This document shows positions 1 to 64,000 of a stretch of DNA of 64,000 nt, in pieces. The translations under genes and the position numbers were made by a program. Source of the stretch: an uncultured Acidimicrobiales bacterium (lineage in GTDB: Bacteria; Actinomycetota; Acidimicrobiia; Acidimicrobiales; SZUA-35); contig CAVRSZ010000008.1 in NCBI GenBank assembly GCA_963723995.1, positions 462,555 to 526,554 of the forward strand, written 5' to 3'. Position 1 is the first letter of the stretch, and each line of letters opens with the position of its first letter. Under the pieces are notes generated by a model. That model did not search any database, was not told the DNA's origin, and saw only the letters and a list, made by a program, of their open reading frames with translations.

Positions 1-147
1 TCGGTCCCATCGAGAGCACGCCAGGCGTTGACGGCCGCCAAACCGGCGGCGACGAGATACGCCACGACCGTGAGCCATCCGACGAAGGTAGGGTCGCCGA
101 TGCCGAAGTCGAAATTGACCTCACGGATTGTGTCGATCAGGTTCATG
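1..147 (-). CDS. N-terminal part of a membrane protein; the gene continues beyond the window start
   Basis: ATG at 147 on the minus strand. Translation MNLIDTIREVNFDFGIGDPTFVGWLTVVAYLVAAGLAAVNAW has a hydrophobic helix and G/C-rich third positions. It is absent from the ORF track because it has no stop in the window. Confidence 0.4.
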
Positions 148-420
148 GGAACCAGTACAGGTTGCACGAGGATCGCACGCGAGCCAACGCCGAAACGGGG
201 ATTAGCCGGCCTCTTGTTGTAACTTGAGGTGGTTCCGGGGTCTTGGCCAGACTCTGGGCCGGGGTTCCTCTCACGCTGGGGTTTGGAGCGGCAGACTCCG
301 ACTGCCACCGGCGCTGCCATCACAGATGGCACGCGAGCGAACAGGCCGTCACGGGACAACACGGCGATAGCTCAAACCAGCCAAATTCAGCGGTTCTTGA
401 TGCTCCCTGGACAAACGTCC

Positions 421-467
421 CTGGGCTTTTGATCCATTGGTCCTGGGTTCGATTCCCAGCGGGGGTA
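421..467 (+). other. tRNA 3'-end-like fragment (T-arm plus acceptor strand) without a complete cloverleaf
   Basis: CTGGG-TTCGATT-CCCAG T-arm at 443-459, followed by CGGGGGT-A. No matching 5' acceptor strand or D-arm could be folded upstream. Confidence 0.4.
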
Positions 468-613
468 CGAGCACGGACGGCAGAGCGGGTCCAACTGGCG
501 TTGGCTGAAACGTCCCTGGCTGCCAGCTCCGTGTTCGAGTTCTGCCCCACTCGGTGTACGTATGAGCTGCGGAGCAGCTTCTGGCCACGGCTGACAGCGA
601 CGATTGAGACCAC

Positions 614-885
614 GAAGCGTGCGCCGGCTGCCCGAGTCCCATCCCCGACCGCTGGTCGCCAGTCCGCTTGTCGTGGCCGAGGCCGGCTGGCTGATTCGCC
701 GCCAGCTGGATGCCCGGGGCGGAGTCCATGTTGTATGAACCGATTGCAGGCGGCGACATCGCCGTCGGACATCTGACTGCGGCCGATTGGCAACGAGTGG
801 CGGAGTTGACCATCAACAACGCCGTCCTTCGCTTGGATGCTGCTGCCGACGCATCCATAGTGGTGTTGGCGGAACGGTTCTCGGC
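614..885 (+). pseudogene. degraded PIN-domain (VapC-like) toxin remnant, frameshifted and 3'-truncated
   Basis: Two frames join to give ...HPRPLVASPLVVAEAGWLIRRQLDAR / MLYEPIAGGDIAVGHLTAADWQRVAELTINNAVLRLDAAADASIVVLAERF. This is the typical central and C-terminal PIN pattern (..vvaE..yl... / DAs.vaLAER). No intact N-terminus or C-terminus is present. Confidence 0.35.
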
Positions 886-1305
886 CAAGCACTGGCCTGG
901 GGCCTACAAGGCGAACCGCGCCGCAAGCCCGATCATCCCAAGGCCGGGTAGCCATATTGACCTCCCCGGTAGAGCGATGACGACCCACACCAGTAAGAGG
1001 AAAGGATCAGCGCTGCAGTGTTCGGAAACCGCCGCGCCCCATTTCTGATCGCCCGAAACTCTGAGCCCAGATCGAAAGCCGTCGCCCCATTGGCAAGTCC
1101 TCCAACTGCCTACCCCCCCTAGGTTGCGATGAGCAACCGCGAGAGTCGAAATCTTGCAGGGACGCAACTGGCGCCGGACGACGCGCTGATAGCCCGACTG
1201 ATACCCATCACGTTCTAGCCGGTGCCAACGCTGCTTGGCGCCTAGGGGCAGATTCACCGCTGGATCAGGGCTTTGCGGCTCCCGCCGGCCACATAGTCCG
1301 GGCTA

Positions 1306-1356
1306 GGAAAGCGTGTGAAGGGAGACCTTCCGTGGGTTCGAATCCCACCTCCTCCG
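1306..1356 (+). other. partial tRNA-Ser(GGA) 3' half (att-like remnant), copy 1
   Basis: GGAAA-GCGTG (anticodon-loop end plus 3' anticodon stem), a long variable arm GAAGG-GAGA-CCTTC, T-arm GTGGG-TTCGAAT-CCCAC and acceptor CTCCTCC-G. The 5' half is absent. Confidence 0.6.
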
Positions 1357-1751
1357 CGCCGGTCGTCCGGAGGACGACCTAACCGAGTTGCTCGCTTCGC
1401 TCACAACGTCGCTGGCTGTCCGCCAGTTGTCGGGGTTCGGACTTTGTGGCATGAGGTTTGCGCCGGTCGTCCGGAGGACGACCTAACCGAGTTGCTCGCT
1501 TCGCTCACAACGTCGCTGGCTGTCCGCCAGTTGTCGGGGTTCGGACTTTGTGGCACGAGGTTTGCGCCGGTCGTCCGGAGGACGACCTAACCGAGTTGCT
1601 CGCTTCGCTCACAACGTCGCTGGCTGTACGCCAGTTGTCGGGGTTCGGACTTTGTGGCACGAGGTTTGCGCCGGTCGTCCGGAGGACGACCTAACCGAGT
1701 TGCTCGCTTCGCTCACAACGTCGCTGGCTGTACGCCAGTTGTCGGGGTTCG
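1357..1751. repeat. tandem repeat, 104-bp unit, about 3.8 copies
   Basis: Unit starts at 1357, 1461, 1565 and 1669 (exact 104-bp spacing), with only 1-2 substitutions per copy. Each unit holds a perfect hairpin GGTCGTCC-GGA-GGACGACC and a second hairpin CTGGC-TGT(C/A)C-GCCAG. Confidence 0.95.
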
Positions 1752-1818
1752 AACCCCTTCTTCTCCGCTGCGAGACGTGGCAATGTATCTCGTTCGAACC
1801 CAGCTGTCTGATTGGAGT

Positions 1819-2220
1819 TCAGAAGGCTTGGATCTGCACCTGGGGATGATCAGCTGATAGCTCGGTCAGATCCTCTGGGTCTCCAGTCAGGATGAGTGCG
1901 TCTCCCAGGCGGATCGCGATGGCGACAAGAAGGGCATCGATCGTCGAGGTCGATCCAACAGCTCCGAGCAGTGCGCCAGCCAATCGCCCATCGTGTTCGA
2001 TCACCGGCACTACTTCGCCAACGGCCTTGACGATCCGGTTGACAGGAGCGTCAGTGGCCTTGCCGCGAACTGTTTCAGCGAGCACCACTGAAGGAATGCA
2101 CGCGTCGACTCCGGCCTCCCATGCGGCTGTCAACACGGCACGGGGCCTGGCGTCATTGCGGGACAGCGCGATGATCGCCCCACTATCGAGGATGAGTCGA
2201 CTCGGCGCTAGTTTCGCCAA
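1819..2220 (-). CDS. vapC: PIN-domain ribonuclease toxin VapC
   Basis: 133 aa. It has the LILDSGAII N-terminal acidic motif and the ...DALLVAIAIRLGDALILTGDPEDL C-terminal PIN pattern. It overlaps the upstream antitoxin gene by 13 nt. Confidence 0.8.
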   Translation of the reverse strand: MAKLAPSRLILDSGAIIALSRNDARPRAVLTAAWEAGVDACIPSVVLAETVRGKATDAPVNRIVKAVGEVVPVIEHDGRLAGALLGAVGSTSTIDALLVAIAIRLGDALILTGDPEDLTELSADHPQVQIQAF

Positions 2221-2426
2221 AGTTCTCGGGCGGCATCGAGGAGCTCGGCAGGGACGGGGCCAGCTTCAGCATCCATTGAGTCGAGCAGGTCCCGCAGGCG
2301 ATCGTGCTGGAGCTGGCGGCGAAGCGCAGTCGACACATAGGATGAAAGCTCGCGCTTACCAACGCGACTTCGTGCTTCTTCGAGCGCCTTCTCGTCCAGG
2401 CTCAGTGACACTTTGGCTACGGTCAT
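2208..2426 (-). CDS. vapB: ribbon-helix-helix type antitoxin VapB
   Basis: 72 aa; MTVAKVSLSLDEKALEEARS... has an RHH-like N-terminus. It lies immediately upstream of, and overlapping, the PIN gene. Confidence 0.7.
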   Translation of the reverse strand: MTVAKVSLSLDEKALEEARSRVGKRELSSYVSTALRRQLQHDRLRDLLDSMDAEAGPVPAELLDAARELWRN

Positions 2427-2433
2427 ATCTTTA

Positions 2434-2450
2434 TCCTACTTTGAGTAGGA
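2434..2450. promoter_or_regulatory. palindromic operator candidate of vapBC-1
   Basis: TCCTACT-TTG-AGTAGGA, perfect 7-bp arms, 8 nt upstream of the vapB start. A near-identical palindrome precedes the second vapBC operon. Confidence 0.6.
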
Positions 2451-2665
2451 ATAGCTGGCAAGTGAAGCGTGCCTCAGTGGGGACATGGGACGATCAGACG
2501 ACGCCGAACGAGGCGACCACGACGGAGTCTGCCAAATCCTCGAACGAGTCCGGCAGTGGATGGACGCCCTCCCATACCCTGATAATCCCGGCAACCCACT
2601 CCAAGACAGCCTCAGATCCTCCAAATTGAGCGCTTCACAGCACTGACTGCGCAACAGATCCAGAC

Positions 2666-2715
2666 TTGGAAAGCGTGTGAAAGGAGACCTTCCGTGGGTT
2701 CGAATCCCACCTCCT
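2666..2715 (+). other. partial tRNA-Ser(GGA) 3' half (att-like remnant), copy 2
   Basis: TTGGAAA-GCGTG-T-GAAAGGAGACCTTC-C-GTGGGTTCGAATCCCAC-CTCCT. It is nearly identical to 1306-1356, with one substitution in the variable arm and a divergent acceptor end. No 5' half is present. Confidence 0.6.
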
Positions 2716-2963
2716 TAGCGTCGTATGGTGGTTCGGGACATGTGCAACGCATGGTTCGCGCCATCTGCAAGGGTGACGGGCATGCTCGGGAGGCATGTCG
2801 ATGGCAGCTGCTCCCAAGCCGATTGGCAGACCGATGCTGACGCAACCGTGTTCCGCCCAGGCAGTGCGGGCTTCGGCTCCGAACGACGACCTCGTCTCTG
2901 ATCGAGTTCCCGGTCTTGCCAGCAGTCAACATCTGTATATATATGAGGGTGATGTGATACATA

Positions 2964-3314
2964 CTGAGGTGGTGGACCAAGCGACTCGTTGACATCGATG
3001 ATGCCCTCTTGGAGCGGGCACGAACTGCCTGTGATGAACGATCCATCAAAGCGACGGTTGAGGCTGGCTTGAAGGCGCTCGCCGACAGGGCTGCTGGAGT
3101 CGACCACATCCGAGTTCTGAGACAACTACGACCGGATCGCAGCCGTAACCGGCCGGCCGACCACCTGGGTGGCCGACCGCGGCTCCCTGCCACATTGAAC
3201 CACCAGGAACGTTCCTCGCCTGTTGTCGGCGCTATGACTCCGAACGCCGTGGCACCAGGTCTCCAAATCCGGGAGAGAATGCGATTCCGCCGCCGGCCGG
3301 CTAGATGTTGCTGA
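2964..3314 (+). pseudogene. orphan VapB-family antitoxin-like gene (KRLVDIDDALLERA type); start and end uncertain, no cognate toxin
   Basis: Translation ..TKRLVDIDDALLERARTACDERSIKATVEAGLKALADRAAG..IRVLRQL matches the common DIDDxLLxxA antitoxin pattern. There is no canonical start codon, the C-terminal half is Arg/Pro-rich read-through, and an AT-rich promoter-like stretch lies at 2925-2965. Confidence 0.4.
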
Positions 3315-3714
3315 TTTGTATGTTTGGGTACGCTGCAGCCAGCTGTTCAAGATCCGCAACGTCGGAAGTCAAGATCACGCCTCCTCCGGTTTCGACGGCC
3401 GCTGCCACCGCATGAGCGTCGGCCAGAAGGTCAGATCCGGCGCCGGCTGCGACCAGCACTCCGCCTACGAGACGAGCGAAGGCGCGGTCGGTGTCACGCA
3501 AGACCACGCCTGTCTCTCGGCCCAACATCGCATCGACGATCTGACTTCGGTTTCTGCCTCTGTACAACTCCGCCAAGGTCACGCAGGTCACCACGACGTC
3601 GCGCCCAAGCCGTTCGGCCGCCGTCAGAGCGGCGCGGACATGGTTGAAGCCCGTGGAGTTTGGATCGCCAAGTGCCGAGACGGCTTCGGCGTCGAGTACG
3701 AGTCGAGGGCTCAA
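3301..3714 (-). CDS. vapC: PIN-domain ribonuclease toxin VapC (paralog 2)
   Basis: 137 aa; LVLDAEAVSAL... and ...DAHAVAAAVETGGGVILTSDVADL. It has a 4-nt overlap with the upstream antitoxin gene. Confidence 0.8.
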   Translation of the reverse strand: MSPRLVLDAEAVSALGDPNSTGFNHVRAALTAAERLGRDVVVTCVTLAELYRGRNRSQIVDAMLGRETGVVLRDTDRAFARLVGGVLVAAGAGSDLLADAHAVAAAVETGGGVILTSDVADLEQLAAAYPNIQISNI

Positions 3715-3938
3715 CGTAGGAGTTCGGAGTACTGTTCGATGAGTTGTTCATCGACAGGGCCGTGCAGCTCATCCAACTTCGCCAGCATTTCGCCCAGCGC
3801 TCGCTGTCGACGCCGCCGTACAAGTTCGTTGCGTATGGCTTCGTTGACCTGGGCGGACACCGCTTCCTCGCTGGCTTCCAGTTCGTCCACCAGGTCGGCG
3901 TCAAGCGAGACAGAAACCTTGCGTTTCGTCGTGGTCAC
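3711..3938 (-). CDS. vapB: RHH-type antitoxin VapB (paralog 2)
   Basis: 75 aa; MTTTKRKVSVSLDADLVDELE..., the same architecture as 2208-2426. Confidence 0.7.
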   Translation of the reverse strand: MTTTKRKVSVSLDADLVDELEASEEAVSAQVNEAIRNELVRRRRQRALGEMLAKLDELHGPVDEQLIEQYSELLR

Positions 3939-3945
3939 ACCGCTA

Positions 3946-3961
3946 TCCTACTTGGGTAGGA
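3946..3961. promoter_or_regulatory. palindromic operator candidate of vapBC-2
   Basis: TCCTAC-TTGG-GTAGGA, 8 nt upstream of the vapB-2 start. It has the same half-site as 2434-2450. Confidence 0.55.
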
Positions 3962-3990
3962 GTGAACGGTCAACAGGGGTTCGTACGTAG

Positions 3991-5157
3991 TCAACTGCTA
4001 CGAACCAGACGGATCGGTGAGTACCAGGTCGGGTCGCATCGGTCACCGATCCAGCCGGTGCGGTAACGAATCAAGGCCGTCAACGGAACGTGATGCCTTC
4101 GGGGAGGTGGACGGTCGGCGTCCTGGCCGTAGTCCTCATCGAGCCAGCGGGTGGTCTTCTCGGTGGCGTAGTTGAACCACAGATTGGCCCCGTCGACGGC
4201 CTCGATGATGGTCTCGATGCACATGTTGTCGGGGTGGTCGAAGTAGCTGCCGTTGGTCGAGATGAGGAAGTTGGTGCAATCGAGCCGGTCGAGAAGAGCC
4301 GTGCTGAGATTCCCGATGCTGCCGTGGTGGGCCAGCTTGAGAGCTTGGATCTTCAGCCGCTTCCCCGGCCCCGGGTAGTGGTTGAGTGACGTCACCAGCA
4401 CGTCATGGTGGGCATCACCGGCCAACAGAACCTTGCGGCGACCCACCTCGAGAACAAAGGCGATACTCGACCCGTTGGCCAGCGATCGATCGGGTGTGTC
4501 ATCGGTCCGCTCCTCGCCGTCACCGAGCAGATCGAGTTTTTCGTCAAATGGCCGCAGTCGCTTGTCCTTGGCCAACCGTTTGAGCGCCTCGTCGACATCG
4601 CCGGTGGTGTAGCCTTCGTCGGCGATCACGGAACTCCAGTTCTCCAGCAAGGCGACCAGTTTCACCTTGTTGGGGGACAGCACCCGCACCTTGGCCCCAC
4701 TGGGCAACGTGACCGGCTTGTCGGGCCGGGCCAGGATCGGGCCGCCGTCGAACGCCCGGTTCCAGGGGAGCCCCTTCTTGGTGATCAACGCCTGGAGGTA
4801 CTCGCCCTGTTTGGCTCCGAGGGCATCGGCCCCCATCACCTGATTCATCTGCTCGGTGCCGTTGAACCACACGTCGTTGAATTCGATGCCCAATGAGGGC
4901 AGATCCTCCTGCAGCAGTCGGATGACCCCGTCGATATGGTCGGCGTCGATGTGGGTGATGACCAGCGCCTCGAAGACCCGATCGTCGGCCGGCAGCTGCA
5001 ACAGGCGACGCATCAGGTTGTCGTAGGTGTAGAAGGGACCACCGTCGATCAGCATCCGGGCCGGGGCGTGGCCTTTCTTTCCGTAACGCACCAAAATTCC
5101 ATCGCCGTGTCCGGCCGGCAGCATCTCGATGGTTATGAAATCCTTGGGCGTCACCAT
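3991..5157 (-). CDS. metallo-beta-lactamase-fold hydrolase, third gene of the patatin-CHAT-MBL cassette
   Basis: Motifs ITHIDADHIDG, LLAGDAHHD and LAHHGS. The ATG at 5157 follows the upstream stop by 8 nt (or overlaps the alternative-frame stop). The last ~35 codons have poor GC3, and an alternative frame ends at ~4080, so the 3' end is uncertain. Confidence 0.75.
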   Translation of the reverse strand: MVTPKDFITIEMLPAGHGDGILVRYGKKGHAPARMLIDGGPFYTYDNLMRRLLQLPADDRVFEALVITHIDADHIDGVIRLLQEDLPSLGIEFNDVWFNGTEQMNQVMGADALGAKQGEYLQALITKKGLPWNRAFDGGPILARPDKPVTLPSGAKVRVLSPNKVKLVALLENWSSVIADEGYTTGDVDEALKRLAKDKRLRPFDEKLDLLGDGEERTDDTPDRSLANGSSIAFVLEVGRRKVLLAGDAHHDVLVTSLNHYPGPGKRLKIQALKLAHHGSIGNLSTALLDRLDCTNFLISTNGSYFDHPDNMCIETIIEAVDGANLWFNYATEKTTRWLDEDYGQDADRPPPRRHHVPLTALIRYRTGWIGDRCDPTWYSPIRLVRSS

Positions 5158-5164
5158 GGAGTGC

Positions 5165-7886
5165 TCAGTGCTCCAGTGCGTAGGTTCCATCGGAATAGGT
5201 CGTAACCAGAAGGCCGGTCACCCAGCCCTCGGCCATGGAGGTTCGCCGGGCCGCCAAGACCGCTTCGCCCACCGTCTTCGGGCCATCGGGACTGGCCAGC
5301 AACGCCGCTATCTGTCCGGCAATCGGTGCGGCGAACCGACCCAGGGTCGCCCCCACCGTGCCGATGACCACCGATGCTCCATGAGCGATGAAGGCGTCGA
5401 CGAACGAGTTGAGCTCGGTCTGGTTCGAAGCCGTGCTGCAGCCAAGGACCACCAGGATCGGGCCCGGTGGATCGGTGGCGAACGGTTGACGGACGAACGG
5501 GGTTCTGACGTTTCGTCGGCTGAGAAGGTCGGCCTGGCCGAGTTCGAGGTCGGTTCCTTCGGTATGTGTCAACAGGATGAGCACCTGGGGTGGTGCCTCG
5601 CTGTTGCCGACTCCTGCTCTCCAGTCGTTCCATTGCCGGACCGCCGGCGCCAGGTGCGGAACGACCGCCGAGATCCGCTCGTTCATGACCGAACGTCGGT
5701 TTGCGCCGGCCGAGCTTCGCCTTGTCAACCCGGTCGGACACGCCGATCAGCAACCGGTCGAGGCCACCGATTCCCTCGTCGGGATCGTGGACCCTATTGT
5801 GGATGACCGCAGGAAAGCCGTCGTCGTCTCGTTGCTGGTTGATCCGTTCGATTTCTTTGCGGATGCCCCAGAACCCGGCGGGACAGACCGGTACCTGATC
5901 GGGCACGATTCTGGTGGGATCGTACGGTTGGCACACACCGCAGTTCCCGGTGGCGAGAGCCTGATCGAAGTCGTCACACCAGGCAGCCTTGCCGGCGGGG
6001 GCATCTCGATCGTAGACGAGTTCGATCATGAGGCGGCTGTCCACTCGATCGAACAACGCCAGATGGACCGACGGGGCATTGATGATGGCCTGAAATCGTT
6101 CGCTGTCGTCGAGGGCCATCGATCCGATCAACGCCTGGAAGGCGTCGAATCCGGATCCGGCGATGTCGGTGAAGGTCCTGGCCCCTTTCGACGACTTCAA
6201 CCATGTGGCGCTGGCGGCATCGGATTGGGCCGCCACCAGTTTGGCCAGGGCCTGGGCGAAGTGATCGGCCAGACCGACGATCTCCATCGTTCCGAGTTCC
6301 CGGCGGAACAGGTGATTGACGCCGGCATCCTGTTCGAGGATCATCACCCGATCATCGGCTGTGATCCCCTGATCGATCAGCTTCGCCAGATCGACCAGTT
6401 CGGGTCCGACCACGAAGCGGATATCAACGGCGTCGGTTCGCCGAGGCCTTCCACCGTTGGGGGTGACGGCACCCTTGATGACGCCGCTCTGGATCACCCG
6501 ACCACCGATCACCAGCGCAACATTGAGGGTGAGCTCCTTGATCCGCTGGGGCACGTCGATGTCGAAACCGGCGGTCTCCGACAACTGGCTGGCCCCCACC
6601 TTCACCGTCCGGTTCATCATGGGTATGTCGTCGGCCCAGAGCAGGATGTCGGCCTCGGTAACGTTGACGAGATGCTCTCGATCGATGAGGGCCGGGTCTC
6701 CGGCCGGCGTCTCCGCACGCAGAAACCCGGTGGACCCGTCGCCGATCCAGATGTGGACCGTATGGCGCCTGCCGGCGGCAAAGGCGTGTTTCACCGCCTC
6801 CGGCTCGTCACGGAAGATGGCGGCCTGCAGCATGCGTCGAGCGTCCGGCTCAGGCAACAAGTCGATGCCGAGCTCGTTGTTGAGTCGCATGTTGCGAACG
6901 ATGTGGGCGCCGTAGGACTCCCGGTCGAATCGCTCCGAGGGGACCTCGGGAGCGAGGATGTCGGGAATGGCGTCAGTGTCGCGGACCGGCGGTCGTGGGC
7001 CGCGGGTAGGTCGGGCGGCAGACCTCAGGTGTCGCTCGTAGGACCCCCGCATCTGATCGATGACGTTGCCCAAGGGGGCCTCAAAGGCCGCAGTTCCACC
7101 GATGACAATCCCAGTGCCGGTCGATTTGCCCATGGCGACGTCGATCGGGTTCTTGTGGCTCAATTCCTCGACGAGACGTTCGAACCATCGGGCCAAGGGC
7201 CGGCCGCCGGCGACGTGGGGGAGCAAGAGAGCCGCCGCTCCGGCCCATTCCGCCAATTGGCCGGCCCGCTGGACGAAGTCGTCATCGAGCTTGTCACCGA
7301 CCAGGACCAGAGCGTTGACACGGAGTCCGCGGCTGTGCAGCAAGGCCTCGGCGTCGGCCACCGAGGCCAGGAACACGACGTCGAGAACAGTTCCGAGGTC
7401 AATCGAGTCAAGTGGGAGGAATTCGACCAGATCATCCATCCAGCTTCGATGATCTTCGGTCACGAGGTAGCGGACGAGGTCGGCCCCGACGGTGTCGGAC
7501 ACCCACGAAACCTGAAGGGGCCAACGCCACTTGGACTCGTCGGCCAGGTCCCGGTCGACCAGCATGATCGATCCGATGGACGACGCGCCACGCAACCGGC
7601 GGGCCAACTCGACGGTCTTGCGCGACGGCGCATCGTCCTCCACCATCACCCGATGGGTGGCCCAGGAGAAGCGTTCGATGTGCTTGCGCCACGCCCGTCG
7701 ATATCTCTCCGGGTTGCGTGTGACCGCAGTCGTATCGATCGATGTCACGTCGAGGGTTGACCAGCCGGGCTCACCGGTATGGCTGATGGCGCTCATCTCG
7801 TCCGGCCCCCACGAGTGTGACGAGGCCAGCGAGGCTCCGGCCAAAGCCTCGCCGTCAGGTAGTTCTTCGAACGTGGTCGTGGTCAT
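5165..7886 (-). CDS. large (~900 aa) protein with a C-terminal CHAT-type caspase-like protease domain and an uncharacterised N-terminal ~600 aa; frame disrupted near 5687-5725
   Basis: The 911-aa ORF is protein-like down to ...LLIGVSDRVDKAKLGRRKPTF and then turns Arg/Gly-rich junk. The 187-aa ORF in another frame continues with NERISAVVPHL...VLILLTHTEG...ILVVLGCSTA...AHGASVVIGT, the His/Cys dyad pattern of CHAT domains. Confidence 0.65.
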
Positions 7887-9118
7887 CAGGTGGTCCAGAA
7901 CTTCCAGAACGGCTTCTTGTCGGTCTCGGGCGCCGGGCCTGACAGCGGATGATCGGGGAAGGGCAGGCTCGGTGCCGGACCCATCGCCTCCTTGACCACG
8001 TAGCGCTCGAGGGCGGCGTCACACAGGCAGTAGCTGAAGTTGACCAACTGCTTCCTCCTGGCCTCGTCGATCGGGGCCAGGCGGGTCGAGATCGACTTGA
8101 GATAGTCGGTCCAGCTGTCGTGGACGGGAAGGGAACCGGCCTCGTACTCCGAGTGCACTGTGGAGATTCCCCAGAAGGCACCGTTCAGCGCGCCTCGTTG
8201 GTAGGCGCTGATCAATTCGGACCGTCGCAGTGACCGGACCTGATTGTCGGTGACCTTCCATGCTCGAATCATGTGTTGCAGCCAGTTGGTGGCCACATCC
8301 TCTTCGAAGTGGAACGGGCCGCCACCGTCGCTCACCAACTGGGTGGCGAATCGCTCGATGGGCTGCAGACCAAGATTGTCGTACACCCCTCCGTCGCTCA
8401 GCTGAAGCCGACGGGCGAACCGGGTCTTGTGCAGAACCGGTTCCTTGTCCCCTGCGAACAGCTGGCTGAGGTCGCTGTCGTCGTCGAGATCCATTGTCAT
8501 CGGCGACAGCACCGGTGGGAAGGCGGCCGACGCCGCCACCACCGATGACAGTTTGAAATCCGGATTGTGGCGAACCCCGATCCGGTAGTCGGCCGCATAG
8601 TCCCTGGAGAACCGAACCACCGCACCCGATCCGAGATTGGTGGCACAGAACACGAAGCGGGGTGAACTCGGAAGGTCCCGAAGGGTGGCCCCGTCAAACC
8701 ACTCGTCGTAGGTCTTCAGCACCGTGCCGGCAATCGAACGGCGGGGCGTGAGCAGACCGCCGACGATCCCCTTGGCATCGAGGAGGGTGTCGGCTCGTCG
8801 CATCAACGGCCGGGCGAGCAATCGGTCGAACCTGTCGGTGTCGACCGGGCCGGCCATCAGCTCGTCCCAAACCAGGGCCAGGTGAGCACTGGCGATGGAG
8901 CCACCGGACACGCTGGAGATCCGGGCCACCTTCTGCAGCGCCCCCACCTCATACAACCGCCTCAGCGCCCCGAGGTGGAACAGCATGGCCCGGTAGCCGC
9001 CGCCGGAGAGGGCCAAGCCGGCGGCGGACTCCTTGTCTGCCTCACCATCAGCCAGCCGGGGCACGACCTCCGGCAGGGATTTCCCGAACAGATCGACAAA
9101 AGACGGCGTGGATGGCAA
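7886..9118 (-). CDS. patatin-like phospholipase
   Basis: 410 aa; LSGGGYRA oxyanion motif, SSVSGGS nucleophile elbow and SDGGVYDNLG catalytic Asp motif. Its stop shares one base with the start of the next gene (TGATG). Confidence 0.8.
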   Translation of the reverse strand: MPSTPSFVDLFGKSLPEVVPRLADGEADKESAAGLALSGGGYRAMLFHLGALRRLYEVGALQKVARISSVSGGSIASAHLALVWDELMAGPVDTDRFDRLLARPLMRRADTLLDAKGIVGGLLTPRRSIAGTVLKTYDEWFDGATLRDLPSSPRFVFCATNLGSGAVVRFSRDYAADYRIGVRHNPDFKLSSVVAASAAFPPVLSPMTMDLDDDSDLSQLFAGDKEPVLHKTRFARRLQLSDGGVYDNLGLQPIERFATQLVSDGGGPFHFEEDVATNWLQHMIRAWKVTDNQVRSLRRSELISAYQRGALNGAFWGISTVHSEYEAGSLPVHDSWTDYLKSISTRLAPIDEARRKQLVNFSYCLCDAALERYVVKEAMGPAPSLPFPDHPLSGPAPETDKKPFWKFWTT

Positions 9119-9365
9119 TTGCCCTCCCCAGTATGTGGCGAATGGTACCGGGGCGCTTCATGCCGCCCGCTGACCGCCCGGTCCCGGTGGGTCGACAGTA
9201 CTACACGCAGCGGGGCCGTGTCATGGGCCGGAACGAGCGCGACGCGGCCCGACCATGTGTTCACGTCTCGGTCGTGTGATCAACGTCAGGTCCGCCGGCC
9301 GGGGGCCCGCCAAAGGCCGCCGCCCGCCCTTGACCACGGGCCGTCCGCCATGGGTACCATGCTGC

Positions 9366-9707
9366 ATGGCGCTGATCGAAGTCCGCGACTACCACTACGA
9401 CCCCGATCGCATGGACGCCTACCGCCTGTGGGCTGCCGAAGCCGGACAATGGCTTCGCACGCGCTGGGACGTATCCGGTTTCTGGTTGGACTCCGGTGAG
9501 GAGGGGCAGCTGTTCGGCGCCGACCCTCAGCCGTCGCCCCACGGTCCCGCCAACGTGACATGGACCATCAAGTGGCGTGATCGACAGGAGTGGGATGCGG
9601 CGTGGGACGCGTTGTGGAATGACGACGAGTGGAAGGTGCTCTGGGAGCGTCATCCCGGCTTCGAGGGCTACGGCCAGCTCTCGGTTCGTTTCCTCGATGA
9701 GGTCTGA
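9366..9707 (+). CDS. NIPSNAP-like small alpha/beta-barrel protein
   Basis: MALIEVRDYHYDPDRMDAYRLWAAEA...WRDRQEWDAAWDALWNDDEW; the internal ATG at 9366 was chosen within the 150-aa ORF. Confidence 0.45.
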   Translation: MALIEVRDYHYDPDRMDAYRLWAAEAGQWLRTRWDVSGFWLDSGEEGQLFGADPQPSPHGPANVTWTIKWRDRQEWDAAWDALWNDDEWKVLWERHPGFEGYGQLSVRFLDEV

Positions 9708-9743
9708 TCGCCCTCGTATTCCGTCGAGGGGGGCTGAGTTCGT

Positions 9744-10841
9744 GTGAGCCCCGCCGCACGCCGATCACGACGTGCGGTTCGGGATACCGCCGGTGGCGCG
9801 CCGGTACCGGGCCGCGCCTTCGGGCCCATGATCATCGCCGTCGCTGCGCTGGCGGTCTTCACCGCCCTGTTCGTGGGGATCGGACTTGGTGGCTGGGGTC
9901 CGCCCGCGGACTACGAGCCCGCCATCGGCCAGGCTTCCCGCTGGTGCGAGCGTGTCTCCGCCGGTTTCCTCCGGGAGCCGGTCAACACGCTGGGCAACCT
10001 CGGCTTCGTGGTCGCCGGTCTGACGATGTTCGGGGTACTCGTTCGGGACACGCAGCGGCAACGGCCAACGGTGAACGCCTTCATCGGCAACTCCTCGGTG
10101 GCCGTACTCTATGCCGGGGCCACGGTGTTTCTCGGTCCGGGCTCCATGGTGATGCACGGGACGCATACGTTCTTCGGGGCCTGGATCGACAATGTGTCGA
10201 TGGTCGCCTACATCATCATTCCCGTGTTGTGGAACCTGACCCGGCTCGGAGGCTGGTCGCGCCGCACCTTCTTCACCACCTACGCCTCGGTGCTCGTGCT
10301 GTACTCGGCCGGGTACTGGTTCATCGCCCCCGACCTCGGCATCGGATTCGAGTTGTTCGAGGTCTCGATCCCGCTCTGGATCATCTCCGAAGTGGTGTAC
10401 CGGTGGTGGTCGCCGGTAACCCGGCTGCTCTCCGGGTTCGTGGGGTTCGTGGTCGCCGCCACCTTCGGAATCTTCCCGGCCGAGATGATCGACCACGCGG
10501 GGGACTACTGGTGGGTGTTCCTGTTCTGGCTCCCGGCTGCGCTGGCCCGTGCCCCGGCAACAGAACGGCGGCGCTACACGCCATGGTTCTGGGTTGGGAT
10601 CGCTTCGTTCCTGCTGGCCTACGCCATCTGGTTGACCGGCAGCCCCGGGCATGAGTTGTGCGACCCGGACTCGTTGATCCAGGCCCACGCCATCTGGCAT
10701 CTGCTCTCGGCGCTTGCGACGTGGAGCCTTTTCCTGTTCCTGCGTACCGAGCACCCGATGAATCCTGACGAACTCAAGGCTCCGTGCAGCGAAGGATCAA
10801 CGCTTGTTCGGAGTCGATCCGATCGGGGCTGGAACCGATGA
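9744..10841 (+). CDS. ceramidase-family integral membrane protein
   Basis: Multi-pass hydrophobic profile. The WCE..(x)..EPVNTLGNL motif resembles the N-terminal WCE/NT.SN signature of alkaline ceramidases, and conserved His residues occur (MHGTH, AIWH). The start is uncertain (ATG near 9828 is possible). Confidence 0.5.
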   Translation: MSPAARRSRRAVRDTAGGAPVPGRAFGPMIIAVAALAVFTALFVGIGLGGWGPPADYEPAIGQASRWCERVSAGFLREPVNTLGNLGFVVAGLTMFGVLVRDTQRQRPTVNAFIGNSSVAVLYAGATVFLGPGSMVMHGTHTFFGAWIDNVSMVAYIIIPVLWNLTRLGGWSRRTFFTTYASVLVLYSAGYWFIAPDLGIGFELFEVSIPLWIISEVVYRWWSPVTRLLSGFVGFVVAATFGIFPAEMIDHAGDYWWVFLFWLPAALARAPATERRRYTPWFWVGIASFLLAYAIWLTGSPGHELCDPDSLIQAHAIWHLLSALATWSLFLFLRTEHPMNPDELKAPCSEGSTLVRSRSDRGWNR

Positions 10842-11027
10842 CGTCGCCGAGGATGCGTTTTGATCGAGTCCGCCGGAAATCGCTCAAGTATCGGAGCGGG
10901 GCGGTCGATAGCAGAGTCGTACAGGCAAGACGAGGCATAGATCCATCCGGGTGAAACGTGGTCGCCTGCCCGGGCGGGGAGCCAGTGGCGAAACCGGCGT
11001 GTTGCACCAACCAACACGGAGCCTGCA

Positions 11028-11231
11028 ATGAAGAAGCATTCACTCACCCGACGCATCAGCGGCGCCATTCTCGCCGCATCCCTCTCCCTCGCCGGGCTGG
11101 CCGTCGCGGGCGGCATCGATCTGCACGACGAGCCGGATCAGGTCGAGGAAGTCGCCGGCGCCACCTGGAGCCGCCCGATGATCATCGGCGGAAAAGGCGG
11201 GGCGGAGACCCAAGGTGCCACCTGGTCGTGA
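11028..11231 (+). CDS. small secreted peptide (67 aa) with a signal peptide and two GATWS motifs
   Basis: MKKHSLTRRISGAILAASLSLAGLAVAGG signal-like N-terminus, GGAG-like RBS 8 nt upstream, and the repeat ..VAGATWS..QGATWS at the C-terminus. Confidence 0.5.
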   Translation: MKKHSLTRRISGAILAASLSLAGLAVAGGIDLHDEPDQVEEVAGATWSRPMIIGGKGGAETQGATWS

Positions 11232-11268
11232 CCCGTGCTTCGGCACGAGGTCGGTGCGGGAGGCGAAG

Positions 11269-12600
11269 CTAGAGTTCGGCCGGCGCCGTCTCCACCGACG
11301 TCGACCTTCCAGTGCCGTCGATGGCCGGATCTCCGGCGGCTCGGCGGGCCGGCACCGTCACCGCGATCATGAGCAGACCGAAACCGAGGAAACCCAGGGC
11401 AACCGGGGTCACCGTGTTCGAGACGACCTGATCCACGACACCGGCAAGCACGGCGCCAAGCACGGTTGGCACGGCACCGATGAAGGCCGAAGCCATGCCG
11501 GCCACTTGGCCGACCTGTTCCATAGCCAGCGAGTTGAGCAGCGCGGTGTTGCACACCAGGGTGGCCACCAGCAGCGAGGTCATGACGAAGAAGACGGGGA
11601 ACGGTGGTCGACCGTTCAGCCACAACGTCACGGCCACGTAGCCGACGGCCAGTGCCAGGAACGTCGCCTGGAGGACGTTCAGGGTCCGGCGCGACCCGAT
11701 GCGTCTCACCGCTCGGGAGCTGGTCACCGACGCCACCCCCATGCCGGCGGCGGTCAAACCGAACCAGAACGGGAACTGGGCTTCCCGGTCGTAGACCTCG
11801 GCGTACAGCAGCTGGCTCGACCCCAGGTAGGGGAGGAAGGCGGCGAAGGCGAAGGTGATGGCGGCCGTGGCCCATGCCGTCGACCGGGTGCGGGCGATGG
11901 CCCGGGCCCCGTCCACCACGGTGCCGAATCGCAACGCCCTGCGGCCCTCGAGCGGCAGGGTCTCCCGAAGCCGAAGCGACCACAAGCCGACACTCAGGCC
12001 GAAAAGGGCCGAGAACACGAATGGATAGCGCCATGATCCCAGCTCCAGGACCAGGCGACCGATGGTGGGGGCCACGGCCGGTACCATCAGGAACACACCC
12101 ATGACCACCGACATGACCCGGGCCATCTCGTCGCCCTGGTAGCGGTCGCGGACCACGGCGATGGACACCACCCGGGGCCCGGCCGCCCCCAGGCCCCACA
12201 GGAAGCGGAAGCCGAACATCACCGGCAGCGACGGGGCCAGGATGGTCCCGGCGGCGGCGACCAGGTAGAGCGCAAGACCGGCAAACAGCACCGGCTTGCG
12301 CCCGACGGCGTCGCTGATGGGGCCCCAGGCGATCTGGCCCAGGCCGAGCCCGAACATGTAGAACGTGACCAGCAGCGACACATCGGTGGCGTCGGCGGCC
12401 AGATCGAAGGCATCACGGATGAGCCCGAACGCCGGCAGCATCACGTCGATGGCGATGGCGTTCAGGGCCGACAGGGCGGCCATGAGGACAATGAACTCAC
12501 GGTCGCCGACGCGATAGGACGATGTGGTCGACGACGCGTCCATTGACTGCACGCTAACCCGTGCCGCGACCGAACCCTGCACCCGGGTGTCGCACGACAC
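11269..12600 (-). CDS. MFS transporter (12-TMS drug/H+ antiporter type)
   Basis: 443 aa; hydrophobic repeats and a GPISDAVGRKP loop motif typical of MFS. The start is uncertain (ATG at 12543 is possible). Confidence 0.75.
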   Translation of the reverse strand: MSCDTRVQGSVAARVSVQSMDASSTTSSYRVGDREFIVLMAALSALNAIAIDVMLPAFGLIRDAFDLAADATDVSLLVTFYMFGLGLGQIAWGPISDAVGRKPVLFAGLALYLVAAAGTILAPSLPVMFGFRFLWGLGAAGPRVVSIAVVRDRYQGDEMARVMSVVMGVFLMVPAVAPTIGRLVLELGSWRYPFVFSALFGLSVGLWSLRLRETLPLEGRRALRFGTVVDGARAIARTRSTAWATAAITFAFAAFLPYLGSSQLLYAEVYDREAQFPFWFGLTAAGMGVASVTSSRAVRRIGSRRTLNVLQATFLALAVGYVAVTLWLNGRPPFPVFFVMTSLLVATLVCNTALLNSLAMEQVGQVAGMASAFIGAVPTVLGAVLAGVVDQVVSNTVTPVALGFLGFGLLMIAVTVPARRAAGDPAIDGTGRSTSVETAPAEL

Positions 12601-12617
12601 CGAGCGTCAGGATGACG

Positions 12618-12938
12618 TCACTCCTGCACGGTCGCTCCGGTCAGCCGACCCCGGTTCATCGTGCCGGAGAGTGTCACGGCGGTGTTCGACCACCGGACCG
12701 GTCCCAGCTGTTCCAGCTCGGCACCGGAAAGATCGAGACCATCGACGATGAGAAAGGCGCCACCGGGTTGTGGCGGGTACGACTCGGCCAGCGCCTCGGC
12801 CAGCACCACGATCCCGCTGTCCTCGACCAGGAATCCGCCGACGGTCACGTCGGTCCCGTCGGGCCGATCGGCGGCCTCGCCCGGGCTCATCACACCCCCA
12901 TCGTTGCCAACCGGAGCCGCCGGCGGGCCATCGGTCAT
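12618..12938 (-). CDS. hypothetical small acidic protein, translationally coupled to the upstream serine protease
   Basis: Its ATG overlaps the protease stop as ATGA (12935-12938). 106 aa, with good GC3 and no recognisable motif. Confidence 0.5.
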   Translation of the reverse strand: MTDGPPAAPVGNDGGVMSPGEAADRPDGTDVTVGGFLVEDSGIVVLAEALAESYPPQPGGAFLIVDGLDLSGAELEQLGPVRWSNTAVTLSGTMNRGRLTGATVQE

Positions 12939-13906
12939 TGATGGGCGTTCTTCCACGCCTGCAGGTTGTTGAACACCGCACCGTTGATCCTGGTGGCGGC
13001 GTTGAACGGTCGAACACCCACACCGTAGGCGTGAATGCCGACGGCGTAGCGGCTTCCGTCCCTTATGCGGTACACGGCACTGCCGCTCTGGCCGCCGGCG
13101 GTGTCGATGTCATAGAACATCTGCCGTCCGCTGACCGAGTTGATTCGGCGGGCCATGTACCACTGCTGGGCCCCCTGACCGAGATCACCGGGATACCCGA
13201 CCAGGTTCCCGACCACCGATCGAAGGGTGGAGTCGCCGTAGTTGGCGAAACCCAGCCAGCCGGTTCGACTGCCGAGATCGTCGCCCTCGTCCAGCACGAT
13301 CACGCCGTAGTCGTATTCGGCGTCGGGGTTGTCGGGCGGGCTCTCGGTCCAACCCCGAACACTGAAGAACCGGGCGCTGGTGGCCTGGCCGAACGGGAGT
13401 GCACTCTCGTTCCGACCGGGCATGACGACGATGCTTCGGGCCCATCCTCGGCGGGCCTCCACCGGTCCGTGGAAGAACAGGTTGTGTCCCGCCGTGGCCA
13501 GGACCCGAGGGCTGATGAAGAACGCAGTGCCGATCCATCGGCTCCCGTCTCGAGCGGTCACCAGGAGGGAGGCGTGGGCCCGCCACGGGTACCGGTCGGT
13601 CCCGGTGATGCGTGTGCGATTGTCGTCGCCGATGACGGACTCGGCGGTGATCAAACCGACGGCCTCGGCATAGGAGGCCTCGACCGCACTTCGCAGTCCG
13701 TCGGTGGCCGGGGCGACGGGAGCCGCCCCCATCTCGGCCGCCGCCCCGGCGCCGGTTCGAAGGGCGAATCCTTCCGCCGCCTGTTCCAGGCCGTCGTCAC
13801 CGGGGGCATCGGTCTCGCCTCCGGTGCCGACCGAGTCGGACTCTTCGACCTCGTCGCTCTCGGGATCGTGGTTGGAGACCGGTTCGTCCGGATTGTCGAT
13901 GGTCAT
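12935..13906 (-). CDS. trypsin-fold (S1, V8/Glu-specific-like) serine protease without an obvious signal peptide
   Basis: TAFFISPRVLATAGHN (His), DYGVIVL (Asp) and GGQSGSAV (Ser), with an acidic low-complexity N-terminus. The start ATG at 13906 was chosen because the rest of the 707-aa ORF is junk. Confidence 0.75.
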   Translation of the reverse strand: MTIDNPDEPVSNHDPESDEVEESDSVGTGGETDAPGDDGLEQAAEGFALRTGAGAAAEMGAAPVAPATDGLRSAVEASYAEAVGLITAESVIGDDNRTRITGTDRYPWRAHASLLVTARDGSRWIGTAFFISPRVLATAGHNLFFHGPVEARRGWARSIVVMPGRNESALPFGQATSARFFSVRGWTESPPDNPDAEYDYGVIVLDEGDDLGSRTGWLGFANYGDSTLRSVVGNLVGYPGDLGQGAQQWYMARRINSVSGRQMFYDIDTAGGQSGSAVYRIRDGSRYAVGIHAYGVGVRPFNAATRINGAVFNNLQAWKNAHQ

Positions 13907-14007
13907 GATGCCTCCTGAGTGCTGCCGCACACTGATACTAGGCCGATTCGACCGATGGATCGGGACTGTCGGGGGCGGTGCTGGCGCAGACCGGGTTGTG
14001 GGCGGTG

Positions 14008-15525
14008 TCAGCCAACCTCGCCCTCGATGATGCGACCGGTCAAGAAGAACGCAACCATCACGGCCGCCACCAGGGCTATGGCCGCGCCGATGAACGTCTC
14101 GGCCAGGGCCGAGGTGGAGATGTCGACGGTGGCGGCGGCCACTGCATCGCCATAGCCGGGGTCGGTGATGGGGGGAAGCTCGACCTCCGTGCGCAGGGCA
14201 TCGTAACGGCGGATACCCCAGGCTGTCAGGGCGGCCAGACCAAGGCTGAATCCGATCAGCCGGGCCACGATGACGAGACCGGCGGCGGTGCCTCGCTCGT
14301 TCTCGCCGGCGGTGTCGATCACGGCGGTGCCGGTGGGAGCGAGGGCCAGTCCGATCCCGGTGCCGACCAGCCCGAGCTGCAGCGCCATTGGGATGGCCGT
14401 GGTTCGGGGCGACCAGTCCAGCCCCATGATGGCCAGACCGACCGATGCGATGATGAGCCCCAGCATCACCGGCCGGCGGTAGCCGAGCTTGCCACTGGCC
14501 ACACCACCGGCATAGGAGGCGATCGCCATGGTCACGGTGAGGGCGGTCAGCAGCCAGCCGGACCGTACCGCGCTGCGGGCGATGCCGCCCTCCACGATGT
14601 TGACGAACAGCGGGACGTTGATGAGGGCGATCACCAGCCCGACACTCATGAGGCAGTTGACGGCGAGTGCCGGGCCGATCGAACGACGAGCCGTCATCAT
14701 GGTGGTCAACATCGGCTCGGCCGCCCGCCGCTCGTTCCACACCAGGACCGAGAAGGCAACGGCGGCCACCAGATACAGCCAGGGCCCGGAGAGGAAGCTG
14801 TCGGGGGAGTCGGTCAACTCCTCCAGCCCGGTGACCGTCTGTATCCTGGCCTCGCTCAGCAGGGCCACATTGAGCGAAATCAAACCGATCGTCAACAGGC
14901 CGGCGCCCCACCAGTCGACCTGTCGCTCCCGACGCTGCCCCGTGCTCAGGAGCCGCCAGCCCACGACGATTCCAGCCAGTGCCAGCGGGATGTTCAGATG
15001 GAACTGCCACTGCCACGACAGGTAACGGACCAGGGCCGCCCCGTACAGCGGTCCCCATACCCAGCCGATGGTCTCCACCGCTCCCAGGATGCCGATGGCC
15101 CGGACCCGTCTGGGACCGCGATAGAGGTCGCCGGCCACGGCAAAGGCGACGGGGACAAGGGCTCCCCCGCCCACCGCGGTCAAGGCCCGGCCCACGAGGA
15201 GGGTGGACAGGGTGTCGGCTCGGGGCACCACCACCGACCCGACGGCGAACACGGCGAGGGCTCCGACGAAGACGGCTCGACGTCCCACGATGTCACTGAT
15301 CCGACCGGCCAGGGGCATCACCGCGATGTAGGCGATGAGGTACACGTTGACGATCCAGGCGGCGTCACCGAGATCATCGGGAATGGCGAGCTCGAAGTCG
15401 TTGATCATGGGGCGGAGCATGGTGGCCACCACCATCAGGTCGTCGGCCGCCACGAAGACACCGAAGGCCACGATGGCCAGCACCGCCCATGGAGCCGGCT
15501 CTCTATCCGGATCAGCGTCCGCCAT
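14008..15525 (-). CDS. MFS transporter, 14-TMS DHA2 type (P55-like partner of LprG)
   Basis: Hydrophobic 505 aa with a GRISDIVGRR motif. Its start overlaps the LprG stop (TGATG). Confidence 0.75.
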   Translation of the reverse strand: MADADPDREPAPWAVLAIVAFGVFVAADDLMVVATMLRPMINDFELAIPDDLGDAAWIVNVYLIAYIAVMPLAGRISDIVGRRAVFVGALAVFAVGSVVVPRADTLSTLLVGRALTAVGGGALVPVAFAVAGDLYRGPRRVRAIGILGAVETIGWVWGPLYGAALVRYLSWQWQFHLNIPLALAGIVVGWRLLSTGQRRERQVDWWGAGLLTIGLISLNVALLSEARIQTVTGLEELTDSPDSFLSGPWLYLVAAVAFSVLVWNERRAAEPMLTTMMTARRSIGPALAVNCLMSVGLVIALINVPLFVNIVEGGIARSAVRSGWLLTALTVTMAIASYAGGVASGKLGYRRPVMLGLIIASVGLAIMGLDWSPRTTAIPMALQLGLVGTGIGLALAPTGTAVIDTAGENERGTAAGLVIVARLIGFSLGLAALTAWGIRRYDALRTEVELPPITDPGYGDAVAAATVDISTSALAETFIGAAIALVAAVMVAFFLTGRIIEGEVG

Positions 15526-16274
15526 CAGCCTTCCGTCGTCAGCTCCGGCGGGGCGATGGTCACCTCGACGTCGTAGTCGGTGATGGTCATTCGCCAGTTG
15601 CTGACCGTGTCGTCCAGGGCCAGGGCGAACCGGACTTCCACGATGCGCCTGGTCTCGGCGTCGATCCACAGATCGATGTCGGTGGCCTGGGATACCAACC
15701 CACCGGTCAACACCTCGACCCGTTCGGCGCTGACGGGGGCCCGGACCTGGTACCGATCCCCGAGATCAGGGTCGTCGGACTGGGCCGGGTCTTCGACCAA
15801 CTCCGCCGTGCCCGCTGCTTCGGTCAGGAGGGTGGTGAACCCCGTTTCGGCGGCGAAAAGGTCGGCCGGGTCGAAGGTGAAACTCTCCGGCGCCACCGTC
15901 CATTCACCGGTCAGCGGGTTGGTGAACCACAGCTCACCATCGATGGCGATGGCTCCAACCTCGGTGGCGAAGCCCAGTGCGTCGACGGTGAGCAGCGCTT
16001 CGGACGAAGCCGGTGCTGCGAATCGGCCGTCGGCTGACTGAAAGGCCAACTGCTCGTCGTCGTCGATGAACACCGTTCCGTCCTTCTGCTCGATGGTGAA
16101 CGATGCCGATCCGACGGTGGCCATGGCTTCCGCCGCCTCACCGAGTACCTGCTCCGCCGTCAGCGGGGCGGCCTCATCCTCCCCCGGATCCGACGAGCTG
16201 CATCCGGCGACGAACATTGCCATGATGCAGGCGGCGCACACCATGTAGAAGGAGGAGTGGCGATGAGAACCCAT
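15525..16274 (-). CDS. lprG: LppX/LprAFG-family lipoprotein (LprG-like)
   Basis: Lipobox MFVAGC after a signal peptide. The body (GSASFTIEQ..., ...YQVRAPVSAERV...) is typical of LprG-like lipid-binding lipoproteins, and synteny with the MFS gene matches the mycobacterial lprG-Rv1410c operon. Confidence 0.65.
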   Translation of the reverse strand: MGSHRHSSFYMVCAACIMAMFVAGCSSSDPGEDEAAPLTAEQVLGEAAEAMATVGSASFTIEQKDGTVFIDDDEQLAFQSADGRFAAPASSEALLTVDALGFATEVGAIAIDGELWFTNPLTGEWTVAPESFTFDPADLFAAETGFTTLLTEAAGTAELVEDPAQSDDPDLGDRYQVRAPVSAERVEVLTGGLVSQATDIDLWIDAETRRIVEVRFALALDDTVSNWRMTITDYDVEVTIAPPELTTEG

Positions 16275-16362
16275 CCCGTGAAGCGTAGGCCAACCGGCAA
16301 CCAAACCCCGTTCGAACCCGCCCCGTCATGAAGACCGTTCGGACGTCGGTCCCGGCCGAGTC

Positions 16363-17478
16363 CTACTCGGTCAGCTCGGCGGCGATTGACGCCGTCGTGG
16401 TGGTCGACGGGAAGTGAGAGCCGACCTCGGCGACCTGGTCGGCCACGTCGAGCACCATCTTCACGTTGCGCCGGGCGATCACCGACGCGTAGGCCGCGGG
16501 CGCATCGGCCAACCGGGCTCGACCATCGATCACGAAGGTCGGATCGAGCGCGCCGCCGACCACCATTCGTTGCAGCCGGGCCCGGGTCGTGATCGGGTTG
16601 CCGATAACAAACGAGAGGTTGAGTTCGTGGGAGAAGCTCTGCGATACGGGCAACGACCAGTCGGGGGCGGCCGGGACACCAACGGAAACCACCCGACCAC
16701 CGCGCCGCACCAGGGCCACGGCGGCATCCAGGGTGGAGACCAGGCCGACGGCTTCGATAACCACGTCGGCCCCGTCACCCTCGGTGATGGCGGCGACGGC
16801 CACCGGGGCGTCGTCGGGTTCGGCCACGAGTGCTCCCTGGGATAGAGCCACGGCCCGCCGGGTGGGGTCGGGCTCGACGACCACGACCGACGCAGCCCCC
16901 ACGGCCAAGGCACAATGGGCGGACAGCAGGCCGACGGCGCCACCCCCGATGACCGCCACAACCTCACCGGCCTGGAACCGGGCCCGCTCGAGCGCCGACC
17001 AGGCGGTTGCCAGGTTGTCGCTCAGGAGAAGGCCTGCCTCGGGCGGACATGACGGGTCGAGCGGGGCGATGCTGGTGTCGGCATGAGGGACGAGCACGTA
17101 CTCGGCCTGGGCTCCCTGAACCGCCGGTCCGAACAGCTGCCCGGTACCGAAGAACCGTCGCTCGGCGCAGTGCCAATGAAGCCCTCGTTCGCACCATCGA
17201 CACCGCCCGCAGGCGGTGAAGTCCGAGGAGAAGACCCGGTCGCCGACGGCGAACGACGCCACGCCGGGACCCAGATCGACCACCCGGCCGACGAATTCGT
17301 GGCCCAGGACCGTTCCCGGTTGGGCACCACCGTGGTTGCCGCCGAGTACGTGGAGATCGGTCCCGCAGATTCCGGCCCACTCGACCTGGACGACGGCGGC
17401 GCCGGGACCGGGCCGCCCCGGTTCGGCCACGTCGATCACCTCCGGCTGTCCGTCAGCGCCGACCGCCACCGCTTTCAT
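16363..17478 (-). CDS. zinc-dependent medium-chain alcohol dehydrogenase
   Basis: MKAVAV...GICGTDLHV...GHEFVGRV...CGRCRWC structural-zinc motif, and GGGAVGL Rossmann motif. Confidence 0.8.
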   Translation of the reverse strand: MKAVAVGADGQPEVIDVAEPGRPGPGAAVVQVEWAGICGTDLHVLGGNHGGAQPGTVLGHEFVGRVVDLGPGVASFAVGDRVFSSDFTACGRCRWCERGLHWHCAERRFFGTGQLFGPAVQGAQAEYVLVPHADTSIAPLDPSCPPEAGLLLSDNLATAWSALERARFQAGEVVAVIGGGAVGLLSAHCALAVGAASVVVVEPDPTRRAVALSQGALVAEPDDAPVAVAAITEGDGADVVIEAVGLVSTLDAAVALVRRGGRVVSVGVPAAPDWSLPVSQSFSHELNLSFVIGNPITTRARLQRMVVGGALDPTFVIDGRARLADAPAAYASVIARRNVKMVLDVADQVAEVGSHFPSTTTTASIAAELTE

Positions 17479-17485
17479 GGACCGG

Positions 17486-18757
17486 TCAACTTTCCGCGAC
17501 GGCGGCGATTCTGGCCGCGATCCGTTCGCCAGCCGTCCGCAGTGCCCGCAGTTCGTCGGGACGAAGTTCGAGGATGACGATCTCGGCCAGGCCGTCGGGC
17601 CCCAAGCGCACCGGCAGACCAACCCGGGCGTCGACAAGCCCGTAGGTCCCGTTGGACCGTACGCAAGCCGTCAGTACCTCCCCGCTGTTACGAACCATGG
17701 CCCGGATCATCGAAGCCGCCGATTCGGCGGGGGAGAAGTAGGCGCTGCCGGTCTTGAGCAGGCCCACCACCTCGGCTCCCGAATCCCGGGTCCGCTCCAC
17801 GATGGCCGAGAGCGTGTCCGAGTCGATGACCTCTTCCACAGGGCGGCCGGCGACCGTTGCCTGGCTCAGCGGGATCACCATCTCCGGCCCGTGGCTGCCC
17901 ATGGCCAGGGCACGAACCTGATCGGGGGCGGCCACACCGGTCAAGCCCACCAGCGAGCAGAACCGGGCGGTGTCCAGCACCCCGGCCATGCCGATGACCC
18001 GGTCATCGGGAAAGCCGGTGGCTGTGGTCATGACGTGGGTCATCTCCTCGAGTGGGTTGGTGACGACCACCACCACGGAGTCGGGCGCGTACGTGGCGAG
18101 AGAGGCTCCAACGCCGCGGATCACCGCCGCGTTGACGTCGGTCAGATCGGTTCGCGTCATCCCCGGTTGCCGTGGTCGGCCGGCCGTGACCACGACGTAG
18201 CGGCAGTCGCTGAGCGTCGACGGGTCCTCGCCGCCGGTGATCCGGGTGTCGAATCGGCACAGTCCGGAGCCGTGCCACATATCGAGGGCGAGACCGGCGG
18301 CCAGGCCGGGCCTAACGTCGACCATCGCCACGTGCCGGAAGAGGTTGCTCTCGGCTAGTCGTAAAGCGGTCATGGCCCCGACGTGGCCGGCCCCGACCAC
18401 CCCGACCTTCAGCCGATCGGACGGCTGAACCGAATCGGCCCGGGGTGGTGAGGACCGGATGACGTCACGCCCCCGCTCGACGCCGGCGGCCAGGGGGGTA
18501 CCCCGCCGGTACATCGCCCCCGATGGAGACAGCGCCACAGTTGGTGAGGCAACCGGACCGGCCCGATCATTCAGGTCCACTACCGGCACCGAGGTCGACC
18601 CGTGGCCACCCGAGCCGCTTGTCGACTGATCGACGTAGCGGATTTCCACACCGAGTTTGTTGGCCAGATCGCGGGCCAACGGAGTCAGGCGGACACCCGG
18701 CCCGACGAGCAGGAAACCGTCGGTTTCCCGAACCTGGTCGGCGGTGATGAAGCTCAT
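17486..18757 (-). CDS. LDH-like malate dehydrogenase with a ~115-aa N-terminal extension
   Basis: The core has VGVVGAGHVG, GRPRQPGMTRTDL (Arg at the specificity position indicates malate) and MGSHGPEM. The N-terminal MSFITADQVRE..GVRLTPLARDLANKLGVEI is followed by a Ser/Gly linker. The ATGA start overlaps the BMC-T stop. Confidence 0.75.
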   Translation of the reverse strand: MSFITADQVRETDGFLLVGPGVRLTPLARDLANKLGVEIRYVDQSTSGSGGHGSTSVPVVDLNDRAGPVASPTVALSPSGAMYRRGTPLAAGVERGRDVIRSSPPRADSVQPSDRLKVGVVGAGHVGAMTALRLAESNLFRHVAMVDVRPGLAAGLALDMWHGSGLCRFDTRITGGEDPSTLSDCRYVVVTAGRPRQPGMTRTDLTDVNAAVIRGVGASLATYAPDSVVVVVTNPLEEMTHVMTTATGFPDDRVIGMAGVLDTARFCSLVGLTGVAAPDQVRALAMGSHGPEMVIPLSQATVAGRPVEEVIDSDTLSAIVERTRDSGAEVVGLLKTGSAYFSPAESAASMIRAMVRNSGEVLTACVRSNGTYGLVDARVGLPVRLGPDGLAEIVILELRPDELRALRTAGERIAARIAAVAES

Positions 18758-19371
18758 TCCCGACCCTCCAACTGATTGAGGGTTGCGACCGCGGCCGAAG
18801 CGGCGGCCTGCACATCGCTTTCGGTTCCACTGATGAACAGGCGGCCGAATCGCCCGACGGCCCGCACCTCGATCAGACGGATGTCGGCCGCCTTCTCCGC
18901 TTCGTTGGCAGCCAACGCGACGTAGGCGGCAGGCGCCACCTCCAGGATGTAGAGACTCGAGCCTGGTATCAACAGGTTGCCTTTGCGCCACTTGTTGATG
19001 AGCTGGGCCTGGTACGGATCGACATTGGTGATGAACTGCGATCCGGCGACCTGCGGCTTCACCCGGTCAGCTTCGGTCAGGCCCAGGTGTTCCAGCACCG
19101 CTGCTCCAGCGGCCAGAACCTCGGCCTGGCCACGGGCGTGGATCTCGAGCAGCCCGAATTCCCGCTCCACGATCTGCAAAGCAGGGCGGACGTCGGCCGC
19201 CTTGAGCGCGATGTCAGAGCAGCGGAAGATTTCGTTGCCGGGAGCGGCCTCGATGAACAACTCTGCCATCCCGGCCACCGGCACGTCACCCTGACACGTG
19301 GCAGCCACATGGGCCGCAGCTTGGGGCTGCATGCGGTCCACAAAGGCATAGGTGCGAAGTTGGAAGTCCAT
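18754..19371 (-). CDS. tandem BMC-domain shell protein (BMC-T type)
   Basis: 205 aa; LRTYAFVDRMQPQ... is a permuted-BMC style N-terminus. Two BMC-like halves are present (..DIALKAADV.., ..ANEAEKAADIRLIEV..). Its start shares a base with the EutJ stop. Confidence 0.7.
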   Translation of the reverse strand: MDFQLRTYAFVDRMQPQAAAHVAATCQGDVPVAGMAELFIEAAPGNEIFRCSDIALKAADVRPALQIVEREFGLLEIHARGQAEVLAAGAAVLEHLGLTEADRVKPQVAGSQFITNVDPYQAQLINKWRKGNLLIPGSSLYILEVAPAAYVALAANEAEKAADIRLIEVRAVGRFGRLFISGTESDVQAAASAAVATLNQLEGRE

Positions 19372-20156
19372 CAGCGTTCTCCAGTGGCGTGTCCGGGGCT
19401 CTGCTGTCCAGGCGACCGTCGGTCCAGACTCTGGGCGATCCCGAACGGCGTGATCAGATGGGCGTTCGGATAGGAGAGGGTCCGCCATCCAAGTCGATCG
19501 GCCACAATCCGATCGGCGCCGCCCAGCAACAGTGCACCACCGGCCAGGTGCACGGGACCAGGATTTGTACCACCACACTGGGAACGAATCGACTCGGCGA
19601 TCCGCTCGATCCCCGGGGTCAAGATGGCCACGTACGATTCGCCTTCGGTGCGCTTGGCCCGCTCCGCATCCTCGATCGACATGCCAAGGGCCCCGGCCAG
19701 AATCAGATCGAGGTAATGGCCGCCCCCGGCCCGATCGGTCAGCGACGTCAACTCACCGTTCCGGTAGACCCCCACTCCGGTCGACCCCCCACCAACGTCG
19801 ACGACGGCCCCGTCGATCACGCCAAGGACGACCTGGGCGGCCGAGATCTCGTCGGTCACACCGCGACAGTCGATACCGGCCTGCTCCACCACATAACGAC
19901 ACGCCCGTCGGTCGGCCACCGGAACTCCCGGCGGGGCTGCCGTGGCGGCATCGGTGACCTCAACGCCCAACGCGACCTCAGCCTCGTTGACCAGCGCTTG
20001 AGCGGTTGCCGCGGCAGCGGCGAAATCGACAACGACCCCGTCGCGCACAGCCTGAACCGATCGAGCGTCCCACCACACCGGTTCACCGACGGCATCGACG
20101 GCGCACAGGACGATGGACGCCGTCCCGAGGTCGAGGCCGAATCGCAGGTCGCCCAT
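19371..20156 (-). CDS. eutJ: EutJ-like actin/Hsp70-fold ATPase
   Basis: FGLDLGTASIV..., VVDVGGGSTGV..., LAGGALLLGG, the classic ASKHA phosphate and adenosine motifs, at ~260 aa as for EutJ. Confidence 0.8.
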   Translation of the reverse strand: MGDLRFGLDLGTASIVLCAVDAVGEPVWWDARSVQAVRDGVVVDFAAAAATAQALVNEAEVALGVEVTDAATAAPPGVPVADRRACRYVVEQAGIDCRGVTDEISAAQVVLGVIDGAVVDVGGGSTGVGVYRNGELTSLTDRAGGGHYLDLILAGALGMSIEDAERAKRTEGESYVAILTPGIERIAESIRSQCGGTNPGPVHLAGGALLLGGADRIVADRLGWRTLSYPNAHLITPFGIAQSLDRRSPGQQSPGHATGER

Positions 20157-20254
20157 CCAGGTATCCGGTGGGCAACGGTGACGATCACCGGCCCGTGACA
20201 GGAAGGCGTCGACGTCGCCCGTCCGCAGGGCGCAGGGTTCGCAGTCGAGGTTGA

Positions 20255-21679
20255 TCACATCCCCATCCCCGGCTTGTAGAGGTCCCGCCAGGGCCGGTTG
20301 GCGTGGGCCACCCGTTTGATGTTGATGAGGTGCAGAGGGGTAACGTTGTCGGACACAATCGAACCACTCCATGTTCCGGTCCCCAGCATGAACGACGCGT
20401 CCGTCCCGGCCGTGTACCCCATACCACCGAACAGGCTCGGCGTGTTGATCACGATGCGGGAGGCGGGCAGTCCGGCGACCTGGGCCACGACCTGGGGATC
20501 GGCGGCGTGAAGGCCGACCGTGTGGCCCTCACCGCCGAAGCGCAGCACCTCCAGGCACTTGGCCACTCCGGCGCCCACGTCGGGCGTGCGATAGAACGAC
20601 AGGACAGGCCCCAGAATCTCGGCTGAGAGCGGCTCATGGGGGCCGACGTCGGTCAACTCGGCGGCCAGCACTCTTGTGTCGGTGGGCACGGTGACTCCGA
20701 TGCGGCGGGCCAACTCGACCGCGCTTTGACCGACGTGGTCGGGATGGTTGGCTCCGGAATCGGTGAACAACAGCCTGGCCAGGCGTTCCTGGGCCGGGCC
20801 GTCGAGGAAGAACGTGCCGTGATCGGCGAAGGCGGTGATGGCGGTCCTGGCGATGGGTTCGTCGAGCACCACAGACTGTTCGGCGACACACGCCGTGCCG
20901 TTGTCGAAGGCCTTGGATGTCACGACCATCAACGCCGCCTCGGCGACGTCGGCCACAGACCGGTGTATGTATACCGGAACATTGCCGGCACCGACTGCCA
21001 GTGTCGGCTTTCCCGACGAGTAGGCGGCCCGAACCATGCCGGCTCCCCCGGTGGCCATGACCAGAGCCGTATGCCGGTGGGCCATGAGCTCACTGGTCGC
21101 GGTGAGGGTCACCCGGGACAGGCAGCTGACGAGACCCTCCGGCGCACCCGCTCGTTCGGCGGCATCGGCCATCACCTCGACCGTTCTGACGCAGCAGCGT
21201 GCGGCACGGGGGTGGGGGGCGCAGACGATGGCATTGCCGGATTTCACTGCAGCCAGGCACTTGAAAATCGTGGTCGACGTAGGATTGGTGACCGGGATGA
21301 TGCCGGCGATGACGCCCATTGGTGCACCGACTGCGGTGACCCGGCGGGCTTCGTCGACCCAGAGCACGCCCAGCGTCCGCATGGATTCCATCGACCTGGC
21401 CACCACCGTGGAGTTGTAGAGGTTCTTCAGGATCTTGTCCTCGTACACGCCGTAGCCGGTTTCCTCGGCGGCGAGCTTCGCCAGCTCATCCGCAGCATCG
21501 GACGCGGCTGCCGCCATGGCCGCGACCAGGTGGTCGGCGGTTTCCTGGGAGACACCTTGGAACTGATCGAAGGCCCGGTGGGCTCGGCCGACCAGCGTGC
21601 GTGCCTCGGCGATGGAGTCGAGTTCGATGTCCTCGTAGCGCGAGACGTGATGCTGCGTGACTCGCTGGGTGTTCGTCAT
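20255..21679 (-). CDS. CoA-acylating aldehyde dehydrogenase (EutE/PduP type)
   Basis: 474 aa; IIPVTNPTST, FDNGTACVAEQS (catalytic Cys) and GGEGHT motifs. Confidence 0.85.
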   Translation of the reverse strand: MTNTQRVTQHHVSRYEDIELDSIAEARTLVGRAHRAFDQFQGVSQETADHLVAAMAAAASDAADELAKLAAEETGYGVYEDKILKNLYNSTVVARSMESMRTLGVLWVDEARRVTAVGAPMGVIAGIIPVTNPTSTTIFKCLAAVKSGNAIVCAPHPRAARCCVRTVEVMADAAERAGAPEGLVSCLSRVTLTATSELMAHRHTALVMATGGAGMVRAAYSSGKPTLAVGAGNVPVYIHRSVADVAEAALMVVTSKAFDNGTACVAEQSVVLDEPIARTAITAFADHGTFFLDGPAQERLARLLFTDSGANHPDHVGQSAVELARRIGVTVPTDTRVLAAELTDVGPHEPLSAEILGPVLSFYRTPDVGAGVAKCLEVLRFGGEGHTVGLHAADPQVVAQVAGLPASRIVINTPSLFGGMGYTAGTDASFMLGTGTWSGSIVSDNVTPLHLINIKRVAHANRPWRDLYKPGMGM

Positions 21680-21761
21680 CCCCGTCCTTCCTCGGTTGAA
21701 CTCCGCTGGCCGCCTTGGGCCGAGCGAGCTCGTCGGCTACCAGTAGAACCGCCGGCGCCAA

Positions 21762-22058
21762 TCAATCCCGACCCAGGACGACGCTTTCGACCTCGTCATG
21801 GGGCCTCGGTATGACGTGGACCGACACGATCTCGCCGACTTTGCCGGCCGCCGCAGTGCCGGCATCGGTGGCCGCCTTCACCGCTCCGACATCACCGCGC
21901 ACCATGACGGTTACGAGTCCGCCACCGATCTGCTCGCGTCCGATGAGGTGGACGTTGGCCGCCTTGACCATGGCGTCGGCGGCCTCGATGGCCGCCACCA
22001 ATCCACGGGTTTCGATGAGGCCGAGCGCACCTCTGTTGCCATCCGGCGTTGCTGCCAT
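21762..22058 (-). CDS. BMC-H hexameric shell protein
   Basis: [26 protein letters not shown]...[17 protein letters not shown]...HVIPRPH canonical BMC domain; the ATG at 22058 was chosen within the 169-aa ORF. Confidence 0.9.
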
Positions 22059-22122
22059 GGTCTTGCGTCTCCTTGTTCGTTGAGCGGTTGTCTGGTTCTG
22101 ATCGCTCGCCGCCTTGTCGACG

Positions 22123-22438
22123 TCACTCCTTGAAGTACGTGACGTGGCCGTCGAACGTGACCGAATCGACGATCCCGACGACGGCGGCATCGGTCGGTAC
22201 GCCGATGCCACCGGTATCGATCCGGGCTGCGCTCCCCCTGGTGACCACGACGATCTCGTCGGCCCCGGCACCGGCCAGGTCGACGGCGATGTAGCAGTCG
22301 CCGGACGCGCTCGTCGCTCGACCCGTCGGTCTCGAGACGAGTCGGATGCAGGTCTTCAACCAGGAGGAGCTTGTGGCTGGACAGCTTGTCGGCCTTGATC
22401 GAACTGACCACATTGCCTCGAACTCGTGCCAGCTTCAT
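22123..22438 (-). CDS. BMC-P (EutN/CcmL-type) pentameric vertex protein; frame disrupted near 22299-22321
   Basis: The N-terminus [28 protein letters not shown] is in one frame and the C-terminus [25 protein letters not shown]...VVGIVDSV is in another. The span is 316 nt, not a multiple of 3. Confidence 0.75.
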
Positions 22439-22506
22439 CCGAACCCCCGGTCCTGCGTTTCACCCAAACGTAAGACAGGCGTTCAGGGGATTCACTATCT
22501 CACCGA

Positions 22507-22531
22507 GACAACAAACCGATGATTTGTTGTC
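22507..22531. promoter_or_regulatory. perfect 9-bp inverted repeat in the divergent BMC promoter region (operator candidate)
   Basis: GACAACAAA-CCGATGA-TTTGTTGTC, centred in the 182-bp intergenic region between the two divergent BMC operons. Confidence 0.5.
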
Positions 22532-22620
22532 CCCCACGGCGCTGGATCACCTTGGCCGATCGTTCTTATCGTTGGTCAACGGATCTCACCGATTGAACCA
22601 GAAGCGATTAGGGGGCTCAT

Positions 22621-23652
22621 GTGATTCAGGACGTGGATGCTGAATTCCATCCGGCGGAGGACGATCCTACCTGGGCCGAGACGAACTACTTCGGCTTCTT
22701 CAACGCCGAACACCATCTCAACGTCGGGGTGTATGCCCTGTTTCGGCCCAATCTCGGCATCGTCGGTTCGACGGTCTGTATCAACAGCGGTCGCTGTGTG
22801 ACGCCGTGGGAGTCCGATTTCTCCGATCTACGCTCATCGCTGCCTATTCCGGAGCCACGCAGCCTCCTCGACTATCGCCTGCTGAACAGCTTGCATGTGC
22901 GGTGTACCGATCCAAATCAGACCTGGCTCATCCACTACGACGACGGCGAGGGAACGGCTATCGACGTCACCTGGGACGCACTGATGCCGGCGTTCGACAT
23001 TCACGATCCGGGAATGGATCCCATGTGTGCCAAGGCGACCGAGGCCACGGATGCCGGCAAGTTCGCGTGGGGCACCGCCTACAACGGGCACTTCGACCAG
23101 ACCGGCCGAGTTCGGGGAACCGTGTCGGTTCGTGGGACGTCGCACGCCATCGATTGTGTCTCGACCATGGATCACTCCTGGGGCCCCCGCCCCGAACGGG
23201 GCAAACCCAATATGAGCTGGCTCCACGCCCACTTCTCCGAGGATCTTTCGATGCACGCCATCTTCGGGTTCGACCCGATGCGCAATGGCACCGAACTGTG
23301 GCTGGCCCACGGCTACGTACTCGACAGGGGAACGGTGCACGGGCTCAAGGCGGGAACCGGCACGGTGGAGCGTCACCAGGAGCGCTATCCCGAGTCGGTC
23401 GAGTTGCGCGTCACCGACTCGAGCGATCGAGACTTCACCCTGAAAGGTCAGGCACTTACCACGTTTCCCTGGCAATGCTGGCCCAACATGGTGGCCTTCA
23501 ACTCGCTGGCGGAATGGACCATCGACGGGCCGGACGGAGCAGATCGGGCCGGTACCGGTCACGGCGAGATCATGGACTTCTTCGAGGTCCCGCAGTTGAC
23601 CCTTCTCAACAGCAATCCCGGGACCGCCCGGCCTTCACGGCCCCGGGGGTAG
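22621..23652 (+). CDS. hypothetical protein (343 aa), first gene of the plus-strand BMC-associated operon
   Basis: GTG start preceded by AGGGGG, with good GC3. It is Trp/His-rich and looks beta-rich (..WAETNYFGFF.., ..DHSWGPRP..). No family was recognised with confidence. Confidence 0.6.
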   Translation: MIQDVDAEFHPAEDDPTWAETNYFGFFNAEHHLNVGVYALFRPNLGIVGSTVCINSGRCVTPWESDFSDLRSSLPIPEPRSLLDYRLLNSLHVRCTDPNQTWLIHYDDGEGTAIDVTWDALMPAFDIHDPGMDPMCAKATEATDAGKFAWGTAYNGHFDQTGRVRGTVSVRGTSHAIDCVSTMDHSWGPRPERGKPNMSWLHAHFSEDLSMHAIFGFDPMRNGTELWLAHGYVLDRGTVHGLKAGTGTVERHQERYPESVELRVTDSSDRDFTLKGQALTTFPWQCWPNMVAFNSLAEWTIDGPDGADRAGTGHGEIMDFFEVPQLTLLNSNPGTARPSRPRG

Positions 23653-23654
23653 CG

Positions 23655-24662
23655 ATGCCCAGAGGCGCCATCCTGTTCGACTTCGACGGAACCCTGGTCG
23701 ACACCCGCCAGGCATCGTGGGAGTTGTTCGCCGAGACCAACGAACTGTTCGGGCTCGGGGTGGACAGCCGCGATGCCTTCTTCCGGATCTTCCGGAACAA
23801 CTTCCACGAGTCGTTCGAGGCGCTGAGCTCGGATGCCGATCACATTCGACAGGCCAAGCAGCACTTCATGACGGCGCTGACCGAGCGGTACCGGCCCAGC
23901 CTCATCCCTGGCATCGTCGACGTCATCCGGGCACTCACGCCGAGCTACACCCTGGCCGTGGTGTCGTCCAACGCCATGCCGGTCATCCGCCGGGTACTGG
24001 AGGGCGCCGGGCTGGCCACCTGCTTCTCCCACGTCTTCTCCGGTGATGTGGAGCCGAGCAAAAGTGCCGTGATCAAGCGCTTCATGGCCGATCAGAGCTA
24101 CGCCTCGCTCCGCCACTGCGCACCCAGCTACGTCGACACGCCCAGGCCCCGTCTGGTGGATGACGCCGTTTTCATCGTCACCGACACCGTTGGCGACGTC
24201 GAAGAGGCGCGACGGGTCGGCATTCGAGCCGTCGGGGTGTGCTGGGGCATGCACGACGAGGCGAGCCTCCGGGCGGCCGGAGCCGAGACGGTCATGGTCT
24301 GGCCCCAGGAGCTCGAGGCCTTCTTCGTCGGGGCACAGGACGAGGTCCCCGATACGTGCCGCCTCGGACCCACCCCGGCCTCGCCGGCCGACGCCGAATC
24401 GGACTCCGGCGCCGATGACAGCTGCACCACCGGCGTCTGCCGATGCCACACGGCCGGTGGCCAGGGCGAGTCGTCCCCCCGGCGGGCCGAGGTCCGATCA
24501 GCGGTTCGTCTACGGGCCCGCCTGGCCGCACCGATGGCCACGCCGCTGACGCCGCCGGTCGAGGTTCCGGTTCGCCTTGGGCCGGGCACCGAAGTGGGCC
24601 ATAACCGTCCAGCCATTGACCCCGAGCTGCTGGAGGCCCTTCGCCTCACCGCGGTTCCGTGA
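23655..24662 (+). CDS. HAD-superfamily phosphatase with a ~110-aa C-terminal tail
   Basis: ILFDFDGTLVDT (DxDGT), VVSSN and TDTVGDVEEA motifs. The tail is low-complexity and ends in the amphipathic IDPELLEALRL. Confidence 0.75.
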   Translation: MPRGAILFDFDGTLVDTRQASWELFAETNELFGLGVDSRDAFFRIFRNNFHESFEALSSDADHIRQAKQHFMTALTERYRPSLIPGIVDVIRALTPSYTLAVVSSNAMPVIRRVLEGAGLATCFSHVFSGDVEPSKSAVIKRFMADQSYASLRHCAPSYVDTPRPRLVDDAVFIVTDTVGDVEEARRVGIRAVGVCWGMHDEASLRAAGAETVMVWPQELEAFFVGAQDEVPDTCRLGPTPASPADAESDSGADDSCTTGVCRCHTAGGQGESSPRRAEVRSAVRLRARLAAPMATPLTPPVEVPVRLGPGTEVGHNRPAIDPELLEALRLTAVP

Positions 24663-24758
24663 CCGGGCAAGGCACACGAGCAAGCCGCCGTCGGAGCCAA
24701 CGAATTCACCAACCAACAGACAAACCAGGGACTCAGCGCCACAGAAGGGGATTCATCC

Positions 24759-25175
24759 ATGACATTCATAGCCGAAGGTTTCAACAGCTTCGAGACGGAC
24801 AAGGTGCCGGAAGGAACGATCGTCTTCCTACCCGACCCGAAGTCGGTCATCGACTTGATCAATTCGGGCGAACTCGACAAGCACATCGTGCTGGCCCAGG
24901 GAGGGACGACCACGTTTCTCTCGCCAGTGCTCAGCATGGGCTGCATCGGGGTGATCACCCTCTCCGGAGCACCCGAGTCGCACCTCGGCATTCTCTCCCG
25001 GGAGTTCCAGATTCCGTGCGTGATGACGGCATACCTGACCGAGAGCGACTCCCGCTACGAAACCGGCGGCGACAACGCCGCCCACTTCGACGCCATGATC
25101 TCAACCCTCAACGGCAAGCGGGCGCGACTCCATTGCAGCGACAGCGAAATCGGCCGAATCGAACTGATCGATTAG
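24759..25175 (+). CDS. stand-alone PEP-utilising-enzyme mobile (swivelling phosphohistidine) domain protein
   Basis: 138 aa; ...GVITLSGAPESHLGILSREFQIPCV matches the GG.TSH.AI.ARE.GIP pattern around the phosphocarrier His. Confidence 0.7.
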   Translation: MTFIAEGFNSFETDKVPEGTIVFLPDPKSVIDLINSGELDKHIVLAQGGTTTFLSPVLSMGCIGVITLSGAPESHLGILSREFQIPCVMTAYLTESDSRYETGGDNAAHFDAMISTLNGKRARLHCSDSEIGRIELID

Positions 25176-25192
25176 AAGGGGCAAACAGAATC

Positions 25193-26602
25193 ATGGCAAA
25201 TTACACCAAGCGATACGAGGAAAACGACGAAGGGCTCCGCTTCCAGGACCTCCAGTACGTCGGAAACTTCAAGGACCTTCCGCCGGTGCCGGACGGTATT
25301 CTCGGCGACCGGATGATGCGGCAACGAGCCAAGTCCAAGGTACTGGAAAGGGTCTCACACGAAGATGTGCTCAAGGACCAGTTCACCATTGACGAGCTGA
25401 ACGATCTCAACAACTACCTGGCGTGGAACATCTGGGACGTGCTGGTCATGCGTGCCACCGAGGGCGAGTCGGGCATGATCCCCCGCCAGCAGTACGAGAT
25501 TCTCGCCTTCATGAACGAGTTCTATCGTTGGCCGGAGATTTTTCAGATGGCGACCGACGAAGTGGGAGCCCAGGGCATCATCGACATCGGCGCCAGCGCC
25601 CGCCGGGAGATTGGGACCAAGGTCAACTGTGTGCACGATTGGTGCATCGGTGCCGTCGGTTTCGGCATGGGCCGCTGCGGTCTCTTGGCGCTCGAAGTCA
25701 TCGAGCCCGACGACTACATCGCCGAGAGCAACACCATCCTCAAGTTCATGCAGCGGGTGCTGTGGGGCAAGCGCCAGGACGGTTACATCCTCAACTCGCA
25801 GGACCGGTACCGCTGCCAGATCCACGAGGACGACTTCCTCCAGCCGCTCATCGACCAGATGGAGCACTTCGAAAAGGGCAGCCCCGCCCACGACGAGTTC
25901 ATGCGGTTCAACGCCACCGCCGAACTACTGTCGTTCCTCGATCACTACGACTGCCGCCTCGGTCTCGGTGACACCGGACCCTATCCGCTGCCCAACGGCA
26001 ACATCCTCATTGTCCGGGACCTGTTCACCAACGAGGAGGTCTACCACTGGAGCGACGTCTGCGACCACGAGAACGTGCCCCACTGTTACAGCTTGCTGCT
26101 GGAAATCGACGCCGAGGCCATGGGGCTTGACGAGATCCGGGTGAATGACATCTCGACCACGTTCACCCGGCCCAAGAACTACATCCCGTTCGTGCGGTCC
26201 GGAGCCGTCTTCGTTCGGGAGAAGTGGAACACCCCGATGTCGGAGGTGTACCAGGTGCCGATCAGCGACCTGGGTGACCATCTCACCCGGGTCCAGAACG
26301 CGACCTTCAAGCTCTACTCCAAGACGTCGAAGATGAGTCGGCGCCAGCTCATCACCAACGGCCTGTACGTGTACTACATCGACATGATTCTGCCCCACCT
26401 CCGATTGGCCGGCGTCTATGAGAAGGCCTGCCAGGATCTGAATTTCTGGGAGATCGACCGGCGGGTGTCCAATTACTACTACGAAATCGACAAGCGTGGA
26501 TTCGCCCAGGAGACCGTGCCGATGAAGATCTTCTCCGGCGCGGGCTACCTGCCGTTCTCGGACGGGGCCCGCCTCACCCGGTCGAAGTATTTCCATACAT
26601 GA
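25193..26602 (+). CDS. hypothetical protein (469 aa), no recognisable family, lower GC than its neighbours
   Basis: The ATG at 25193 has a spacer to the previous gene. The sequence is non-repetitive and rich in Tyr, Trp, Cys and His, and its stop overlaps the next start (ATGA). Confidence 0.65.
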   Translation: MANYTKRYEENDEGLRFQDLQYVGNFKDLPPVPDGILGDRMMRQRAKSKVLERVSHEDVLKDQFTIDELNDLNNYLAWNIWDVLVMRATEGESGMIPRQQYEILAFMNEFYRWPEIFQMATDEVGAQGIIDIGASARREIGTKVNCVHDWCIGAVGFGMGRCGLLALEVIEPDDYIAESNTILKFMQRVLWGKRQDGYILNSQDRYRCQIHEDDFLQPLIDQMEHFEKGSPAHDEFMRFNATAELLSFLDHYDCRLGLGDTGPYPLPNGNILIVRDLFTNEEVYHWSDVCDHENVPHCYSLLLEIDAEAMGLDEIRVNDISTTFTRPKNYIPFVRSGAVFVREKWNTPMSEVYQVPISDLGDHLTRVQNATFKLYSKTSKMSRRQLITNGLYVYYIDMILPHLRLAGVYEKACQDLNFWEIDRRVSNYYYEIDKRGFAQETVPMKIFSGAGYLPFSDGARLTRSKYFHT

Positions 26603-27168
26603 TCGACGACACCGAATTCGCCGTTCTCAACGCCCTTCACCTCAAACGGATGGCGACGGTGGCCGATGTGGCGGCGATCACCGGGTTGTCGACAACCACT
26701 GCCGAGTCGGTGGTCGACCGAGCCTCCTTCGATGGTCTGGTCGCCCCGACTCCGGCAGGGGTCATGCTCATGCCGGAGGGCACCGAGGCGGTGCTGGCCT
26801 ACTACAACGAGCGGTACGGCGAGCATCGTGGCGATCCCGCCCTGGAGAGGTGGTACGAGCGGTTCGAGGAACTGAACACCGGGTTCATCGCCGAGATCTC
26901 GGAGTGGCAGAAGTCGGGTCACGACGCGAACGTGTTGGAACGAGCGATTCGATTCGTCGAGCGGCTCACCCGCATGATCGAGGACCTGGTGCCGGACATC
27001 CACCGGTATCAACGGTACGTGGAGCGATTCAACCAGTCGATCGAGCTGGTCGACGCCGGTGAGACGGACTACGTCACCAAGCCGACAAAGGACTCACTGC
27101 ACAACATCTGGTTCGAGTTCCATGAGGACATTCTCTCCGTGCTCGGGAGGCCGAGGGACACGACCTGA
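26599..27168 (+). CDS. hypothetical protein (189 aa) with a possible N-terminal winged-helix domain
   Basis: FAVLNALHLKRMATVADVAAITGLSTTTAESVVDRASFDGLV resembles a MarR-like wHTH; the remainder is helical. Confidence 0.5.
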   Translation: MIDDTEFAVLNALHLKRMATVADVAAITGLSTTTAESVVDRASFDGLVAPTPAGVMLMPEGTEAVLAYYNERYGEHRGDPALERWYERFEELNTGFIAEISEWQKSGHDANVLERAIRFVERLTRMIEDLVPDIHRYQRYVERFNQSIELVDAGETDYVTKPTKDSLHNIWFEFHEDILSVLGRPRDTT

Positions 27169-27177
27169 CGGAGAATC

Positions 27178-29661
27178 ATGACATCGTCCAGAGCACCTAC
27201 CGTCTTTCAAATCGATGAGGTCGACGGCACGGACAGCGCTCGGTTCGGGGGCAAGGGTGCCGGGCTGGCCCGTATGACCGCCGCCGCGCTCTCCGTACCC
27301 CCTGCCTTCGTGATCAGCACCGACGGCTTTCGCCGGTGGAGCGAAGGCGATGGCGGGATTCCGGCATCGCTTGATGCCGAGATCCGCGGGGCGATGGCCG
27401 AACTGGAGCGTCGATCGGGGCGAACCTTCGCCGACTCCGGTGGTCTGCCACTGCTGGTCTCGGTTCGCTCCGGGGCTGAAATCAGCATGCCCGGGATGAT
27501 GGACACCGTCTTGAACGTCGGCATCACCGGCGCCAGCGCCCACGCCCTGGCCGACGCCACCGGCCGACCGGCGTTTGCCTGTGACACCCTCATCCGCTTC
27601 TGGCATATGTACACCGAAATCGTGCTCGGTGACGAGCTGCCGGTGTCGACTCTGGCGGAAGCGGCAGCGGTCCAAGCTCGGTGCAATCCGACCGTCAACG
27701 CCTTTGTCGCACTCGAAGCTGCGCTCGTGGCCCAACTCACCGAGCGGGGTCACGACATCCAGGGCGGGGCCGTCGACCGCCTGATGGCGACCGTGCTGGC
27801 GGTGTTCGAGTCATGGAACAACCGTCGGGCTCGCACCTACCGGCGCCACCACGGTATCCCCGATGACCTTGGGACTGCCGTCGTCGTCCAGGCCATGGTC
27901 TATGGCAACCTCAATGACAGGTCCGGGTCGGGCGTGGCCTTCTCCCGAGATCCCAACACCGGCGCAGCTGCGGTGTACGGCGAGTACCTCACCGGTCGAC
28001 AGGGCGAGGACATCGTCTCCGGGTCGGAGACCCCTGTTCCCCTCGACGATCCCCGGGGACTGGGCGAGGAGCTGCGATCGGAGCTGCTCGACGTGGCTCG
28101 AACGTTGGAGCAGATGTACCGTGACGCCGTCGATATCGAGTTCACCGTCGAAGACGGTCGCCTGTACCTGCTCCAGGTTCGGCCCGCCAAACGGACCGCC
28201 GAGGCCGCAGTCCAGATCGCCCTCAGTGTCATCGAGGAAGGCACCGTCGAACCGGTAGAGGGGCTTCGACTCGTTCAAACCGAGCAGCTGGTCAACGCCC
28301 TACGCCCCGTCTTCGCTCCCGATGCGGTTGCCACCGCCACGCTGCTGGCCGACGGTGTCGCCTCCTCGCCCGGCAGCGCGGTCGGCGAGGCTGTGCTCGA
28401 TGCAGATCGAGTGGTGGCCAGAAGCAGCGACGGGGTGGCGGTCATCCTGCTCCGTCCCATCACCAGCCCGCTCGACATTCAGGGCATGTTGGCCGCCGAG
28501 GCCATTGTCACCGCCCGAGGAGGCGCGCTGAGTCACGCTGCGGTGGTGTCCAGGGCGCTCGACAAGCCTTGCGTGGTCGGTTGTAGTGCCATCACGGTCA
28601 ACCCTGAGCAGGGCTGGTTTGAGATTGGCGGCAGGCGCTATGAGGAAGGCACCGTTATCTCGGTCGACGGCTGGGCCGGCCATGTCTACGAGGGCGCGTT
28701 GCCCCATCAGGCCTCGCGGGGCGAGACGGAGTCGGTTGCCCGCCTGCTGTCGATCGCCGACCAGGTTTCAGGCTGTGACTACTGGTTCGCCTCCTGGCCG
28801 CCAAGCGGTGACACGCCGCTTCCACCGGCGACGGGAGTCGGACCCCTGCCGCTGACCGATCTCGTCATCAATGTCGGCCTCCTTGATGAGCTCGTGGCCG
28901 AGATCGACCGTTTCACCGACGACTCACAGCAGATCGAAGCCCGAGAACGGCTGCGCGATATCGCTGCGCAGGCCACCGCCCAAGTCCTGGAATCGGCCGT
29001 CGGCATGGACGTCCACATCCGGCTCCCCCACCTCGGGTCCCCCCGCGCCCAACGGCTCATCAGTGACTGGACCGGAATGGCCCCCCAGCTGCTGTTGCCC
29101 ATGGGAATGCCGGCGCTTCAGCAGGCCCTTGTTTCCGGCATCGCGTCGGCCGCCGACGAACACCCGCCGAGTTCGCTGTGCGTGCTCATCGCCGGCGTCA
29201 CGGCACCCGGGGAACTGGCCGCCTTCGCCGAACTCGCACGCGGGGTCAGGGACGATCTCGCCGTCGGGGCGGTCGTCGGCAGTCTTGCCGGACTGGAGTC
29301 GGTGATCGACATGACCAGAGCAGGGCATCCGGTGTGGCTCGACATGATCGAACTGATCCGCTCATTCCACGGTTTCCCGAGCGCTCTCACGCTGGCCGGC
29401 GATGTGCTCGGGGCCTACGTCGAAGCCGAGATGTTGAAGTCCAACCCCCTGACGGTGCTGCCGCCGTCGCTGAGTCGAGGATTGGCCGATGCGCTCGTCG
29501 AAGAGCCGGCCGCTCGTGGTATCGGCCTAATCCAGGCGACCAGGCTTTCACCGGACATCGTGATCGAGCTGCGCTCGGCCGGCCTCGCGGTCCTCTCCCT
29601 GGATCCGGAGAGAGCCGGTGCTGTGCGACTCCTGTTGGGCCAGGCGGGCGGCGATGGGTGA
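27178..29661 (+). CDS. pyruvate phosphate dikinase-like enzyme: intact ATP-grasp N-domain and phosphohistidine domain, divergent C-terminal domain
   Basis: [54 protein letters not shown] and [25 protein letters not shown]-terminal residues ~505-827 lack the RTEHMF-type and C-terminal Cys motifs I expect in PPDK. Confidence 0.75.
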
Positions 29662-29947
29662 ATCGATCGGTACCGCGCTCGGTCTGGTCGAGACCAGAGG
29701 CATGGCCGCAGCCATCGAAGCGGCCGATGCCATGGTCAAGTCGGCGAACGTCAGGCTCGTCACCAAACAGCGCCCCGGCGGTGGCATCATCACCATCATC
29801 GTCCGTGGAGACGTGGGGGCGGTGCAGGCGGCGGTGGATGCAGGCGTTGCCGCTGCATCATCGGTCGGGCAGGTCCTGGCCGCCAAAGTCATTCCTCGCC
29901 CGGCTGATGAGATCGACGGCATTCTGCGGCGCCCCCCGGTTCGGTAG
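29654..29947 (+). CDS. BMC-H hexameric shell protein (second copy)
   Basis: [26 protein letters not shown]...[17 protein letters not shown]...VIPRP. Its ATG overlaps the end of the PPDK-like gene by 8 nt. Confidence 0.9.
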
Positions 29948-30045
29948 AGAGGATTTTTCTCCGCCCACGATCGGCCACTACGCTTCGTTGTTGGCGTCGA
30001 CCCGCGGCCGGGTCGGGCCTCGGCGGCAACAGGAGGCGTAGGCCG

Positions 30046-32343
30046 GTGACGTCAGGTCGAGCCCGCCAGCGGAATCGGACGGGTGTTGATGCCATTCCAG
30101 GTGCGGATGTTTCGCCGGTGAATCGATCGCAACCGGCGGATGTCGCCTCGCTGATCGCCGAGCTGGATTGGTCGTCCGACACGGGCCAGCGGGCGGCCAA
30201 GCGGATTGCCGAGCTGGTTGCGATGGTCGCCGGCGTGGCCGCCGCCGTTGTAGCCCTCGACGGTGACCGCTGGCGATTGGTGGCGCAGGATGGACTGCCG
30301 CGGCCCGCCACCTGGACCAACGGCAGCGATCTGTCCGAAATGAAGGACCTGTGCACTGTCGAGGCGGTCGAGGCCGCTCTGCCCCTGCGGGCCGACACGA
30401 TTGCCGGGATCAACGAGATCGCCATCGGCGGCGTTTCCGCGATTCTGATGGCCCCGGACCTCGGCCCGGACGGCGTCGTGATTGTCGGTGACCCGGGCCC
30501 TCACCGTCCGTTCATCGAGCTTGTGAATTCGGCGGTGGCGAGCATACGGCTACGGAGGGAACTGAACGCGCGGTTGGCCGGTCTTTCCGAGGAACAGATC
30601 GAGATCACCCGGCTGCTGGCCATTCGTGACGTCGATCAGCTCTTGCTGTCGACGGTCAACACAGCCAACCGGTTGATCGACGGTGACATGGCCGGCGTGA
30701 TGCTCGTTGATCGAGACGATCTTGTGATGGAGTGCTGTGTCGGTAATCGTAGTCGGCGCACCGAGCAGCTGCGCTTCTCCAAGGGCCAAGGCGTCGCCGG
30801 CTTGGTGATGGAACGGGGTGAACCATGTAAGGTCGACGACTATTTGCAGAGCCGTGTTATCACCCACCACTTTGATTCGCTGGCCCGGATCGAGGAAACG
30901 AAATCGGCGTTGGCCGCACCGTTGGTGGTGGAGGCCAAGACCATCGGTGTCCTCGAAGTCTGGCGGCGGCGGCCTTCGGTGTTCAGTGAGGCCAACGTTC
31001 GCCAGCTGGTGACGCTGGCCAACCTGGCCGCGATCGCCATCGACAATGCCAGGCTGCACGCCCTCAAGGCGGACAGTCTCGAGCGCCTGGCCCTGACAAC
31101 GGAGTCGCTCAGCCGCCAGCTCAGCACGATCGAGCAGGCCCGCTCCACCCAGACGACGCTGAGTCAATTGCTGCTCCAGGGCGAGGGAGTCGGCTCGATA
31201 TGCCGGGCCATTGCCTCCAAGCTCGACGCCGAGGTGGCACTGCTGTCATCCGAGCTCCAGGTGATGAGCAGGTGGCCTCAAGACCTGGATGTCGACGACG
31301 TCGTGGCCCGGCTCCGCGCCCTCCCCGGTGTTGATCGCCCCGGCGCCGAGCAGCTGAGCGTGCAGTTGGAGCCTGGCCGGTGGCTGGCCGCCCAGGCGGT
31401 CCGGGCGGGTTCCGATCATCTCGGCTGGTTCTGTGTGGTGCTTGCCGACGAGCCCCAGATCGGCGAAGACCTGGTGATCGGCGAGGCCGTCACGGTGACC
31501 GCCCTGTGCCAAATCATGGAGCGGACGGCCGAGGCGGCCCGGTCCGGTGAGCGGGAGTCCCTGGTCTGGAACCTTATCGAGGGGCCGATTGCTCAGCGTC
31601 GTGCCGCCGTCGATCGAGCCCGTTGGCTTCGCGTCGACCTCAGCCGGCGACGTCGACTTGTTCGAGGTGAGATCGTACCCAGCTATCCGTCGCGTCGGGT
31701 GACCTGGGACGAAGCCGAGTACGAGCGGGCGCGTCAGCGGGTACTGGCAAAGGTTCGGAGCGCGGCCATGACGCTCGGTGTGGGCGAACTGGTGGCCATC
31801 CGGGGCAATGACCTGGCTCTCATTGTGCCCGATCGTGATCTGCCGACCCTGCGTGACATGGTGGCGCAACTCGATGAGGCGGCCGCCAGTGTGCTGTCGG
31901 GCCACAGCGTGGCCTGGGGTGTCAGCAACCCCTGCAGCAACCTACTTGAACTCGACAGGGCCAACGACGAGGCGATCTCCGCTGTCCGGGCCGCTGTTCG
32001 GCTCGGTTTGGACCATACTGCGATGTATCAGGATCTCGGCGTCGTCCGACTCATCGTGTCGGACGACGATGGCGATCTTCGCCAGTTTCTCCACGACATC
32101 ATCGGTCCCCTGCTCGAGCACGACGCGGAACGCAACAGTGAACTCGTCGACACCCTTCGGGCCTACTTCGTCACCGACTACTCCCACCAGCACGCGGCAA
32201 ACCTGCTCCACATCCACCACAAGACGTTCGGATACCGGCTGGCCAAGATCGAGTCACTCACCGGCCTTGACATGCGCAGCCACGACGGCCGCATGCGGGC
32301 CGACCTCGCCCTCAAGCTGCACGACGTTGCCAACGGTCCGTAG
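30046..32343 (+). CDS. GAF-domain / PucR-family transcriptional regulator
   Basis: 765 aa. It has a GAF-like block (..GVAGLVMERGEPCKVDDY..LAAPLVVEAKTIGVLEVWR..) and a C-terminal PucR HTH (LVDTLRAYF....AANLLHIHHKTFGYRLAKIESLTG). Confidence 0.75.
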   Translation: MTSGRARQRNRTGVDAIPGADVSPVNRSQPADVASLIAELDWSSDTGQRAAKRIAELVAMVAGVAAAVVALDGDRWRLVAQDGLPRPATWTNGSDLSEMKDLCTVEAVEAALPLRADTIAGINEIAIGGVSAILMAPDLGPDGVVIVGDPGPHRPFIELVNSAVASIRLRRELNARLAGLSEEQIEITRLLAIRDVDQLLLSTVNTANRLIDGDMAGVMLVDRDDLVMECCVGNRSRRTEQLRFSKGQGVAGLVMERGEPCKVDDYLQSRVITHHFDSLARIEETKSALAAPLVVEAKTIGVLEVWRRRPSVFSEANVRQLVTLANLAAIAIDNARLHALKADSLERLALTTESLSRQLSTIEQARSTQTTLSQLLLQGEGVGSICRAIASKLDAEVALLSSELQVMSRWPQDLDVDDVVARLRALPGVDRPGAEQLSVQLEPGRWLAAQAVRAGSDHLGWFCVVLADEPQIGEDLVIGEAVTVTALCQIMERTAEAARSGERESLVWNLIEGPIAQRRAAVDRARWLRVDLSRRRRLVRGEIVPSYPSRRVTWDEAEYERARQRVLAKVRSAAMTLGVGELVAIRGNDLALIVPDRDLPTLRDMVAQLDEAAASVLSGHSVAWGVSNPCSNLLELDRANDEAISAVRAAVRLGLDHTAMYQDLGVVRLIVSDDDGDLRQFLHDIIGPLLEHDAERNSELVDTLRAYFVTDYSHQHAANLLHIHHKTFGYRLAKIESLTGLDMRSHDGRMRADLALKLHDVANGP

Positions 32344-32372
32344 CGGCGTCGAGGAGATGTCATCGCCGAGCC

Positions 32373-34979
32373 TCAGTCGGCCAGCTCGACGGTGGTCACG
32401 GCCACCACGTCGGCCACGCTGTTGGCGACGACGATGTCGTAGCGGCCCGGGTCGATGGTCCAGCCCGGCTCGGTCCGGCGCTGCCGGCCCTGGAGCTGGG
32501 GCAGGGTGGCGGCGGTGTGGGCCTGAAGGTCCGGCCAATCCGGCTGCGCCGGGTCCCAGTAGGCGAAGGATCGATCATCCAACGTCAACCCCACCGTGGT
32601 CGTCTCCCCCGGTTCCAGGGTGACCTTGGCGAAGGCCTTCAGCTCCCTGTCCGGTCGAGTCAGGCGGGACTGGTGGGGGCGCACATAGCACTGCACCACA
32701 TGACTACCGGGACGGTCGCCGGTGTTGGTCACCGGCACCCGGATCTCCACGCCGATGCCGTTGCCGTCGCCGGCACCGAGGACCGCCGTCTCGGCATTCA
32801 ACTCCGGTTCGCCGATGTCGAACGTGGCATACGACAGGCCGTGGCCGAAGGGGAACAGAGTGGGCAGCCTCCGGCTCTCGTACCACCGGTAGCCCATGAA
32901 GATGCCCTCGGCATACGGCACCTGATCGTTGTCGCCGGGGAAGTTGCCATAGCTCGGCGTGTGCTCGACACACAGCGGCAAGGTGGTCGGCAGCCGCCCA
33001 CCGGGGTCGGCCAGACCGATCAACACATCGACCAGGGCGTCGGCCATCTCCTGGCCTCCGAGCCAGCTGATCACGATGGCGGGGGCGGTCGAGGCCCACG
33101 GCATCAGCACCGGGGAACCGGCGTTGACCACCACCACGGTGCGGGGATTGGCCTCGACCACGGCGGTGACCAGTGCATCCTGGATCCCGGGTAAACCCAG
33201 CGAGGTCCGGTCCTCGCCCTCGGTCTCCCAGTCGTCGTTGGTGCCGACCACCACCAGCGCCACATCGGCGGCCCGGGCCGCGGCCACCGCCTCGGCCAAG
33301 GGGTCGTCCGGTTGGGGGGCCTGGACGCGGAGGTCGAGCCCGGTGAAAACCGCACCCTCCACCGTCACCGTCTCCACCACGATCTCGTGCTCGGTCCCGG
33401 CGTCCAGCTCCAGCTCGGCCGGCATGGGGACGGAACCGAACCCGAAGAAGGCGGAACCGGTCGGCGGTGACTCGGTGACGCCGTCGACCACCAGCTCACC
33501 GTCGATGAACAAGCGCGTCGGGGTGATCTGGACCACCTCGAACCGGTGGGTTCCTGACCGTGACGGGGTGTAGAGGGCACGGGCCCGAACCGAATAGGCG
33601 CTGAGCCGGGCTCCGGCATAGGGTTCATCCCCCGAGATCAATCGGCTGGTGTCGCGGGTGGAGGTGCCGGCGGGCTCACCCGACCATGACATGTTGTCGA
33701 AGATCTCGAGCAGGAAGCCCTGATCGCCGTGGGCGGTTCGAATCTCGCCGCCCTCCAGCAACGGGGGCTGCTTGTCGATGAAACAGCCCGGCGAATAGCC
33801 GATGTCGACCGAATCCCCGAGCCGGTTCCGCAACGCGGCCAGCGGACTGGTGCGATGGAACGGCCGCAGGTTGGCCGAGCCACCGCCCATGATCTGGGCC
33901 CGGGCGGCGTTGGGGCCGATCACGGCGATCGAGCCGAGTCCATCGACGTCGAGGGGAAGCAGCGGCCCGGCCACCGCCGGCTCGTCTTCTCCGGGTCTAT
34001 TTGCAGCGGGTTCGTTTTTCAGGAGGACCATGGCCTCGGCCGCAGCCCGACGGGCCAGCCTCCGGTGCTCGGGAAGGTCGATGGACTGCTCGGTCCGGGG
34101 CTCGTCGTCGAGGGCTCCGATTCGTTCGAACGTCGACAACATGCGACCGGCCAGCACATCCAGCGTCGCCTCCGGCACCCGGCCGTCCCGAACCGCCTGT
34201 CCCAGCACCGAGCCGTAGATGCGGTCGCCGACCGGCATCTCGATGTCGAGCCCGGCCGCCGCCGAGTTGACGGTGTCGGCGGCGGCAAACCAGTCGGTGG
34301 TGACGAACCCTTCGAACCCCCATTCCTGCCGGAGCACATCGGTCAGCAGCCACGGCTGCTCGGTGCAGTAGGCGCCGTTCAGTCGGTTGTAGGAGGCCAT
34401 GATGCCCAGTGCTCCACCCTGGGTCACGGCGAGTTCGAACGGCACCAGATACAGCTCCCGCAGGGCCCTATCGTCGATCATGGAGTTGCTGGTCCAGCGG
34501 TCGGTCTCGGTTTCGTTACCCACGAAGTGTTTGACCGTGGTGATGACCCCCTGCGACTGCACCCCCCGGCAGTAGGCGGCGGCCAGCATCCCCGACAGCA
34601 ACGGGTCCTCGGAGAAGCATTCGAAGTTGCGACCGGCCAGCGGCGATCGGTGGAGGTTGACGGTCGGGGCCAGCAGCACGCGGGCCGACTTGGTCCGGGT
34701 TTCCCGCCCCAGCAACACTCCCAGCTCCTCCACCAGGTCGGGGTTCCACGTGGCTCCGAGGGCCGAACCACAGGGGATGCAGGTGGCCTTCGACTCGCCC
34801 GAGCCCAGCAGTGACGAGCCCCGGGCCCCGTTCGGTCCGTCGGTGCTTGCCCAGTCCTGGATGCCCAGGCGCGCCACTCCGGCCATGGTGAACAGGCCCG
34901 ATCCGGCGGTCATGGTCGCCTTCTCCTCCAGGGTCAGGGTGGGAAGGAGTTCGGCGGTGCGGGGGCCGAGTTCGGTCAT
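32373..34979 (-). CDS. glycoside hydrolase family 3 beta-glucosidase with an inserted PA14-like domain
   Basis: 868 aa; KHFVGNETE, GFVTTDW (nucleophile Asp) and a C-terminal fibronectin-like domain. Confidence 0.8.
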   Translation of the reverse strand: MTELGPRTAELLPTLTLEEKATMTAGSGLFTMAGVARLGIQDWASTDGPNGARGSSLLGSGESKATCIPCGSALGATWNPDLVEELGVLLGRETRTKSARVLLAPTVNLHRSPLAGRNFECFSEDPLLSGMLAAAYCRGVQSQGVITTVKHFVGNETETDRWTSNSMIDDRALRELYLVPFELAVTQGGALGIMASYNRLNGAYCTEQPWLLTDVLRQEWGFEGFVTTDWFAAADTVNSAAAGLDIEMPVGDRIYGSVLGQAVRDGRVPEATLDVLAGRMLSTFERIGALDDEPRTEQSIDLPEHRRLARRAAAEAMVLLKNEPAANRPGEDEPAVAGPLLPLDVDGLGSIAVIGPNAARAQIMGGGSANLRPFHRTSPLAALRNRLGDSVDIGYSPGCFIDKQPPLLEGGEIRTAHGDQGFLLEIFDNMSWSGEPAGTSTRDTSRLISGDEPYAGARLSAYSVRARALYTPSRSGTHRFEVVQITPTRLFIDGELVVDGVTESPPTGSAFFGFGSVPMPAELELDAGTEHEIVVETVTVEGAVFTGLDLRVQAPQPDDPLAEAVAAARAADVALVVVGTNDDWETEGEDRTSLGLPGIQDALVTAVVEANPRTVVVVNAGSPVLMPWASTAPAIVISWLGGQEMADALVDVLIGLADPGGRLPTTLPLCVEHTPSYGNFPGDNDQVPYAEGIFMGYRWYESRRLPTLFPFGHGLSYATFDIGEPELNAETAVLGAGDGNGIGVEIRVPVTNTGDRPGSHVVQCYVRPHQSRLTRPDRELKAFAKVTLEPGETTTVGLTLDDRSFAYWDPAQPDWPDLQAHTAATLPQLQGRQRRTEPGWTIDPGRYDIVVANSVADVVAVTTVELAD

Positions 34980-35467
34980 TGTCGGTGCTCCTTGAACTGC
35001 CGTGGCACCGGGTCGAGGGCCACGGTGCGGAACCCGGTGTTGCCGGTGCTGGAATCGGGCTGTTGTGGCCCCGGCCCGCTAGCCGGTACCGGAAACGTCG
35101 CCCTCACGGAGGCTATCGCCCGTCATGACGTCCCGCCGGTTAGGGCCACCTGGTTGTGGTCTACGCCACTCACCCCTTTCATCCAACCGCTTCTGCCGGG
35201 CGGCCACCCTACTTTGGTCGACGTCGCAGGGGTGGCGTCGAGGAAACCGGAAATGGGCCCCATTCGCGCCGGCGGTCCGGTGAACGTCTATCTTTGCCGG
35301 CTAGAGGAAGAAGCGGCACCTCTCTTTCTTATCCCACTCAGACAGGTGAGGTGCCCTCGGTGAGACTGCTCCGAGACCCCGGGTTCGGCCCCACAAGGCA
35401 GAACCCCGATCATGTCCACGCCGATCGTGTCAACCGTCGGTCCAGTTATGAACTGACAAGCGCAGGG

Positions 35468-36310
35468 GTGCGAGTCCTCCAGTTCCGGGCCGTAGCCGCC
35501 TTGATCACCGTCAGCACCGTCTTGCAGCTGCTGTTTCATTGGTTCGGCAACGTGCCGGGACTCCGTTTCGTGTCCTGGTTCTTCTTCGTCGACAGTGAGC
35601 AGACGATTCCTGCCTTCTATTCGACATTGACACTGCTCTGCTGCGCCGCCCTTGTCGCAGTCGTCGGATGGATCATCAAGCCTGTCAATGACGTCTGGGG
35701 ATGGAGGGCTTTGTCGGTAGCGTTCGCTCTGGCCGGGCTGGACGAGAACGCGGCAATCCACGAGAAGGCCATCGAACCGATCCGCAACGGTCTCGCCATC
35801 GACAGCGGTCCGCTGTACTACGCCTGGGTCATCCCCGGCGCCTTGGCGGTGATCCTGCTCGCTGCCGGGTTCTCGGGCTTTCTCCTGCGGTTGCCCGGCG
35901 ACACGCGAACCCGGTATCTCATCGCCGGAGCCCTCTTCGTCGTCGGAGCCATCGGATTCGAGGCGCTTGCTGCCAGCTATGTCTCGGGCGGTATCGAAGT
36001 CGTGGCGCCCGACGTCGATCCTGACGCCGCCCGCTCCGGGCTCCTCTACATGCTTCTCGCCACGATCGAGGAGGCGCTGGAGATGGTGGGGGCGGCCATG
36101 TTCCTGACCGCCACGGTGGCGCATATGGAGAACCACCTCGGCCGCCGGCTGTCGTTCCGCGTGTTGGCGATCACGCAGCCGGCACCAAATCGGCGGGCGC
36201 CTTTGTTCGAACCGGCCGACGTCTCGGGGAACGGCGGTACGAGGCCGGAGCTCGAGTGGTTGTCAGGCCGCGTCCGCAGCGGCAGCGCCGTCGACGGATA
36301 CCGGGTTTGA
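35468..36310 (+). CDS. integral membrane protein, unknown function
   Basis: 6-7 hydrophobic segments. The GTG start at 35468 was chosen because the upstream part of the ORF is not protein-like. Confidence 0.5.
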   Translation: MRVLQFRAVAALITVSTVLQLLFHWFGNVPGLRFVSWFFFVDSEQTIPAFYSTLTLLCCAALVAVVGWIIKPVNDVWGWRALSVAFALAGLDENAAIHEKAIEPIRNGLAIDSGPLYYAWVIPGALAVILLAAGFSGFLLRLPGDTRTRYLIAGALFVVGAIGFEALAASYVSGGIEVVAPDVDPDAARSGLLYMLLATIEEALEMVGAAMFLTATVAHMENHLGRRLSFRVLAITQPAPNRRAPLFEPADVSGNGGTRPELEWLSGRVRSGSAVDGYRV

Positions 36311-36466
36311 ACAATCGCAGAATCTCCTTCTGATCCACGGCTTTGATCCACGGCGGCGAGGTTCACTAGGGTGGGACAACCATCGCCAAGGGGGGCAGCG
36401 ATGGTGGCCGAGCCCGTACCGTCAGTCCGGTTCGGTCGTGACCATCGAATCGAAGGGGGCCGAATC

Positions 36467-38005
36467 ATGGCCAAAGTACGAATCGTTCTGATGACCCTGC
36501 TCGCCGTGCTGGCCATGGTGACCTCGGCGGTGGCTCCGGCCGCGGCTGCCCCGTCGGGCGATGATCCGGCCGAGCTTTGCACCGAGCTACTCCGGGGAAG
36601 AAGTGGCCGGGTCGGCGAGGTCGAGGTGGTCGCCGCCTCCCCCGACCTACCCGAGTACTGCCGGGTGGTCGGCACCCTGTCCACGGCCATCAACTACGAG
36701 GTTCGTCTGCCCACCACCACATGGAACGGCAAGTTCTACATGACCGGCTGCGGCGGGTTCTGCGGCGACGTGAACGCCGACGCCTGCAACGCCGCCCTGG
36801 CCCGAGGATACGCCATCGCCGCCACCGACGGCGGCCACAGCGGTAGTGCCCTTGACGGCTCATGGGGTCTCGACAACCGCCAGGCCGAGATCGACTGGGC
36901 GTCAAGGGCCGTGCACCTCGTGGCCGGCAACACCAAGCGGCTGATCCGCTCTTACTACGGCGAGGCCCCTGCCTACTCCTACTTCTCCGGTTGTTCCGGC
37001 GGTGGTCGGGAGGCCCTCATGTCGGCCCAAACCCACCCCAACGACTTCGACGGCATCATCGCCGGCGCCCCGGCCAACTACCAGGCTTATCTGGCCGGTG
37101 TGTCCCAGACCTGGATCGAGCAGGCCCAGTTCGACGACGCCGGGAACCGTATCTTCGGCACGGACAAGCTCGGCCTCATCGGCGCCGCTGTCTACGACGC
37201 CTGTGACGGCATCGACGGCCTGGTCGACGGCCAGATCGACGACCCCCGCAACTGCGATGTGGGTGCGGTTTTGGCCTCGCTGGCCTGCGACCCGGGAGCC
37301 GACGGGCCGGACTGCCTCACCGCCGAGGAAGCCGGGGCCGTGGCCAAGATCTACGACAGTCCCCGCAACAGCGCCGGTGACGTCCTGTACCCGGGTGGCT
37401 TGCCTGCGGGGTCGGAGGAGCTGTGGTTCTTCATCAGTGTCGGCTTCGGCGACAACCTGTCCATCGGCGGCAGCTTCGCCCAGGAGTACCACCGCTACCT
37501 GGCCTACACCAGGGACCCGGGTGAAAAGTTCTCGCTGTTCGACTTCGACTTCGACACCGACGTCAAGAAGCTCAACCCCATGGCCAGGATCTACAACGCC
37601 ACCAGTCCCAACCTCGGTGGGTTCAAGGCCAACGGTGGCAAGCTTCTGCTGTACCACGGCTATGCCGACCAGCTCATCACCCCCTACGGCACCATCGCCT
37701 ACTTCGAGAGTGTGGTGGACAAGATGGGTGGGCCCGAGGCCACGGCCGAGTTCGCCCGCCTGTTCCTGCTACCGGGCATGGGCCATTGCGGTGGTGGTCC
37801 GGGACCGAATGTGGTCGACTACCTGACGGCCATGGAGAACTGGGTGGAGAACGGGGTGGCGCCCAATGAGCTGATCGCCTCCCGATTCGCCGCCGATGGC
37901 ACCGTTGACCGGACCCGGCCCGTCTATCCCTACCCGCTCGTGGCCCGCTACGACGGTTCGGGCAGTATCGACGACGATGCCAATTTCAGCCCCGTCACCC
38001 CGTAG
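36467..38005 (+). CDS. tannase / feruloyl esterase family secreted hydrolase
   Basis: Signal peptide MAKVRIVLMTLLAVLAMVTSAVAPAAAA, plus FSGCSGGGREAL (GCSxGG nucleophile motif) and LPGMGHCGGG. Confidence 0.8.
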   Translation: MAKVRIVLMTLLAVLAMVTSAVAPAAAAPSGDDPAELCTELLRGRSGRVGEVEVVAASPDLPEYCRVVGTLSTAINYEVRLPTTTWNGKFYMTGCGGFCGDVNADACNAALARGYAIAATDGGHSGSALDGSWGLDNRQAEIDWASRAVHLVAGNTKRLIRSYYGEAPAYSYFSGCSGGGREALMSAQTHPNDFDGIIAGAPANYQAYLAGVSQTWIEQAQFDDAGNRIFGTDKLGLIGAAVYDACDGIDGLVDGQIDDPRNCDVGAVLASLACDPGADGPDCLTAEEAGAVAKIYDSPRNSAGDVLYPGGLPAGSEELWFFISVGFGDNLSIGGSFAQEYHRYLAYTRDPGEKFSLFDFDFDTDVKKLNPMARIYNATSPNLGGFKANGGKLLLYHGYADQLITPYGTIAYFESVVDKMGGPEATAEFARLFLLPGMGHCGGGPGPNVVDYLTAMENWVENGVAPNELIASRFAADGTVDRTRPVYPYPLVARYDGSGSIDDDANFSPVTP

Positions 38006-38142
38006 GCGACGGATGCCACAGACGATCCGGCACCGAGCGCCACCGACGCTCACTGACCTGTCCCCGTCCCATAGTCGAGTTGAAATGGAGGCATTTTGGA
38101 CGCCGACAGCGACAGCGTAATCAGTGTCCTACACTGACGGTC

Positions 38143-38310
38143 ATGGCGGAAACCAAACCCGACTCCGGAGACATCGTCGTCTTCATCGAACGGTCACAAC
38201 TCTCGCCGGCCCAACGGGCTGCGTTCGAGCAGATGCACGCCGAGATGGAAGCGGACCGAGCGGCCGAAAACGAAACCGAACAAGCGGGCCGGACCCTGAC
38301 AGCCAGCTGA
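38143..38310 (+). CDS. small hypothetical protein (55 aa), possible antitoxin-like partner
   Basis: MAETKPDSGDIVVFIERSQLSPAQRAAFEQMH...; it is preceded by the 7-bp-arm palindrome TCAGTGT-CCT-ACACTGA (38121-38137). Confidence 0.4.
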   Translation: MAETKPDSGDIVVFIERSQLSPAQRAAFEQMHAEMEADRAAENETEQAGRTLTAS

Positions 38311-38314
38311 GTTC

Positions 38315-38614
38315 ATGAGTCGACCGGTGCGGGTAGACCCGAGTTTCTACTCGCACCTCCACCTGGCACTGAGCGACTTCGACGATTCGGTGGAGGCCGA
38401 GGTCGAATTCGTCGGCCGACACCTCACCACCGTTGAAGAAGCGTTCGCCAGTCAATGGGACACCTTGCCGCGATCAGCCGGCGACACCACGGTTCGGTGG
38501 GTTGACGGCGCATTGACCACCATCCCTGCACTGTTCTCGGTCCAGGGGCGGCTGGCCGGCGACGGGGTGATCGAGCTGTGCAACATCCGCATTGTGGTAG
38601 ACCCCGGCAGCTGA
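38315..38614 (+). CDS. small hypothetical protein (99 aa), possible toxin-like partner
   Basis: It starts 4 nt after the previous stop. The C-terminal ..ALFSVQGRLAGDGVIELCNIRI is reminiscent of RelE/ParE-fold endings, but this is not diagnostic. Confidence 0.4.
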   Translation: MSRPVRVDPSFYSHLHLALSDFDDSVEAEVEFVGRHLTTVEEAFASQWDTLPRSAGDTTVRWVDGALTTIPALFSVQGRLAGDGVIELCNIRIVVDPGS

Positions 38615-38664
38615 GTCACGCCGGCGGCCGCCTGGACTTCGCTCTCACCCTGCCTCGCCGTCGA

Positions 38665-39615
38665 TTAATCCAGTTCCAGCGCGGCAGCCAGGCGACGGTA
38701 GCCGGCGAGTTCATCGTCGGGGCCTTCGCCCACGACCTGCACGCAGACGTGGTCGGCCCCGGCGTCAAGGTGGGCCTGGATCCGGCGTGCGGCGTCGGAC
38801 TCGTCGCCCACGGCCAGGGCGGCGTCGATGAGTCGGTCACTGATCCCGCCGGTGAAGTCCGACTCGTCGAACCCGAGCCGCAGGAAATGGCGCTGGTAGT
38901 TGGGCCAGGCCAGGTAACGGGCCAGATTCGACCGGGCCAGTTCACGAGCGGCATCGCCCGAGCCCAACAGCACGCCCTGTTCCACCGCCAACAGCTTGTT
39001 CGGCCCCAGGGCGACCCGGGCCGTGGCCGTGTGTTCCGGCGGGGCCAGGAAGGGATGGGCCCCGTCGCTCAGTTCGGCTGCGGTGGCCAGCATGCGGGGT
39101 CCGAGGGCGGCGATCACAACCGGCGGTTGCCACACCGGGCCGTGGCCGTCGAAGCCGGCTGCGGCCATGTGCCGCAGGTATCCTTCCATGACGCTCACCG
39201 GCGCCCGATACTCGTGGCCCCGGGCTTCGGCCGTTCTGCGGTGGCTGATGCCGACGCCGAGCAGGAAGCGCTCGGGATGGGCGTCGCCGATGGTGCGGCC
39301 CGAGTTCATCATGGCCGCTGCATCACGGGCCCAGATGTTGGCGATGCCGGTGGCCACGGTGATGGACCGGGTGGCCCCCAGCAGTACGGCCGAGAAGGTG
39401 AGCACGTCCTTGCCGAACGGCGATTCCGGGATCCACACCGAGCGGTAGCCCAGCTCCTCCAACTCGGTCACCGTCTCGACGGCCTGGCCCGTCGGCCGGT
39501 GCTGCAGCCGCCCGCTCCAGGCCCCGATCCGGCCCAGCGGGGGCCGGCTCGTTCCCGTCAGCGGGTTCGGGGTTTCGTCGGGGCTCTGAGTCCCGGTGTC
39601 GGCGGTGTCAGCCAC
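38665..39615 (-). CDS. luciferase-like monooxygenase (LLM) family, probably an F420-dependent oxidoreductase
   Basis: ...ELGYRSVWIPES...LGVGISH...AALGPRMLATAAELSDGAHP... pattern; the GTG start at 39615 overlaps the upstream stop. Confidence 0.7.
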   Translation of the reverse strand: MADTADTGTQSPDETPNPLTGTSRPPLGRIGAWSGRLQHRPTGQAVETVTELEELGYRSVWIPESPFGKDVLTFSAVLLGATRSITVATGIANIWARDAAAMMNSGRTIGDAHPERFLLGVGISHRRTAEARGHEYRAPVSVMEGYLRHMAAAGFDGHGPVWQPPVVIAALGPRMLATAAELSDGAHPFLAPPEHTATARVALGPNKLLAVEQGVLLGSGDAARELARSNLARYLAWPNYQRHFLRLGFDESDFTGGISDRLIDAALAVGDESDAARRIQAHLDAGADHVCVQVVGEGPDDELAGYRRLAAALELD

Positions 39616-41005
39616 CGGTGATCGCCTTCCCCGCCAGATAGCCGAGGCCGAGGGCCGACAGCAGCCCGTTGCCCGACAGATAGCCGGTGGCCCCGTGACC
39701 GGAGATCCCGGCCGCTGCACCGCCGGCGGCGTAAAGGCCGGCAATGGGCTTGCTGTCCCGAAGCACGTTGGCGTGGCCGTCGACGGTGAGACCGCCCTGG
39801 GTATGGAACAGGGCCCCGGTCACCTTCACCGCGGCGTAGGGGGCGTTTAGTGCGCGGGGCCACGTGGTGCGGCCCAACGGGTCGGTGCCGGTGCCGGCCA
39901 CGTACTCTGCGGTCAGCGACAGGGTTCGGGCCACGGCCGACTCCTCGCACCCGATCAGGGCGGCCAGACCGGCGGCGTCGTCGGCCCAGCGAATCCCGTC
40001 GGCCTCGATCAACTGCTGATAGTCGGCGAACGGCAGGGCGGCCTCGTGCACCGCCCGGTCGTAGATGATCCAGGCCACGGCCTCGGGTTGGGCGATCACT
40101 TGGACCGCGAACTCGGAGTAGCCGGTGGTCTCGTTACCGAACCGTTCCCCGTTGACGTTGACCAGGAAGGCGCCGTTCATCATGGTGGTCCAGGTCACCA
40201 GCACCCCGTGCGGGGTGGCCACCGAACCGTGTCCCTGGTAGGCGTCGAGGAAGGCGGTGTCGGCCCCCAACTTCTCGCCGATTCGAATGGCGTCACCCAG
40301 GCTGTGGTCGCCGCCGAAGTAGAGACCGTCGACCACCTCCGGTATGTAGCGGGCCACCATCTCGGTGTTGGCCCCGAACCCGTTGGTGGCCAGCACCACG
40401 GCACCGGCCGCGATCTCCTGGGTGGTCCCGTCGGGCGACTCGGCGGTCACCAGCCACCCGTGGCCGGAGTCGAGTTCGACCGGGACCAGGTCGGTCACCC
40501 GCCACGGCATGACCATGGTGATGCCGGGACGCTTGTCGGCCGCCTCCAGCAGGTGGCGGTGCAGGGTCCGTCCGGCCCGGTCGTGCACACAGAGATGACG
40601 TTTGCGGGAGTGGCCGGGGAAGGTCACGTCGGCCGCCAATTCCAGCGGTATCTCGCAGTCGTCGGCCAGGAAGTCGGCCAGTTCCACACCGACGTCGACC
40701 AGGGCCCGCGCCACCACCGGGTCGGCCTGGTTCTTGGTCTTGGTCATGATGTCGTCGTAGAGCACCTCGGTGGTGTCGTCGTCGATGCCGAGATCGTGCT
40801 GCCAGCGGCTGCCGGCCACTGGAATCATCGAGGTGCTCATCGAGGTATTCGATCCCTGGCGGAACGTGGAACTGGCCTCCAATAGGGCAACCGTGGCGCC
40901 CCCGTCGGCGGCTCGGATGGCGGCGGCCAAACCGGCCGCTCCCGCTCCGGCCACCACTACGTCTGTGTCCTTCTCCCGGCGAGTCATGTCCAGACGGTAG
41001 TCCAC
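39608..41005 (-). CDS. FAD-dependent oxidoreductase (fumarate reductase / KstD-like flavoprotein)
   Basis: DVVVAGAGAAGLAAA dinucleotide-binding motif, and C-terminal GLYAAGGAAAGISGHGATGYLSGNGL. Confidence 0.75.
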   Translation of the reverse strand: MDYRLDMTRREKDTDVVVAGAGAAGLAAAIRAADGGATVALLEASSTFRQGSNTSMSTSMIPVAGSRWQHDLGIDDDTTEVLYDDIMTKTKNQADPVVARALVDVGVELADFLADDCEIPLELAADVTFPGHSRKRHLCVHDRAGRTLHRHLLEAADKRPGITMVMPWRVTDLVPVELDSGHGWLVTAESPDGTTQEIAAGAVVLATNGFGANTEMVARYIPEVVDGLYFGGDHSLGDAIRIGEKLGADTAFLDAYQGHGSVATPHGVLVTWTTMMNGAFLVNVNGERFGNETTGYSEFAVQVIAQPEAVAWIIYDRAVHEAALPFADYQQLIEADGIRWADDAAGLAALIGCEESAVARTLSLTAEYVAGTGTDPLGRTTWPRALNAPYAAVKVTGALFHTQGGLTVDGHANVLRDSKPIAGLYAAGGAAAGISGHGATGYLSGNGLLSALGLGYLAGKAITGG

Positions 41006-41061
41006 GGTTCGAGGCCATCGTCAATGCGACAGCGGCCAGGGTCCTCAGTTACTGTCGCCTC

Positions 41062-41853
41062 ATGACCAGGATTCTCGTGCTGGCACCGTTCCCCCTGGAC
41101 GAGGACCAGCTTGCGCTGCGGCGAAACCAGTTGGACGCCGCGCCGCTGCCCGATGGGGTGGTGGTGGACTTCAAACCGACCAGGGCGGCGCCGGCCAACT
41201 ATGTGTCCTACCACGACTATGTCCTGGCCGACCTGTCGCTGTTCGAGTCGGGGATGCAGGCTCAGGCCGACGGCTATGATGCCGTCTGCATCGACACGGT
41301 CAGCGACTCCGGGGTCAACGCCCTACGGTCGATGCTCGACATCCCCGTGGTCGGCCCCGGTCGGAGCCAGTACGTTATCGCCGCCATGCTGGGCCGCCGC
41401 TTCGGCATCGTCACCATGTGGAAGCAGTGGTTTCCGCTCTATGAGAAGATCCTGGCCGAGATCGGGCTGGCCGATCGCTGCGCCGGCATTCGCTCCATCG
41501 ACGTCACTCCCGACAACCGCACTCTGATGGCGGGCAAGGATCACGCCCTGCCCCTGCTGCTGGAGGCGGCCCGGGCCCTGGTCGACACCGACGGGGCCGA
41601 CGTGATCTGCCTCGGCTCCACCACCATGCACGAGGCCCACGCCTTTCTCCGGGACAACCTGGAGGTGCCGGTCATCAACCCCGGACCGCTGTCGTACTTC
41701 ATCGCCGAAGCCCTGGCCGACCTCGGCCTGGCCCATAGCCCGACTGCCTACCCGCCACCCCAGGTGCCGAAACCCGAGATGATCCATGCCATGCTCGAGG
41801 CGGCGGCTGCAGCTGAGAGCGCCGACCGTGGCAACGACGAAGGAGCGCAATGA
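41062..41853 (+). CDS. Asp/Glu/hydantoin racemase family protein (paralog 1)
   Basis: MTRILVLAPF..., AVCIDTVSDSG and VICLGSTTMH, the two Cys-containing motifs. Confidence 0.7.
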   Translation: MTRILVLAPFPLDEDQLALRRNQLDAAPLPDGVVVDFKPTRAAPANYVSYHDYVLADLSLFESGMQAQADGYDAVCIDTVSDSGVNALRSMLDIPVVGPGRSQYVIAAMLGRRFGIVTMWKQWFPLYEKILAEIGLADRCAGIRSIDVTPDNRTLMAGKDHALPLLLEAARALVDTDGADVICLGSTTMHEAHAFLRDNLEVPVINPGPLSYFIAEALADLGLAHSPTAYPPPQVPKPEMIHAMLEAAAAAESADRGNDEGAQ

Positions 41854-42614
41854 CCAGGATCCTCGTGCTCGTTCCCTTCGCCCTCGACGACGAGCAGATC
41901 GCCAACCGTTCGGCCCAGACACGGGAGATCACCCTCGGTCCCGACGTCGGCTTCCACTACAAAGCGGTGACGGCCGGGCCCACCAGTTTCACCAGCCCCC
42001 ACGACTGGTTGCTGCTCGACATCGGTCTGTTCGAGGCCGGCTCGAGCGCCGAGGCCGACGGGTTCGACGCCGTGGTCATCGACACCGTCTCCGACTCAGG
42101 GGCCGACGCCCTGCGCTCGGTCTTGGACATCCCGGTGCTGGCCCCCGGTCGAGCCTCGCTGCTGTTCTCCCTCACCCTGGGCCGCCGGTTCGGTGTGCTG
42201 GCTCAATGGCAGCCCGCTCTGGCCCGCTACGAGAAGGTGCTGGACGAGTGGGGTCTGCGATCCCGGTGCGCCGGGGTCGACCATTTCGACACCCCACCCG
42301 ACTTCGCCAACCTGCTGACCGGCAAGGAGGACGCGGTGCTGCCCAAGATGGAGGCGGCGTGCCGGCGTCTCGTTGATCGGGGCGCCGATGTCATCTGCCT
42401 CGGTTCGACCACCATGCACCAAGCCCATGGCCATCTGTCGTCGGTGCTGGACGTGCCGGTGGTGAACCCGGGGCCGCTGTCGTACAAGTTGATCCAGATG
42501 ATGATGGCGCTGGGCCTGAGCCAGAGCCGCAGGGCCTATCCCCGACCCCAGGTGCCGAAGACCGACATGATCCATGCCATGCTGGCTGGCGCCGGGGAGG
42601 TGCAGGATGATTGA
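41850..42614 (+). CDS. Asp/Glu/hydantoin racemase family protein (paralog 2)
   Basis: MTRILVLVPF..., AVVIDTVSDSG and VICLGSTTMH. It has an ATGA overlap with paralog 1. Confidence 0.7.
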   Translation: MTRILVLVPFALDDEQIANRSAQTREITLGPDVGFHYKAVTAGPTSFTSPHDWLLLDIGLFEAGSSAEADGFDAVVIDTVSDSGADALRSVLDIPVLAPGRASLLFSLTLGRRFGVLAQWQPALARYEKVLDEWGLRSRCAGVDHFDTPPDFANLLTGKEDAVLPKMEAACRRLVDRGADVICLGSTTMHQAHGHLSSVLDVPVVNPGPLSYKLIQMMMALGLSQSRRAYPRPQVPKTDMIHAMLAGAGEVQDD

Positions 42615-43035
42615 CCAAACCGACCCGGTTGAGCAGGTGACGACCTTTCTCCGACTGATGGAGGCCCGGGATCTGGACGCCGCCGGCCGCTACCTGGCCG
42701 ACGGCGTCACCATCACCTTCCCCGGTGGTCGGACCTTCACCAACCTGGCCGACCAGGTGGCGTCGTCGGCCGGCCGGTTCCGGGGTGTGACCAAGACCTT
42801 CGACCAGTTCGATGTGGTGGAGCGAGCCGCCGGAGGCCAAGGCGGGGCGGGCATGGAGCATGTGGTCTACGTGTTCGGCACCCTGGCCGGGACCGCCCTC
42901 GACGGCACCGCCTTCGATGACGTGCGCTACATCGATCGGTTCGTGATCCGCAACGGCCTCATCGCCGAGCAGCGGGTGTGGAACGACCTGGCCGAATCCG
43001 GCGTGCTGTCAACAGCCGGCCGTGCGACAGAGTAG
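42607..43035 (+). CDS. SnoaL/NTF2-like small protein
   Basis: 142 aa; VEQVTTFLRLMEARDLDAAGRYLADGVTITFPGG...IAEQRVWND; its start overlaps the previous gene. Confidence 0.6.
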   Translation: MIDQTDPVEQVTTFLRLMEARDLDAAGRYLADGVTITFPGGRTFTNLADQVASSAGRFRGVTKTFDQFDVVERAAGGQGGAGMEHVVYVFGTLAGTALDGTAFDDVRYIDRFVIRNGLIAEQRVWNDLAESGVLSTAGRATE

Positions 43036-43055
43036 CGGGTTCGGAGAATCAGCCC

Positions 43056-43946
43056 TCACTCACGTCCCCCGGACTCCAGATCCCGGAATGCCTCATCCAT
43101 GCGCCGGGTCATCCACGGCCACGGCTTGGGCTCGACGTTCCGGACGATCTTGCGCACGAACCCCTCGGTGTTGTCGATCTTCGGCCGGACCGCCGGTGTC
43201 ACGTCCTTGTTGTGAGCCACGAACGAGGAGTAGACGTACTCCCGGAGGTCCGACGGGAGACCTTCGAAGGAGCGCATGGGCAGGTTGACCCAGTTCACCA
43301 TCAACCCCGTCTCGACCCGCTCGCCCTTCTTCGGGATGAGAAAGCTGACGCAGAGCTGGTCGAGCATCGCCCGTACCGACTCCTCGAACTCTGCGTCCAC
43401 GGCATGCTGCTTCATCCGGTCGTACAGCCGCTCCACACTTGGCGCCAGCACGCAGCCGCTCAAGTCGAGACTCTCCGAATGTTGGTAGGCATCGATGATT
43501 GGCTGACCGGCGAAGTAGGTGTCCTGGATGAAGAACTCACCGAACGAGACGCACCCACGGAGCGGCAGGCCGACGTCGAACATCTGCCGAAGCAGGACGG
43601 CGCACACCTCGACGAACCCCACGAGCCTCGGTGCCCAGTCGAAGATGTCCCGATCGATCTTCAGCGGCAGGCTCACCAGGATGCTGTCGGAGAACAGGAG
43701 CCAGTCCATCTCGTCGCGCACCAGGGCCTGGAAGTAGCGTGAGAACTCGGGCCATGATGCGAGGTCGTCGGCTCGCTCCAGGCCCTGGTCGACCAGCACC
43801 CCGGCGACGACGTTGTCCGGCACCTCCGAGAGCACGTCCACCACGATCTGAGCGGTGCTGGAAACGTCGTTGGCAAGCAGCATCTGCTGGTACCCGAGGA
43901 TGTCGAAGAAGCCGACCAAGCCAGTCTTCGCTTCTACATCGACCAT
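43056..43946 (-). CDS. stand-alone class III nucleotidyl-cyclase-like (GGDEF/cyclase fold) protein
   Basis: Ordered motifs LVGFFDILGYQQM (metal Asp), WLLFSDSILVSLP (second Asp) and LPLRGCVSFGEFF...FAGQPIIDAYQHSES mirror the fvFtDIvGF / GDa..a.F / RiGih.G....G..VN.A.R layout of class III cyclases. Confidence 0.55.
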   Translation of the reverse strand: MVDVEAKTGLVGFFDILGYQQMLLANDVSSTAQIVVDVLSEVPDNVVAGVLVDQGLERADDLASWPEFSRYFQALVRDEMDWLLFSDSILVSLPLKIDRDIFDWAPRLVGFVEVCAVLLRQMFDVGLPLRGCVSFGEFFIQDTYFAGQPIIDAYQHSESLDLSGCVLAPSVERLYDRMKQHAVDAEFEESVRAMLDQLCVSFLIPKKGERVETGLMVNWVNLPMRSFEGLPSDLREYVYSSFVAHNKDVTPAVRPKIDNTEGFVRKIVRNVEPKPWPWMTRRMDEAFRDLESGGRE

Positions 43947-44069
43947 GGCGCCCTCCCGTCTCGACAGGCTCGATCATACGGCCCTCGGCACTCCCGAAGC
44001 ACCATCGACCGCCCTGCACGTGTGCGGGCGGTTGGTCTACGCAGACAGGCGTGTCCGAGCCTCTGGTTA

Positions 44070-44170
44070 TTACGACACCGTTCGTGACCCGGGACAGCCT
44101 CATCCTCGATCAACGGGTCTGGAACGACCTGGTCGCGTCCGGGGGCTTTGTCCCCAGCGTCGGCCGGCAC
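44070..44170 (+). pseudogene. 3' remnant of a second SnoaL-like paralog
   Basis: PFVTRDSLILDQRVWNDLVASGG aligns with RFVIRNGLIAEQRVWNDLAESGV at 42946-43015, about three quarters nucleotide identity by eye. No upstream part of the gene is present. Confidence 0.5.
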
Positions 44171-44875
44171 GGGAACCACGCTGTTGATGCTGGCGTCGCC
44201 CGGGAAACCGGCCGGTTCGCTCATGATGTCTGGTAGTACCACTGCGGTCTCGGTGGTGTCGGTTTTGCCCGGGTCGATGGTCTGGGCGATGCCGATGGTC
44301 GGGATCCGGAGCTCCTCGATGGTGCCGCCGATGGCGACCCGGCTGAGGTCGGGATCCCCCCGCCACTGGTTCCGGCCCACGGTCCGTTACCGACTTCGCC
44401 CTAACACTCCGACACGAACAGGATGTCGTCGCCGAAGCCCGGGGTGGGGCTGGCCGGCGGGATCGAGTTGCCATCCTCGATCGAGAAGCACGCCACGATC
44501 GGGTCGGGCCTCCATCAGCAGCTCGTAGCCGCATTCCGGTCCGACGGGGTGCCGCTGGCCGGGTCGCTACAACCGTTGTGACGCCCTTGCGCCCAATTGG
44601 TGAAGACTCCAGTTCATCGCGTGGTTTGTTGTTCCATCCTCCCGGGAGCCGGCGGCTGCGATGCCGTCGACCGGTGGAATCGTCGGCCGGGGGATGGGCC
44701 CACTACCGTCGCATTCATGCGACTGGGAATCATACGGGGCCGAAGCAGCTGGACAGGGCCCGGCTTCACCGAGCCCCAAGACCCACGACGCCATGAGGCC
44801 ACGCCTGACCCGGACATGACCATCCTCACCGCACACCGTCGGGCATGACCGTGCCAGCCGACCAAGAAAGGCATC

Positions 44876-45502
44876 ATGAAGACATTCCTCCGCTCGGCCG
44901 CCAGCACCAATGCGGTCGTACTCGGTTTCATCCACCTGGCGGCCGCCGTGCCTGGCTTCGGCCGGGCCGCAGGACGACGGCCCTCGTTGCCGGACGCTCT
45001 CACGGCGGCACCGACCACTGTGGCTTGGACGGTCACGGTTACCGAACCGCTCCCCGATTGCCCGAGCGTCGAGGCAGCCTGGGAGAGACTCGCAAGTCAG
45101 ACGAAATGGGGTGAGTGGAGGTCCGAGAGCAAGATGAGGGGTGACGACGTCCATGTCACGGTTGTGCCCCCGGCCACGGAGCCCCTCGAGAGCGGCGACG
45201 GGTACGTGGTCACGATCGGAAGGTTCATGAAGATCCACTGCCACGTGCTCGAGTCGTCGTCTCCGGGCACCGCCACCGGCGAAGGCGGCGAGAGGGTCTT
45301 CGACGCCACCGGGATCGCTCTCGGTGGCCTGGTCAAGGCCCGCTTTCGGTTCACGGTCTTCCAGGGCGAAGCAGGCGTGGTCATGGCCAGGGCACAGGAG
45401 AAGATCATGTCGCTGTCCTTGCTCGCCCCATCCAAGGAGACCCTCGAGAACGAGCATCGGCACACCTTCAGAGATCTGAACGACAGCTTCCCCAAGGGAT
45501 GA
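44876..45502 (+). CDS. SRPBCC/START-like protein with an N-terminal signal-like segment
   Basis: 208 aa; W..L....KWGEW.. pattern and a beta-rich body. This is a weak motif-level call. Confidence 0.4.
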   Translation: MKTFLRSAASTNAVVLGFIHLAAAVPGFGRAAGRRPSLPDALTAAPTTVAWTVTVTEPLPDCPSVEAAWERLASQTKWGEWRSESKMRGDDVHVTVVPPATEPLESGDGYVVTIGRFMKIHCHVLESSSPGTATGEGGERVFDATGIALGGLVKARFRFTVFQGEAGVVMARAQEKIMSLSLLAPSKETLENEHRHTFRDLNDSFPKG

Positions 45503-45588
45503 AGCCGGATGAGGCCCGGCATGCGCCACCGGGCGATCGTGACGAGATCCTCCGAACACCTTTTGGGGAAGGTTGTGAGTCCGAACCG

Positions 45589-46698
45589 TCAGCCCAGCCC
45601 ATCGTCGAGCCGTGTCCGGGCCCAGGCGATGTAGTGGTCGTAGGCGTCATCGGAAGCGGTCCAGAATGAGGTCCCCAGCTCCTCGGCGATTCGTTGTCCC
45701 GACACCGGAGCCCGCCGCAGTCGGGGATCGGCGTCGAAGCCGATGGTGGCCAGGGCCGGTTCGTTGACCAGGGCATGATCGATGGCAGGCTCGGACTCGG
45801 TTCCCGGCTCGGTGGCATACGCGTCGGCCAGGCGTTCCAGGAACCGGCGGGCGGTGGTGGTGGTCTCGGGGCAGATGTTGTAGCAGTCGTGGCTCAGTTC
45901 GGATTTGAGGGCCAGCGCCAACAGTGCCCGGGCGGCGTCGGGCGCGTACACCCAGTTGCGGGGCCGATCGGCCACCAGGCGGATCGGGTCGCCGTCCCGG
46001 GCGGCCCGAACCATCTGCAGCATGGGGCTCATGAAATCCCGGACCCCGGTCGGGTACTCCCACGGTCCGAACACCGCCGACAATCGGGCCACCACCACAT
46101 CGAGATTGTGCAGTTCACCGTGGCGGCGGGCCAGTTGCTCGGCCGCCAGCTTGGTGATGCCGTAGTAGGTGGTGGGTGCCACCGGCGTGGTCTCGTCCAA
46201 GGGATCGGAGCCGAAGGTGGCCGGTCCGTAGACGGCCCCGCTCGACACCTGGACCAGTCGGGCGACGCCGGTGGCGGTGCAGGCGTCGAGCACCGATTGG
46301 GTTCCCCCGATGTTGACGTCGATCACCGTCCGGCCCTCGGCCCGTTCCCGTTCCGGCCCGGCTGTCACCGCTGCGGTATGGATGACCACATCGGGCCGAC
46401 GGCGAGCGACCGCCTCGGCCACGGCGTCGGGGTTCCGAACATCGATGATCTCCACCGTTGGGGACGGGCCCAGGTCGGCCAAGACGGCCCGGAACTTCTC
46501 CGGCACCGGCCGGTCGGCCAGCCCCACCACCTGGTGAGCAAGGGGGGCCAGCGCTTCGAGCAGATTGAGCCCGATGAACCCGGAGGCCCCGGTGATCAGC
46601 ACCGTGTCCGGCCGGGCCGGCTCCGATTCGGGGCTCCCGGGTTCAGAACCCTGGGGCTGAGAATTCGCAGATTCGGAGCTCACGGACTCAGAGTTCAC
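45589..46698 (-). CDS. NAD-dependent epimerase/dehydratase (extended SDR)
   Basis: VLITGASGFIGLNL Rossmann motif and YGITKLAAE catalytic YxxxK, with a low-complexity Ser/Glu N-terminus. The GTG start overlaps the upstream stop. Confidence 0.75.
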   Translation of the reverse strand: MNSESVSSESANSQPQGSEPGSPESEPARPDTVLITGASGFIGLNLLEALAPLAHQVVGLADRPVPEKFRAVLADLGPSPTVEIIDVRNPDAVAEAVARRRPDVVIHTAAVTAGPERERAEGRTVIDVNIGGTQSVLDACTATGVARLVQVSSGAVYGPATFGSDPLDETTPVAPTTYYGITKLAAEQLARRHGELHNLDVVVARLSAVFGPWEYPTGVRDFMSPMLQMVRAARDGDPIRLVADRPRNWVYAPDAARALLALALKSELSHDCYNICPETTTTARRFLERLADAYATEPGTESEPAIDHALVNEPALATIGFDADPRLRRAPVSGQRIAEELGTSFWTASDDAYDHYIAWARTRLDDGLG

Positions 46699-48757
46699 GG
46701 GCGATCCGATGGCCCTCGTAGACCGCCTCCAGAGCGGTCCGGGGAGCCAGGCTGTCCCCGATGACGGTGACGGCCGGGGCCCCACTAACGGCGGCGAGAC
46801 CGAGGAATACCGGCCTTTCGGCCACGGCAGCGGCCAGATCGCTCACCGCCATCGGGTTGCCGGCGGCGATGACGGCGTCGACCTCGAGCGACTCGACGTT
46901 GCCCGTCGACAGATCCTCGACCGTGAACACCCGATCGACGAAGGACCGGGCCGAACGCAGCGGACGGATACCGACCCGGGCTTCCCTCAACCGGGCGGTC
47001 AGCGCGGTCTTGGAATACACGGTGATCTTCCAGCCGTAACCGGCCACCGGCGTCAGGTAGGTGACCGACACCCCGAGGTCGGCCAGATACTCGACCACGC
47101 TCATCGTCGACCAGTCACCGACCAGGTCGTAGACGGCCACCCGCCGGCCCGGCGACCACGGTCGGCCGAGGGCCTCGGCCAGGGTCAGGCCAACACCACC
47201 GTCGGGGAAGGCCACCGGCTGTGGTCGAGCCCCGGTGGCCACCACCAGGTGATCGGGGGGGCCGTCGAATCGACCACCCGGTATGACGTCGGACAGGAGA
47301 TGCTCGGTGTCGACGGTGGTGTTGAGCCACACGTCCACCCCGTGCCGGTCACACGCCGCGATCTGCTGATCGACCAGGGCCAGGAAGTCGTGGCGTTTGG
47401 GCATGTGCTCCAGTAGCCGCAGTATCCCACCCAGCCGGGGTCCGGCCTCCATCAGGTCGACCCGGTGGCCTCGGGCCGCCGCCACCCATGCCGCCTCCAG
47501 CCCGGCCGGGCCCCCGCCCACCACCAGCACACGTTTCGAGGCGGCCGCCGGGTCGTCGGCCGGGTTGGGGGTCCACGTTCGTTCCCGGCCGACCGTGGGG
47601 TTGACCACACAGGTGATGGGCAGACCCTTTTCCAGGAAGCCGGCGCATCCCTGATTGCAGCCGATGCAGGTCCTCGTCTCGTGAGCTCGTCGGGATCGGG
47701 CTTTGGCCACCAGATCGGGATCGGCAACGTGGGCCCTGGCCATGCCCACCATGTCGACCTCGCCGCCGGCGAGCAATTCCTCGGCCTCGGCCACGGTGCG
47801 GAACTTGCACACGGCCATGACCGGCATGGAGTGGCCGCCGGCTCGAAGACTGCGGGCGATGGCCGGGGCCAGGTGACGGAACATGTCAGCCGGGAACGTC
47901 ATGTCGGCCATCTGGGTCGAGAGGGCGTAGCTGCCGTGGTAGGCCGAGTGGGACACGTTGACGAAGTCGAGATCGACCCGGTCGGCCAGAGCGGGAACGA
48001 TGCGCTCCATGTCGTCCAGGGTCAGACCCCGGTGGGCGTACTCGTCGGCGCTGACCCGCATCCCCAGGCAGACGTCGGGGCCGACCGCGTCGCGCACCGC
48101 GGTCAGAACCTCCACTGCGAACCGCATCCGGTTGGCCTCGCTGCCGCCGTAGCGGTCGGTTCGGGTGTTGGTGGCCGGAGACAGGAACTGCTGCAGTAGG
48201 TGGCCATGACCGACGTGGACCTCCAGCCCGTCAAAGCCGGCGGCCAACACATGCTGGGCGCTGGTGACATGGCCGGCCACCACCTCGGCGACATCGCCCT
48301 CGCTCATGGCATGGGGCGCAGCCGCCGCGGCGTCCCATGCGATTGGTGAGGGGCCCCACGGTGGCAGCCGGAGGGCGTCGCCGTCGATCTGGCGCCCGAG
48401 ATGGATGATCTGTCCGAAGATCCGGGCCCGATGGCGGTGCACCGCTTTGGCGATCCGGGTCAATGGCTCGACGCACCGGGGGTCGTAGGCGGCCAGCCCC
48501 TGGGGTTTGCCGAGGCTGGTGGCGTGGACCCGCAGCGATTCCATGATGATCAGCCCCGCCCCACCCCGGGCCCGGGCCTCGTGGTAGGCGGTGTGGCGAT
48601 CGGTGGGCAGGTTGTCGAGCCCGAAATTGGTGGTGTGGGCGGGCACGAAGATGCGGTTCCTCACGGTCACCGGGCCCAGCCCGATAGGCGTGAAGGCGAT
48701 CGACGTGCTTTCGCCCGAGGAATGACCCGTCGAATCACCCACAGAGTTGACCGTCAT
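46688..48757 (-). CDS. Old-Yellow-Enzyme family NADH:flavin oxidoreductase with Fe-S and FAD/NAD(P) domains (2,4-dienoyl-CoA-reductase-like)
   Basis: N-terminal TIM-barrel motifs (VPAHTTNF, HVGHGHLLQQFLSP), a CIGCNQGCAG cluster motif and VLVVGGGPAGLEAA. Confidence 0.8.
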   Translation of the reverse strand: MTVNSVGDSTGHSSGESTSIAFTPIGLGPVTVRNRIFVPAHTTNFGLDNLPTDRHTAYHEARARGGAGLIIMESLRVHATSLGKPQGLAAYDPRCVEPLTRIAKAVHRHRARIFGQIIHLGRQIDGDALRLPPWGPSPIAWDAAAAAPHAMSEGDVAEVVAGHVTSAQHVLAAGFDGLEVHVGHGHLLQQFLSPATNTRTDRYGGSEANRMRFAVEVLTAVRDAVGPDVCLGMRVSADEYAHRGLTLDDMERIVPALADRVDLDFVNVSHSAYHGSYALSTQMADMTFPADMFRHLAPAIARSLRAGGHSMPVMAVCKFRTVAEAEELLAGGEVDMVGMARAHVADPDLVAKARSRRAHETRTCIGCNQGCAGFLEKGLPITCVVNPTVGRERTWTPNPADDPAAASKRVLVVGGGPAGLEAAWVAAARGHRVDLMEAGPRLGGILRLLEHMPKRHDFLALVDQQIAACDRHGVDVWLNTTVDTEHLLSDVIPGGRFDGPPDHLVVATGARPQPVAFPDGGVGLTLAEALGRPWSPGRRVAVYDLVGDWSTMSVVEYLADLGVSVTYLTPVAGYGWKITVYSKTALTARLREARVGIRPLRSARSFVDRVFTVEDLSTGNVESLEVDAVIAAGNPMAVSDLAAAVAERPVFLGLAAVSGAPAVTVIGDSLAPRTALEAVYEGHRIAREL

Positions 48758-48776
48758 GGCCGACGAGTCTACGGTA

Positions 48777-48863
48777 TTGTCCACATTACGGACAAGAATC
48801 CGCACTGTGGACAGATGTGGACAAACAGTGTGGATAGACAGTGCGGATAGACAGTGCGGACAC
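48777..48863. promoter_or_regulatory. operator-like repeat array in the OYE / IclR divergent intergenic region
   Basis: Three tandem 13-bp repeats ACAGTG(T/C)GGA(T/C)A(G/C) at 48825-48863 and the inverted copy TCCGCACTGT at 48799-48808. A second inverted pair is TTGTCCACAT (48777-48786) / ATGTGGACAA. Confidence 0.6.
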
Positions 48864-48927
48864 GCACCAGGGGCCAACGCGCTGGTATCCGGTGAGGTGT
48901 CTCGACCACGAGGGGAGTTGACAAGGC

Positions 48928-49764
48928 TTGAGCAGGGCCACCGTGACCGACGACGGTCTGGTGCAGTCGGTGACCCGCGCCTTCGACCTGCTCTTCGCCA
49001 TTGCCGAGACCGATCATCCGCCGTCGGCCAGGACGCTGGCCGCCGGACTCGGACTTCCCCGCTCCACTGTGCACCGCATTCTCAACACGTTGGAGGCCTC
49101 GGGCGTCGTCAGCCGTGTCGGCCCCAGCCGGGGCTATGCCGTCACCCCCAAGTTGGTGTTGGCGGCCACCATCAACACCCAGGGGGCGTCGCTGGGGTCC
49201 ATTGCCGATCCCTATCTCCACCGGCTGGTGGCCATGAGCGAGGAGACGGCCAGCATCCACGTCCGCACCGGCGATCATCGAACCTGCGTGGCCGAGATCC
49301 AGGGTCTGCGGGGCATCCGCTGGGTCCGGGGGCCGGGCTGGAGTGCCCCGATGTGGTCGGGCGCGGTGGGCAGGGTGCTGATGGCCGGGATGACCGAGGC
49401 CGAAGTGGACGACTTGCTCGACCGGGCCGAGCTTCAGCCGCTGGCCCGCAATTCGGTGGTGAACGCCACCGACACGCGGCGTCAGGTGGCCCGGGATCGG
49501 AAGCGGGGCTGGAGCGCCAGCGAGAGCGAAACCATCGACGGGGCGGCGGCCGTTGCCGTACCCTTGGTCGATGCCGACGGCGCCACCATCGCCGCCCTCA
49601 GCCTGTATGCCCCCTCGGATCGGCTTGGCCACATGCTGTCGCTGGTCGACGAGGTGAAGATCGTGGCCCAGGAGTTGGGCCGACACTGGATCGCCATTTC
49701 GACCATTCAGACCGGGTTTGCCAGCTCGGCCTCGATGGCCAACGGCCCTCCACCGGCCAACTAG
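48928..49764 (+). CDS. IclR-family transcriptional regulator
   Basis: N-terminal wHTH (LVQSVTRAFDLLFAIAE...ARTLAAGLGLPRSTVHRILNTLE) and a C-terminal IclR effector domain pattern. Confidence 0.8.
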   Translation: MSRATVTDDGLVQSVTRAFDLLFAIAETDHPPSARTLAAGLGLPRSTVHRILNTLEASGVVSRVGPSRGYAVTPKLVLAATINTQGASLGSIADPYLHRLVAMSEETASIHVRTGDHRTCVAEIQGLRGIRWVRGPGWSAPMWSGAVGRVLMAGMTEAEVDDLLDRAELQPLARNSVVNATDTRRQVARDRKRGWSASESETIDGAAAVAVPLVDADGATIAALSLYAPSDRLGHMLSLVDEVKIVAQELGRHWIAISTIQTGFASSASMANGPPPAN

Positions 49765-49901
49765 ATGCGGCCGGACGGCGCCCGTGGCCCGGGGTTTCGG
49801 TGTTCGCCCGAAACCTCCCCGAAACGTGAGACGAGCAGAATGATCCAATCATCTACCAAAACCAGGTGGCGAACCTCGCCACGAACAAAGGAAAGAGACA
49901 C

Positions 49902-50930
49902 ATGAAACTTGGGAGAGTGAAATCAGGGAACGTGGTTCTCTGGCGACTGTTGGCCTTGCTGGCTGCCTTTGCATTGGTCGTAGCCGCCTGCGGCGACGAT
50001 GACGAAGCGGCCGACGAATCCACCGAGGACACCGCGGCCGAGACCGATGCCGGTGCCGAGGAGGAGGCGACCGACGATACCACCGCCGACGAGTCCGAGG
50101 ACATGGCCGAGTCGGACGCCGAGTCGGACACGGAAGCCGATGCCGGCGCCGACGGTGCCCCGGTCGAAGTGCCGGGCCTGGTCGAGGAGGGCAAGCTGAT
50201 CGTGGTGACCACCGGGAACTTCCCGCCGTTCACCGCCATCAACCCCGACACCGGTGAGAACGAGGGCTACACCATCGACATCGCCAAGGAGATCGCGGCC
50301 CGGACCGGGCTGGAACTCGAATTGCCCACCGTTGACTTCGTGGCCGAGCTCGAAGGCCTGTCCCAGGGCCTGTACGACATCGCCGACTCCGGTATCTGGC
50401 CCACCGCCGAGCGCCAGGAGAGCTTCGCCTTCTCCCGGCCCATGACGTCCACCGGTATCATCGCCCAGGTCAGGGCCGAGGACGCCGATTCGGCCGGCCT
50501 CGAGGATCTGACCGGGCTCACCGCCGGTGGCATCCAGGGCAGCTCCCAGGAGGCCTACATCCTGGAGAACGAGGAAGCACTGGGCTACGAAAGCTACTCC
50601 GGGTTCGCCGGTGCCGGTGAGGCGTTGACCGCCCTCAAGCAGGGTCGGGTCGACGCGCTCAGCCAGGACTCGCTGGTGGCCGCCTTTGTCGCCTCCACCG
50701 ATCCCGAGCTGGCCATCGCCGGCCCCACCGTGGCCGCCCACCCCCTGTCGCTGGCCTTCCAGCTGGAGATGGAGGACAAGCGTGACGCCATCGACGTTGT
50801 GTTGAACGAGATGATCGCAGACGGAACCCTGGCCGAGATCCAGAAGACCTGGTTCGGTCAGTGCATCCCGGTTCCCGAAGACAACAACGCCGTCGAGCCG
50901 TACACCGAGCTTCCGGCCGGTGACTGCTGA
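49902..50930 (+). CDS. polar amino-acid ABC transporter substrate-binding lipoprotein
   Basis: Lipobox LVVAAC, an acidic linker, then family-3 SBP motifs (GKLIVVTTGNFPPF..., ..GIQGSSQE..). Confidence 0.75.
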   Translation: MKLGRVKSGNVVLWRLLALLAAFALVVAACGDDDEAADESTEDTAAETDAGAEEEATDDTTADESEDMAESDAESDTEADAGADGAPVEVPGLVEEGKLIVVTTGNFPPFTAINPDTGENEGYTIDIAKEIAARTGLELELPTVDFVAELEGLSQGLYDIADSGIWPTAERQESFAFSRPMTSTGIIAQVRAEDADSAGLEDLTGLTAGGIQGSSQEAYILENEEALGYESYSGFAGAGEALTALKQGRVDALSQDSLVAAFVASTDPELAIAGPTVAAHPLSLAFQLEMEDKRDAIDVVLNEMIADGTLAEIQKTWFGQCIPVPEDNNAVEPYTELPAGDC

Positions 50931-51027
50931 TCCCATCGGAACCTCGCGTCGTACCCGGCGGGCGTCTGCGGACGTCCGCCGGGCCGGGGCGAGCCGGGTC
51001 GCCTAGGGCGGCGGGAGTGCTGTATTC

Positions 51028-51675
51028 ATGAACTGGGACATCGTCTGGAGGTCACGGGCCATCTTCTGGGAGGCGCTGTGGGTCTCGATCCAACTGTTCG
51101 TCATCTCCCTGGTGCTGGCCACCATCATCGGGCTGGTTTTCGCCCTCATGCGGATGTCTCGATTCCGGGCCCTGCGGTGGCTCTCGGCCGCCTACGTGTG
51201 GGTGTTCCGTGGAATGCCGGCCCTTGTCATCCTGTTCTTCGCCTTCTTCTGGCTCGGCAACAGCCTGGGGTGGAGTCCGTTCCAGTCGGCCATCCTGGGG
51301 TTGGCCGCCTCGTCCGGCGCCTACAAGGCCGAGATCATCCGGGCCGGGCTGCTGTCGGTCGATCCCGGGCAATACGAGGCGTCGGAGGCCCTCGGTTTCA
51401 GCCGAGCCCACTACATGCGGCGGATTGTGATCCCCCAGGGCATCCGGGTCATGATCCCCAACTACGTCAGCAACTCCACGCTGTTGTTCAAGTCGACGTC
51501 GCTGGCCGCCGTCATCGGGTTGACCGAGTTGACCGGCCGTTCCCGCCAGCTGGCCAACTCCACCTTCCAGCCCATCGAGATCCTCACCGCCGCCGGGGTC
51601 ATCTATCTGGCGGTGACCTCGCTCATGACCCTGTCCCAGGGCTGGATCGAGCGCCGCTTCGCGGTCAAGGTGTAG
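51028..51675 (+). CDS. amino-acid ABC transporter permease (His/Glu/Gln/Arg/opine family)
   Basis: GAYKAEIIRAGLLSVDPGQYEASEALGFS, an EAA-loop motif. Confidence 0.8.
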   Translation: MNWDIVWRSRAIFWEALWVSIQLFVISLVLATIIGLVFALMRMSRFRALRWLSAAYVWVFRGMPALVILFFAFFWLGNSLGWSPFQSAILGLAASSGAYKAEIIRAGLLSVDPGQYEASEALGFSRAHYMRRIVIPQGIRVMIPNYVSNSTLLFKSTSLAAVIGLTELTGRSRQLANSTFQPIEILTAAGVIYLAVTSLMTLSQGWIERRFAVKV

Positions 51676-51682
51676 GCCGACC

Positions 51683-52339
51683 ATGGATTTCGCCTACATC
51701 GCCGACATTCTGCCCGACATCCTGGAGGGACTGGGGACCACAGTCTCCCTGTTCCTGTGGTCGATCGTTTTCTCCACCATCCTCGGCCTGATGCTGGCGC
51801 TGTTTCGGCTGTCGCCGGTGACGCCGTTCCGATGGTTCGCCGGGTTCTACGCCTGGCTGCTGCGGGGCGTACCCCTGCTGCTGATCATGTTCTACGTGTT
51901 CTTCGCCTTCCCCGAGCTGGGGGAGAGTCTGCTGCTCTCGCCGTACTGGGCTGCGGTGGTCTCGCTGTCGCTGTGGACGGCCAGCTATCAGGCCGAATCG
52001 ATCCGGTCCGGGATACTGTCCGTCGACCACGGCCAGTTCGAGGCGGCCGAAGCCCTGGGCATGAGCCGGGCCCACAGCATGCGCCGGATCGTATTGCCCC
52101 AAAGCGTGCGCATCATCGTGCCGCCGTTCATCGGCAACGCCATCAACACGATGAAGCAGACCTCACTGGCCACCGTCATCACCGTGCCCGAGATGACCCT
52201 GCTCACCCAGCGCATCATCAGCCGGGATTTCAAGGCGCTCGAACCACTGCTGGCCCTGGCCCTCATCTACCTTGCCCTGACCACGCTGCTCGTCTTCGCC
52301 CAGCAGGGGCTGGAGCGGGCATTCCGACTGAAGGTCTGA
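51683..52339 (+). CDS. amino-acid ABC transporter permease (second subunit)
   Basis: ASYQAESIRSGILSVDHGQFEAAEALGMS, an EAA-loop motif. Confidence 0.8.
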   Translation: MDFAYIADILPDILEGLGTTVSLFLWSIVFSTILGLMLALFRLSPVTPFRWFAGFYAWLLRGVPLLLIMFYVFFAFPELGESLLLSPYWAAVVSLSLWTASYQAESIRSGILSVDHGQFEAAEALGMSRAHSMRRIVLPQSVRIIVPPFIGNAINTMKQTSLATVITVPEMTLLTQRIISRDFKALEPLLALALIYLALTTLLVFAQQGLERAFRLKV

Positions 52340-52342
52340 TCT

Positions 52343-53302
52343 ATGGCTGCACTGGTGAACGTCAAAGGATTGCGCAAGTCGTTCGGGGATCTGGAGATCC
52401 TCAACGGCATCGACCTGGATGTCGAGGCCGGGGAGGTGGTGTCGATCATCGGGCCGTCGGGCTCGGGCAAGACCACCATCCTGCGTTGCATCAACCTGCT
52501 GGAGCGCCCTGACGGTGGCCGCATCGAAGTCGACGGGCAGGTGCTGTGCGACGACGGCCCCGGCGGCCGGATCAAATTCGCCTCCAAAGGGGAGATCCGC
52601 AAGATCCGGGAGGAGGTGGGCATGGTGTTCCAGCGCTTCAACCTTTTCCCCCACATGACGGCCCTCGAGAATGTGATCGAGGCCCCGATTGCGGTCAAGG
52701 GAATGGACAAGGCGGCGGCCAAGACCCGAGCCCTCGAGCTGCTGGACTCGGTGGGGTTGTCGCATCGGGCCGACCACTATCCGCTGCAGATGTCGGGTGG
52801 TCAGCAACAGCGGGTGGCCATCGCCCGGGCCCTGGCCATGGACCCCCGGGTCATGCTGTTCGACGAGGTGACCTCGGCCGTCGACCCCGAGCTGGCGGGC
52901 GAGATCCTGCTGGTCATGAAACACCTGGCCGAGCAGGGCATGACCATGATCGTGGTGACCCACGAAATGGGCTTCGCCGCCGACGTGTCCGATCGAGTGT
53001 TGTTCATCGACCATGGTCGAGTGGTGGAGCAGGGCGCAGCCCGACAGGTGCTGGGAGCCCCCCGGGAGGAACGAACCCGGGCCTTCCTCAAGGCCGTGCT
53101 GGAACGGGCCCCGATGGCGTCGGAGGGTGAGGACGATGACCTGGTCGATGACAGGGTGGCCGACGAGGCCACCTGGGCCGCCGATCCGGCCATGGGGTCC
53201 GATTCGTCATCGGAAGCCCTGACCATCGCCCGGCTGGAATCGGAGGTTGCCGAGCTGCGCCGGCGCCTGGGCGAAGCCGAAGGCGCCGGATCAGGGGGAT
53301 GA
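52343..53302 (+). CDS. amino-acid ABC transporter ATP-binding protein with a ~70-aa acidic/coiled C-terminal tail
   Basis: Walker [10 protein letters not shown], signature [15 protein letters not shown] and Walker [12 protein letters not shown]. Confidence 0.85.
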
Positions 53303-54618
53303 CCATGACGACCACGCCCGGTCCCCGGACCATTACCCAGAAGATCATCGCCCGTGCCGCCGGTCGAGATCACGTGATGCCCGACGAGGTGTTGTGGGTC
53401 GACGTCGACCTGGCCATGATGCACGACTCCAGTGGGCCCCGACGGATCTGGCCGGCCATGAACGAACTCGGGGTCGGGGTGTGGGACGCCGACCGCATCG
53501 TTGTGGTCTGCGACCACTACGTGCCGGCCAACACCGTGGCGGCGGCCGAGATCCTGCAGACCACGCGGGATTTCGCCTCGACCTTCGGTATCGAGAAGTT
53601 CCACGAGGCCCAGGGCATTGCCCACACCTTGATGGTGGAGAAGGGCTACGCCCGACCCGGCATGCTCTATGCCGGCTCGGACTCCCACACCTGCACCGCC
53701 GGGGTCATGGGCTGTTTGGCCCTGGGCGTGGGCTCCACCGACATTCTCGGGGTGGTCACCACCGGTCGGACCTGGCTCCGGGTCCCCCACACCATCAAGG
53801 TCGAGGTGAACGGCCGGCTCCGACCCGGGGTCACGGCCAAGGACCTGATCCTGACCATCATCGGTGATCAGGGCATGGACGGCGCTCTCTATCAGGTGCT
53901 GGAGTTCACCGGACCGGGCATCGAGGCCATGAGCATCCAGGAACGCAGCGTGCTCACCAACATGTGCGCCGAGATCGGGGCCAAAACCGGGGTCGTACCG
54001 TCTGATGCCGTCACCGTCGAACATCTGGCCTCACTCGGGGTTGACGCCACCGAGGGCCCGTTCAGCGACCCCGATGCCGAGTACTCGCAGGTCTGGCGGT
54101 ATGACGCCTCGACCATCGAGCCGGTTGTGGCCCGCCCCAACCGCCACGACGATGTGGTCGCCATCGCCGGGTTGGGCGAACCCACCGTGGGCCGGGCCTA
54201 CATCGGGTCGTGCACCGGGGCCAAGTACGAGGATCTGGCCATGGCGGCCCGGGTCCTGCACGGGCGGCAGGTTGCCGACGGGGTGCTGTTGCAGGTCGCG
54301 CCCGCATCCCGGGCCGCACTGCAGCAGGCGATGGCCGACGGCACGGCCCAGACCCTGATGGAGGCCGGGGCCCACATCCTGTCCACCGGCTGTGGCGCCT
54401 GCCCCGGCATCGGGGCCGGCATCCTGGCCGCCGGCGAGGTGGCCATCTCCACCACCAACCGCAACTTCCGAGGCCGAATGGGCAGCCCCGAGTCCAGCCT
54501 GTACCTCGCCTCGCCCTATGCCGTGGCCGCCGCCGCCGTGGCCGGCCGCATCGTCGATCCCCGGGGCTATCTCGACGAACCGGCGTTGGTGTCGGCCGGT
54601 GGGGGAGGAGACCGATGA
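53299..54618 (+). CDS. aconitase-family dehydratase large subunit (LeuC / homoaconitase / dimethylmaleate-hydratase-like)
   Basis: [17 protein letters not shown] and STGCGACPG, the Fe-S cluster Cys motifs. Confidence 0.8.
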
Positions 54619-55241
54619 CCGGATCGGCATCATCGGACCGGCTGGAGGTCCTGTCGGTCACCGGAGCGGGCGCCGGCGGCGGTGGGCCGATCGAGGGCAC
54701 GGCCTGGGTGTTCGGCGACAACATCGACACCGACGTGATCGTGCCCGGCAAGTATCTGGTTCACGACCTGCCCGAGATTGCCAAGCACGTGATGGACGGC
54801 ATTCGCCCCGGGTTCGCCCAGGAGATCTCGCCCGGCGACATCGTGGTCGGAGGTCGCAACTTCGGCAACGGCTCCAGCCGGGAGATGGCGCCCCGGGGGT
54901 TGCAGGCGGCCGGAGTTGGAGCCGTGGTGGCCCGCAGCTTCGCCCGCATCTTCTTCCGCAACTGCATCAATGTCGGGCTGGCCCCGGTCGAGTGTGGCGA
55001 CGCCGACCGCATCGAGGAAGGCCAGCGGCTCTCGATCGACCTGGCCGCCGGGAGGATCACCGTGATCGACACCGGAGAGGTGCTGGACGCGGTGGCTCTG
55101 CCCGAGGAGATCGGTTCCATCCTGGCCGTGGGTGGTATGGAGAACTATCTGGCCGCCACCCTCAAGCCGGGCGGGGGGAAATCGGGTGAGGGGAATGCCG
55201 CCACGATGAAGGCGGCCACGACGAAACGGAGCGGGACATGA
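54615..55241 (+). CDS. aconitase-family dehydratase small subunit (LeuD-like)
   Basis: VFGDNIDTDVIVPGKYL..., GGRNFGNGSSREMAP..., with an ATGA overlap to the large subunit. Confidence 0.8.
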   Translation: MTGSASSDRLEVLSVTGAGAGGGGPIEGTAWVFGDNIDTDVIVPGKYLVHDLPEIAKHVMDGIRPGFAQEISPGDIVVGGRNFGNGSSREMAPRGLQAAGVGAVVARSFARIFFRNCINVGLAPVECGDADRIEEGQRLSIDLAAGRITVIDTGEVLDAVALPEEIGSILAVGGMENYLAATLKPGGGKSGEGNAATMKAATTKRSGT

Positions 55242-56153
55242 CCACCCCGGCCGCCCGACTGCGCCGACTGCTCGACGAGTCGCCCCCGATCGTCGCCCCC
55301 GGTGCCTTCAACGCCCTCTTCGCCCGACTCATCGAGGATCAGGGCTTCCCCGCCGTCTATCTCAGCGGCGCCGGGGTGGCCAACTCGTTGCTCGGTCGGC
55401 CCGATCTCGGCATCGTGACCCAGAGCGAGATGGTGGCGGTCGCGGAGTACGTGTGCGACGCCGTCGACGTACCCGTGATCTGCGACGGCGACACCGGCTA
55501 CGGCGGCGTGCACAACGTGGCCCGCACCATCGGCCTCTACGAGCGGGCCGGGGTGGCCGCCATCCAGCTCGAGGACCAGGCCTTCCCCAAGAAGTGCGGC
55601 CACTTCGAGGGAAAGACGGTGGTCGGTCCGGAGGAGATGGTCCAGCGAATCGTCGCCGCCAGGGACGCCCGCTCCGGTGACGACGGCATCCTGATCATCG
55701 CCCGAACCGACGCCCGGGCCCCGCTCGGTCTCGACGAGGCCATGGATCGGGCTCACCGCTACGCCGAGGCCGGAGCCGACATCCTCTTCGTCGAGGCCCC
55801 GCAGACCACCGACGAGCTGGCCCGTGTCGGCACCGAGCTGGCCGGCCGCCGGCTCATGGCCAACATGGTGGAGTTCGGCAAGACCCCGCTGCTGCCGGCC
55901 GATCGACTGGGGGAGCTGGGTTTCCATCTGCGTGATCTACCCCGGGGCCCTCACCCGGGCGCTGGTCCCGGTTGCCCGCCAGGTGCTGGACGATCTCGGC
56001 CGGGAGGGCTCGACCCTGTCCTGGTTGGAGCGCATGGCCACCTTCCAGGAGGTCAACGACGTGGTCGGCCTGCCCGAGGCCAATCAATGGGAGGCCGACG
56101 TGGCCCGCCGGGCCGCCGACGGTCCACCGACAACACAGGGAGCCGAGCGATGA
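55238..56153 (+). CDS. isocitrate lyase / PEP mutase family lyase (PrpB / dimethylmalate-lyase-like); frame disrupted near 55920-55935
   Basis: VAPGAFNALFARL, ICDGDTGYGG and IQLEDQAFPKKCGHF... are in one frame. The C-terminus VIYPGALTRALVPVARQVLDDL... is in the next frame. The span is 916 nt, not a multiple of 3. Confidence 0.75.
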
Positions 56154-56566
56154 ACAACACGTCAGGGGTGGGTGAACCCGGGGTCAAGGCCATCCTGGGC
56201 TACGACATCGCCGAGGGGGTGTCGGTGGATGAGTACGAGCGGTGGCTGGCCGACGTGCACTTCCCCGATCTGCTGGCCAATCCCCACCTCGACCGCCTGG
56301 TGGCCAACGATGTGGTCCGACCCATCACCGCCACCAGTGCCGGTACCGCTACCGGCGCTGAAGGGGGCGCACCGACCACGTTCTACCGCATCGTGGAACT
56401 GCACTTCGCCGACCACGACGCCTACCGGCGCTACCTCGACTGGTTCGAGGCCAACCCCATCGACCCATCGCGGGGACCGGCCGGTCGCACCGAGTTCCGG
56501 TTCTACGTGTTGACCGACTCGACGGTCATCGACCGTGACCACCCCTACCAACGGCCGGTCGGCTGA
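56150..56566 (+). CDS. small hypothetical protein (138 aa), possibly EthD-like alpha+beta barrel
   Basis: Its ATG overlaps the lyase stop (ATGA). VSVDEYERWLADVHFPDLL...YRIVELHFADHDAYRRYLDW is suggestive only. Confidence 0.4.
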   Translation: MNNTSGVGEPGVKAILGYDIAEGVSVDEYERWLADVHFPDLLANPHLDRLVANDVVRPITATSAGTATGAEGGAPTTFYRIVELHFADHDAYRRYLDWFEANPIDPSRGPAGRTEFRFYVLTDSTVIDRDHPYQRPVG

Positions 56567-56595
56567 CCGGCATCCCGACCCAGCCAAGGAGTGAC

Positions 56596-57270
56596 ATGGA
56601 GTCCTCGGATCTCACCCCCCGCCAGTACTACGAGCACATCAGGGCGAACCCCAATCGAGTCCGCTTCGGGTTCGGGGCCAAGGCGGCGCTGGTCAACATC
56701 GATCTGCAGAACGCCTACACGAAGGTCGGCGAGTTCCCCACCGCCTACGAGACCGACCCCCATCAGCTCGACTATGTGAACCAGCTGGTGGCCGCCACCC
56801 GGGCCCGTGGCTGGCCCGTGGTCTGGACCTACGTGGCCTACATGGAGTCGGGCGAGGACTGCGGGATATGGGGGACCAGGACCGACACCGAGAACTCGCT
56901 GCAGAACATCAAGCGGGGTTCCCGCCGGGCCGAGCTCGACGACCGGCTCGACGTCGACCGGGTTCGAGACGTCATCTACGAAAAGAAGATGCCGTCGCCG
57001 TTCTTCGAAACCCCGCTGCAGAGCCTGCTGGTGTGGCATCAGGTCGACACCGTGATCATGACCGGCGGTTCCACCTCGGGTTGTGTCCGGGCCGGAGTGG
57101 TCGACTCGCTGTCCCGGGGCTACCGGACCATCATCCCCGAGGAGTGCGTGGCCGACAAGCACGAAATTCCCCACTTCGCCAACCTGTGCGACATCTCCCT
57201 CAAGTACGGCGATGTGGTGCCCTTCGCCGAGGTGCTGGACTACCTGCGGACAGGAGGTGACGGTGAGTAG
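56596..57270 (+). CDS. isochorismatase-family cysteine hydrolase (amidase type)
   Basis: AALVNIDLQNAY (Asp), ...KKMPSPFF (Lys) and IMTGGSTSGCVRA (Cys), the catalytic triad pattern. Confidence 0.75.
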   Translation: MESSDLTPRQYYEHIRANPNRVRFGFGAKAALVNIDLQNAYTKVGEFPTAYETDPHQLDYVNQLVAATRARGWPVVWTYVAYMESGEDCGIWGTRTDTENSLQNIKRGSRRAELDDRLDVDRVRDVIYEKKMPSPFFETPLQSLLVWHQVDTVIMTGGSTSGCVRAGVVDSLSRGYRTIIPEECVADKHEIPHFANLCDISLKYGDVVPFAEVLDYLRTGGDGE

Positions 57271-58292
57271 CCCGAGCGAGACTCCGACCAGCGCACCATC
57301 CACCGGCACCGGGCCGACCGTTCCCATGCGGGAACCGTTCTCCGAGCCGTCCGACCCCTGCCTCTACGAGTACTGGCCGTGGGCAGGCCGACCGAAGCTG
57401 ACCTGGCCCGACGGGGCCCGGGTGGCGTTCTGGGTGGCCCCCAACATCGAGTTCTACGAACTCCATCCCCAGCCCAACCCCACCCGCAAGGCCTGGCCCC
57501 GACCCGAGCCCGATGTGTTGAACTACTCGCTGCGGGACTACGGCAACCGCGTCGGCACCATGCGCATGATGGAGGCGATGGACCGTCACGGGGTGCGGGG
57601 CAGCGTGTCGCTCAATGTGGCCGTCTGCCAGCACCACCCGGAGCTGATCGAGGCGTGCCTGGAGCGGGACTGGGAGATCTTCTCCCACGGCATCTACAAC
57701 ACCCACTACTCCTACGGCATGACCGAGGCCCAGGAGCGGGCCGTGATCGAGGACTCGCTGGAGACGGTGGAGCGGGCCACACGGGCAACGAATCGCCGGC
57801 TACCTGGCCCCGGCCCTGACCCACACCGAGCGGACCATGGACCTGCTGGCCGAATACGGCATCCTCTACACCTGCGATCTGTTCTGCGACGACCAGCCCC
57901 AGCCGGTCAACGTGCGCTCCGGTCGGCTCATCTCCATCCCCTACTCGCTGGAGATGAACGACATCATCGTCTACAACGTCAATCAGCAGTCACCACGGCG
58001 CTACGCCGAGATGCTGAAGGCCAACTTCGATCAGCTCTACGCCGATGGGGCCGAGAACGGCACGGTGATGTGCATCCCGCTCCATCCCTACGCCGTCAGC
58101 CGGCCCCACCGCATCGACGCCTTCGAGGAGGCCATCGAGTACATCACCGGCCACGACGACGTCTGGGTCACCACCGGGCGGGAGATCGCCGAGTACTACT
58201 TCGAGCACCACTACGACACGGCGCTGGCCGCCATCGTCGACCACCAGGCCTCTGTTCGGGCCAGGGGTGCCGAGGGCGGGGAGGTGGCATGA
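57263..58292 (+). CDS. polysaccharide-deacetylase/PuuE-like amidohydrolase (paralog 1); frame disrupted near 57775-57795
   Basis: The N-terminal part ...RVAFWVAPNIEFYE...RDYGNRVG...GHGIYNTH is in one frame. GQRIAGYLAPALTHTERTMDLLAEYGILYTCD...IPLHPY... is in the next frame. The start may be ATG 57326. Confidence 0.65.
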
Positions 58293-59254
58293 TGTTGGAA
58301 CCTCACCCCTCCCTGCCCGATTCCTACATGCAGTTCGCCCACCGGGGCTACGGCATGGACCATCGGTGGTACGAGTGGTCGATGCTGCACCAACGGGAGC
58401 CGGTGCGCTGGCCCGACGGGGCCCGGGTTGCGGTGTGGGTGAACGTGGCCCTCGAGTTCTTCCCCCTCGACCAACCGCTCCAGCCGTTCAAGGCGCCCGG
58501 TGGCATGGTCACCCCCTATCCCGATCTGCGACACTACACCTTACGGGACTACGGCAACCGTGTTGGTGTGTTCCGGGTGTTCCGGCTGCTCGATGACCTG
58601 GGCATGAAACCGTCGGTCAGCTTCAACTCGAAGGTGGCCCAACGGTATCCCCGACTCATGGACGAGGTGGTGTCCCGAGGCTGGGAGGTGGTGGCCAACG
58701 GCGTCGACATGGGCCGCCTCCACCACGGCGGGCTCGACACCGACACCGAAGCCGCCATGATCGACGAGTCGTTGAATGTGCTGCGGTCGATGTCGGATCA
58801 GGCGGTGACCGGCTGGCTCTCTCCGGCCCGATCGGAGTCGGGCAACACCCTGGATCTGCTGGCGGCCCGAGGCGTGGACTATGTGTGCGATTGGTACAAC
58901 GACGACATGCCGTTCCCGTTGACCACGGCCAACGGTGTGCTCCACGCCATGCCCCTGAGTCATGAGCTCGACGATCAGACCGTCCAGCTCCACTACCAGC
59001 AGTCGGAGCACTCGTTCGTCGACCAGGTGTCGGACGCCATGGCCGTCGTCCACCGCGAAAGCTCGACCGACGACGGCCGAATCCTGTCACTGACCATCCA
59101 TCCCTGGATGTCGGGTCAACCCCATCGCATCGGCGCCTTGGGCCGGGCATTGGAGAACCTTTCCTCCTATGACGAGGTGTGGATGGCGTCGGGGGCCGAC
59201 ATCCTGGCCGCCTTCACCAACCCGGCAATCGGACACGAAGCAACAGAACGTTGA
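58289..59254 (+). CDS. polysaccharide-deacetylase/PuuE-like amidohydrolase (paralog 2)
   Basis: RVAVWVNVALEFF..., RDYGNRVG..., ...VTGWLSPARSESGNTLDLLAARGVDYVCDW... and TIHPWMSG. It has an ATGA overlap with paralog 1. Confidence 0.7.
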   Translation: MMLEPHPSLPDSYMQFAHRGYGMDHRWYEWSMLHQREPVRWPDGARVAVWVNVALEFFPLDQPLQPFKAPGGMVTPYPDLRHYTLRDYGNRVGVFRVFRLLDDLGMKPSVSFNSKVAQRYPRLMDEVVSRGWEVVANGVDMGRLHHGGLDTDTEAAMIDESLNVLRSMSDQAVTGWLSPARSESGNTLDLLAARGVDYVCDWYNDDMPFPLTTANGVLHAMPLSHELDDQTVQLHYQQSEHSFVDQVSDAMAVVHRESSTDDGRILSLTIHPWMSGQPHRIGALGRALENLSSYDEVWMASGADILAAFTNPAIGHEATER

Positions 59255-59282
59255 CGACTCTGCTGATGGCGAGGACACGACA

Positions 59283-60335
59283 ATGACAACCGCTCCGACC
59301 ATGATTCCGGAAACGCCGGCTGCCTGGATGGGGTCCGACCTGGCCGCCGCCCCCGAGTGTTGGACCCGGCGCTGGACCGGCGACCAGTTGGGCGAGCTCC
59401 TGACCCTGGCCCGTCGCCACCTCGACGACGATCTGACGACGCTCGACCTGGGCAGCGAGGTGCCCGAGACCCTGCGAACGCTGGCCGCCGACATCCGCTC
59501 CGACCTGATCGACGGTTTGGGTTTCACCCTGCTCAAGGGTTACCCGGTAGGTGAGCTCGATCGTCGGCTCGAGGCCGTGGGATTCATGATCCTGGGCCGC
59601 CTGCTCGGCACTCTCCGGTCGCAGAATGCGGCCGGGCACCTGCTGGGCCACGTCAAGGATGTGGGCGGTGATCTCGGTGATCCCGGTACTCGTATCTATC
59701 AGACCAACGAGCGCCAGAGCTTCCACACCGATTCCGTCGACTGTGTCGGGCTGCTGTGTCGGACCACCGCGGTGTCGGGCGGGCGGTCCCAACTGGCAAG
59801 TGCCGAAACCGCCTACCGGATCATGACGGAGCGTCGCCCCGATCTGGCCCCGGCCATGTTCGAGCCCATCGCCACCGATCGGCGGGGCGAGATCCCCGAG
59901 GGCGCCGATCCCTGGTTCGAGATCCCGGTGTTGTCGTGGTACGAAGGGCGCCTCACCGTGCTCTATCAGCGGACCTATATCGCGTCGGCCTCCCGGTTCC
60001 CCGACGCCCCACGACCCACGGCCCGACAGCTCGAAGCCCTCGACGTGTGGGATGAGATCGTCAACGAACCCGAGGTCCACCTGACCATGGATCTGGAGCC
60101 GGGTGACATCCAGTTCGTGTACAACCACGCCCTGCTCCATGATCGAACCGGCTTTGTGGACCATCCCGATCCGGCGAAGCGTCGGCACCTGCTGCGGCTC
60201 TGGGTGTCGCTACCCGGCGACCGTCCACTGCCCGACGTGTTCGCCCAGCGCTATGGCTCGGTGGTGCCCGGTGATCGGGGTGGCATCGTGCTCAGCGAGA
60301 CCCGGCTGTCGGTCCCCCTCGACGTCGACGCCTGA
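59283..60335 (+). CDS. TauD/TfdA-family Fe(II)/2-oxoglutarate dioxygenase
   Basis: FHTDSVD (HxD), ...NHALLHDRTGF (distal His) and RHLLRLW. Confidence 0.75.
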   Translation: MTTAPTMIPETPAAWMGSDLAAAPECWTRRWTGDQLGELLTLARRHLDDDLTTLDLGSEVPETLRTLAADIRSDLIDGLGFTLLKGYPVGELDRRLEAVGFMILGRLLGTLRSQNAAGHLLGHVKDVGGDLGDPGTRIYQTNERQSFHTDSVDCVGLLCRTTAVSGGRSQLASAETAYRIMTERRPDLAPAMFEPIATDRRGEIPEGADPWFEIPVLSWYEGRLTVLYQRTYIASASRFPDAPRPTARQLEALDVWDEIVNEPEVHLTMDLEPGDIQFVYNHALLHDRTGFVDHPDPAKRRHLLRLWVSLPGDRPLPDVFAQRYGSVVPGDRGGIVLSETRLSVPLDVDA

Positions 60336-60353
60336 CCCCCGTCCCTCCGGAGC

Positions 60354-61424
60354 TTGGCTGCCGCGTGGTCGATGATGCACGATGGTGAGGTGATCGCCGA
60401 CGTGCATCGTCACCAGTTCGCCGCCGGGCAGGGCTATTTGAACACCGCAGCGGTCGGTTTGCCCCCACGGCGGGCCATGACCGTCATCCGCCGCCACCTC
60501 GAGGATTGGGAGGCCGGTCGCTGTGACCCGTACGCCTTCGACGCCGACGTCGCTCGGGCCCGGGTCGCCTTCGCCCATCTGGTTGCCTGCCGATCCGACT
60601 GTGTGGCCATCATCACCGCAGTGTCGGTGGCCAGCGGCTTGGTGGCCTCCTCCCTACCCGACGGAGCCCGGGTGTTGTGCGCCGAGGAGGACTTCACCTC
60701 GGTGCTGTTCCCGTTCCTGGTCGACGAGCGGCTCGAGGTCGTCACGGTGCCGCTGGATCGACTGCTCGACTCGGTCGATCACGGCATCGATCTGGTGGCG
60801 GTGAGTGCGGTGCAATCTGCCGACGGCCGGGTGCTCGACCTCGACGCACTGGCCTCGACCTCCGATGAGCACGGGGTGCGGACCTATGTCGACGTCACCC
60901 AGTCCGCAGGCTGGCTGCCCATCGACGCCGAGCGGTTCGATGTCACCGCCTGCGGTGGCTACAAGTGGTTGTGTGCTCCCCGGGGCACCGGCTTCGTGAC
61001 GGTGGCCGATCGCTGCGACTGGCTGGTGCCCCGTCTGGCCGGCTGGTACGCCGGTGATGATCCGTGGGCCTCGATCTACGGTCCACCGCTGCGGCTGGCC
61101 CACGATGCCCGACGGTTCAACCTGTCCCCGCCCTGGTTCGATATCGCCGCCGCCGCCGAATCGTTGGAGATCCTGGCCGGAATCGGGGTTGGTGAAGTGG
61201 GCTGCTACAGCGTGGACCTGGCCAACCGGTTCCGAGCTCACCTCGACCTGCCCCCCGGCAACAGCGCCATCGTGGCCGTCGACACCGACCGTGGTGACCG
61301 CCTGACCGAGGCCGGCATCGCCGCCTCCAGTCGGGCCGGCAGGGTCCGCCTGTCGTTCTATCTCTACAACAGCGAGGACGACGCCGACCGGGCCGCCGAT
61401 GTTCTGGCCGGGCGATGTGGCTAG
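60354..61424 (+). CDS. class V aminotransferase / cysteine-desulfurase-fold PLP enzyme
   Basis: YLNTAAVGLPP..., ...ACGGYKWLCAPRGTGF (PLP-Lys motif); the start is uncertain. Confidence 0.7.
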   Translation: MAAAWSMMHDGEVIADVHRHQFAAGQGYLNTAAVGLPPRRAMTVIRRHLEDWEAGRCDPYAFDADVARARVAFAHLVACRSDCVAIITAVSVASGLVASSLPDGARVLCAEEDFTSVLFPFLVDERLEVVTVPLDRLLDSVDHGIDLVAVSAVQSADGRVLDLDALASTSDEHGVRTYVDVTQSAGWLPIDAERFDVTACGGYKWLCAPRGTGFVTVADRCDWLVPRLAGWYAGDDPWASIYGPPLRLAHDARRFNLSPPWFDIAAAAESLEILAGIGVGEVGCYSVDLANRFRAHLDLPPGNSAIVAVDTDRGDRLTEAGIAASSRAGRVRLSFYLYNSEDDADRAADVLAGRCG

Positions 61425-61636
61425 AGTGCGGCGGGACGGCGCCCGCCGCTTGAAGTTCGGCCTCCGGCAAACGTTCCTGAGACGTGCCGCACTGTTGAAT
61501 GATCCAAGAACCGAGGAACGCTAGAGTGCGGCGGGACGGCGCCCTGCCACCGGCCGCTGGCGGCTTGCAGTTCGGCCTCCGGCCGAACGTTCCTGAGACT
61601 TGCCGCACTGTTGAATGATCCGAGAACCGAGGAACG
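61421..61636 (+). repeat. tandem duplication (100 nt + 116 nt) of a structured leader element
   Basis: Copies span 61421-61520 and 61521-61636. Each has an 8-bp closing stem AGTGCGGC...GCCGCACT and an internal TTCGGCC-TCC-GGC(C/A)(G/A)AA hairpin. Copy 2 carries a ~16-nt insertion and contains the ATG of the downstream gene. Confidence 0.85.
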
Positions 61637-62670
61637 CCAGGCAACGCCTGCAGCTCCTGACCAGCCGGCAGGTGAACCTGCTGCTGGAGGTGTTTGTCTT
61701 GGCGGCTGCCGCCACCGGCCTGCTGTCGTGGATCGTGCCCCTCGACGCCGCTCGTGCCGTGACCGCGGTTCACGCCGTGGTCGGGCTGACGATGGTTGTA
61801 CTGGCCCCGCTCAAGATCCGGGGGTCGGTGCGGACCGGGTTCAGGCGCCGCCGTACCACCCGTTGGCTGTCGGCCGGCTTCGGCCTGACGGTGGTGGCTA
61901 CCGTGGTGCTGGGCCTGGCCCATGCCACTGGATTGTGGTTCGGGGTGGGCTACTGGAGCGCGTTGTGGACCCACACCCTGGCCGGTGCCGTCGTCCTCCC
62001 GTTGTTGATCTGGCACGTCATCACTCGCCCGGTCCAGCCCTCCACCACCGATCTGACCCGGCGGGCCGTGCTCAGCACCGGAGCGGCCACCGTCGTCTCG
62101 GCGATGATGGTCGGTGCCCAGGAACTCTCGGTGGATGCTCTGGGCCTGGCCGGCGCCGACCGGGTCGGAACCGGATCCCACGATGCCGGATCGTTCGACC
62201 CCGATGCCATGCCGGTGGTCCAGTGGCTCAACGATTCGGTTCCGGTTGACACCGACCCCGAGGGCTGGTCGTTGACCGTGCTCGGCGCACCGGTGGCCAT
62301 CACCGAACTGTGGGCCGCTGCCCGCTCCGTCACGGCCCGCCTCGACTGCACCGGAGGCTGGTTCGCCGTCCAGAACTGGGACGGGGTGCCGCTGTCGTCG
62401 CTGCTGTCGACCTTGCGTCCGGCCGGCGTATCGGGGCGCAGCATCACCGTCACGTCGGCGACCGGCTATCGTCGCCGGTTCCCCCTGTCGGCCGCCGATC
62501 GGCTCCATCTGGTCGTGGGCTATGACGGCCGCCCGCTGCGCTCCGGTCACGGCGGTCCGGTCCGCCTGGCGGTCCCCGGTCAGCGAGGTCCCCAGTGGGT
62601 CAAGTGGGTCGTGCGGGTCGAGGTGTCGTCGGTGCCGGCCTGGGCCCAATCGCCATTGCCGCTGAGCTGA
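61615..62670 (+). CDS. membrane-anchored molybdopterin-dependent oxidoreductase (sulfite-oxidase/YedY fold)
   Basis: It has N-terminal TM helices and then ...ARLDCTGGWFAVQNWDGVPLSSLL (Mo-ligand Cys motif) and GGPVRLAVPGQRGPQWVKWV. Confidence 0.75.
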   Translation: MIREPRNARQRLQLLTSRQVNLLLEVFVLAAAATGLLSWIVPLDAARAVTAVHAVVGLTMVVLAPLKIRGSVRTGFRRRRTTRWLSAGFGLTVVATVVLGLAHATGLWFGVGYWSALWTHTLAGAVVLPLLIWHVITRPVQPSTTDLTRRAVLSTGAATVVSAMMVGAQELSVDALGLAGADRVGTGSHDAGSFDPDAMPVVQWLNDSVPVDTDPEGWSLTVLGAPVAITELWAAARSVTARLDCTGGWFAVQNWDGVPLSSLLSTLRPAGVSGRSITVTSATGYRRRFPLSAADRLHLVVGYDGRPLRSGHGGPVRLAVPGQRGPQWVKWVVRVEVSSVPAWAQSPLPLS

Positions 62671-62683
62671 TCGGCCGGTGGTG

Positions 62684-64000
62684 ATGGTTCGCCTCACCAT
62701 GGCACCCTCGATAGGCCATACTGGTCACCTGTCGCGCAGATGGAGGGGGATCCGATTGGCTGCGACGCCCAGTGCCGATGTCGGCTCGATCATCGCTCTT
62801 GCTGCTCCCACCGCAGCGTCGAGACGTCGTGCCCCCGTTTTCTCATTGCCCGCTCGTCTGGCTCGTCTGGCCGGACTGACCCGACGGGACACGGTCTCCG
62901 ATCTTGCGCTGGCCGCCGGCGGCTTCGCCGCCTACAAGGCTCTCGACGCCCTGACCAGGGGAGCGGCCGAGCTCGACACCGGCAGTGCGGCCGGACCGTC
63001 ACTGCTGGTCGCCGCCATCACCGGCAACCCGCTGCACTGGCTGGTGCTCGCTGTGGTGGCTGGAGTAGCAGCGTGGCGACGACTCGACCTCGTTCTGTCG
63101 CCATGGTCGGCACTGGACCATGGTTCGGTTCTGCGCTGGCTGGCGGGACCACTGATCGTACTGTTGGCGTGGCAGGGGTCGTTGTATCACTACAACTTCC
63201 TCCTCGACCGGGGCCATCTGCTCGATCGGTCGCTGGTCTTGATACTGGCACTGGCGGCGCTGGTTCGCCCGGCGTTTCTTCTTCCATTCGCCCTTCAGAG
63301 CCGGATTGTCGCCGCCCAATTCGCTCTTCCCTCCGGTATTCTCGCCGCCCAGAACATCGACGAACTCCTCATCATCGTGGTGCTGGCCGTGGCCGGTGCC
63401 CACCTGGTTGTCGTGCTCACCGGCCGCAACGACACCGCGGCCGTCATGCTCGTGGTGATCGCCGCCGTCGCAACCCACTTCTTCGTTCCCGGTCGGGGCA
63501 AGCTGGCGTTGGGCTGGTTGATGGAGGAGAACCTGGCCAATCTGGCCTCCAGCGGCCGCAATCTCGGCTGGCTTGGCCAGACCGGCGATTCCCTGTCAAG
63601 GTTCCTGGCCGACCTTGCCGTCACCCTGGGCTGGCCGGCCAGGGCGGCGACCATTGTCCTCGAACTGCTGGCCGCAGTGGCGGCCGCCACGTATCGATGG
63701 TTCCGATGGTGGCTGCCGGCCGCCATTCTGTTTCACATCGTGAACTTCCTGTTCCTCGGATACTGGTTCTTCTCCTGGATCGTTCTCGAGTTGGTGTTGC
63801 TGGTGATTCTGACCCGGCCCGGACTCGGCGACTGGCTCGGTCGCAATCTGACGCCCGGGCGGGCCGTCATGACGATGGCGGCGGTGGTGCTGGCCGGTCC
63901 GGTACTGTTTCACCCACCGGGCCTGGCCTGGCTCGACAGTCCTGTCTCCTACGGCTACCAATTCGAAGGTGTCGGTGTGTCCGGCGCCCGCTATCACGTC
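62684..64000 (+). CDS. polytopic membrane protein, unknown function; the gene continues beyond the window end
   Basis: An open frame from ATG 62684 (or 62699) to the window end. It is very hydrophobic with high GC3 (..LLVAAITGNPLHWLVLAVVAGVAAW.., ..FHIVNFLFLGYWFFSWIVLELVLLVIL..). It is not in the ORF track because no stop lies in the window. Confidence 0.6.
   Translation, partial: MVRLTMAPSIGHTGHLSRRWRGIRLAATPSADVGSIIALAAPTAASRRRAPVFSLPARLARLAGLTRRDTVSDLALAAGGFAAYKALDALTRGAAELDTGSAAGPSLLVAAITGNPLHWLVLAVVAGVAAWRRLDLVLSPWSALDHGSVLRWLAGPLIVLLAWQGSLYHYNFLLDRGHLLDRSLVLILALAALVRPAFLLPFALQSRIVAAQFALPSGILAAQNIDELLIIVVLAVAGAHLVVVLTGRNDTAAVMLVVIAAVATHFFVPGRGKLALGWLMEENLANLASSGRNLGWLGQTGDSLSRFLADLAVTLGWPARAATIVLELLAAVAAATYRWFRWWLPAAILFHIVNFLFLGYWFFSWIVLELVLLVILTRPGLGDWLGRNLTPGRAVMTMAAVVLAGPVLFHPPGLAWLDSPVSYGYQFEGVGVSGARYHV

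Follow-up and report, generated by a model that had tools for sequence, protein, structure and literature searches.

Nucleases of the MBL fold that are ‘caspase-/CHAT-associated’ were described in 2025 (PMC12799240, PMC12642450). The prototype Canu (caspase-nuclease) locus is CanABC of Klebsiella aerogenes, and in Canu, which defends against phage T4, CanC is a pro-nuclease activated by the caspase CanAB (Tuck et al., Science 2025, PMC12799240); the legend of fig. S2 of that paper likewise places ‘caspase-/CHAT-’ proteases beside such nucleases. Cleavage at two sites turns MBL zymogens into Zn-dependent dsDNases, and MBL clade 2 adjoins genes for caspase-like proteases (PMC12642450). The locus analysed here lies on the minus strand of a 64,000-nucleotide stretch of DNA (the window) and consists of genes for a patatin-like phospholipase, a ~906-aa protein and an MBL-fold hydrolase. 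We consider it likely that this cassette provides abortive-infection defence of the caspase-nuclease (‘Canu-like’) kind in a CHAT-type form, with the patatin as a probable second effector. The following features of the window are used below.

7886–9118, minus strand: gene for a patatin-like phospholipase of 410 aa (Pfam Patatin, E 1.6e-19).
5165–7886, minus strand: gene for a ~906-aa CHAT-type protease, disrupted (from its ORFs and the intact 906-aa orthologue P0001, 94% identical).
5690–5698, minus strand: frameshift site, a T duplication relative to locus L001, ACGTCGG becoming ACGTTCGG (gapped blastn and sequence).
5564–5566, minus strand: codon for His774 in LLTH, predicted to be the catalytic His; invariant in 131 sequences and, in the model, at the end of β-strand 768–776.
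5438–5440, minus strand: codon for Cys816 in VLGC, predicted to be the catalytic Cys; in an invariant Gly815-Cys816 pair that in the model directly follows strand 810–814.
3991–5157, minus strand: gene for an MBL-fold putative pro-nuclease of 388 aa (PADLOC models; homology to KaeCanC).
4816–4821, minus strand: Leu113-Gly114 in the first variable loop, predicted cut site 1; across 67 sequences this LG shows ~99% conservation.
4522–4527, minus strand: predicted cut site 2, Leu211-Gly212, within the second variable loop, which is acidic; this LG is 94–99% conserved within an indel-rich stretch.

An earlier note made from the sequence had described a stop-on-start cassette of three genes, and every feature that it listed was found where it had been placed. 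As it had also reported, the TGA of the patatin gene (7888–7886) overlaps the ATG of the ~906-aa gene by one base. The TGA of the latter (5167–5165) is followed by 7 nt and then by the ATG of the MBL gene at 5157. Since the pair or the trio was found again in about 80 independent loci, this arrangement is not due to chance. The MBL gene lies directly downstream of the ~906-aa gene in all 61 unique informative loci, and in two further loci (L054 and L063) both proteins are fused in a single ORF. A gene of the same patatin family adjoins the pair upstream at 18 or more of 59 loci and downstream at 3. The proposal of a co-conserved trio therefore holds for the pair formed by the ~906-aa gene and the MBL gene (61/61) but not for the patatin gene, which is present in about one third of the loci: the obligatory unit comprises two genes and the patatin is accessory. 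The ~906-aa protein diverged together with the MBL protein (Mantel r=0.91, n=55) and with the patatin (r=0.85), and the genes of the cassette are co-inherited across deep divergence.

The window copy of the ~906-aa gene is split. Its uninterrupted ORF (5151–7886, 911 aa) yields garbage beyond about residue 730, and the segments LLTHTEG, VVLGCSTA and HGASVVIGT are encoded in a different frame by the ORF at 5165–5728. Gapped blastn against the metagenomic locus L001, which is 94.75% identical and carries an intact 906-aa gene, places one extra base at window position ~5694, and intact homologues aligned across this point read KPT[ST]VM. Residues 1 to ~731 are encoded from 7886 to ~5695 and the catalytic C-terminal part, shifted by +1, from ~5693 to 5165; it is the insertion of 1 nt near 5694 that puts the His/Cys domain out of frame. 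The ~900-aa protein of the earlier note is thus obtained after repair of the frame, whereas the gene in the window is divided by a one-base frameshift. Programmed frameshifting was ruled out, the shift being missing from the 94%-identical L001 and a slippery run being absent. To judge from the sequence, and barring a sequencing error at the extra base, the window cassette is probably inactive, and since the protease gene is frameshifted, no function can be claimed for the window copy.

Searches of Pfam, PADLOC and NCBIfam with the ~906-aa protein of the window gave no match, and neither did a search of solved structures with the sequence profile of its family. An AlphaFold model based on an alignment of 6 sequences was too poor (pLDDT 51.5), and 78 relatives were used instead; the deep alignment yielded a model with pLDDT 85.8 and pTM 0.76. 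Its top Foldseek matches are Csx29/TPR-CHAT, separase and SAVED-CHAT (8eex_B, E 2.8e-6; 5fby_A, 1.6e-5; 8tl0_C, 1.5e-3; probabilities 0.98–1.0), with TM-scores that are low (0.17–0.38) because the alignment covers only part of the protein. His774, Gly815 and Cys816 (P0001 numbering) are invariant among 131 family members, and in the model His774 and then Cys816 each stand at the C-terminal end of a strand, which is the arrangement of a caspase-like α/β fold. The Pfam CHAT model (PF12770) matches 9 of 51 relatives at a whole-protein E ≤ 0.05 (best E 7e-7), the bit score of the relative P0019 being 18.4 and so under the 24-bit cut-off; neither the window protein nor P0001 matches this model. Relatives also match the PADLOC BovA model weakly. 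The CHAT-like His/Cys dyad proposed in the earlier note is supported by its invariance, by the Foldseek matches to CHAT proteins and separase, and by the weak Pfam matches of the nine relatives, and the model supports assigning the C-terminal part as a CHAT/separase-like cysteine protease with the predicted dyad His774/Cys816. Three units make up the N-terminal region, an α/β domain, a β-sandwich and a helical bundle, and its role is probably one of sensing or regulation; a P-loop NTPase was ruled out there, as a Walker A motif is lacking and conservation falls on Trp, Pro, His and Asp. The protein also carries a cluster of cysteines (Cys637/649/652/668).

The MBL-fold protein provides the closest link to a characterized system. 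The motifs THIDADH, GDAHH and AHHGS were confirmed, with a Pfam Lactamase_B match of 8.7e-6, and the HxDxDH motif (His69–His74) lies at 4936–4953; homologues are 355–366 aa long and the window protein runs ~24 codons past their stop. It matches the PADLOC models LmuA (6e-68), Avs1a (1.5e-48) and RTasMBL (1e-45), the models matched in PADLOC and NCBIfam being those of protease-associated MBL proteins, and its profile matches the MBL (nuclease) domain of ComEC in the PDB. AVAST type 1 was ruled out, since the NCBIfam Avs1a score is 218 bits, far under the cut-off of 420, and no STAND NTPase is adjacent; so was Lamassu, in which an SMC-like ATPase, LmuB, stands next to the effector, for here the MBL protein alone matches the PADLOC LmuA model and the adjoining genes encode the CHAT-type protein, the patatin and vapBC. 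With KaeCanC the protein aligns over its full length (BLASTP, 35% identity, E 7e-57), while the match to the trypsin-associated LmuA-H of Bacillus is weaker (27% identity, 3e-31). The earlier statement that the trio is assignable to no named defence system must accordingly be given up, as the MBL protein is a homologue of CanC. From the alignment, two insertions near the active site appear to carry a conserved Gly, as in Canu nucleases, and Gly114 aligns with Gly104 of CanC, a cut-site mutant in PMC12799240.

These observations bear directly on whether the protease acts on the MBL protein at all. The protease might instead target other proteins, itself or the patatin, with the MBL protein being independent and merely co-transcribed in a multi-effector operon that involves no zymogen activation. 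That the protease family is unlike CanA, and that CHAT proteases elsewhere cut non-nuclease substrates such as Csx30, would fit such a scheme, but we judge it distinctly unlikely in view of the adjacency in 61 of 61 loci, the two fusions and the strong co-divergence, and of the two conserved LG motifs in variable loops, one of which aligns with a validated cut-site residue of CanC.

The assignment of the patatin stands on the Pfam model PF01734 (71.3 bits, gathering cut-off 27.7) and on the motifs that the earlier note had listed as GGGYR, SVSGG and DGG; in full these read SGGGYR, SVSGGS (Ser71, codon 8908–8906) and SDGG (Asp242, codon 8395–8393) and are conserved in 23 adjacent patatins. Resemblance to PLA2_B (cPLA2-type) is weak, and neither PADLOC nor NCBIfam returned a match. 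The window protein is 95% identical to the patatin of L001 and 65% identical to its Acidimicrobiales orthologue at L002, where the trio spans 8770–13847. Its start is a TTG at 9118, preceded by GGGGAGGG; the patatin gene of L001 starts with ATG, and relative to it the window reads TTG through 1 additional nt, a T. A conserved LG-bearing loop that might hint at cleavage was sought in the adjacent patatins, and none found was convincing. The most likely role of the patatin is that of a second effector acting on the membrane.

Our preferred reading builds on what the family displays, that is, homology of the MBL protein to CanC including catalytic and loop motifs, a CHAT-like fold with an invariant dyad, adjacency, fusions and co-divergence; from these we infer cleavage, DNase activity, a defence phenotype, its trigger and the role of the patatin. 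In the ~906-aa protein, the N-terminal part would sense or regulate, and the C-terminal part, with the Cys cluster and the CHAT-like protease, would execute cleavage. The downstream gene would supply an MBL-fold DNase synthesized as an inactive zymogen. Once triggered, presumably by phage infection, the protease would cut both LG-bearing loops of the MBL protein, and the nuclease so released would degrade DNA and stop the infected cell. The patatin, translationally coupled upstream, would be an accessory of one subtype and likely act as a second effector directed at the membrane. More tentatively, and with considerable doubt, one may imagine the ~906-aa family as self-contained sensor-proteases, in which the N-terminal ~600 residues, devoid of NTPase motifs, detect infection directly and the CHAT domain licenses the MBL DNase, joined in the three-gene subtype by the patatin as a further effector under proteolytic control; other lipases or α/β-hydrolases may then replace the patatin at other loci. 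If so, a bacterial caspase-like cascade with dual execution on DNA and membrane would emerge, along with a new class of ATP-independent sensors.

As for distribution, the ~906-aa family comprises 1,737 clusters (50% identity) at E ≤ 0.001 and 675 at E ≤ 1e-30; its members are labelled ‘hypothetical protein’ in databases, and their precomputed Pfam annotation is without a domain. Metagenomes were scanned for relatives with a 15-sequence subset as query alignment. Of 185,579 GTDB species representatives scanned with two clade-typical peptide patterns, a single one, an Acidimicrobiales MAG, contained the close clade, and a word search of 5.8 billion proteins gave 6 matches. The cassette region gave no megablast match to plasmids, and tblastn no match in 50,697 phage genomes. 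Among the neighbours of relatives are a type I R-M system with SLFN_AlbA_2 at one locus, TIR and caspase genes beside a relative on a Mycobacterium plasmid, and an ISL3 transposase with TIR_2 in a further case; such neighbours support an island rather than a housekeeping context. The genomic position of the cassette differs between genomes, and the cassette is horizontally mobile.

In the light of this distribution, an ordinary metabolic or housekeeping operon, combining lipid hydrolysis, an MBL hydrolase and a scaffold protein, appears exceedingly improbable to us. Patatin and MBL folds are indeed common in metabolism, and the right-hand side of the window holds genes of ordinary metabolism and transport (transporters, a ceramidase-like protein and dehydrogenases, not defence genes). 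However, the cassette occurs sporadically and at varying positions, its MBL protein matches nuclease-type defence models rather than metabolic ones, and the window copy appears to have decayed by frameshift. A closer contender retains the protease-licensed nuclease, with or without a lipase, and assigns it to developmental or stress-related cell death, to plasmid or island addiction, or to defence against other mobile elements. In its favour, many hosts are soil and sediment bacteria, including Acidobacteriota/Terriglobia, whose systems are largely unstudied, plasmid-borne copies exist, such as the pair on plasmid pMYCSM01 of Mycobacterium sp. JS623, and toxin–antitoxin modules adjoin the window cassette. 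We nevertheless regard such a role as unlikely, given that CanABC, the closest characterized relative, protects against phage T4 (PMC12799240), that relatives adjoin R-M, TIR and caspase genes, and that the phage genomes gave no match. An island-borne conflict or defence cassette of patatin, CHAT-type protease and MBL protein, as the earlier note had envisaged, is hence supported by HMMs, fold, co-inheritance and the defence-gene neighbours of relatives.

The surroundings in the window agree in part with the earlier description. Two vapBC modules (PIN/antitoxin pairs at 1819–2426 and 3301–3938) do lie beside the cassette. Two 65-nt copies of the 3' part of a class-II tRNA, comprising the long variable arm, the T-arm and the acceptor strand, were found at 1297–1361 and 2659–2723 (89% alike, 0 expected by chance), but both lie on one side, so that the cassette is not bracketed by tRNA fragments. 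Rfam recognizes the T-arm alone in these fragments, their putative serine identity being read from the sequence, and the 64-kb window contains no intact tRNA. Lower GC is among the features of the cassette context, and the sole repeat array within positions 1–12000 is a 104-nt tandem at 1356–1751. The window cassette is probably a defence module that has decayed, and its site an integration hotspot associated with tRNA.

Comparison with other immune systems delineates what is particular to the cassette. Csx29/TPR-CHAT of the type III-E Craspase and the CBASS-like SAVED-CHAT are the best structural matches and share the His/Cys arrangement, and BovA of Borvo is linked by the weak PADLOC matches of relatives. 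Unlike these systems, the cassette has no CRISPR array, gRAMP, SAVED domain or cyclase nearby; its N-terminal architecture differs from that of known CHAT immune proteases, and the substrate that we infer is an MBL nuclease and not Csx30 or another protease. Type III-E Craspase and CBASS were ruled out, their partner genes being missing and neither the patatin nor the ~906-aa protein matching PADLOC. With the CapV-type patatins of CBASS, the cassette shares a patatin-fold phospholipase as probable membrane-damaging effector, while it lacks a cyclase and has SVSGGS as nucleophile motif. The trypsin–MBL modules of Hachiman HamM, AVAST Avs1a/Avs2, Lamassu LmuA-H and DRT UG9 (PMC12799240; PMC12642450; bioRxiv 10.1101/2025.09.03.673762) possess a homologous MBL zymogen in which dual-site cleavage, predicted for the present family, unblocks a Zn-dependent dsDNase. 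They differ in that their partner is a trypsin-like serine protease rather than a CHAT-like cysteine protease and in that their nuclease gene lies upstream rather than downstream; moreover, the cassette is without a STAND, HamAB, SMC or RT sensor.

From Canu itself the cassette is distinguished by (i) its protease, a CHAT/separase-like protein of ~906 aa that contains a Cys cluster and whose large N-terminal region is unannotated, whereas CanA is a 390-aa Peptidase_C14/MALT1-like protein with an Ig domain, (ii) the absence of a CanB homologue, and (iii) the patatin attached in one subtype, of which PMC12799240 and PMC12642450 make no mention. Alignment of the ~906-aa family profile by hhalign with CanA and CanB gave a probability of 0.1 each and no similarity, and cleavage specificity is therefore not transferable. 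To our knowledge, CanABC is the single studied example of the cysteine-protease branch of protease-licensed MBL nucleases, a group first recognized in 2025. The ~906-aa family adds to this branch a large set of CHAT-type partners for MBL nucleases, the window protein among them going unrecognized by PADLOC, Pfam and NCBIfam, together with documented natural protease–nuclease fusions and concrete predictions in the dyad His774/Cys816, the cut sites Leu113-Gly114 and Leu211-Gly212 and the cluster Cys637/649/652/668; the recurrent patatin add-on raises the question whether one protease arms two effectors. What the cassette and Canu have in common is an MBL gene immediately downstream of a gene for a clan-CD cysteine protease, the metal-binding motifs of CanC and two loops that each carry a conserved Gly in the MBL protein, and surroundings of defence islands or transposases.

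The conflict or defence reading that the earlier note proposed for the minus-strand cassette at 3991-9118 is supported by our analysis, with four corrections: its core comprises two genes, its class was named in 2025, the copy in the window is broken, and the neighbouring tRNA fragments lie on one side only. The three genes, encoding a patatin-like phospholipase, a large CHAT-type protein and an MBL-fold hydrolase, are indeed packed stop-on-start, and the patatin assignment holds:

7886-9118, minus strand: patatin-like phospholipase gene (Pfam Patatin, 71.3 bits against a cut-off of 27.7, E 1.6e-19; motifs SGGGYR, SVSGGS with Ser71, and SDGG with Asp242), its TGA sharing one base with the ATG of the large-protein gene
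5167-5165, minus strand: stop codon TGA of the large-protein gene, followed by 7 nt and the MBL start ATG at 5157

The length of ~900 residues claimed for the middle protein is that of an intact 906-aa orthologue (P0001, whose numbering we use) encoded on the metagenomic contig L001, which shares 94.75% DNA identity with the window over 6.1 kb. The window gene itself is not intact. Relative to L001 it carries one surplus base at ~5694, changing ACGTCGG to ACGTTCGG; the mechanical ORF 5151-7886 runs into low-complexity, out-of-frame text past residue ~730, and LLTHTEG, VVLGCSTA and HGASVVIGT sit in a different frame, namely ORF 5165-5728. At 9118, insertion of a single T converts the patatin ATG found in L001 into an in-frame TTG, which is preceded by a GGGGAGGG ribosome-binding site; both changes are T duplications. 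These insertions could be true mutations or sequencing or assembly errors. Since the protease gene is frameshifted, the copy in the window is probably dead.

Conservation of the three-gene unit is uneven. The MBL gene lies directly downstream of the large-protein gene in all six close relatives and, among 80 metagenomic loci of distant relatives scanned with purpose-built HMMs, in 61 of the 61 unique loci having at least 1.1 kb there. In two loci, L054 (6674-10849) and L063 (6941-11113), both proteins form one ORF, the L054 fusion being 1,392 aa long with Pfam Lactamase_B at residues 1060-1281, and their pairwise distances are strongly correlated (r=0.91, n=55, Mantel p ≤ 0.001). The same patatin family is encoded upstream in only 18 of 59 loci with room for it, and downstream of the pair in 3 others; its distances likewise follow those of the large protein (r=0.85, n=16), and patatin-bearing loci cluster in one large clade, with representatives in the window's clade too. 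Hence, the core consists of two genes, and patatin marks a three-gene subtype. One 16.7-kb metagenomic contig (L013) holds two copies of the system, at 4243-8237 and 12001-15140, the second in the order large protein-MBL-patatin on the opposite strand; a separate CHAT and Laminin_G_3 protein adjoins the first. That lipid hydrolases may be interchangeable as accessory genes is no more than a hint. In two patatin-less loci of the window's clade, the neighbour gene (L008, 638-1519; L006, 4049-5485) matches a GDSL lipase (6e-5) or a DUF900 alpha/beta-hydrolase (9e-3), both weakly and below threshold.

The large protein matches nothing in Pfam, PADLOC or NCBIfam, and only six relatives emerged when 5.8 billion proteins were searched by word index. 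When 1.84 billion cluster representatives were searched exhaustively with a profile, 1,737 had E ≤ 0.001 and 675 had E ≤ 1e-30; most are 880-1,000 aa long and align over nearly their full length. Invariant among 131 relatives are Gly579, Glu622, Tyr625, Cys637, Cys668, Phe672, Trp752, His774, Gly815 and Cys816, with the family motifs (L)LxLxPH(T) and VLLLGC(D/E)T around the His/Cys dyad. AlphaFold modelling improved from pLDDT 51.5 with a 6-sequence alignment to 85.8 (pTM 0.76) with 78 sequences, giving the following architecture:

N-terminus: helical segment
~78-263: alpha/beta domain, then helices
~351-493: beta-sandwich
~537-603: helical bundle
637-668: Cys-rich stretch
C-terminus: alpha/beta domain, with His774 at the end of one strand and Cys816 after another

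When this model is compared with the PDB by Foldseek, the matches, all with probabilities of 0.98-1.0, are Csx29/TPR-CHAT from type III-E CRISPR (best E 2.8e-6), SAVED-CHAT and the protease domains of separase; they support the CHAT-like His/Cys domain read from the sequence. Of 51 relatives, 9 match Pfam CHAT (best 7e-7); the large protein itself does not. The PADLOC BovA model matches weakly in 4 of 10 family members scanned.

Many relatives can be aligned only from residue ~620 or ~350 onwards, and some carry alternative N-termini: HEAT repeats, STAND NTPase domains (NACHT, AAA_16, APAF1_C), a subtilase with a pro-kumamolisin domain, or a Cpn60-like domain. These replacements and partial alignments suggest that a protease module that stays constant is combined with a modular N-terminus for sensing or regulation. 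A ~290-aa module of Cys cluster and protease is retained where the N-terminus differs (L042, 5549-8674; the family member P0043 and others). The cluster comprises Cys637, Cys649, Cys652 and Cys668 (~5880-5980 of the window, minus strand) in the pattern WCDDF...GxCxxC...VPVCPAGFW just ahead of the protease domain; Cys649 is nearly invariant among the 131 relatives, and Cys652 is invariant in the six closest. This stretch, modelled in P0001 with pLDDT exceeding 90, probably forms a structural zinc site.

The MBL protein carries the motifs THIDADH, GDAHH and AHHGS. Its PADLOC matches, LmuA (6e-68), Avs1a (1.5e-48) and RTasMBL (1e-45), are models that describe the MBL component of Lamassu, AVAST and DRT systems containing a protease; the NCBIfam Avs1a score of 218 bits is far below the equivalog cut-off of 420. 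Among solved structures, its profile matches the ComEC nuclease domain. The earlier note could assign no named defence system; the class was named in 2025 as Canu (PMC12799240). In 'canu' loci the nuclease gene follows a gene for a caspase-family protease, and Tuck et al. describe the MBL as a pro-nuclease unlocked by the partner protease (PMC12799240). Klebsiella aerogenes CanABC guards against phage T4 and requires the caspase and nuclease active sites as well as both predicted cut sites, the nuclease having conserved glycines in both gating insertions (PMC12799240). Evans et al. report that two-site cleavage yields a Zn-dependent dsDNase, and distinguish trypsin-, caspase- and subtilisin-associated MBL clades (PMC12642450). 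With CanC, the CanABC pro-nuclease (sequence from the supplement of PMC12799240), the window MBL shares 35% identity over the full length (E 7e-57); with Lamassu LmuA-H it shares 27% (E 3e-31). An alignment of 67 MBL sequences (window, CanC and 65 from related loci) reveals a near-invariant Leu-Gly in each of two variable-length stretches (window residues 113-114 and 211-212), and Gly114 aligns with CanC Gly104, the residue of the G104K cut-site mutant (PMC12799240). The window MBL extends ~24 codons past the stop point of all homologues (3991-4065, minus strand); an adjacent insertion may have reshaped the end of the gene. A 6-residue insertion, RPPPRR, stands just ahead of this extension, and 52 nt separate the new stop from the start of the adjacent vapB-like gene.

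Relatives of the cassette adjoin (i) a transposase-like HTH gene in an Acidimicrobiales MAG, (ii) ISL3 transposase fragments and a TIR_2 gene (L014), and (iii) a type I R-M system and an SLFN_AlbA_2 gene (L096), a related contig lacking R-M at the same site. On plasmid pMYCSM01 of Mycobacterium sp. JS623, the pair lies among TIR-domain, caspase-family, TPR and WD40 genes, all annotated 'hypothetical', its MBL being 46% identical to that of the window. A search of 50,697 phage records found no homologue, and 185,579 GTDB species representatives gave one locus only (peptide patterns PVCPAGFW and FVVGPE, typical of the close clade). In the window, the surroundings are:

1297-1361 and 2659-2723, plus strand: two 65-nt copies, 89% identical, of the 3' part of a class-II tRNA (variable-arm hairpin, T-arm GGTTCGAATCC, acceptor strand)
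1356-1751, plus strand: 104-nt tandem repeat, 3.8 copies, 99% identical, beginning within the 3' end of the first tRNA fragment
1819-2426 and 3301-3938: two PIN/antitoxin pairs, left of the cassette
10922-11008, plus strand: c-di-GMP-II-GAG riboswitch aptamer (Rfam, 52.4 bits against a gathering score of 40, E 3.5e-8)

The island had been described as rich in toxin-antitoxin modules and flanked by tRNA fragments. Both pairs and both fragments are present, but the fragments lie left of the cassette; they thus mark an integration hotspot beside it and do not bracket it. ARAGORN found no intact tRNA across the 64 kb; a weak tRNA-like match at 402-467 scores 23.9 bits, under threshold. The arrangement suggests successive integrations and decay at a single tRNA hotspot, and the 104-nt repeat, every unit of which holds a perfect 8-bp hairpin (GGTCGTCC-GGA-GGACGACC), looks like a recent amplification of sequence just downstream of the tRNA/att site. 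GC content is 0.60-0.64 in 1-8000 and 0.66-0.69 farther right, where a ceramidase-like membrane protein, the riboswitch, MFS transporters, an LppX/LprAFG lipoprotein, dehydrogenases and a BMC-domain protein are encoded. This content points to an actinobacterial chromosome, probably of Mycobacteriales. The riboswitch is flanked by the ceramidase-like gene and a 67-aa ORF (11028-11231). The region ~15500-21700 (LppX/LprAFG lipoprotein, BMC-domain protein, aldehyde dehydrogenase, Zn-dependent alcohol dehydrogenase, Ldh/Mdh-like gene) resembles a metabolic locus of the actinobacterial microcompartment type, likewise a hint of a Mycobacteriales host.

A CHAT-type caspase-nuclease system is the best-supported mechanism, the homology, motifs, fold, linkage and co-divergence being directly observed. 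By analogy to CanABC and the trypsin-MBL systems, a trigger would switch on the protease of the large protein, which would cut the MBL zymogen at both LG loops, and the released DNase would arrest or kill the cell under infection. A second effector is the probable role of the patatin. The family is large and unannotated, its N-terminal region included, and recurrently adds a patatin; it falls inside a recently established mechanism. Membership in AVAST, Lamassu, CBASS or Craspase was rejected, the defining partners being absent. The family profile has no similarity to CanA (Peptidase_C14) or CanB, and because the window system thus differs from CanABC in lacking CanA/CanB orthology, we file the cassette as a variant of the Canu kind and not as a CanABC member.

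Follow-up and report, generated by a model that had tools for sequence, protein, structure and literature searches.

The window analysed here, 64,000 nucleotides from an uncultured Acidimicrobiales bacterium, carries a genuine bacterial-microcompartment (BMC) locus that is an Acidimicrobiia-lineage member of a catalogued metabolosome type, MIC1 ("metabolosome with incomplete core 1"; Axen et al. 2014, PMC4207490; Sutter et al. 2021, PMC8217296). Its plus-strand operon encodes a phosphotransfer module and a candidate phosphate-eliminating lyase, which together could supply the missing aldehyde-making step of MIC1. An earlier note, made from the sequence alone, had taken the locus for a divergent BMC locus without any known signature enzyme; the match with MIC1 and its reference member PM1 shows that it is no undescribed type. 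All the genes listed in that note were recovered at their coordinates by Pfam, NCBIfam and coordinate mapping (Table 1).

Table 1. Features of the MIC1 locus in the window, with the evidence for each
Feature	Position	Strand	Evidence
Zn-dependent alcohol dehydrogenase (Zn-ADH), 371 aa	16363..17478	-	Pfam ADH_N + ADH_zinc_N
LDH/MDH-family dehydrogenase, BMC-specific N-terminal extension	17486..18757	-	Ldh_1_N/Ldh_1_C
BMC-T shell protein, 205 aa, tandem BMC domains	18754..19371	-	Pfam BMC
EutJ/MreB-like actin-fold ATPase	19371..20156	-	weak PilM/FtsA/MreB/DDR/HSP70 Pfam matches
CoA-acylating aldehyde dehydrogenase (AldDH)	20255..21679	-	Pfam Aldedh
BMC-H shell protein 1, basal type, KAAN/PRPH motifs	21762..22058	-	Pfam BMC, E 9e-30; motifs from translation
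BMC-P (EutN/CcmL) vertex protein, 1-nt frameshift	22123..22438	-	EutN_CcmL profile
Divergent intergenic region (putative promoter) between the two operons	22439..22620	.	182-nt spacer
DUF7065/DUF7064 protein, 343 aa, candidate phosphate-eliminating C-O lyase	22621..23652	+	Pfam; predicted fold
HAD-family phosphatase, C-terminal tail with encapsulation-peptide-like helix	23655..24662	+	HAD_2
Stand-alone phospho-His swivel domain, 138 aa	24759..25175	+	PEP-utilizers
469-aa novel-family protein, proposed acceptor-binding/catalytic dikinase subunit	25193..26602	+	without Pfam match
189-aa wHTH-like protein, apparent third part of swivel/469-aa enzyme	26599..27168	+	weak HTH Pfam matches
PPDK-like dikinase, 827 aa: ATP-grasp + phospho-His swivel + degenerate PEP/pyruvate barrel	27178..29661	+	PPDK_N + swivel
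BMC-H shell protein 2, KSAN/PRPA variant	29654..29947	+	Pfam BMC, E 6e-29
GAF-GGDEF_2-PucR transcriptional regulator	30046..32343	+	Pfam

[quoted passage not shown] 2014, PMC4207490); an N-terminal extension of the MDH and a BMC-T(dp) were later recorded for the type (Sutter et al. 2021, PMC8217296). The window and the type share two BMC-H, one BMC-T and one BMC-P protein, the extended LDH/MDH, the Zn-ADH, the EutJ/MreB-like protein (which the annotations of the PM1 and Rhodococcus loci call eutJ) and the HAD phosphatase, as well as the lack of a PTAC or canonical signature enzyme. On this last point the earlier note was right: Pfam detected no PduL/Pta PTAC among the 16 locus proteins, and no member of the diol/glycerol dehydratase, EutBC, glycyl-radical enzyme, aminotransferase/APH pair or aldolase families. 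Reference members of MIC1 are Methylibium petroleiphilum PM1, Nakamurella multipartita and Pseudonocardia dioxanivorans. The PM1 plasmid locus shows the shell and dehydrogenase order of the window, followed by DUF7064, HAD and a PPDK gene with BMC-H directly after it in the order (identity to the window 75% for AldDH, 85% for BMC-T and 47% for the PPDK-like protein). The window differs in its host lineage, with Acidimicrobiia MAGs as nearest relatives (85-95% identity), in having its regulator on the plus-operon side, and in a BMC-P gene that is frameshifted in its assembly. The dikinase, 469-aa and DUF7064 genes go undiscussed in the text of the MIC1 papers (PMC4207490, PMC8217296). Novelty was to be lost, according to the earlier note, if the locus matched a described type with an assigned function; the type is indeed a described one, and no assigned function for MIC1 was found in the searchable literature.

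Loci with the 15-gene architecture were found in Actinomycetota and in three proteobacterial classes (Alpha-, Beta- and Gammaproteobacteria). Synteny in many genomes puts the arrangement far outside what chance would produce, and co-conservation of the plus operon with the shell genes holds over four bacterial classes. The PPDK-like gene occupies the matching position in 17 loci from these groups (15 from a genome scan, the other two on the Rhodococcus and PM1 plasmids), and its order, followed by a BMC-H gene, is kept in the syntenic loci. In the window, the stop of the PPDK-like gene and the ATG of BMC-H 2 overlap by 8 nt (ATGGGTGA), and the shell gene is translationally coupled to the dikinase gene; the earlier note had pointed to this physical coupling. 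Some loci depart from the pattern: in the type-B loci L005 and L006 the operon lacks a PPDK-like gene, and DUF7064 is missing from L017, which lies on a short contig. Most complete loci have a PucR homologue (31-37% identical), located to one side or the other of the cluster; in L020 none was detected. The PM1 plasmid RPME01 holds both copies, the second of which is partial and lies directly upstream of 2-hydroxyisobutyryl-CoA mutase genes. These mutase genes are part of a tertiary-alcohol pathway, a setting that favours the scheme proposed below. At least 11 metagenomic contigs appear to hold both 469-aa and 343-aa homologues, judging by the identical size of the longest contigs in both searches. 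Clusters of Rhodococcus type show that the module is not confined to BMCs; its neighbours there are a PPDK_N-swivel protein, a phosphatase, AldDH, Zn-ADH and a weakly DUF7065-like protein, and non-BMC clusters with the module also contain P450 and APH kinases.

Residues 9-527 of the PPDK-like protein match PPDK structures (E 1e-113), and its 12-residue phospho-His motif is conserved in orthologs. The C-terminal profile still matches the PPDK barrel (E 4.5e-9) with the canonical catalytic positions replaced, positions that we take to be Arg561/RTEH, Glu745, Asn768 and Cys831 of C. symbiosum PPDK. Judged by these matches, the protein combines intact ATP and phospho-His domains with a degenerate pyruvate/PEP barrel homologous to that of PPDK. 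The stand-alone swivel carries a motif, GAPESHLGILSR, that is invariant in orthologs, and the start of the 189-aa gene overlaps the stop of the 469-aa gene by 4 nt. Fusion proteins of 772-794 aa found elsewhere have the domain order swivel, 469-aa, 189-aa, and the 189-aa protein aligns with the C-terminal 185 residues of one of them, P0136 (28% identity, E 6e-19). Since the three are fused into one protein in other genomes, their sequences indicate that they are parts of a single enzyme. The 189-aa protein, a wHTH-like unknown in the earlier note, is accordingly one domain of this enzyme. The 469-aa protein is the most conserved enzyme of the locus (69-81% identity across classes) and belongs to a rare family, with only 275 clusters among 1.84 billion representatives. 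It has no Pfam, NCBIfam or PDB match, and its AF2 model (pTM 0.81, pLDDT 74, medium confidence) gave no Foldseek match. Other His-swivel dikinases (pyruvate phosphate dikinase, PEP synthase, phenylphosphate synthase, rifampin phosphotransferase) also join an ATP-grasp domain to a phospho-His swivel, and the acceptor-binding part of phenylphosphate synthase is likewise a separate module. The window differs from them in its putative acceptor module (469-aa plus 189-aa), a new family without structural relative, in its degenerate pyruvate/PEP barrel and in its two swivels. To our knowledge, two swivel domains within one pathway have no simple precedent, which counts against the scheme proposed below.

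The AF2 model of the 343-aa protein (pLDDT 87.7, pTM 0.87) has as top Foldseek matches the 25-phosphosteroid lyase of Sterolibacterium denitrificans (PDB 9g4c, 9fzn, 9g2i; E 1e-14, TM ~0.6), including product and phosphate complexes. The likeness is at fold level only (14-16% identity), and no sequence- or profile-level PDB match was found. On its predicted fold, the protein is a structural relative of this phosphate-eliminating C-O lyase, and we consider it a candidate for such an activity. The fold also hosts hydratases and Diels-Alderases. A canonical signature enzyme hiding among the unknowns had been named as a possible refutation of the earlier reading; the model offers a non-canonical candidate, and no canonical one emerged. 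In Sterolibacterium, the lyase completes ATP-dependent dehydration of a tertiary alcohol via a phosphoester (PMC8449060, PMC11061730), which is the route proposed here. However, that cascade has a steroid side-chain substrate, an alkene product and no microcompartment, and its sequence-level similarity to the window is undetectable. Counting against our scheme, the known 25-hydroxysteroid kinase is a 40-kDa phosphotransferase-family enzyme and not a His-swivel dikinase as in the window (PMC8449060, PMC11061730).

We propose, with about an even chance of being right, that the dikinase phosphorylates a small alcohol and that the lyase removes the phosphate to give an aldehyde for AldDH and ADH within the MIC1 shell. 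The plus operon would then encode a multi-component dikinase, in which the PPDK-like protein loads a phospho-histidine from ATP and the phosphoryl group passes to an acceptor held by the three-part swivel, 469-aa and 189-aa enzyme. As acceptor we envisage a small hydroxyl compound, with a tertiary alcohol or a vicinal diol as the most plausible choices; once it is phosphorylated, the DUF7065/7064 protein would eliminate phosphate to yield an enol or rearranged cation and hence an aldehyde. Inside the shell, the acylating AldDH would convert the aldehyde to acyl-CoA, alongside the Zn-ADH, the MDH-type enzyme would help re-oxidise NADH, and the HAD phosphatase might clear PPi or mis-phosphorylated dead-end products. 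The GAF-PucR protein would regulate both operons. We infer the direction of phosphotransfer, the alcohol acceptor, elimination to an aldehyde, the roles of MDH and HAD, and the encapsulated set. Among NCBIfam models the HAD protein comes nearest to phosphoglycolate phosphatase and PpaX, though without reaching any cutoff; its tail, largely conserved in orthologs, combines a Cys-rich motif with a basic RRxRR stretch and ends in an amphipathic helix, xELLxALRRI, that looks like an encapsulation peptide (EP). The earlier note had sketched a speculative scheme in which a substrate is phosphorylated and undergoes elimination to an aldehyde that is then handled by the dehydrogenases; the lyase-like predicted fold and the invariance of both phospho-His motifs lend it real support. 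If true, aldehyde formation in a metabolosome would be ATP-driven and cofactor-free. As there is no PTAC, the scheme leaves CoA recycling without explanation.

A comparable logic is known from RMM1, the aminoacetone/1-amino-2-propanol BMC, where a kinase and a phospho-lyase generate propionaldehyde, that is, a hydroxyl is phosphorylated and phosphate eliminated to an aldehyde. RMM1 and the window both lack PTAC and have BMC-T(dp) shells, whereas in RMM1 the kinase is of APH type and the lyase is a PLP-dependent enzyme of the aminotransferase class, neither of which was found in the window. By AldDH phylogeny RMM1 is the characterised type nearest MIC2, of which MIC1 is the closest relative (Sutter et al. 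2021, PMC8217296). The Pdu, Grp and Eut systems share with the window an AldDH and ADH aldehyde core in a BMC-H/T/P shell and an EutJ-like protein, but employ B12 or glycyl-radical dehydratases or an ammonia-lyase; the window has no radical enzyme, B12 enzyme, reactivase or PTAC, and its proposed aldehyde-forming step would differ in being driven by ATP without a cofactor.

The dikinase might instead act on a ketone, for example acetone or acetol, by phosphorylating its enol form, with the 343-aa protein acting as a hydratase or isomerase. PEP synthase acts on pyruvate and phenylphosphate synthase on phenol, and the family (PPDK included) has enolisable ketones or phenols as its known acceptors. 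After the phosphate lyase, the 343-aa protein finds its closest fold matches in kievitone hydratase and AttH, followed by Diels-Alderases. Genomic neighbours point the same way: distant paralogues of the 469-aa family in R. pyridinivorans adjoin a PPDK-like gene and biotin carboxylase/BCCP genes, and the PM1 type-B copy lies beside genes for a thiamine-pyrophosphate enzyme as well as the mutase. We nevertheless consider this unlikely, since the E-value of the phosphate lyase, the best fold match, is ahead of the next ones by roughly four to five orders of magnitude, the MIC1 core has no carboxylase or carbonic anhydrase, and an enol phosphate gives AldDH no obvious aldehyde.

The lack of a PTAC in MIC1 also invites the reverse direction, in which a high-energy phosphate derived from acyl-CoA would be relayed by the His swivels to AMP and PPi to form ATP, freeing CoA in the shell in place of PTAC and acyl kinase. 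PPDK chemistry is reversible, 25-hydroxysteroid kinase is fully so (PMC8449060), and the 469-aa protein has no assigned chemistry. Such running would leave the lyase-fold protein and the EP-tagged phosphatase without a role and the locus without an aldehyde source; its energetics are near zero by our rough estimate, and the module also sits in the non-BMC clusters described above. We think it improbable.

Decay of the locus into a non-functional remnant has to be weighed because of the vertex protein. The earlier note listed a BMC-P gene, which is present, though not as one intact ORF: EutN residues 1-33 and 23-83 fall in two frames separated by a 1-nt indel, over a gene span of 316 nt. PM1 shows that MIC1 loci can decay, its type-A copy having a degraded swivel and a 469-aa gene truncated to about 100 residues. 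In the window, however, the other 15 genes are all intact, and an independent assembly with an identical 343-aa neighbour and the same spacer length carries an intact EutN gene of 315 nt (104 aa). For this reason the extra base is probably an assembly error, for which a single-base indel is typical, or a strain polymorphism, and a dead locus seems to us quite improbable. The BMC-T protein, besides its match in PM1, is ~49% identical to BMC-domain or hypothetical proteins on Nitrobacter and Thiodictyon plasmids; MIC1 T proteins sit in BMC-T(dp) in the published tree (Sutter et al. 2021, PMC8217296).

A further reading takes the PPDK-like protein for a normal pyruvate, phosphate dikinase, serving a housekeeping or anaplerotic route through PEP to oxaloacetate and malate via MDH in an operon loosely tied to the BMC. 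This would suit its public annotation ("pyruvate, phosphate dikinase"), a score that passes the cutoff of the short NCBIfam PPDK model PRK05878 and the MDH-type Arg loop of the dehydrogenase, but is highly improbable given a barrel without the canonical PEP/pyruvate catalytic residues, the absence of a PEP carboxylase, translational coupling to a shell gene with synteny across classes, and the swivel, 469-aa and 189-aa partners.

The Arg loop itself, PR[QK]PGM[ST]RTDL, is present in every LDH/MDH ortholog except that of L005 (no motif match), and the window protein scores above the cutoff of the NCBIfam malate dehydrogenase PRK06223. By its sequence, the loop suggests a dicarboxylate substrate, for which our alcohol-to-aldehyde scheme accounts only as cofactor recycling. 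The N-terminal extension (~110 aa) consists of a conserved N-domain of ~45 aa, an Ala/Pro linker and an LPPSGAMYRR motif, like that described for MIC1 and MIC2 (Sutter et al. 2021, PMC8217296). The catalytic motif of AldDH, FDNGTACVAE, is invariant among orthologs; the best NCBIfam matches of the enzyme are acetylating AldDH of EutE/AdhE type, and the protein is 65-85% identical in the close-relative loci of the genome scan and 59% identical to that of Rhodococcus locus L075. Zn-ADH, whose start was placed at MKAVAVGADG by ortholog alignment, is present in all complete MIC1 loci.

The microcompartment locus of the window is almost certainly a member of MIC1 ("metabolosome with incomplete core 1"), judging from its synteny with, and identity to, the reference members of this catalogued type. 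[quoted passage not shown] A later survey retained the type, pointed out a BMC-specific N-terminal extension on its pfam02866 enzyme, and placed the MIC1 T proteins among BMC-T(dp) in its trees (Sutter 2021; PMC8217296). The window locus has the same make-up: two BMC-H, one BMC-T(dp) and one BMC-P, the last frameshifted in the window assembly; both types of dehydrogenase, the hydrolase/phosphatase and the MreB-like protein; and, on the pfam02866 dehydrogenase, a conserved N-domain of about 45 aa with a linker. As the earlier note had read from the sequence, none of the 16 locus genes matches a Pfam family of PTAC (PduL/Pta), dehydratase, EutBC, GRE or aldolase, which is also the MIC1 pattern of no PTAC and no canonical signature enzyme.

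The plasmid locus of PM1 carries PucR, Zn-ADH, MDH, BMC-T, EutJ, AldDH, EutM and EutN on one arm, and a hypothetical protein (DUF7064), a HAD, a "pyruvate, phosphate dikinase" and a BMC domain protein on the divergent arm. Window and PM1 proteins are 75% identical for AldDH (74.7% over residues 17-474), 85% for BMC-T, 70% for DUF7064, 47% for the PPDK-like protein (after pyruvate, phosphate dikinase) and 72% for the second BMC-H; since the last two both occur in PM1, the reference MIC1 locus includes the PPDK gene together with the shell gene coupled to it. With the same gene order and 47-85% identity to that reference, the locus is MIC1, and the proposal of a divergent, new type of microcompartment therefore falls. 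What is known is the type, and what is new is the Acidimicrobiia-related locus of the window as another member, its nearest relatives being Acidimicrobiia MAGs (locus L001, protein P0001) at 85-95% identity. The window AldDH is 65-85% identical to those of syntenic loci, versus at most 45% for other microcompartment AldDHs. The catalogue type ACI, considered as an actinobacterial candidate, was rejected, as it denotes Acidobacteria and is unrelated. We found no PPDK pfam numbers in the supplements of the later survey, which does not describe MIC1 anew (PMC8217296), and, in the searchable literature, neither an assigned function for MIC1 nor a link between microcompartments and PPDK. In the PM1 reference locus itself (L077, 22152-22762) the swivel gene is degraded and the gene of the 469-aa protein is reduced to its first ~100 codons.

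Genes of the MIC1 locus in the window, with start codons refined against orthologues
Feature	Position in window	Strand	Remark
Zn-ADH	16363-17478	minus	last gene of minus operon
LDH/MDH-type dehydrogenase with N-terminal extension	17486-18757	minus	pfam02866
BMC-T	18754-19371	minus	Pfam BMC
EutJ-like protein	19371-20156	minus	minus operon
Acylating AldDH	20255-21679	minus	pfam00171
BMC-H (first)	21762-22058	minus	Pfam BMC
BMC-P (EutN)	22123-22438	minus	split over two frames
343-aa DUF7065/DUF7064 protein	22621-23652	plus	Pfam
HAD with tail	23655-24662	plus	plus operon
138-aa PEP-utilizers swivel	24759-25175	plus	Pfam
469-aa protein, family-less	25193-26602	plus	Pfam/NCBIfam blank
189-aa wHTH-like protein	26599-27168	plus	plus operon
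827-aa PPDK_N + swivel protein	27178-29661	plus	Pfam
BMC-H (second)	29654-29947	plus	ATG overlaps preceding stop
GAF-GGDEF_2-PucR regulator	30046-32343	plus	Pfam

The gene list was drawn from an ORF listing with Pfam and NCBIfam scans, which bore out sixteen genes, among them every gene of the earlier note at its position, as well as the overlap of the second BMC-H start with the end of the PPDK-like gene, measured at 8 nt. Gene junctions in both operons show many overlaps of 1-8 nt, as operons would. The AldDH is of the acylating type, and the shell set, with three Pfam BMC matches and one EutN match, is complete. Outside the locus, two MFS transporters and an LppX/LprAFG-type lipoprotein lie at 11269-16304 (minus strand), and a GH3 beta-glucosidase and a tannase/feruloyl esterase at 32373-38005; none of these flanking genes is conserved in eight other MIC1 loci, and they therefore offer no clue to the substrate.

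By the earlier note's own account, its reading would be weakened if related genomes did not keep the plus operon together with the shell genes. One genome per species was scanned with the AldDH as query, followed by tblastn with all fifteen window proteins; with two plasmid loci included, the PPDK-like gene is in place in 17 loci, a count that excludes seven further loci cut by contig ends. The full architecture occurs in Variovorax and other Burkholderiales/Betaproteobacteria, five Bradyrhizobium species, a Steroidobacteraceae MAG, and Sporichthyaceae and other Actinomycetota; Rhizobacter and a gammaproteobacterial MAG agree over the extent of their contig-truncated loci, and plasmids of Rhodococcus oxybenzonivorans and PM1 carry it as well. 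Because the architecture recurs across classes and plasmids, the two operons are to be seen as a unit. No enzyme of the locus is better conserved than the 469-aa protein (69-81% identity across classes), whose match list has at least 11 longest metagenomic contigs of identical size in common with that of the 343-aa protein, which suggests that homologues of the two lie on the same metagenomic contigs.

Variants of the layout were also seen. In two "type-B" loci from Burkholderiales MAGs (L005, L006) the operon has no PPDK-like gene, and its genes run 469-aa, an unknown one of 153-163 aa, swivel and 189-aa; at 31-45% identity, the swivel, 469-aa and 189-aa proteins there are divergent paralogues. 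On a 5-kb contig of an Alphaproteobacteria MAG (L017), the second BMC-H and HAD genes adjoin BMC-P with no DUF7064 gene in between. The Steroidobacteraceae MAG locus (L070), alone among the MIC1 loci, has a linalool dehydratase/isomerase-family gene with a signal peptide (16547-18247, minus strand; Pfam Ldi, E 2e-68) between Zn-ADH and the PucR regulator.

Of the three plus-operon proteins that the earlier note left without assignment, HMM and structure searches yielded a fold for the 343-aa protein and a placement by fusion for the 189-aa protein, and left the 469-aa protein without a match. The AF2 model of the 343-aa protein (pLDDT 87.7, pTM 0.87) has as its best Foldseek hits in the PDB three entries of 25-phosphosteroid lyase (25-PSL; E 1e-14 to 4e-13, TM ~0.6), a likeness at the fold level only, as neither sequence nor profile comparison with the PDB gave a match. 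Kievitone hydratase, an AttH protein and the Fsa2/Phm7 pericyclases come next, and the double beta-barrel fold of the 25-PSL/AttH-CrtC-kievitone hydratase group is matched throughout at E 1e-14 to 6e-9, probability 1.00 and TM 0.53-0.63. The substrate of 25-PSL is a tertiary alkyl phosphate, formed by an ATP-dependent kinase, from which the lyase removes phosphate by elimination, so that the two enzymes together perform an ATP-dependent dehydration (PMC8449060, PMC11061730). The structural model thus predicts a lyase-type fold for the 343-aa protein, with phosphate elimination as its putative activity. Among the invariant Arg/His positions of the protein are R42, R171, H185, R190 and R193. The partner of 25-PSL, 25-hydroxysteroid kinase, was rejected as a PPDK-type enzyme, since it belongs to the phosphotransferase family.

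The 469-aa protein has no relatives in Pfam, NCBIfam or the PDB (phmmer and profile search), and its AF2 model (pLDDT 74, pTM 0.81) had no significant Foldseek hit, the matches being Bet v 1/START-like fragments below threshold. This is a rare family (275 clusters in 1.84 billion representatives), and its distant homologues include P0125 and P0133, both on short contigs, and one from Novosphingobium. Some members are 772-794 aa long and begin with a PEP-utilizers domain. In one such fusion, P0136, the window swivel aligns to the N-terminus (52% identity, E 9e-28) and the 189-aa protein to the C-terminal 185 residues (28% identity, E 6e-19). Because they are fused in proteins such as this, the three consecutive genes for swivel, 469-aa and 189-aa proteins probably specify the components of a single enzyme. 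To this predicted enzyme we assign the 189-aa protein, which is indeed wHTH-like, as first described, but which we reject as a free transcription factor. The stand-alone swivel has a motif, GAPESHLGILSR, that is conserved in orthologues, as is the phospho-His motif of the PPDK-like protein, whose nucleotide and phospho-His domains (residues 9-527) match PPDK structures at E 1e-113; its ATP-grasp and His-swivel domains are intact.

The same parts occur outside microcompartments. On plasmid pROB02 of Rhodococcus opacus B4 and on one metagenomic contig, a fused swivel-469-189 protein is encoded with a 555-570-aa PPDK_N + swivel protein, a P450 with ferredoxin and reductase, AldDH, Zn-ADH, APH-type kinases, a tyrosine-phosphatase-like protein and a 372-aa hypothetical protein. 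The latter bears a weak resemblance to DUF7065 (Pfam E 0.0017; hhalign E 4e-4, with a D-x-S-W-G-x-R motif included in the match). Found together in these clusters, dikinase, novel acceptor enzyme, phosphatase, DUF7065-like protein, AldDH and ADH form a recurring unit. On plasmid pA of R. pyridinivorans P23 (L082, 370529-384580), several paralogous pairs of "PEP-utilizing enzyme" and hypothetical protein, distantly related to the 469-aa family, stand beside a 580-aa PPDK-like gene and biotin carboxylase/BCCP, an arrangement that hints at a wider family of multi-component dikinases.

We give close to an even chance to a dikinase-plus-lyase mechanism for the MIC1 plus operon. The scheme of phosphorylation, elimination and aldehyde formation on which the earlier note speculated is the best-supported hypothesis, given the lyase-type fold of the 343-aa model and the intact dikinase domains; its steps are those we infer. 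ATP would load a phospho-His on the PPDK-like protein, and the phosphoryl group would pass, directly or via the second swivel, to a hydroxyl acceptor on the 469-aa subunit, after which the 343-aa protein would eliminate phosphate. A vicinal diol, above all one whose carbinol is tertiary, would yield an aldehyde by elimination or by a pinacol-type shift; AldDH would convert this to acyl-CoA, and ADH would reduce part of it. NADH could be re-oxidised by the MDH-type enzyme, and a possible task of the HAD is to hydrolyse PPi or to salvage products phosphorylated in error. Tentatively, MIC1 may enclose a hitherto unrecognised, cofactor-free, ATP-driven dehydration in which a three-part His-swivel dikinase of new fold phosphorylates a small tertiary alcohol or vicinal diol, for instance 2-methyl-1,2-propanediol or a relative, and a 25-PSL-like enzyme forms the aldehyde by eliminating the phosphate. 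Microcompartments of Actinomycetota and Proteobacteria from soil and freshwater would then have a signature enzyme of a new class. The RMM1 microcompartment works on this principle too, a hydroxyl being phosphorylated and the phosphate then eliminated to yield an aldehyde. However, RMM1 uses an APH-type amino-alcohol kinase and a class-III aminotransferase-like phospho-lyase, whereas the window locus has neither, with no such Pfam match. By AldDH phylogeny RMM1 is the nearest characterised type to MIC2, whose closest relative is MIC1 (Sutter 2021; PMC8217296).

A second, partial copy on the PM1 plasmid RPME01 (L076, 6324-17130), partly decayed and flanked by IS elements, retains BMC-P fragments, DUF7064, HAD fragments and PucR; its swivel, 469-aa and 189-aa genes are of the divergent type-B kind. 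The MTBE/tert-butanol pathway genes for 2-hydroxyisobutyryl-CoA ligase and mutase have this copy immediately upstream, a placement that fits a link to tertiary-alcohol metabolism and is not proof of one.

Among other readings, ketone activation of the enol or phenol type, in which the 343-aa protein would serve as a hydratase, seems unlikely, and a reverse, ATP-forming operation in place of PTAC is less likely still. Decay of the locus is improbable. The BMC-P gene of the earlier note is present but is not one intact ORF, its 316 nt being split between two reading frames with a shift near 22295-22315; however, a separate public assembly (a Logan contig) has an intact 104-aa EutN gene of 315 nt beside an identical 343-aa neighbour, with the same 182-nt spacing, which makes an assembly error or a polymorphism the most likely source of the extra base. 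That the PPDK-like protein is an ordinary PPDK is very improbable, and we reject EC 2.7.9.1 for it: synteny contradicts this, and, while a profile of its C-terminal 300 residues does match the PEP/pyruvate barrel (E 4.5e-9), the barrel is degenerate, with SLTD, Q, R/E and E at the canonical positions, which we take to be the RTEH Arg, Glu745, Asn768/Asp769 and Cys831 in C. symbiosum PPDK numbering. With matching domains and replaced canonical residues, it would be a dikinase head on a barrel that has probably lost pyruvate/PEP chemistry.

MIC1 has been on record since 2014 without signature enzyme, PTAC or predicted substrate (PMC4207490). The dikinase-plus-lyase reading, if true, would supply its missing aldehyde-generating step, an oxygen-tolerant, B12-independent and radical-free conversion of recalcitrant (tertiary) alcohols or diols to aldehydes, and would define a function for the rare and very conserved orphan 469-aa family and for the BMC-associated DUF7064/DUF7065 proteins. 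If it is wrong, the window locus is one more member of a catalogued type. Culturable carriers of the locus or its signature genes include Variovorax, Bradyrhizobium, Paraburkholderia, Rhodococcus oxybenzonivorans and M. petroleiphilum PM1.

The nearest NCBIfam models of the HAD are phosphoglycolate phosphatase and PpaX, all below cutoff. Its tail ends, after a low-complexity linker, in an amphipathic helix of the xELLxALRRI type, largely conserved in orthologues, which by sequence looks like an encapsulation peptide; no clear one was seen on the dikinase parts. Upstream of this helix, the tail (window 24300-24662) and its orthologues have a Cys-rich motif (CxC, CxCxC or CxxC) followed by a basic RRxRR, which may serve to bind a metal or the shell. 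The MDH-type enzyme carries an Arg loop that suggests an oxaloacetate-like substrate. In R. oxybenzonivorans (L075, 21144-21530) its N-terminal extension is a separate 128-aa gene, and the extension therefore behaves as an independent domain. Directly upstream of the plus operon in the same locus (L075, 3035-11384; pRB98) are genes for an NAD(P)/FAD-dependent oxidoreductase, an alpha/beta hydrolase, a VOC protein, a second AldDH, an ADH and an AMP-binding protein, which may form an upstream catabolic module.

Follow-up and report, generated by a model that had tools for sequence, protein, structure and literature searches.

The window analysed here, a stretch of 64,000 nucleotides from an uncultured Acidimicrobiales bacterium, encodes an 827-aa protein that resembles pyruvate, phosphate dikinase (PPDK) together with a separate, free swivel domain. 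The question raised by this locus is what such a system would phosphorylate, if not pyruvate. Domain content, catalytic-residue loss, gene fusion, synteny and the tail of a HAD phosphatase form the basis on which we propose, as a fairly probable reading, that the genes for the 138-, 469-, 189- and 827-aa proteins encode a split, PPDK-derived small-molecule dikinase.

Gene content of the locus and extent of the module

The four open reading frames were confirmed where an earlier note on this DNA had placed them, all on the + strand. The 469 and 189 genes overlap by 4 nt (start of the 189 ORF, stop of the 469 ORF), and the whole set is tightly packed. The genes and parts considered are the following:

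16363..17637, -, Zn-dependent alcohol dehydrogenase (PF08240 and PF00107; ORF as listed, the real start probably further downstream)
17486..18991, -, malate/lactate-dehydrogenase-like protein whose Ldh_1_N and Ldh_1_C domains (aa 195-499) follow a long N-terminal extension
18754..19578, -, BMC-T shell protein, CsoS1D-like double type (PF00936 match)
19371..20372, -, EutJ/MreB/FtsA-like ATPase-fold protein (weak PilM_2, FtsA and MreB_Mbl matches)
20255..21679, -, acylating (EutE-type) aldehyde dehydrogenase (PF00171)
21762..22271, -, BMC-H shell protein (PF00936, E 9e-30, aa 82-157; the real start probably internal to the listed ORF)
22129..22438, -, BMC-P (EutN/CcmL) pentamer gene, divided between two reading frames (PF03319)
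22621..23652, +, DUF7065/DUF7064 (Rv3169-family) protein, first gene of the + strand module (PF23212 and PF23213)
23655..24662, +, HAD-IA phosphatase with motif I DFDGT, a C-terminal linker of ~115 aa and an amphipathic helix (HAD_2, E 4e-18)
24759..25175, +, stand-alone swivel domain, 138 aa (PF00391)
25193..26602, +, 469-aa protein, candidate acceptor-binding or catalytic domain (conserved; no Pfam, NCBIfam or PDB match)
26599..27168, +, 189-aa winged-helix and helical-bundle protein, putatively accessory to the acceptor unit (weak HTH and MarR_2 matches)
27178..29661, +, 827-aa PPDK paralog, whole gene (PF01326 and PF00391)
27178..28212, +, its ATP-grasp (PPDK_N) part (PF01326, E 1.8e-44)
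28213..28719, +, its linker and own swivel domain (PF00391, E 3e-19)
28720..29661, +, its degenerate PEP-utilizers_C-like barrel (family profile against PPDK barrels)
29618..29947, +, second BMC-H shell protein (PF00936, E 6e-29; likely start 29654, overlapping the 3' end of the 827-aa gene)
30046..32343, +, GAF-GGDEF_2-PucR transcriptional regulator (Pfam matches)

Co-occurrence was counted beside the 469-aa gene, with loci having enough flank as denominators and 43 loci having full flanks on both sides. A swivel gene adjoins the 469-aa gene in 74/75 loci, a 189 gene in 69/73 and a PPDK-like gene in 53/60, and among the 43 full-flank loci DUF7064 and HAD genes accompany it in 40 and 39, respectively. 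Gene order across genomes thus indicates a module of six genes (DUF7065/7064, HAD, 138, 469, 189 and 827) present in ~75 genomes. In this regard, the four-gene unit of the earlier note holds as far as it goes, but its boundary was too narrow, as the upstream DUF7065/7064 and HAD genes belong to it. No PPDK-like match was found in 7 of the 60 loci with enough flank, and four of the full-flank loci lack one (L019, L029, L039 and L048); a Rieske oxygenase gene, and not a PPDK-like gene, lies 3' of the acceptor genes in L029, L039, L048 and L033. In the DUF7065/DUF7064 family, for which no PDB relative was found, 49 alignment columns are invariant, often with His, Asp or Trp, and the member encoded here is probably an enzyme.

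The 827-aa protein as a PPDK paralog

Sequence comparison identifies the 827-aa protein as a PPDK paralog with a predicted intact ATP-grasp and phospho-His swivel. Besides the Pfam matches listed above, residues 5-528 of Clostridium symbiosum PPDK align to its residues 9-527 (E 2e-113). The near-canonical N-terminal motifs and the phosphocarrier His already seen in the letters alone proved invariant in 46 relatives, both at the ATP-grasp nucleotide site and in the swivel motif GG[AS][TL]SHAAVV[SA]RA, which contains His453 (codon 28534-28536; 46/46).

Beyond about residue 530, nothing aligns to the C. symbiosum enzyme. PF02896 (PEP-utilizers_C) was not found by the Pfam search, the C-terminus of the window protein matching no Pfam model even at E<=10, and this model is touched by the C-termini of only 2/25 relatives. 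A profile built from 25 family C-termini, however, matches the barrels of PPDK (E 3e-15 to 1e-10) and of PTS enzyme I (E 2e-5), which indicates that the C-terminal ~310 residues form a genuine, if degenerate, PEP/pyruvate barrel. Its catalytic positions were scored across the 46 relatives:

Arg of RTEH: A/R/G/S/P/N in the family, P558 in the window
Glu of MIEIPR: Q/T/S in the family, G701 in the window
Asn and Asp of GTNDL: Asn variable and Asp E/A/R in the family, I724 and E725 in the window
Cys of VSCSP: V/L/T/A in the family, with Cys in 1/46, L808 in the window
Arg of VTIRLLD: invariant in the family, R615 in the window

The HMMER alignment is close to the one made by eye in the earlier note, which had set an 11-residue segment against GIGLCRTEH and AVLSLDP against YVSCSP, so that the RTEH-type and Cys residues are absent from the window protein and had not been misaligned. 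Among the relatives, identity to the window protein is 27% in the barrel vs 49% in the N-terminal parts, an evolution about twice as fast. In a distant family in which the acceptor proteins are fused, the partner protein is of 546 aa and consists of PPDK_N and swivel (PEP-utilizers) without a barrel. Because its catalytic positions are lost family-wide and the barrel evolves fast and is missing from this partner, catalysis of the PEP/pyruvate half-reaction appears unlikely, in agreement with what had been supposed from the window alone.

These findings bear on the simplest alternative, namely that the 827-aa protein is an ordinary PPDK and its neighbours are unrelated to it. The protein does pass the NCBIfam model NF004531 'pyruvate, phosphate dikinase' (504 bits vs a cutoff of 456), its N-terminal 520 residues align well to the C. 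symbiosum enzyme, and the Arg equivalent to that of VTIRLLD is invariant. NF004531, however, has 534 positions and covers no barrel, whereas the full-length PPDK model TIGR01828 is matched only at positions 4-527 of 865, with 484.8 bits vs a cutoff of 843. Together with the missing PF02896 match, the family-wide replacement of catalytic residues (RTEH Arg, MIEIPR Glu, GTNDL Asn/Asp, VSCSP Cys), the strict synteny with the swivel, 469 and 189 genes and the barrel-less partner of the fused family, this makes an ordinary PPDK highly improbable.

The proteins of the acceptor side

The 138-aa protein matches PF00391, the mobile/swivel domain, with 27.8 bits (cutoff 23.1), which confirms the second swivel recognized previously three genes upstream of the 827-aa gene. 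Its motif GAPESHLGILSR, containing the candidate carrier His75 (codon 24981-24983), is present in 53/55 orthologs. The swivel is fused to a 469-like domain in P0130, P0135, P0141, P0147 and P0282; two of these chains, P0130 (777 aa) and P0282 (794 aa), comprise swivel, 469-like and C-terminal 189-like parts (E 4e-17 for the last), and Gordonia locus L081 is a further case supporting natural fusion of the three. Since the three proteins are one fused polypeptide in other bacteria, their assignment as the acceptor half of a split dikinase is strongly supported, and so is the acceptor-side role that the earlier note had given to the 469- and 189-aa proteins.

Within the module, conservation is highest in the 469-aa protein: homologs are 56-92% identical across 76 loci that include Actinomycetota and Pseudomonadota, and identity across phyla amounts to 66-93%. 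At 28 positions its family is invariant, with many Asp, Glu, Lys, His and Arg among them, and the protein has the appearance of a conserved, enzyme-like domain. Pfam, NCBIfam and PDB searches gave no relative, and a Foldseek search of the PDB with its confident AF2 model (pLDDT 93.4, pTM 0.93) returned no structural neighbour (best match E 0.45, TM <=0.13). Although nearly invariant, the loop 85-102 (TEGESGMIPRQEYE) is modelled with the lowest confidence. This loop would fit a protein target, for instance shell or cargo, with the 469-aa protein as target or adaptor; but modules free of shell genes exist as well, and the phosphatase, dehydrogenases and ligase conserved alongside speak for a metabolite pathway, which leaves a protein target very doubtful indeed.

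The 189-aa protein gives weak HTH and MarR_2 matches in Pfam. A model of the natural fusion (pTM 0.64, domain docking not reliable) gives non-significant matches (E 0.3-1.3) to winged-helix domains of MarR, IclR and O-methyltransferase N-termini. The 189-aa protein could thus bind DNA, although the N-terminal domains of small-molecule O-methyltransferases serve dimerization, not DNA binding. Through this winged helix, the 138-, 469- and 189-aa proteins might constitute a regulatory phosphorelay of the PTS-Ntr or DhaM type, a notion in line with PtsP enzyme I as best NCBIfam match of the swivel and with the adjacent GAF-PucR regulator. We regard it as quite unlikely, given that the 469-aa protein is so conserved and carries enzyme-like invariant charged residues, that the genes lie inside a catabolic operon between HAD and dikinase, that the locus already has a dedicated regulator and that the structural matches include O-methyltransferase domains. 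Moreover, the 469-aa and DUF7064 proteins are each present as three paralogs in genome L064, as is typical of enzymes specific for a substrate.

In its mode of action the proposed system would resemble PpsAB, CreHI and HpeHI, split dikinases in which an ATP-grasp acting in trans and a swivel His phosphorylate small molecules (PMC12167813); conversion of 3-hydroxypyridine likewise requires a gene pair of similar kind (bioRxiv 10.1101/2020.01.08.898148). The likeness to phenylphosphate synthase and rifampicin phosphotransferase drawn in the earlier note therefore stands for the mechanism but not for subfamily membership. The proposed dikinase falls outside the subfamily of PpsAB, CreHI, HpeHI and rifampicin phosphotransferase: its ATP-grasp protein is a genuine PPDK paralog and has retained a swivel of its own, and the rifampicin-binding domain is unrelated to its acceptor domain. 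Nothing in the analysis points to the carboxylase also considered earlier. To our knowledge, the known split dikinases need only one swivel His, whereas two are kept here, and we know of no precedent for a His-to-His step in this family.

Microcompartment setting and proposed pathway

The module sits, as it usually does, inside a bacterial microcompartment (BMC) locus of the MIC1 type. Shell genes occur in 33/43 full-flank loci, and the non-BMC loci have instead Zn-ADH, AMP-forming ligase and AldDH genes, which connects the module with the metabolism of aldehydes. In BMC loci such as L003 and L083, the Zn-dependent alcohol dehydrogenase is syntenic, the BMC-T orthologs carry CsoS1D_N plus BMC domains, and the second BMC-H keeps its position, as in many further loci. 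With the L083 ortholog, tblastn places aa 1-41 of the BMC-P in frame -2 and aa 40-98 in frame -3. The acylating aldehyde dehydrogenase scores 483 bits against the acetylating model TIGR02518, under its cutoff of 620, and the malate/lactate-dehydrogenase-like protein is above that of the malate dehydrogenase subfamily model NF004863 (308 vs 283 bits). A homolog of the PucR-type regulator lies downstream of the module also in non-BMC loci of Xanthobacter, Methylocella and Allosphingosinicella. The earlier note's account did not include the BMC setting.

MIC1 has been described without a signature enzyme, with a 'MreB-like protein' among its listed components (PMC4207490). In the portion covered, the BMC-type supplement of the 2021 catalog does not have MIC1 among its types, and it reports an N-terminal domain comparable to that of the malate/lactate-dehydrogenase-like protein in MIC1 members (PMC8217296).

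The HAD tail past the core measures 83-151 aa in 31 BMC-linked loci vs 10-51 aa in 17/18 non-BMC loci, and ends in the motif (D/E)ELLxA(L/M)RR(I/L); its amphipathic helix in the window, IDPELLEALRLTAVP, is a putative encapsulation peptide. A HAD tail with such a helix is confined to BMC loci. In these loci the dikinase proteins are not extended. Similarity of the HAD to generic phosphoglycolate/PPi phosphatases is weak, and its role could be the removal of PPi or of a by-product.

The PPDK reaction is reversible and glycolytic in some organisms. A catabolic enol or acyl phosphate could, accordingly, charge the swivel at the 469-aa domain, and the PPDK-like half, its ATP-grasp and swivel chemistry being intact, would form ATP from AMP and PPi or Pi. 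Such a system would stand in for two enzymes missing from MIC1, phosphotransacylase and acyl kinase; for the former, absence from MIC1 loci has been described (PMC4207490). We consider this direction unlikely, since shell-less modules adjoin an ATP-consuming AMP-forming acyl-CoA ligase, the phosphate ester would be wasted by the HAD phosphatase that is conserved with the module, and no CoA-binding or acyl-transfer domain was detected with Pfam or NCBIfam. On thermodynamic grounds, moreover, only donors of the enol-phosphate class are energetic enough.

For the ATP-consuming dikinase that we favor, we infer which way the phosphoryl group flows, its transfer from His to His, what the DUF7065/7064 and HAD proteins do and the kind of substrate. 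The 827-aa protein would bind ATP in its ATP-grasp and load the phosphoryl group onto His453, His75 or both in relay, its degenerate barrel being a scaffold or docking remnant that would no longer make PEP. From the swivel, the phosphoryl group would then pass to a small substrate other than pyruvate, bound by the 469-aa domain together with the 189-aa protein, and the DUF7065/7064 enzyme would probably transform the phosphorylated intermediate. Dephosphorylation by the putatively shell-targeted HAD phosphatase may yield an aldehyde, or an alcohol that is oxidised to the aldehyde, which the acylating aldehyde dehydrogenase would turn into acyl-CoA.

Together, our findings suggest that the module is the functional core of the MIC1-type microcompartment in this window. 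If so, the unassigned core of this cluster type would be a split dikinase with a free carrier and a conserved protein of unknown fold.

The locus and its PPDK-like protein

The six genes that make up the module (encoding the DUF7065/7064, HAD, 138-, 469-, 189- and 827-aa proteins) lie closely packed on the plus strand of a window of high GC content (~65%), separated by a divergent region of 182 bp (22439-22620) from a minus-strand set that encodes BMC-P, BMC-H, an acylating aldehyde dehydrogenase (AldDH), an EutJ/MreB-like protein, BMC-T, a malate/lactate-dehydrogenase-like protein and a Zn-alcohol dehydrogenase. Because shell and enzyme genes surround the module, the proposed split dikinase lies inside a bacterial microcompartment (BMC) locus, a setting that had gone unnoticed in the earlier note.

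Module, shell and regulator genes in the window (coordinates, strand, product)
18754-19578, minus strand: BMC-T shell protein
21762-22271, minus strand: BMC-H shell protein
22129-22438, minus strand: BMC-P (EutN/CcmL) shell protein
22621-23652, plus strand: DUF7065/DUF7064 protein, 343 aa (Pfam)
23655-24662, plus strand: HAD_2 protein, 335 aa (Pfam)
24759-25175, plus strand: PEP-utilizers mobile-domain (swivel) protein, 138 aa (Pfam)
25193-26602, plus strand: 469-aa protein, no Pfam match
26599-27168, plus strand: 189-aa protein, weak HTH Pfam matches; overlaps the stop of the 469-aa gene by 4 nt
27178-29661, plus strand: 827-aa protein, PPDK_N and PEP-utilizers mobile domain, no PEP-utilizers_C
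29618-29947, plus strand: BMC-H shell protein
30046-32343, plus strand: GAF-PucR regulator

The gene for the BMC-P pentamer is split over two frames (residues 1-41 and 40-98, with the shift near 22306-22316), which may be an error of sequencing or assembly, or else means that the shell's sole vertex protein is truly disrupted. Just past the regulator, an 868-aa ORF on the minus strand (32373-34979) resembles by eye a family-3 beta-glucosidase and probably has nothing to do with the locus.

The 827-aa protein aligns over its residues 9-527 with residues 5-528 of Clostridium symbiosum PPDK (E 2e-113), with PF01326 at E 1.8e-44 and PF00391 at E 3e-19, and no alignment extends past residue ~530. 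The ATP-grasp motifs and the swivel His453, which stands in a GGxTSHAA-type motif, are unchanged in 46/46 relatives, and both domains are clearly orthologous in fold and motifs to those of PPDK (C. symbiosum 1KBL/1DIK, plant 5JVN). The C-terminal ~310 residues were taken from the genome loci of the 46 relatives and 25 of them were aligned; the resulting profile matches plant and clostridial PPDK barrels (E 3e-15 to 1e-10) as well as PTS enzyme I barrels (2e-5), and the C-terminal domain is therefore homologous to PEP-utilizers_C. It shares a common ancestor with the PPDK barrel but has lost the key Arg, Glu, Asn/Asp and Cys.

Catalytic positions of the PPDK barrel in the window protein and in its family
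Arg of GLCRTEH: P558 in the window; A, R, G, S, P or N in the family
Glu of MIEIPR: G701 in the window; Q, T or S in the family
Asn-Asp of GTNDL: I724 and E725 in the window; variable in the family
Cys of VSCSP: L808 in the window; mostly V in the family, Cys in 1/46
Arg of VTIRLLD: R615 in the window; invariant, the sole catalytic position retained

The window's own C-terminus matched no Pfam model even at E<=10, PF02896 included, and this model was touched by the C-termini of just 2/25 relatives. Identity to relatives is 27% in the barrel versus 49% in the N-terminal two thirds, and invariant columns number nine in the barrel versus 70 and 32 in the N-terminal parts. The C-terminal barrel is highly diverged, and by barrel criteria the 827-aa protein is not a PPDK. 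A PPDK-like protein devoid of the PEP/pyruvate active site is what the earlier note had read by eye, and the HMMER alignment of the catalytic positions together with the failed PF02896 bears it out; a misalignment in that reading is ruled out by the profile alignment, the family-wide replacement of the residues and the absence of PF02896.

In this regard, the full-length PPDK equivalog TIGR01828 failed (484.8 bits against a cutoff of 843.45, covering only model positions 4-527 of 865), and NF004531 (PRK05878, 'pyruvate, phosphate dikinase') passed with 504.4 bits (cutoff 456), matched over positions 10-484 of the 534 in the model. Since NF004531 spans the ATP-grasp and swivel domains only, its name gives no proof of PEP/pyruvate activity, and since it is passed, automatic annotation will mis-name the 827-aa protein. 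The family is probably mis-named PPDK in the annotations of many genomes, which would distort metabolic reconstructions. The truncated NF004531 family, of which we take Rv1127c of Mycobacterium tuberculosis to be an example, has to our knowledge no established function; it shares the ATP-grasp and swivel architecture, as does a 546-aa PPDK_N and swivel protein without a barrel that partners a distant family of fused proteins, and the 827-aa protein corresponds to this architecture with an extra, degenerate barrel of ~310 aa.

The acceptor unit and its place among PPDK-toolkit systems

The 469-aa protein has close homologs that are 66-93% identical over their full length across Actinomycetota and Pseudomonadota (Acidimicrobiia, Pseudonocardia, Amycolatopsis, Actinomycetospora, Bradyrhizobium, Xanthobacter, Methylocella, Variovorax, Steroidobacteraceae, Pseudomonas), all of them annotated as hypothetical. 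Its neighbours in the same loci are far less alike (the PPDK-like protein at 36-51%, the 189-aa protein at 31-54% and neighbours overall mostly at 31-60%), with the exception of one near-identical Acidimicrobiia locus (73%). No Pfam, NCBIfam or PDB sequence relative of the 469-aa protein was found, either with the single sequence or with the family profile. An AF2 model built on 52 diverse homologs (pLDDT 93.4, pTM 0.93) is mostly helical with a single beta-sheet region at residues 258-355, and a Foldseek search with it against 350,542 PDB chains gave a best match of only E 0.45 and TM 0.13. Many of the 28 invariant positions are charged (among the 28 are E68, D71, D82, K143, N145, H148, R161, R275 and R404), and the loop 85-102 (TEGESGMIPRQEYE) is nearly invariant, yet it is the only low-confidence stretch of the model. 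The 469-aa protein is conserved at the level of a core-metabolism enzyme, yet it has neither a family assignment nor a structural neighbour.

A search with the 469-aa protein against 1.84 billion representative proteins returned 247 relatives only, some of which are 590-790 aa long. Four of them (P0130, P0135, P0141 and P0147) carry PF00391 at the N-terminus. In P0130, residues 10-95 resemble the 138-aa protein (53% identity, E 2e-28), residues 168-579 the 469-aa protein (37% identity) and residues 600-767 the 189-aa protein (29% identity, E 4e-17); P0282 has the same layout, and a similar fused ORF occurs in Gordonia aichiensis. Natural fusions are classical evidence that the separate 138-, 469- and 189-aa proteins act together, and we refer to these three as the acceptor unit. 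The fusions attach a phospho-His carrier straight to the 469-aa domain, which thus stands where PPDK has its PEP/pyruvate barrel and where rifampicin phosphotransferase and HpeH have their rifampicin-binding domain (PMC12167813). An AF2 model of the natural fusion P0282 reached pTM 0.64, with the swivel and linkers poorly modelled, and its 189-like part resembles the winged helix of MarR, IclR and O-methyltransferase N-termini in Foldseek matches that are non-significant (E 0.3-1.3). The free swivel carries the unusual and nearly invariant motif GAPESHLGILSR with His75, and both swivels are retained in the split and in the fused families, for which a relay from His453 to His75 is one reading. 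Unlike PPDK, the 827-aa protein is always encoded beside this extra swivel and a separate acceptor unit.

Among known systems, the arrangement resembles the split dikinases in its logic. In PpsAB, CreHI and HpeHI an ATP-grasp component acts in trans on the swivel His of a second component that holds the acceptor (PMC12167813). Split dikinases of this kind serve at the start of catabolic pathways, and rifampicin phosphotransferase is their single-chain relative (PMC12167813; PMC4844700). The genes of the module, with their free swivel and the natural fusions of swivel, 469- and 189-like parts, are compatible with such a layout, in which phosphotransfer would run in trans. The phenylphosphate synthase PpsAB has in addition a third, stimulating subunit. 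In PpsAB, CreHI, HpeHI and rifampicin phosphotransferase, however, the acceptor domain is of the rifampicin-binding fold, with the swivel at the C-terminus, whereas in the module the swivel is N-terminal or free. The 469-aa model had no Foldseek neighbour in the PDB, rifampicin phosphotransferase included, and homology to the rifampicin-binding domain was not found. The 827-aa protein matches PPDK at E 2e-113 but rifampicin phosphotransferase and 9GOJ-type (HpeI-like) chains at only ~1e-3, in a PDB sequence set that included the rifampicin phosphotransferase chains 5FBS and 5HV1; moreover, this ATP-grasp partner keeps its own invariant swivel and a relic barrel, whereas the HpeI-type component has no swivel of its own. 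The system would work like the split small-molecule dikinases but departs from them in two defining features, the acceptor fold and the type of ATP-grasp partner.

Phospho-His relays between carriers are also found in PTS enzyme I/HPr and in DhaM-DhaL-DhaK, the latter ending on the small ketol dihydroxyacetone. There the donor is PEP, used through a functional barrel; the module has instead a degenerate barrel along with an ATP-grasp domain. We read the system as a dikinase of the PPDK toolkit that combines two carriers and a relic barrel with an acceptor domain of no known class, and the 469-aa protein, as a third kind of acceptor domain in the PPDK/PEP-synthase toolkit, is a good target for structure determination.

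The module with and without shells

One scan of species-representative genomes yielded 78 loci with 469-aa homologs. Counting only contigs that reach far enough, the 469-aa gene is adjoined by the swivel gene in 74/75 loci, by the 189-aa gene in 69/73, by the PPDK-like gene in 53/60, by DUF7064 in 40/43 and by HAD in 39/43, and shell genes lie nearby in 33/43. The exact BMC layout of the window is shared by Steroidobacteraceae, Bradyrhizobium, Variovorax, Roseiarcus, Carbonactinospora and Acidimicrobiales. In shell-less loci, among them those of Pseudomonas sp. NFACC02, Xanthobacter, Methylocella silvestris TVC, Allosphingosinicella and a Rhodovulum-like MAG, the module is preceded by genes for a Zn-ADH, an AMP-forming acyl-CoA ligase and a non-acylating AldDH, and the same GAF-PucR regulator often follows it. 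Both versions thus end in the conversion of aldehyde to acyl-CoA.

The HAD protein differs between the two versions. Past its catalytic core, a tail of 83-151 aa is present in 31/31 shell-linked loci, as opposed to 10-51 aa in 17/18 shell-less loci, the lone exception being a short contig of a shell-type lineage. This tail, ~115 aa in the window, consists of a low-complexity linker followed by an amphipathic helix of the form (D/E)ELLxA(L/M)RR(I/L), reading IDPELLEALRLTAVP in the window. BMC encapsulation peptides, as defined in PMC8217296, have this same form, and the tail is a probable encapsulation peptide that would make the HAD protein lumen cargo. The dikinase proteins are equally long with and without shells. 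Motif I of the HAD protein, DFDGT, is of the phosphatase/mutase type, and its best family matches, to phosphoglycolate phosphatase and PpaX, are weak. We rejected an aldehyde-releasing HAD of the PhnX type, whose model matched only marginally, because DFDGT has the Asp+2 that is typical for phosphatases and mutases. In the DUF7065/7064 protein 49 columns are invariant, with His, Asp and Trp common among them, and it looks like an enzyme; sequence and structure searches returned no PDB relative of it.

Several loci depart from the common plan. In an Alphaproteobacteria MAG (L064; OZ252220.1, ~5-16 kb), three DUF7064 and three 469-like paralogs are found together, which suggests cognate DUF7064/469 pairs of differing specificity. 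In four loci of gammaproteobacterial MAGs (L029, L033, L039 and L048), a Rieske [2Fe-2S] oxygenase gene (PF00355 and LigXa_C) replaces the PPDK-like gene; it lies downstream of the acceptor genes, directly past the 189-aa gene where this was called, and no PPDK-like or ATP-grasp partner was found within the examined flanks. In the fused family, one contig (yNRu7kGq, JGI 3300047160) encodes SDRs, an acyl-CoA dehydrogenase and two to three APH/EcKL kinases nearby, and Gordonia aichiensis (L081) has there a single APH/EcKL kinase together with a DUF7065-like gene, an NDP-forming acyl-CoA synthetase and Zn-ADH-like ORFs; this has the appearance of a second pathway that lacks a shell and is built around this acceptor unit.

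A second, unrelated phosphatase often follows the PPDK-like gene, namely Y_phosphatase3 (PF13350) in loci of Pseudonocardia, Actinomycetospora and Variovorax (L042, L035, L020) and SurE in Carbonactinospora (L083, 14919-16310); it may be the 'phosphatase' named for MIC1 in 2014. In Pseudomonas, the module is flanked by methylcrotonyl-CoA-carboxylase-like genes, namely for a carboxyltransferase, an enoyl-CoA hydratase, a biotin carboxylase and an HMG-CoA lyase (L001/L072, 15.7-21.1 kb), and also adjoins genes for a sigma-54 activator of the MimR_N type and for a MetA-type outer-membrane channel. Carboxylase-family genes likewise flank it in Endobacter and the Rhodovulum-like MAG (L017, L077). 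As a general feature of the module, a methylcrotonyl-CoA-carboxylase neighbourhood is ruled out, being found in ~5 loci only.

Microcompartment type and a possible route

The enzyme set in the window is of the MIC1 type (AldDH, a dehydrogenase of the LDH/MDH Pfam families, a Zn-dehydrogenase, a HAD hydrolase and a MreB/EutJ-like protein), and a Pfam survey of the BMC locus returned no phosphotransacylase. Judged by its shell-gene and enzyme content, the locus appears to match the published MIC1, the 'metabolosome with an incomplete core' (Axen 2014, PMC4207490), whose members include Pseudonocardia dioxanivorans and Nakamurella multipartita (PMC4207490). The 2021 catalog holds 46 MIC1 loci and a MIC1-specific HAD_2 model (Sutter 2021, PMC8217296), and its supplement lists the HMMs H_mocha and Tdp_denim for MIC1-specific shell clades. 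Neither PPDK_N nor PEP-utilizer genes are mentioned in the accessible text of PMC4207490, PMC8217296 or their supplements, and in the literature since 2021 we found no paper on MIC1 as a metabolosome and none tying microcompartments to dikinases. MIC1 has had no assigned function since 2014, as an enzyme that generates its aldehyde could not be pointed out. We propose that the dikinase is the missing core of MIC1 microcompartments; the six-gene candidate set and the likely lumen cargo, the HAD with its tail, make the question testable. Among the culturable hosts of the module are Pseudomonas sp. NFACC02, Xanthobacter, Methylocella silvestris TVC, Bradyrhizobium, Variovorax and Actinomycetospora, and the published MIC1 hosts P. 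dioxanivorans and N. multipartita are culturable as well. Whereas the published descriptions of MIC1, as far as their accessible text goes, name no signature enzyme, the dikinase genes are here a conserved core; the dikinase genes of MIC1-type loci are also found without any shell.

In the RMM1 metabolosome, an APH-family aminopropanol kinase and a PLP-dependent phospho-lyase lead to propionaldehyde. The likeness lies in a metabolosome that phosphorylates its substrate first and releases the aldehyde next, but the APH-family kinase and the PLP-dependent lyase of RMM1 are both absent here, although APH/EcKL kinases do adjoin the distant fused family. By AldDH phylogeny, RMM1 is the characterised type nearest to MIC2, and the closest relative of MIC2 is MIC1 (PMC8217296 supplement).

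All that we say on the function of the module we infer computationally, from an intact ATP-grasp domain, two intact swivel His, a relic barrel and the acceptor unit, together with the strict synteny of DUF7065/7064 and HAD, the downstream route from aldehyde to acyl-CoA and the shell-specific HAD tail. In the proposed mechanism, ATP would load the swivel His, as in PPDK, PpsAB and HpeHI, and a small substrate other than pyruvate, on the 469-aa domain, would receive the phosphoryl group. DUF7065/7064 would convert the phosphate ester, and the encapsulated HAD would strip the phosphate inside the shell to give an aldehyde or alcohol precursor; the acylating AldDH would then produce acyl-CoA, and NAD(H) would be kept in balance by the MDH/LDH-like and Zn-dehydrogenases.

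As to the substrate, two candidates are speculative. Hemiterpene or tertiary allylic alcohols, such as 2-methyl-3-buten-2-ol and linalool, are weakly hinted at by methylcrotonyl-CoA-carboxylase-like neighbours in the few loci that have them. Acetone or acetol is put forward on a similarly weak hint, because of the hosts (Xanthobacter, Methylocella, Actinomycetospora, Pseudonocardia and Gordonia) and the MimR_N-type activator in Pseudomonas. The module genes are not mentioned in the accessible part of the Actinomycetospora 2-HIBA/acetone proteome paper, and a broader literature search for them was likewise empty.

Taken as a whole, these findings allow a reading that we put forward as rather improbable, namely that MIC1 metabolosomes have in this module their missing signature system, one that operates by a principle undescribed for microcompartments. 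A cytosolic two-swivel dikinase and an acceptor enzyme of unassigned fold would spend ATP to phosphorylate a small neutral compound that is not directly oxidisable, DUF7065/7064 would rearrange the phosphate ester, which would be the form entering the shell, and the encapsulated HAD would free the precursor of the reactive aldehyde there. If the reading is true, phosphorylation would be both the chemical activation of the substrate and its entry ticket to the organelle, along a route that would need neither B12 nor glycyl radicals.
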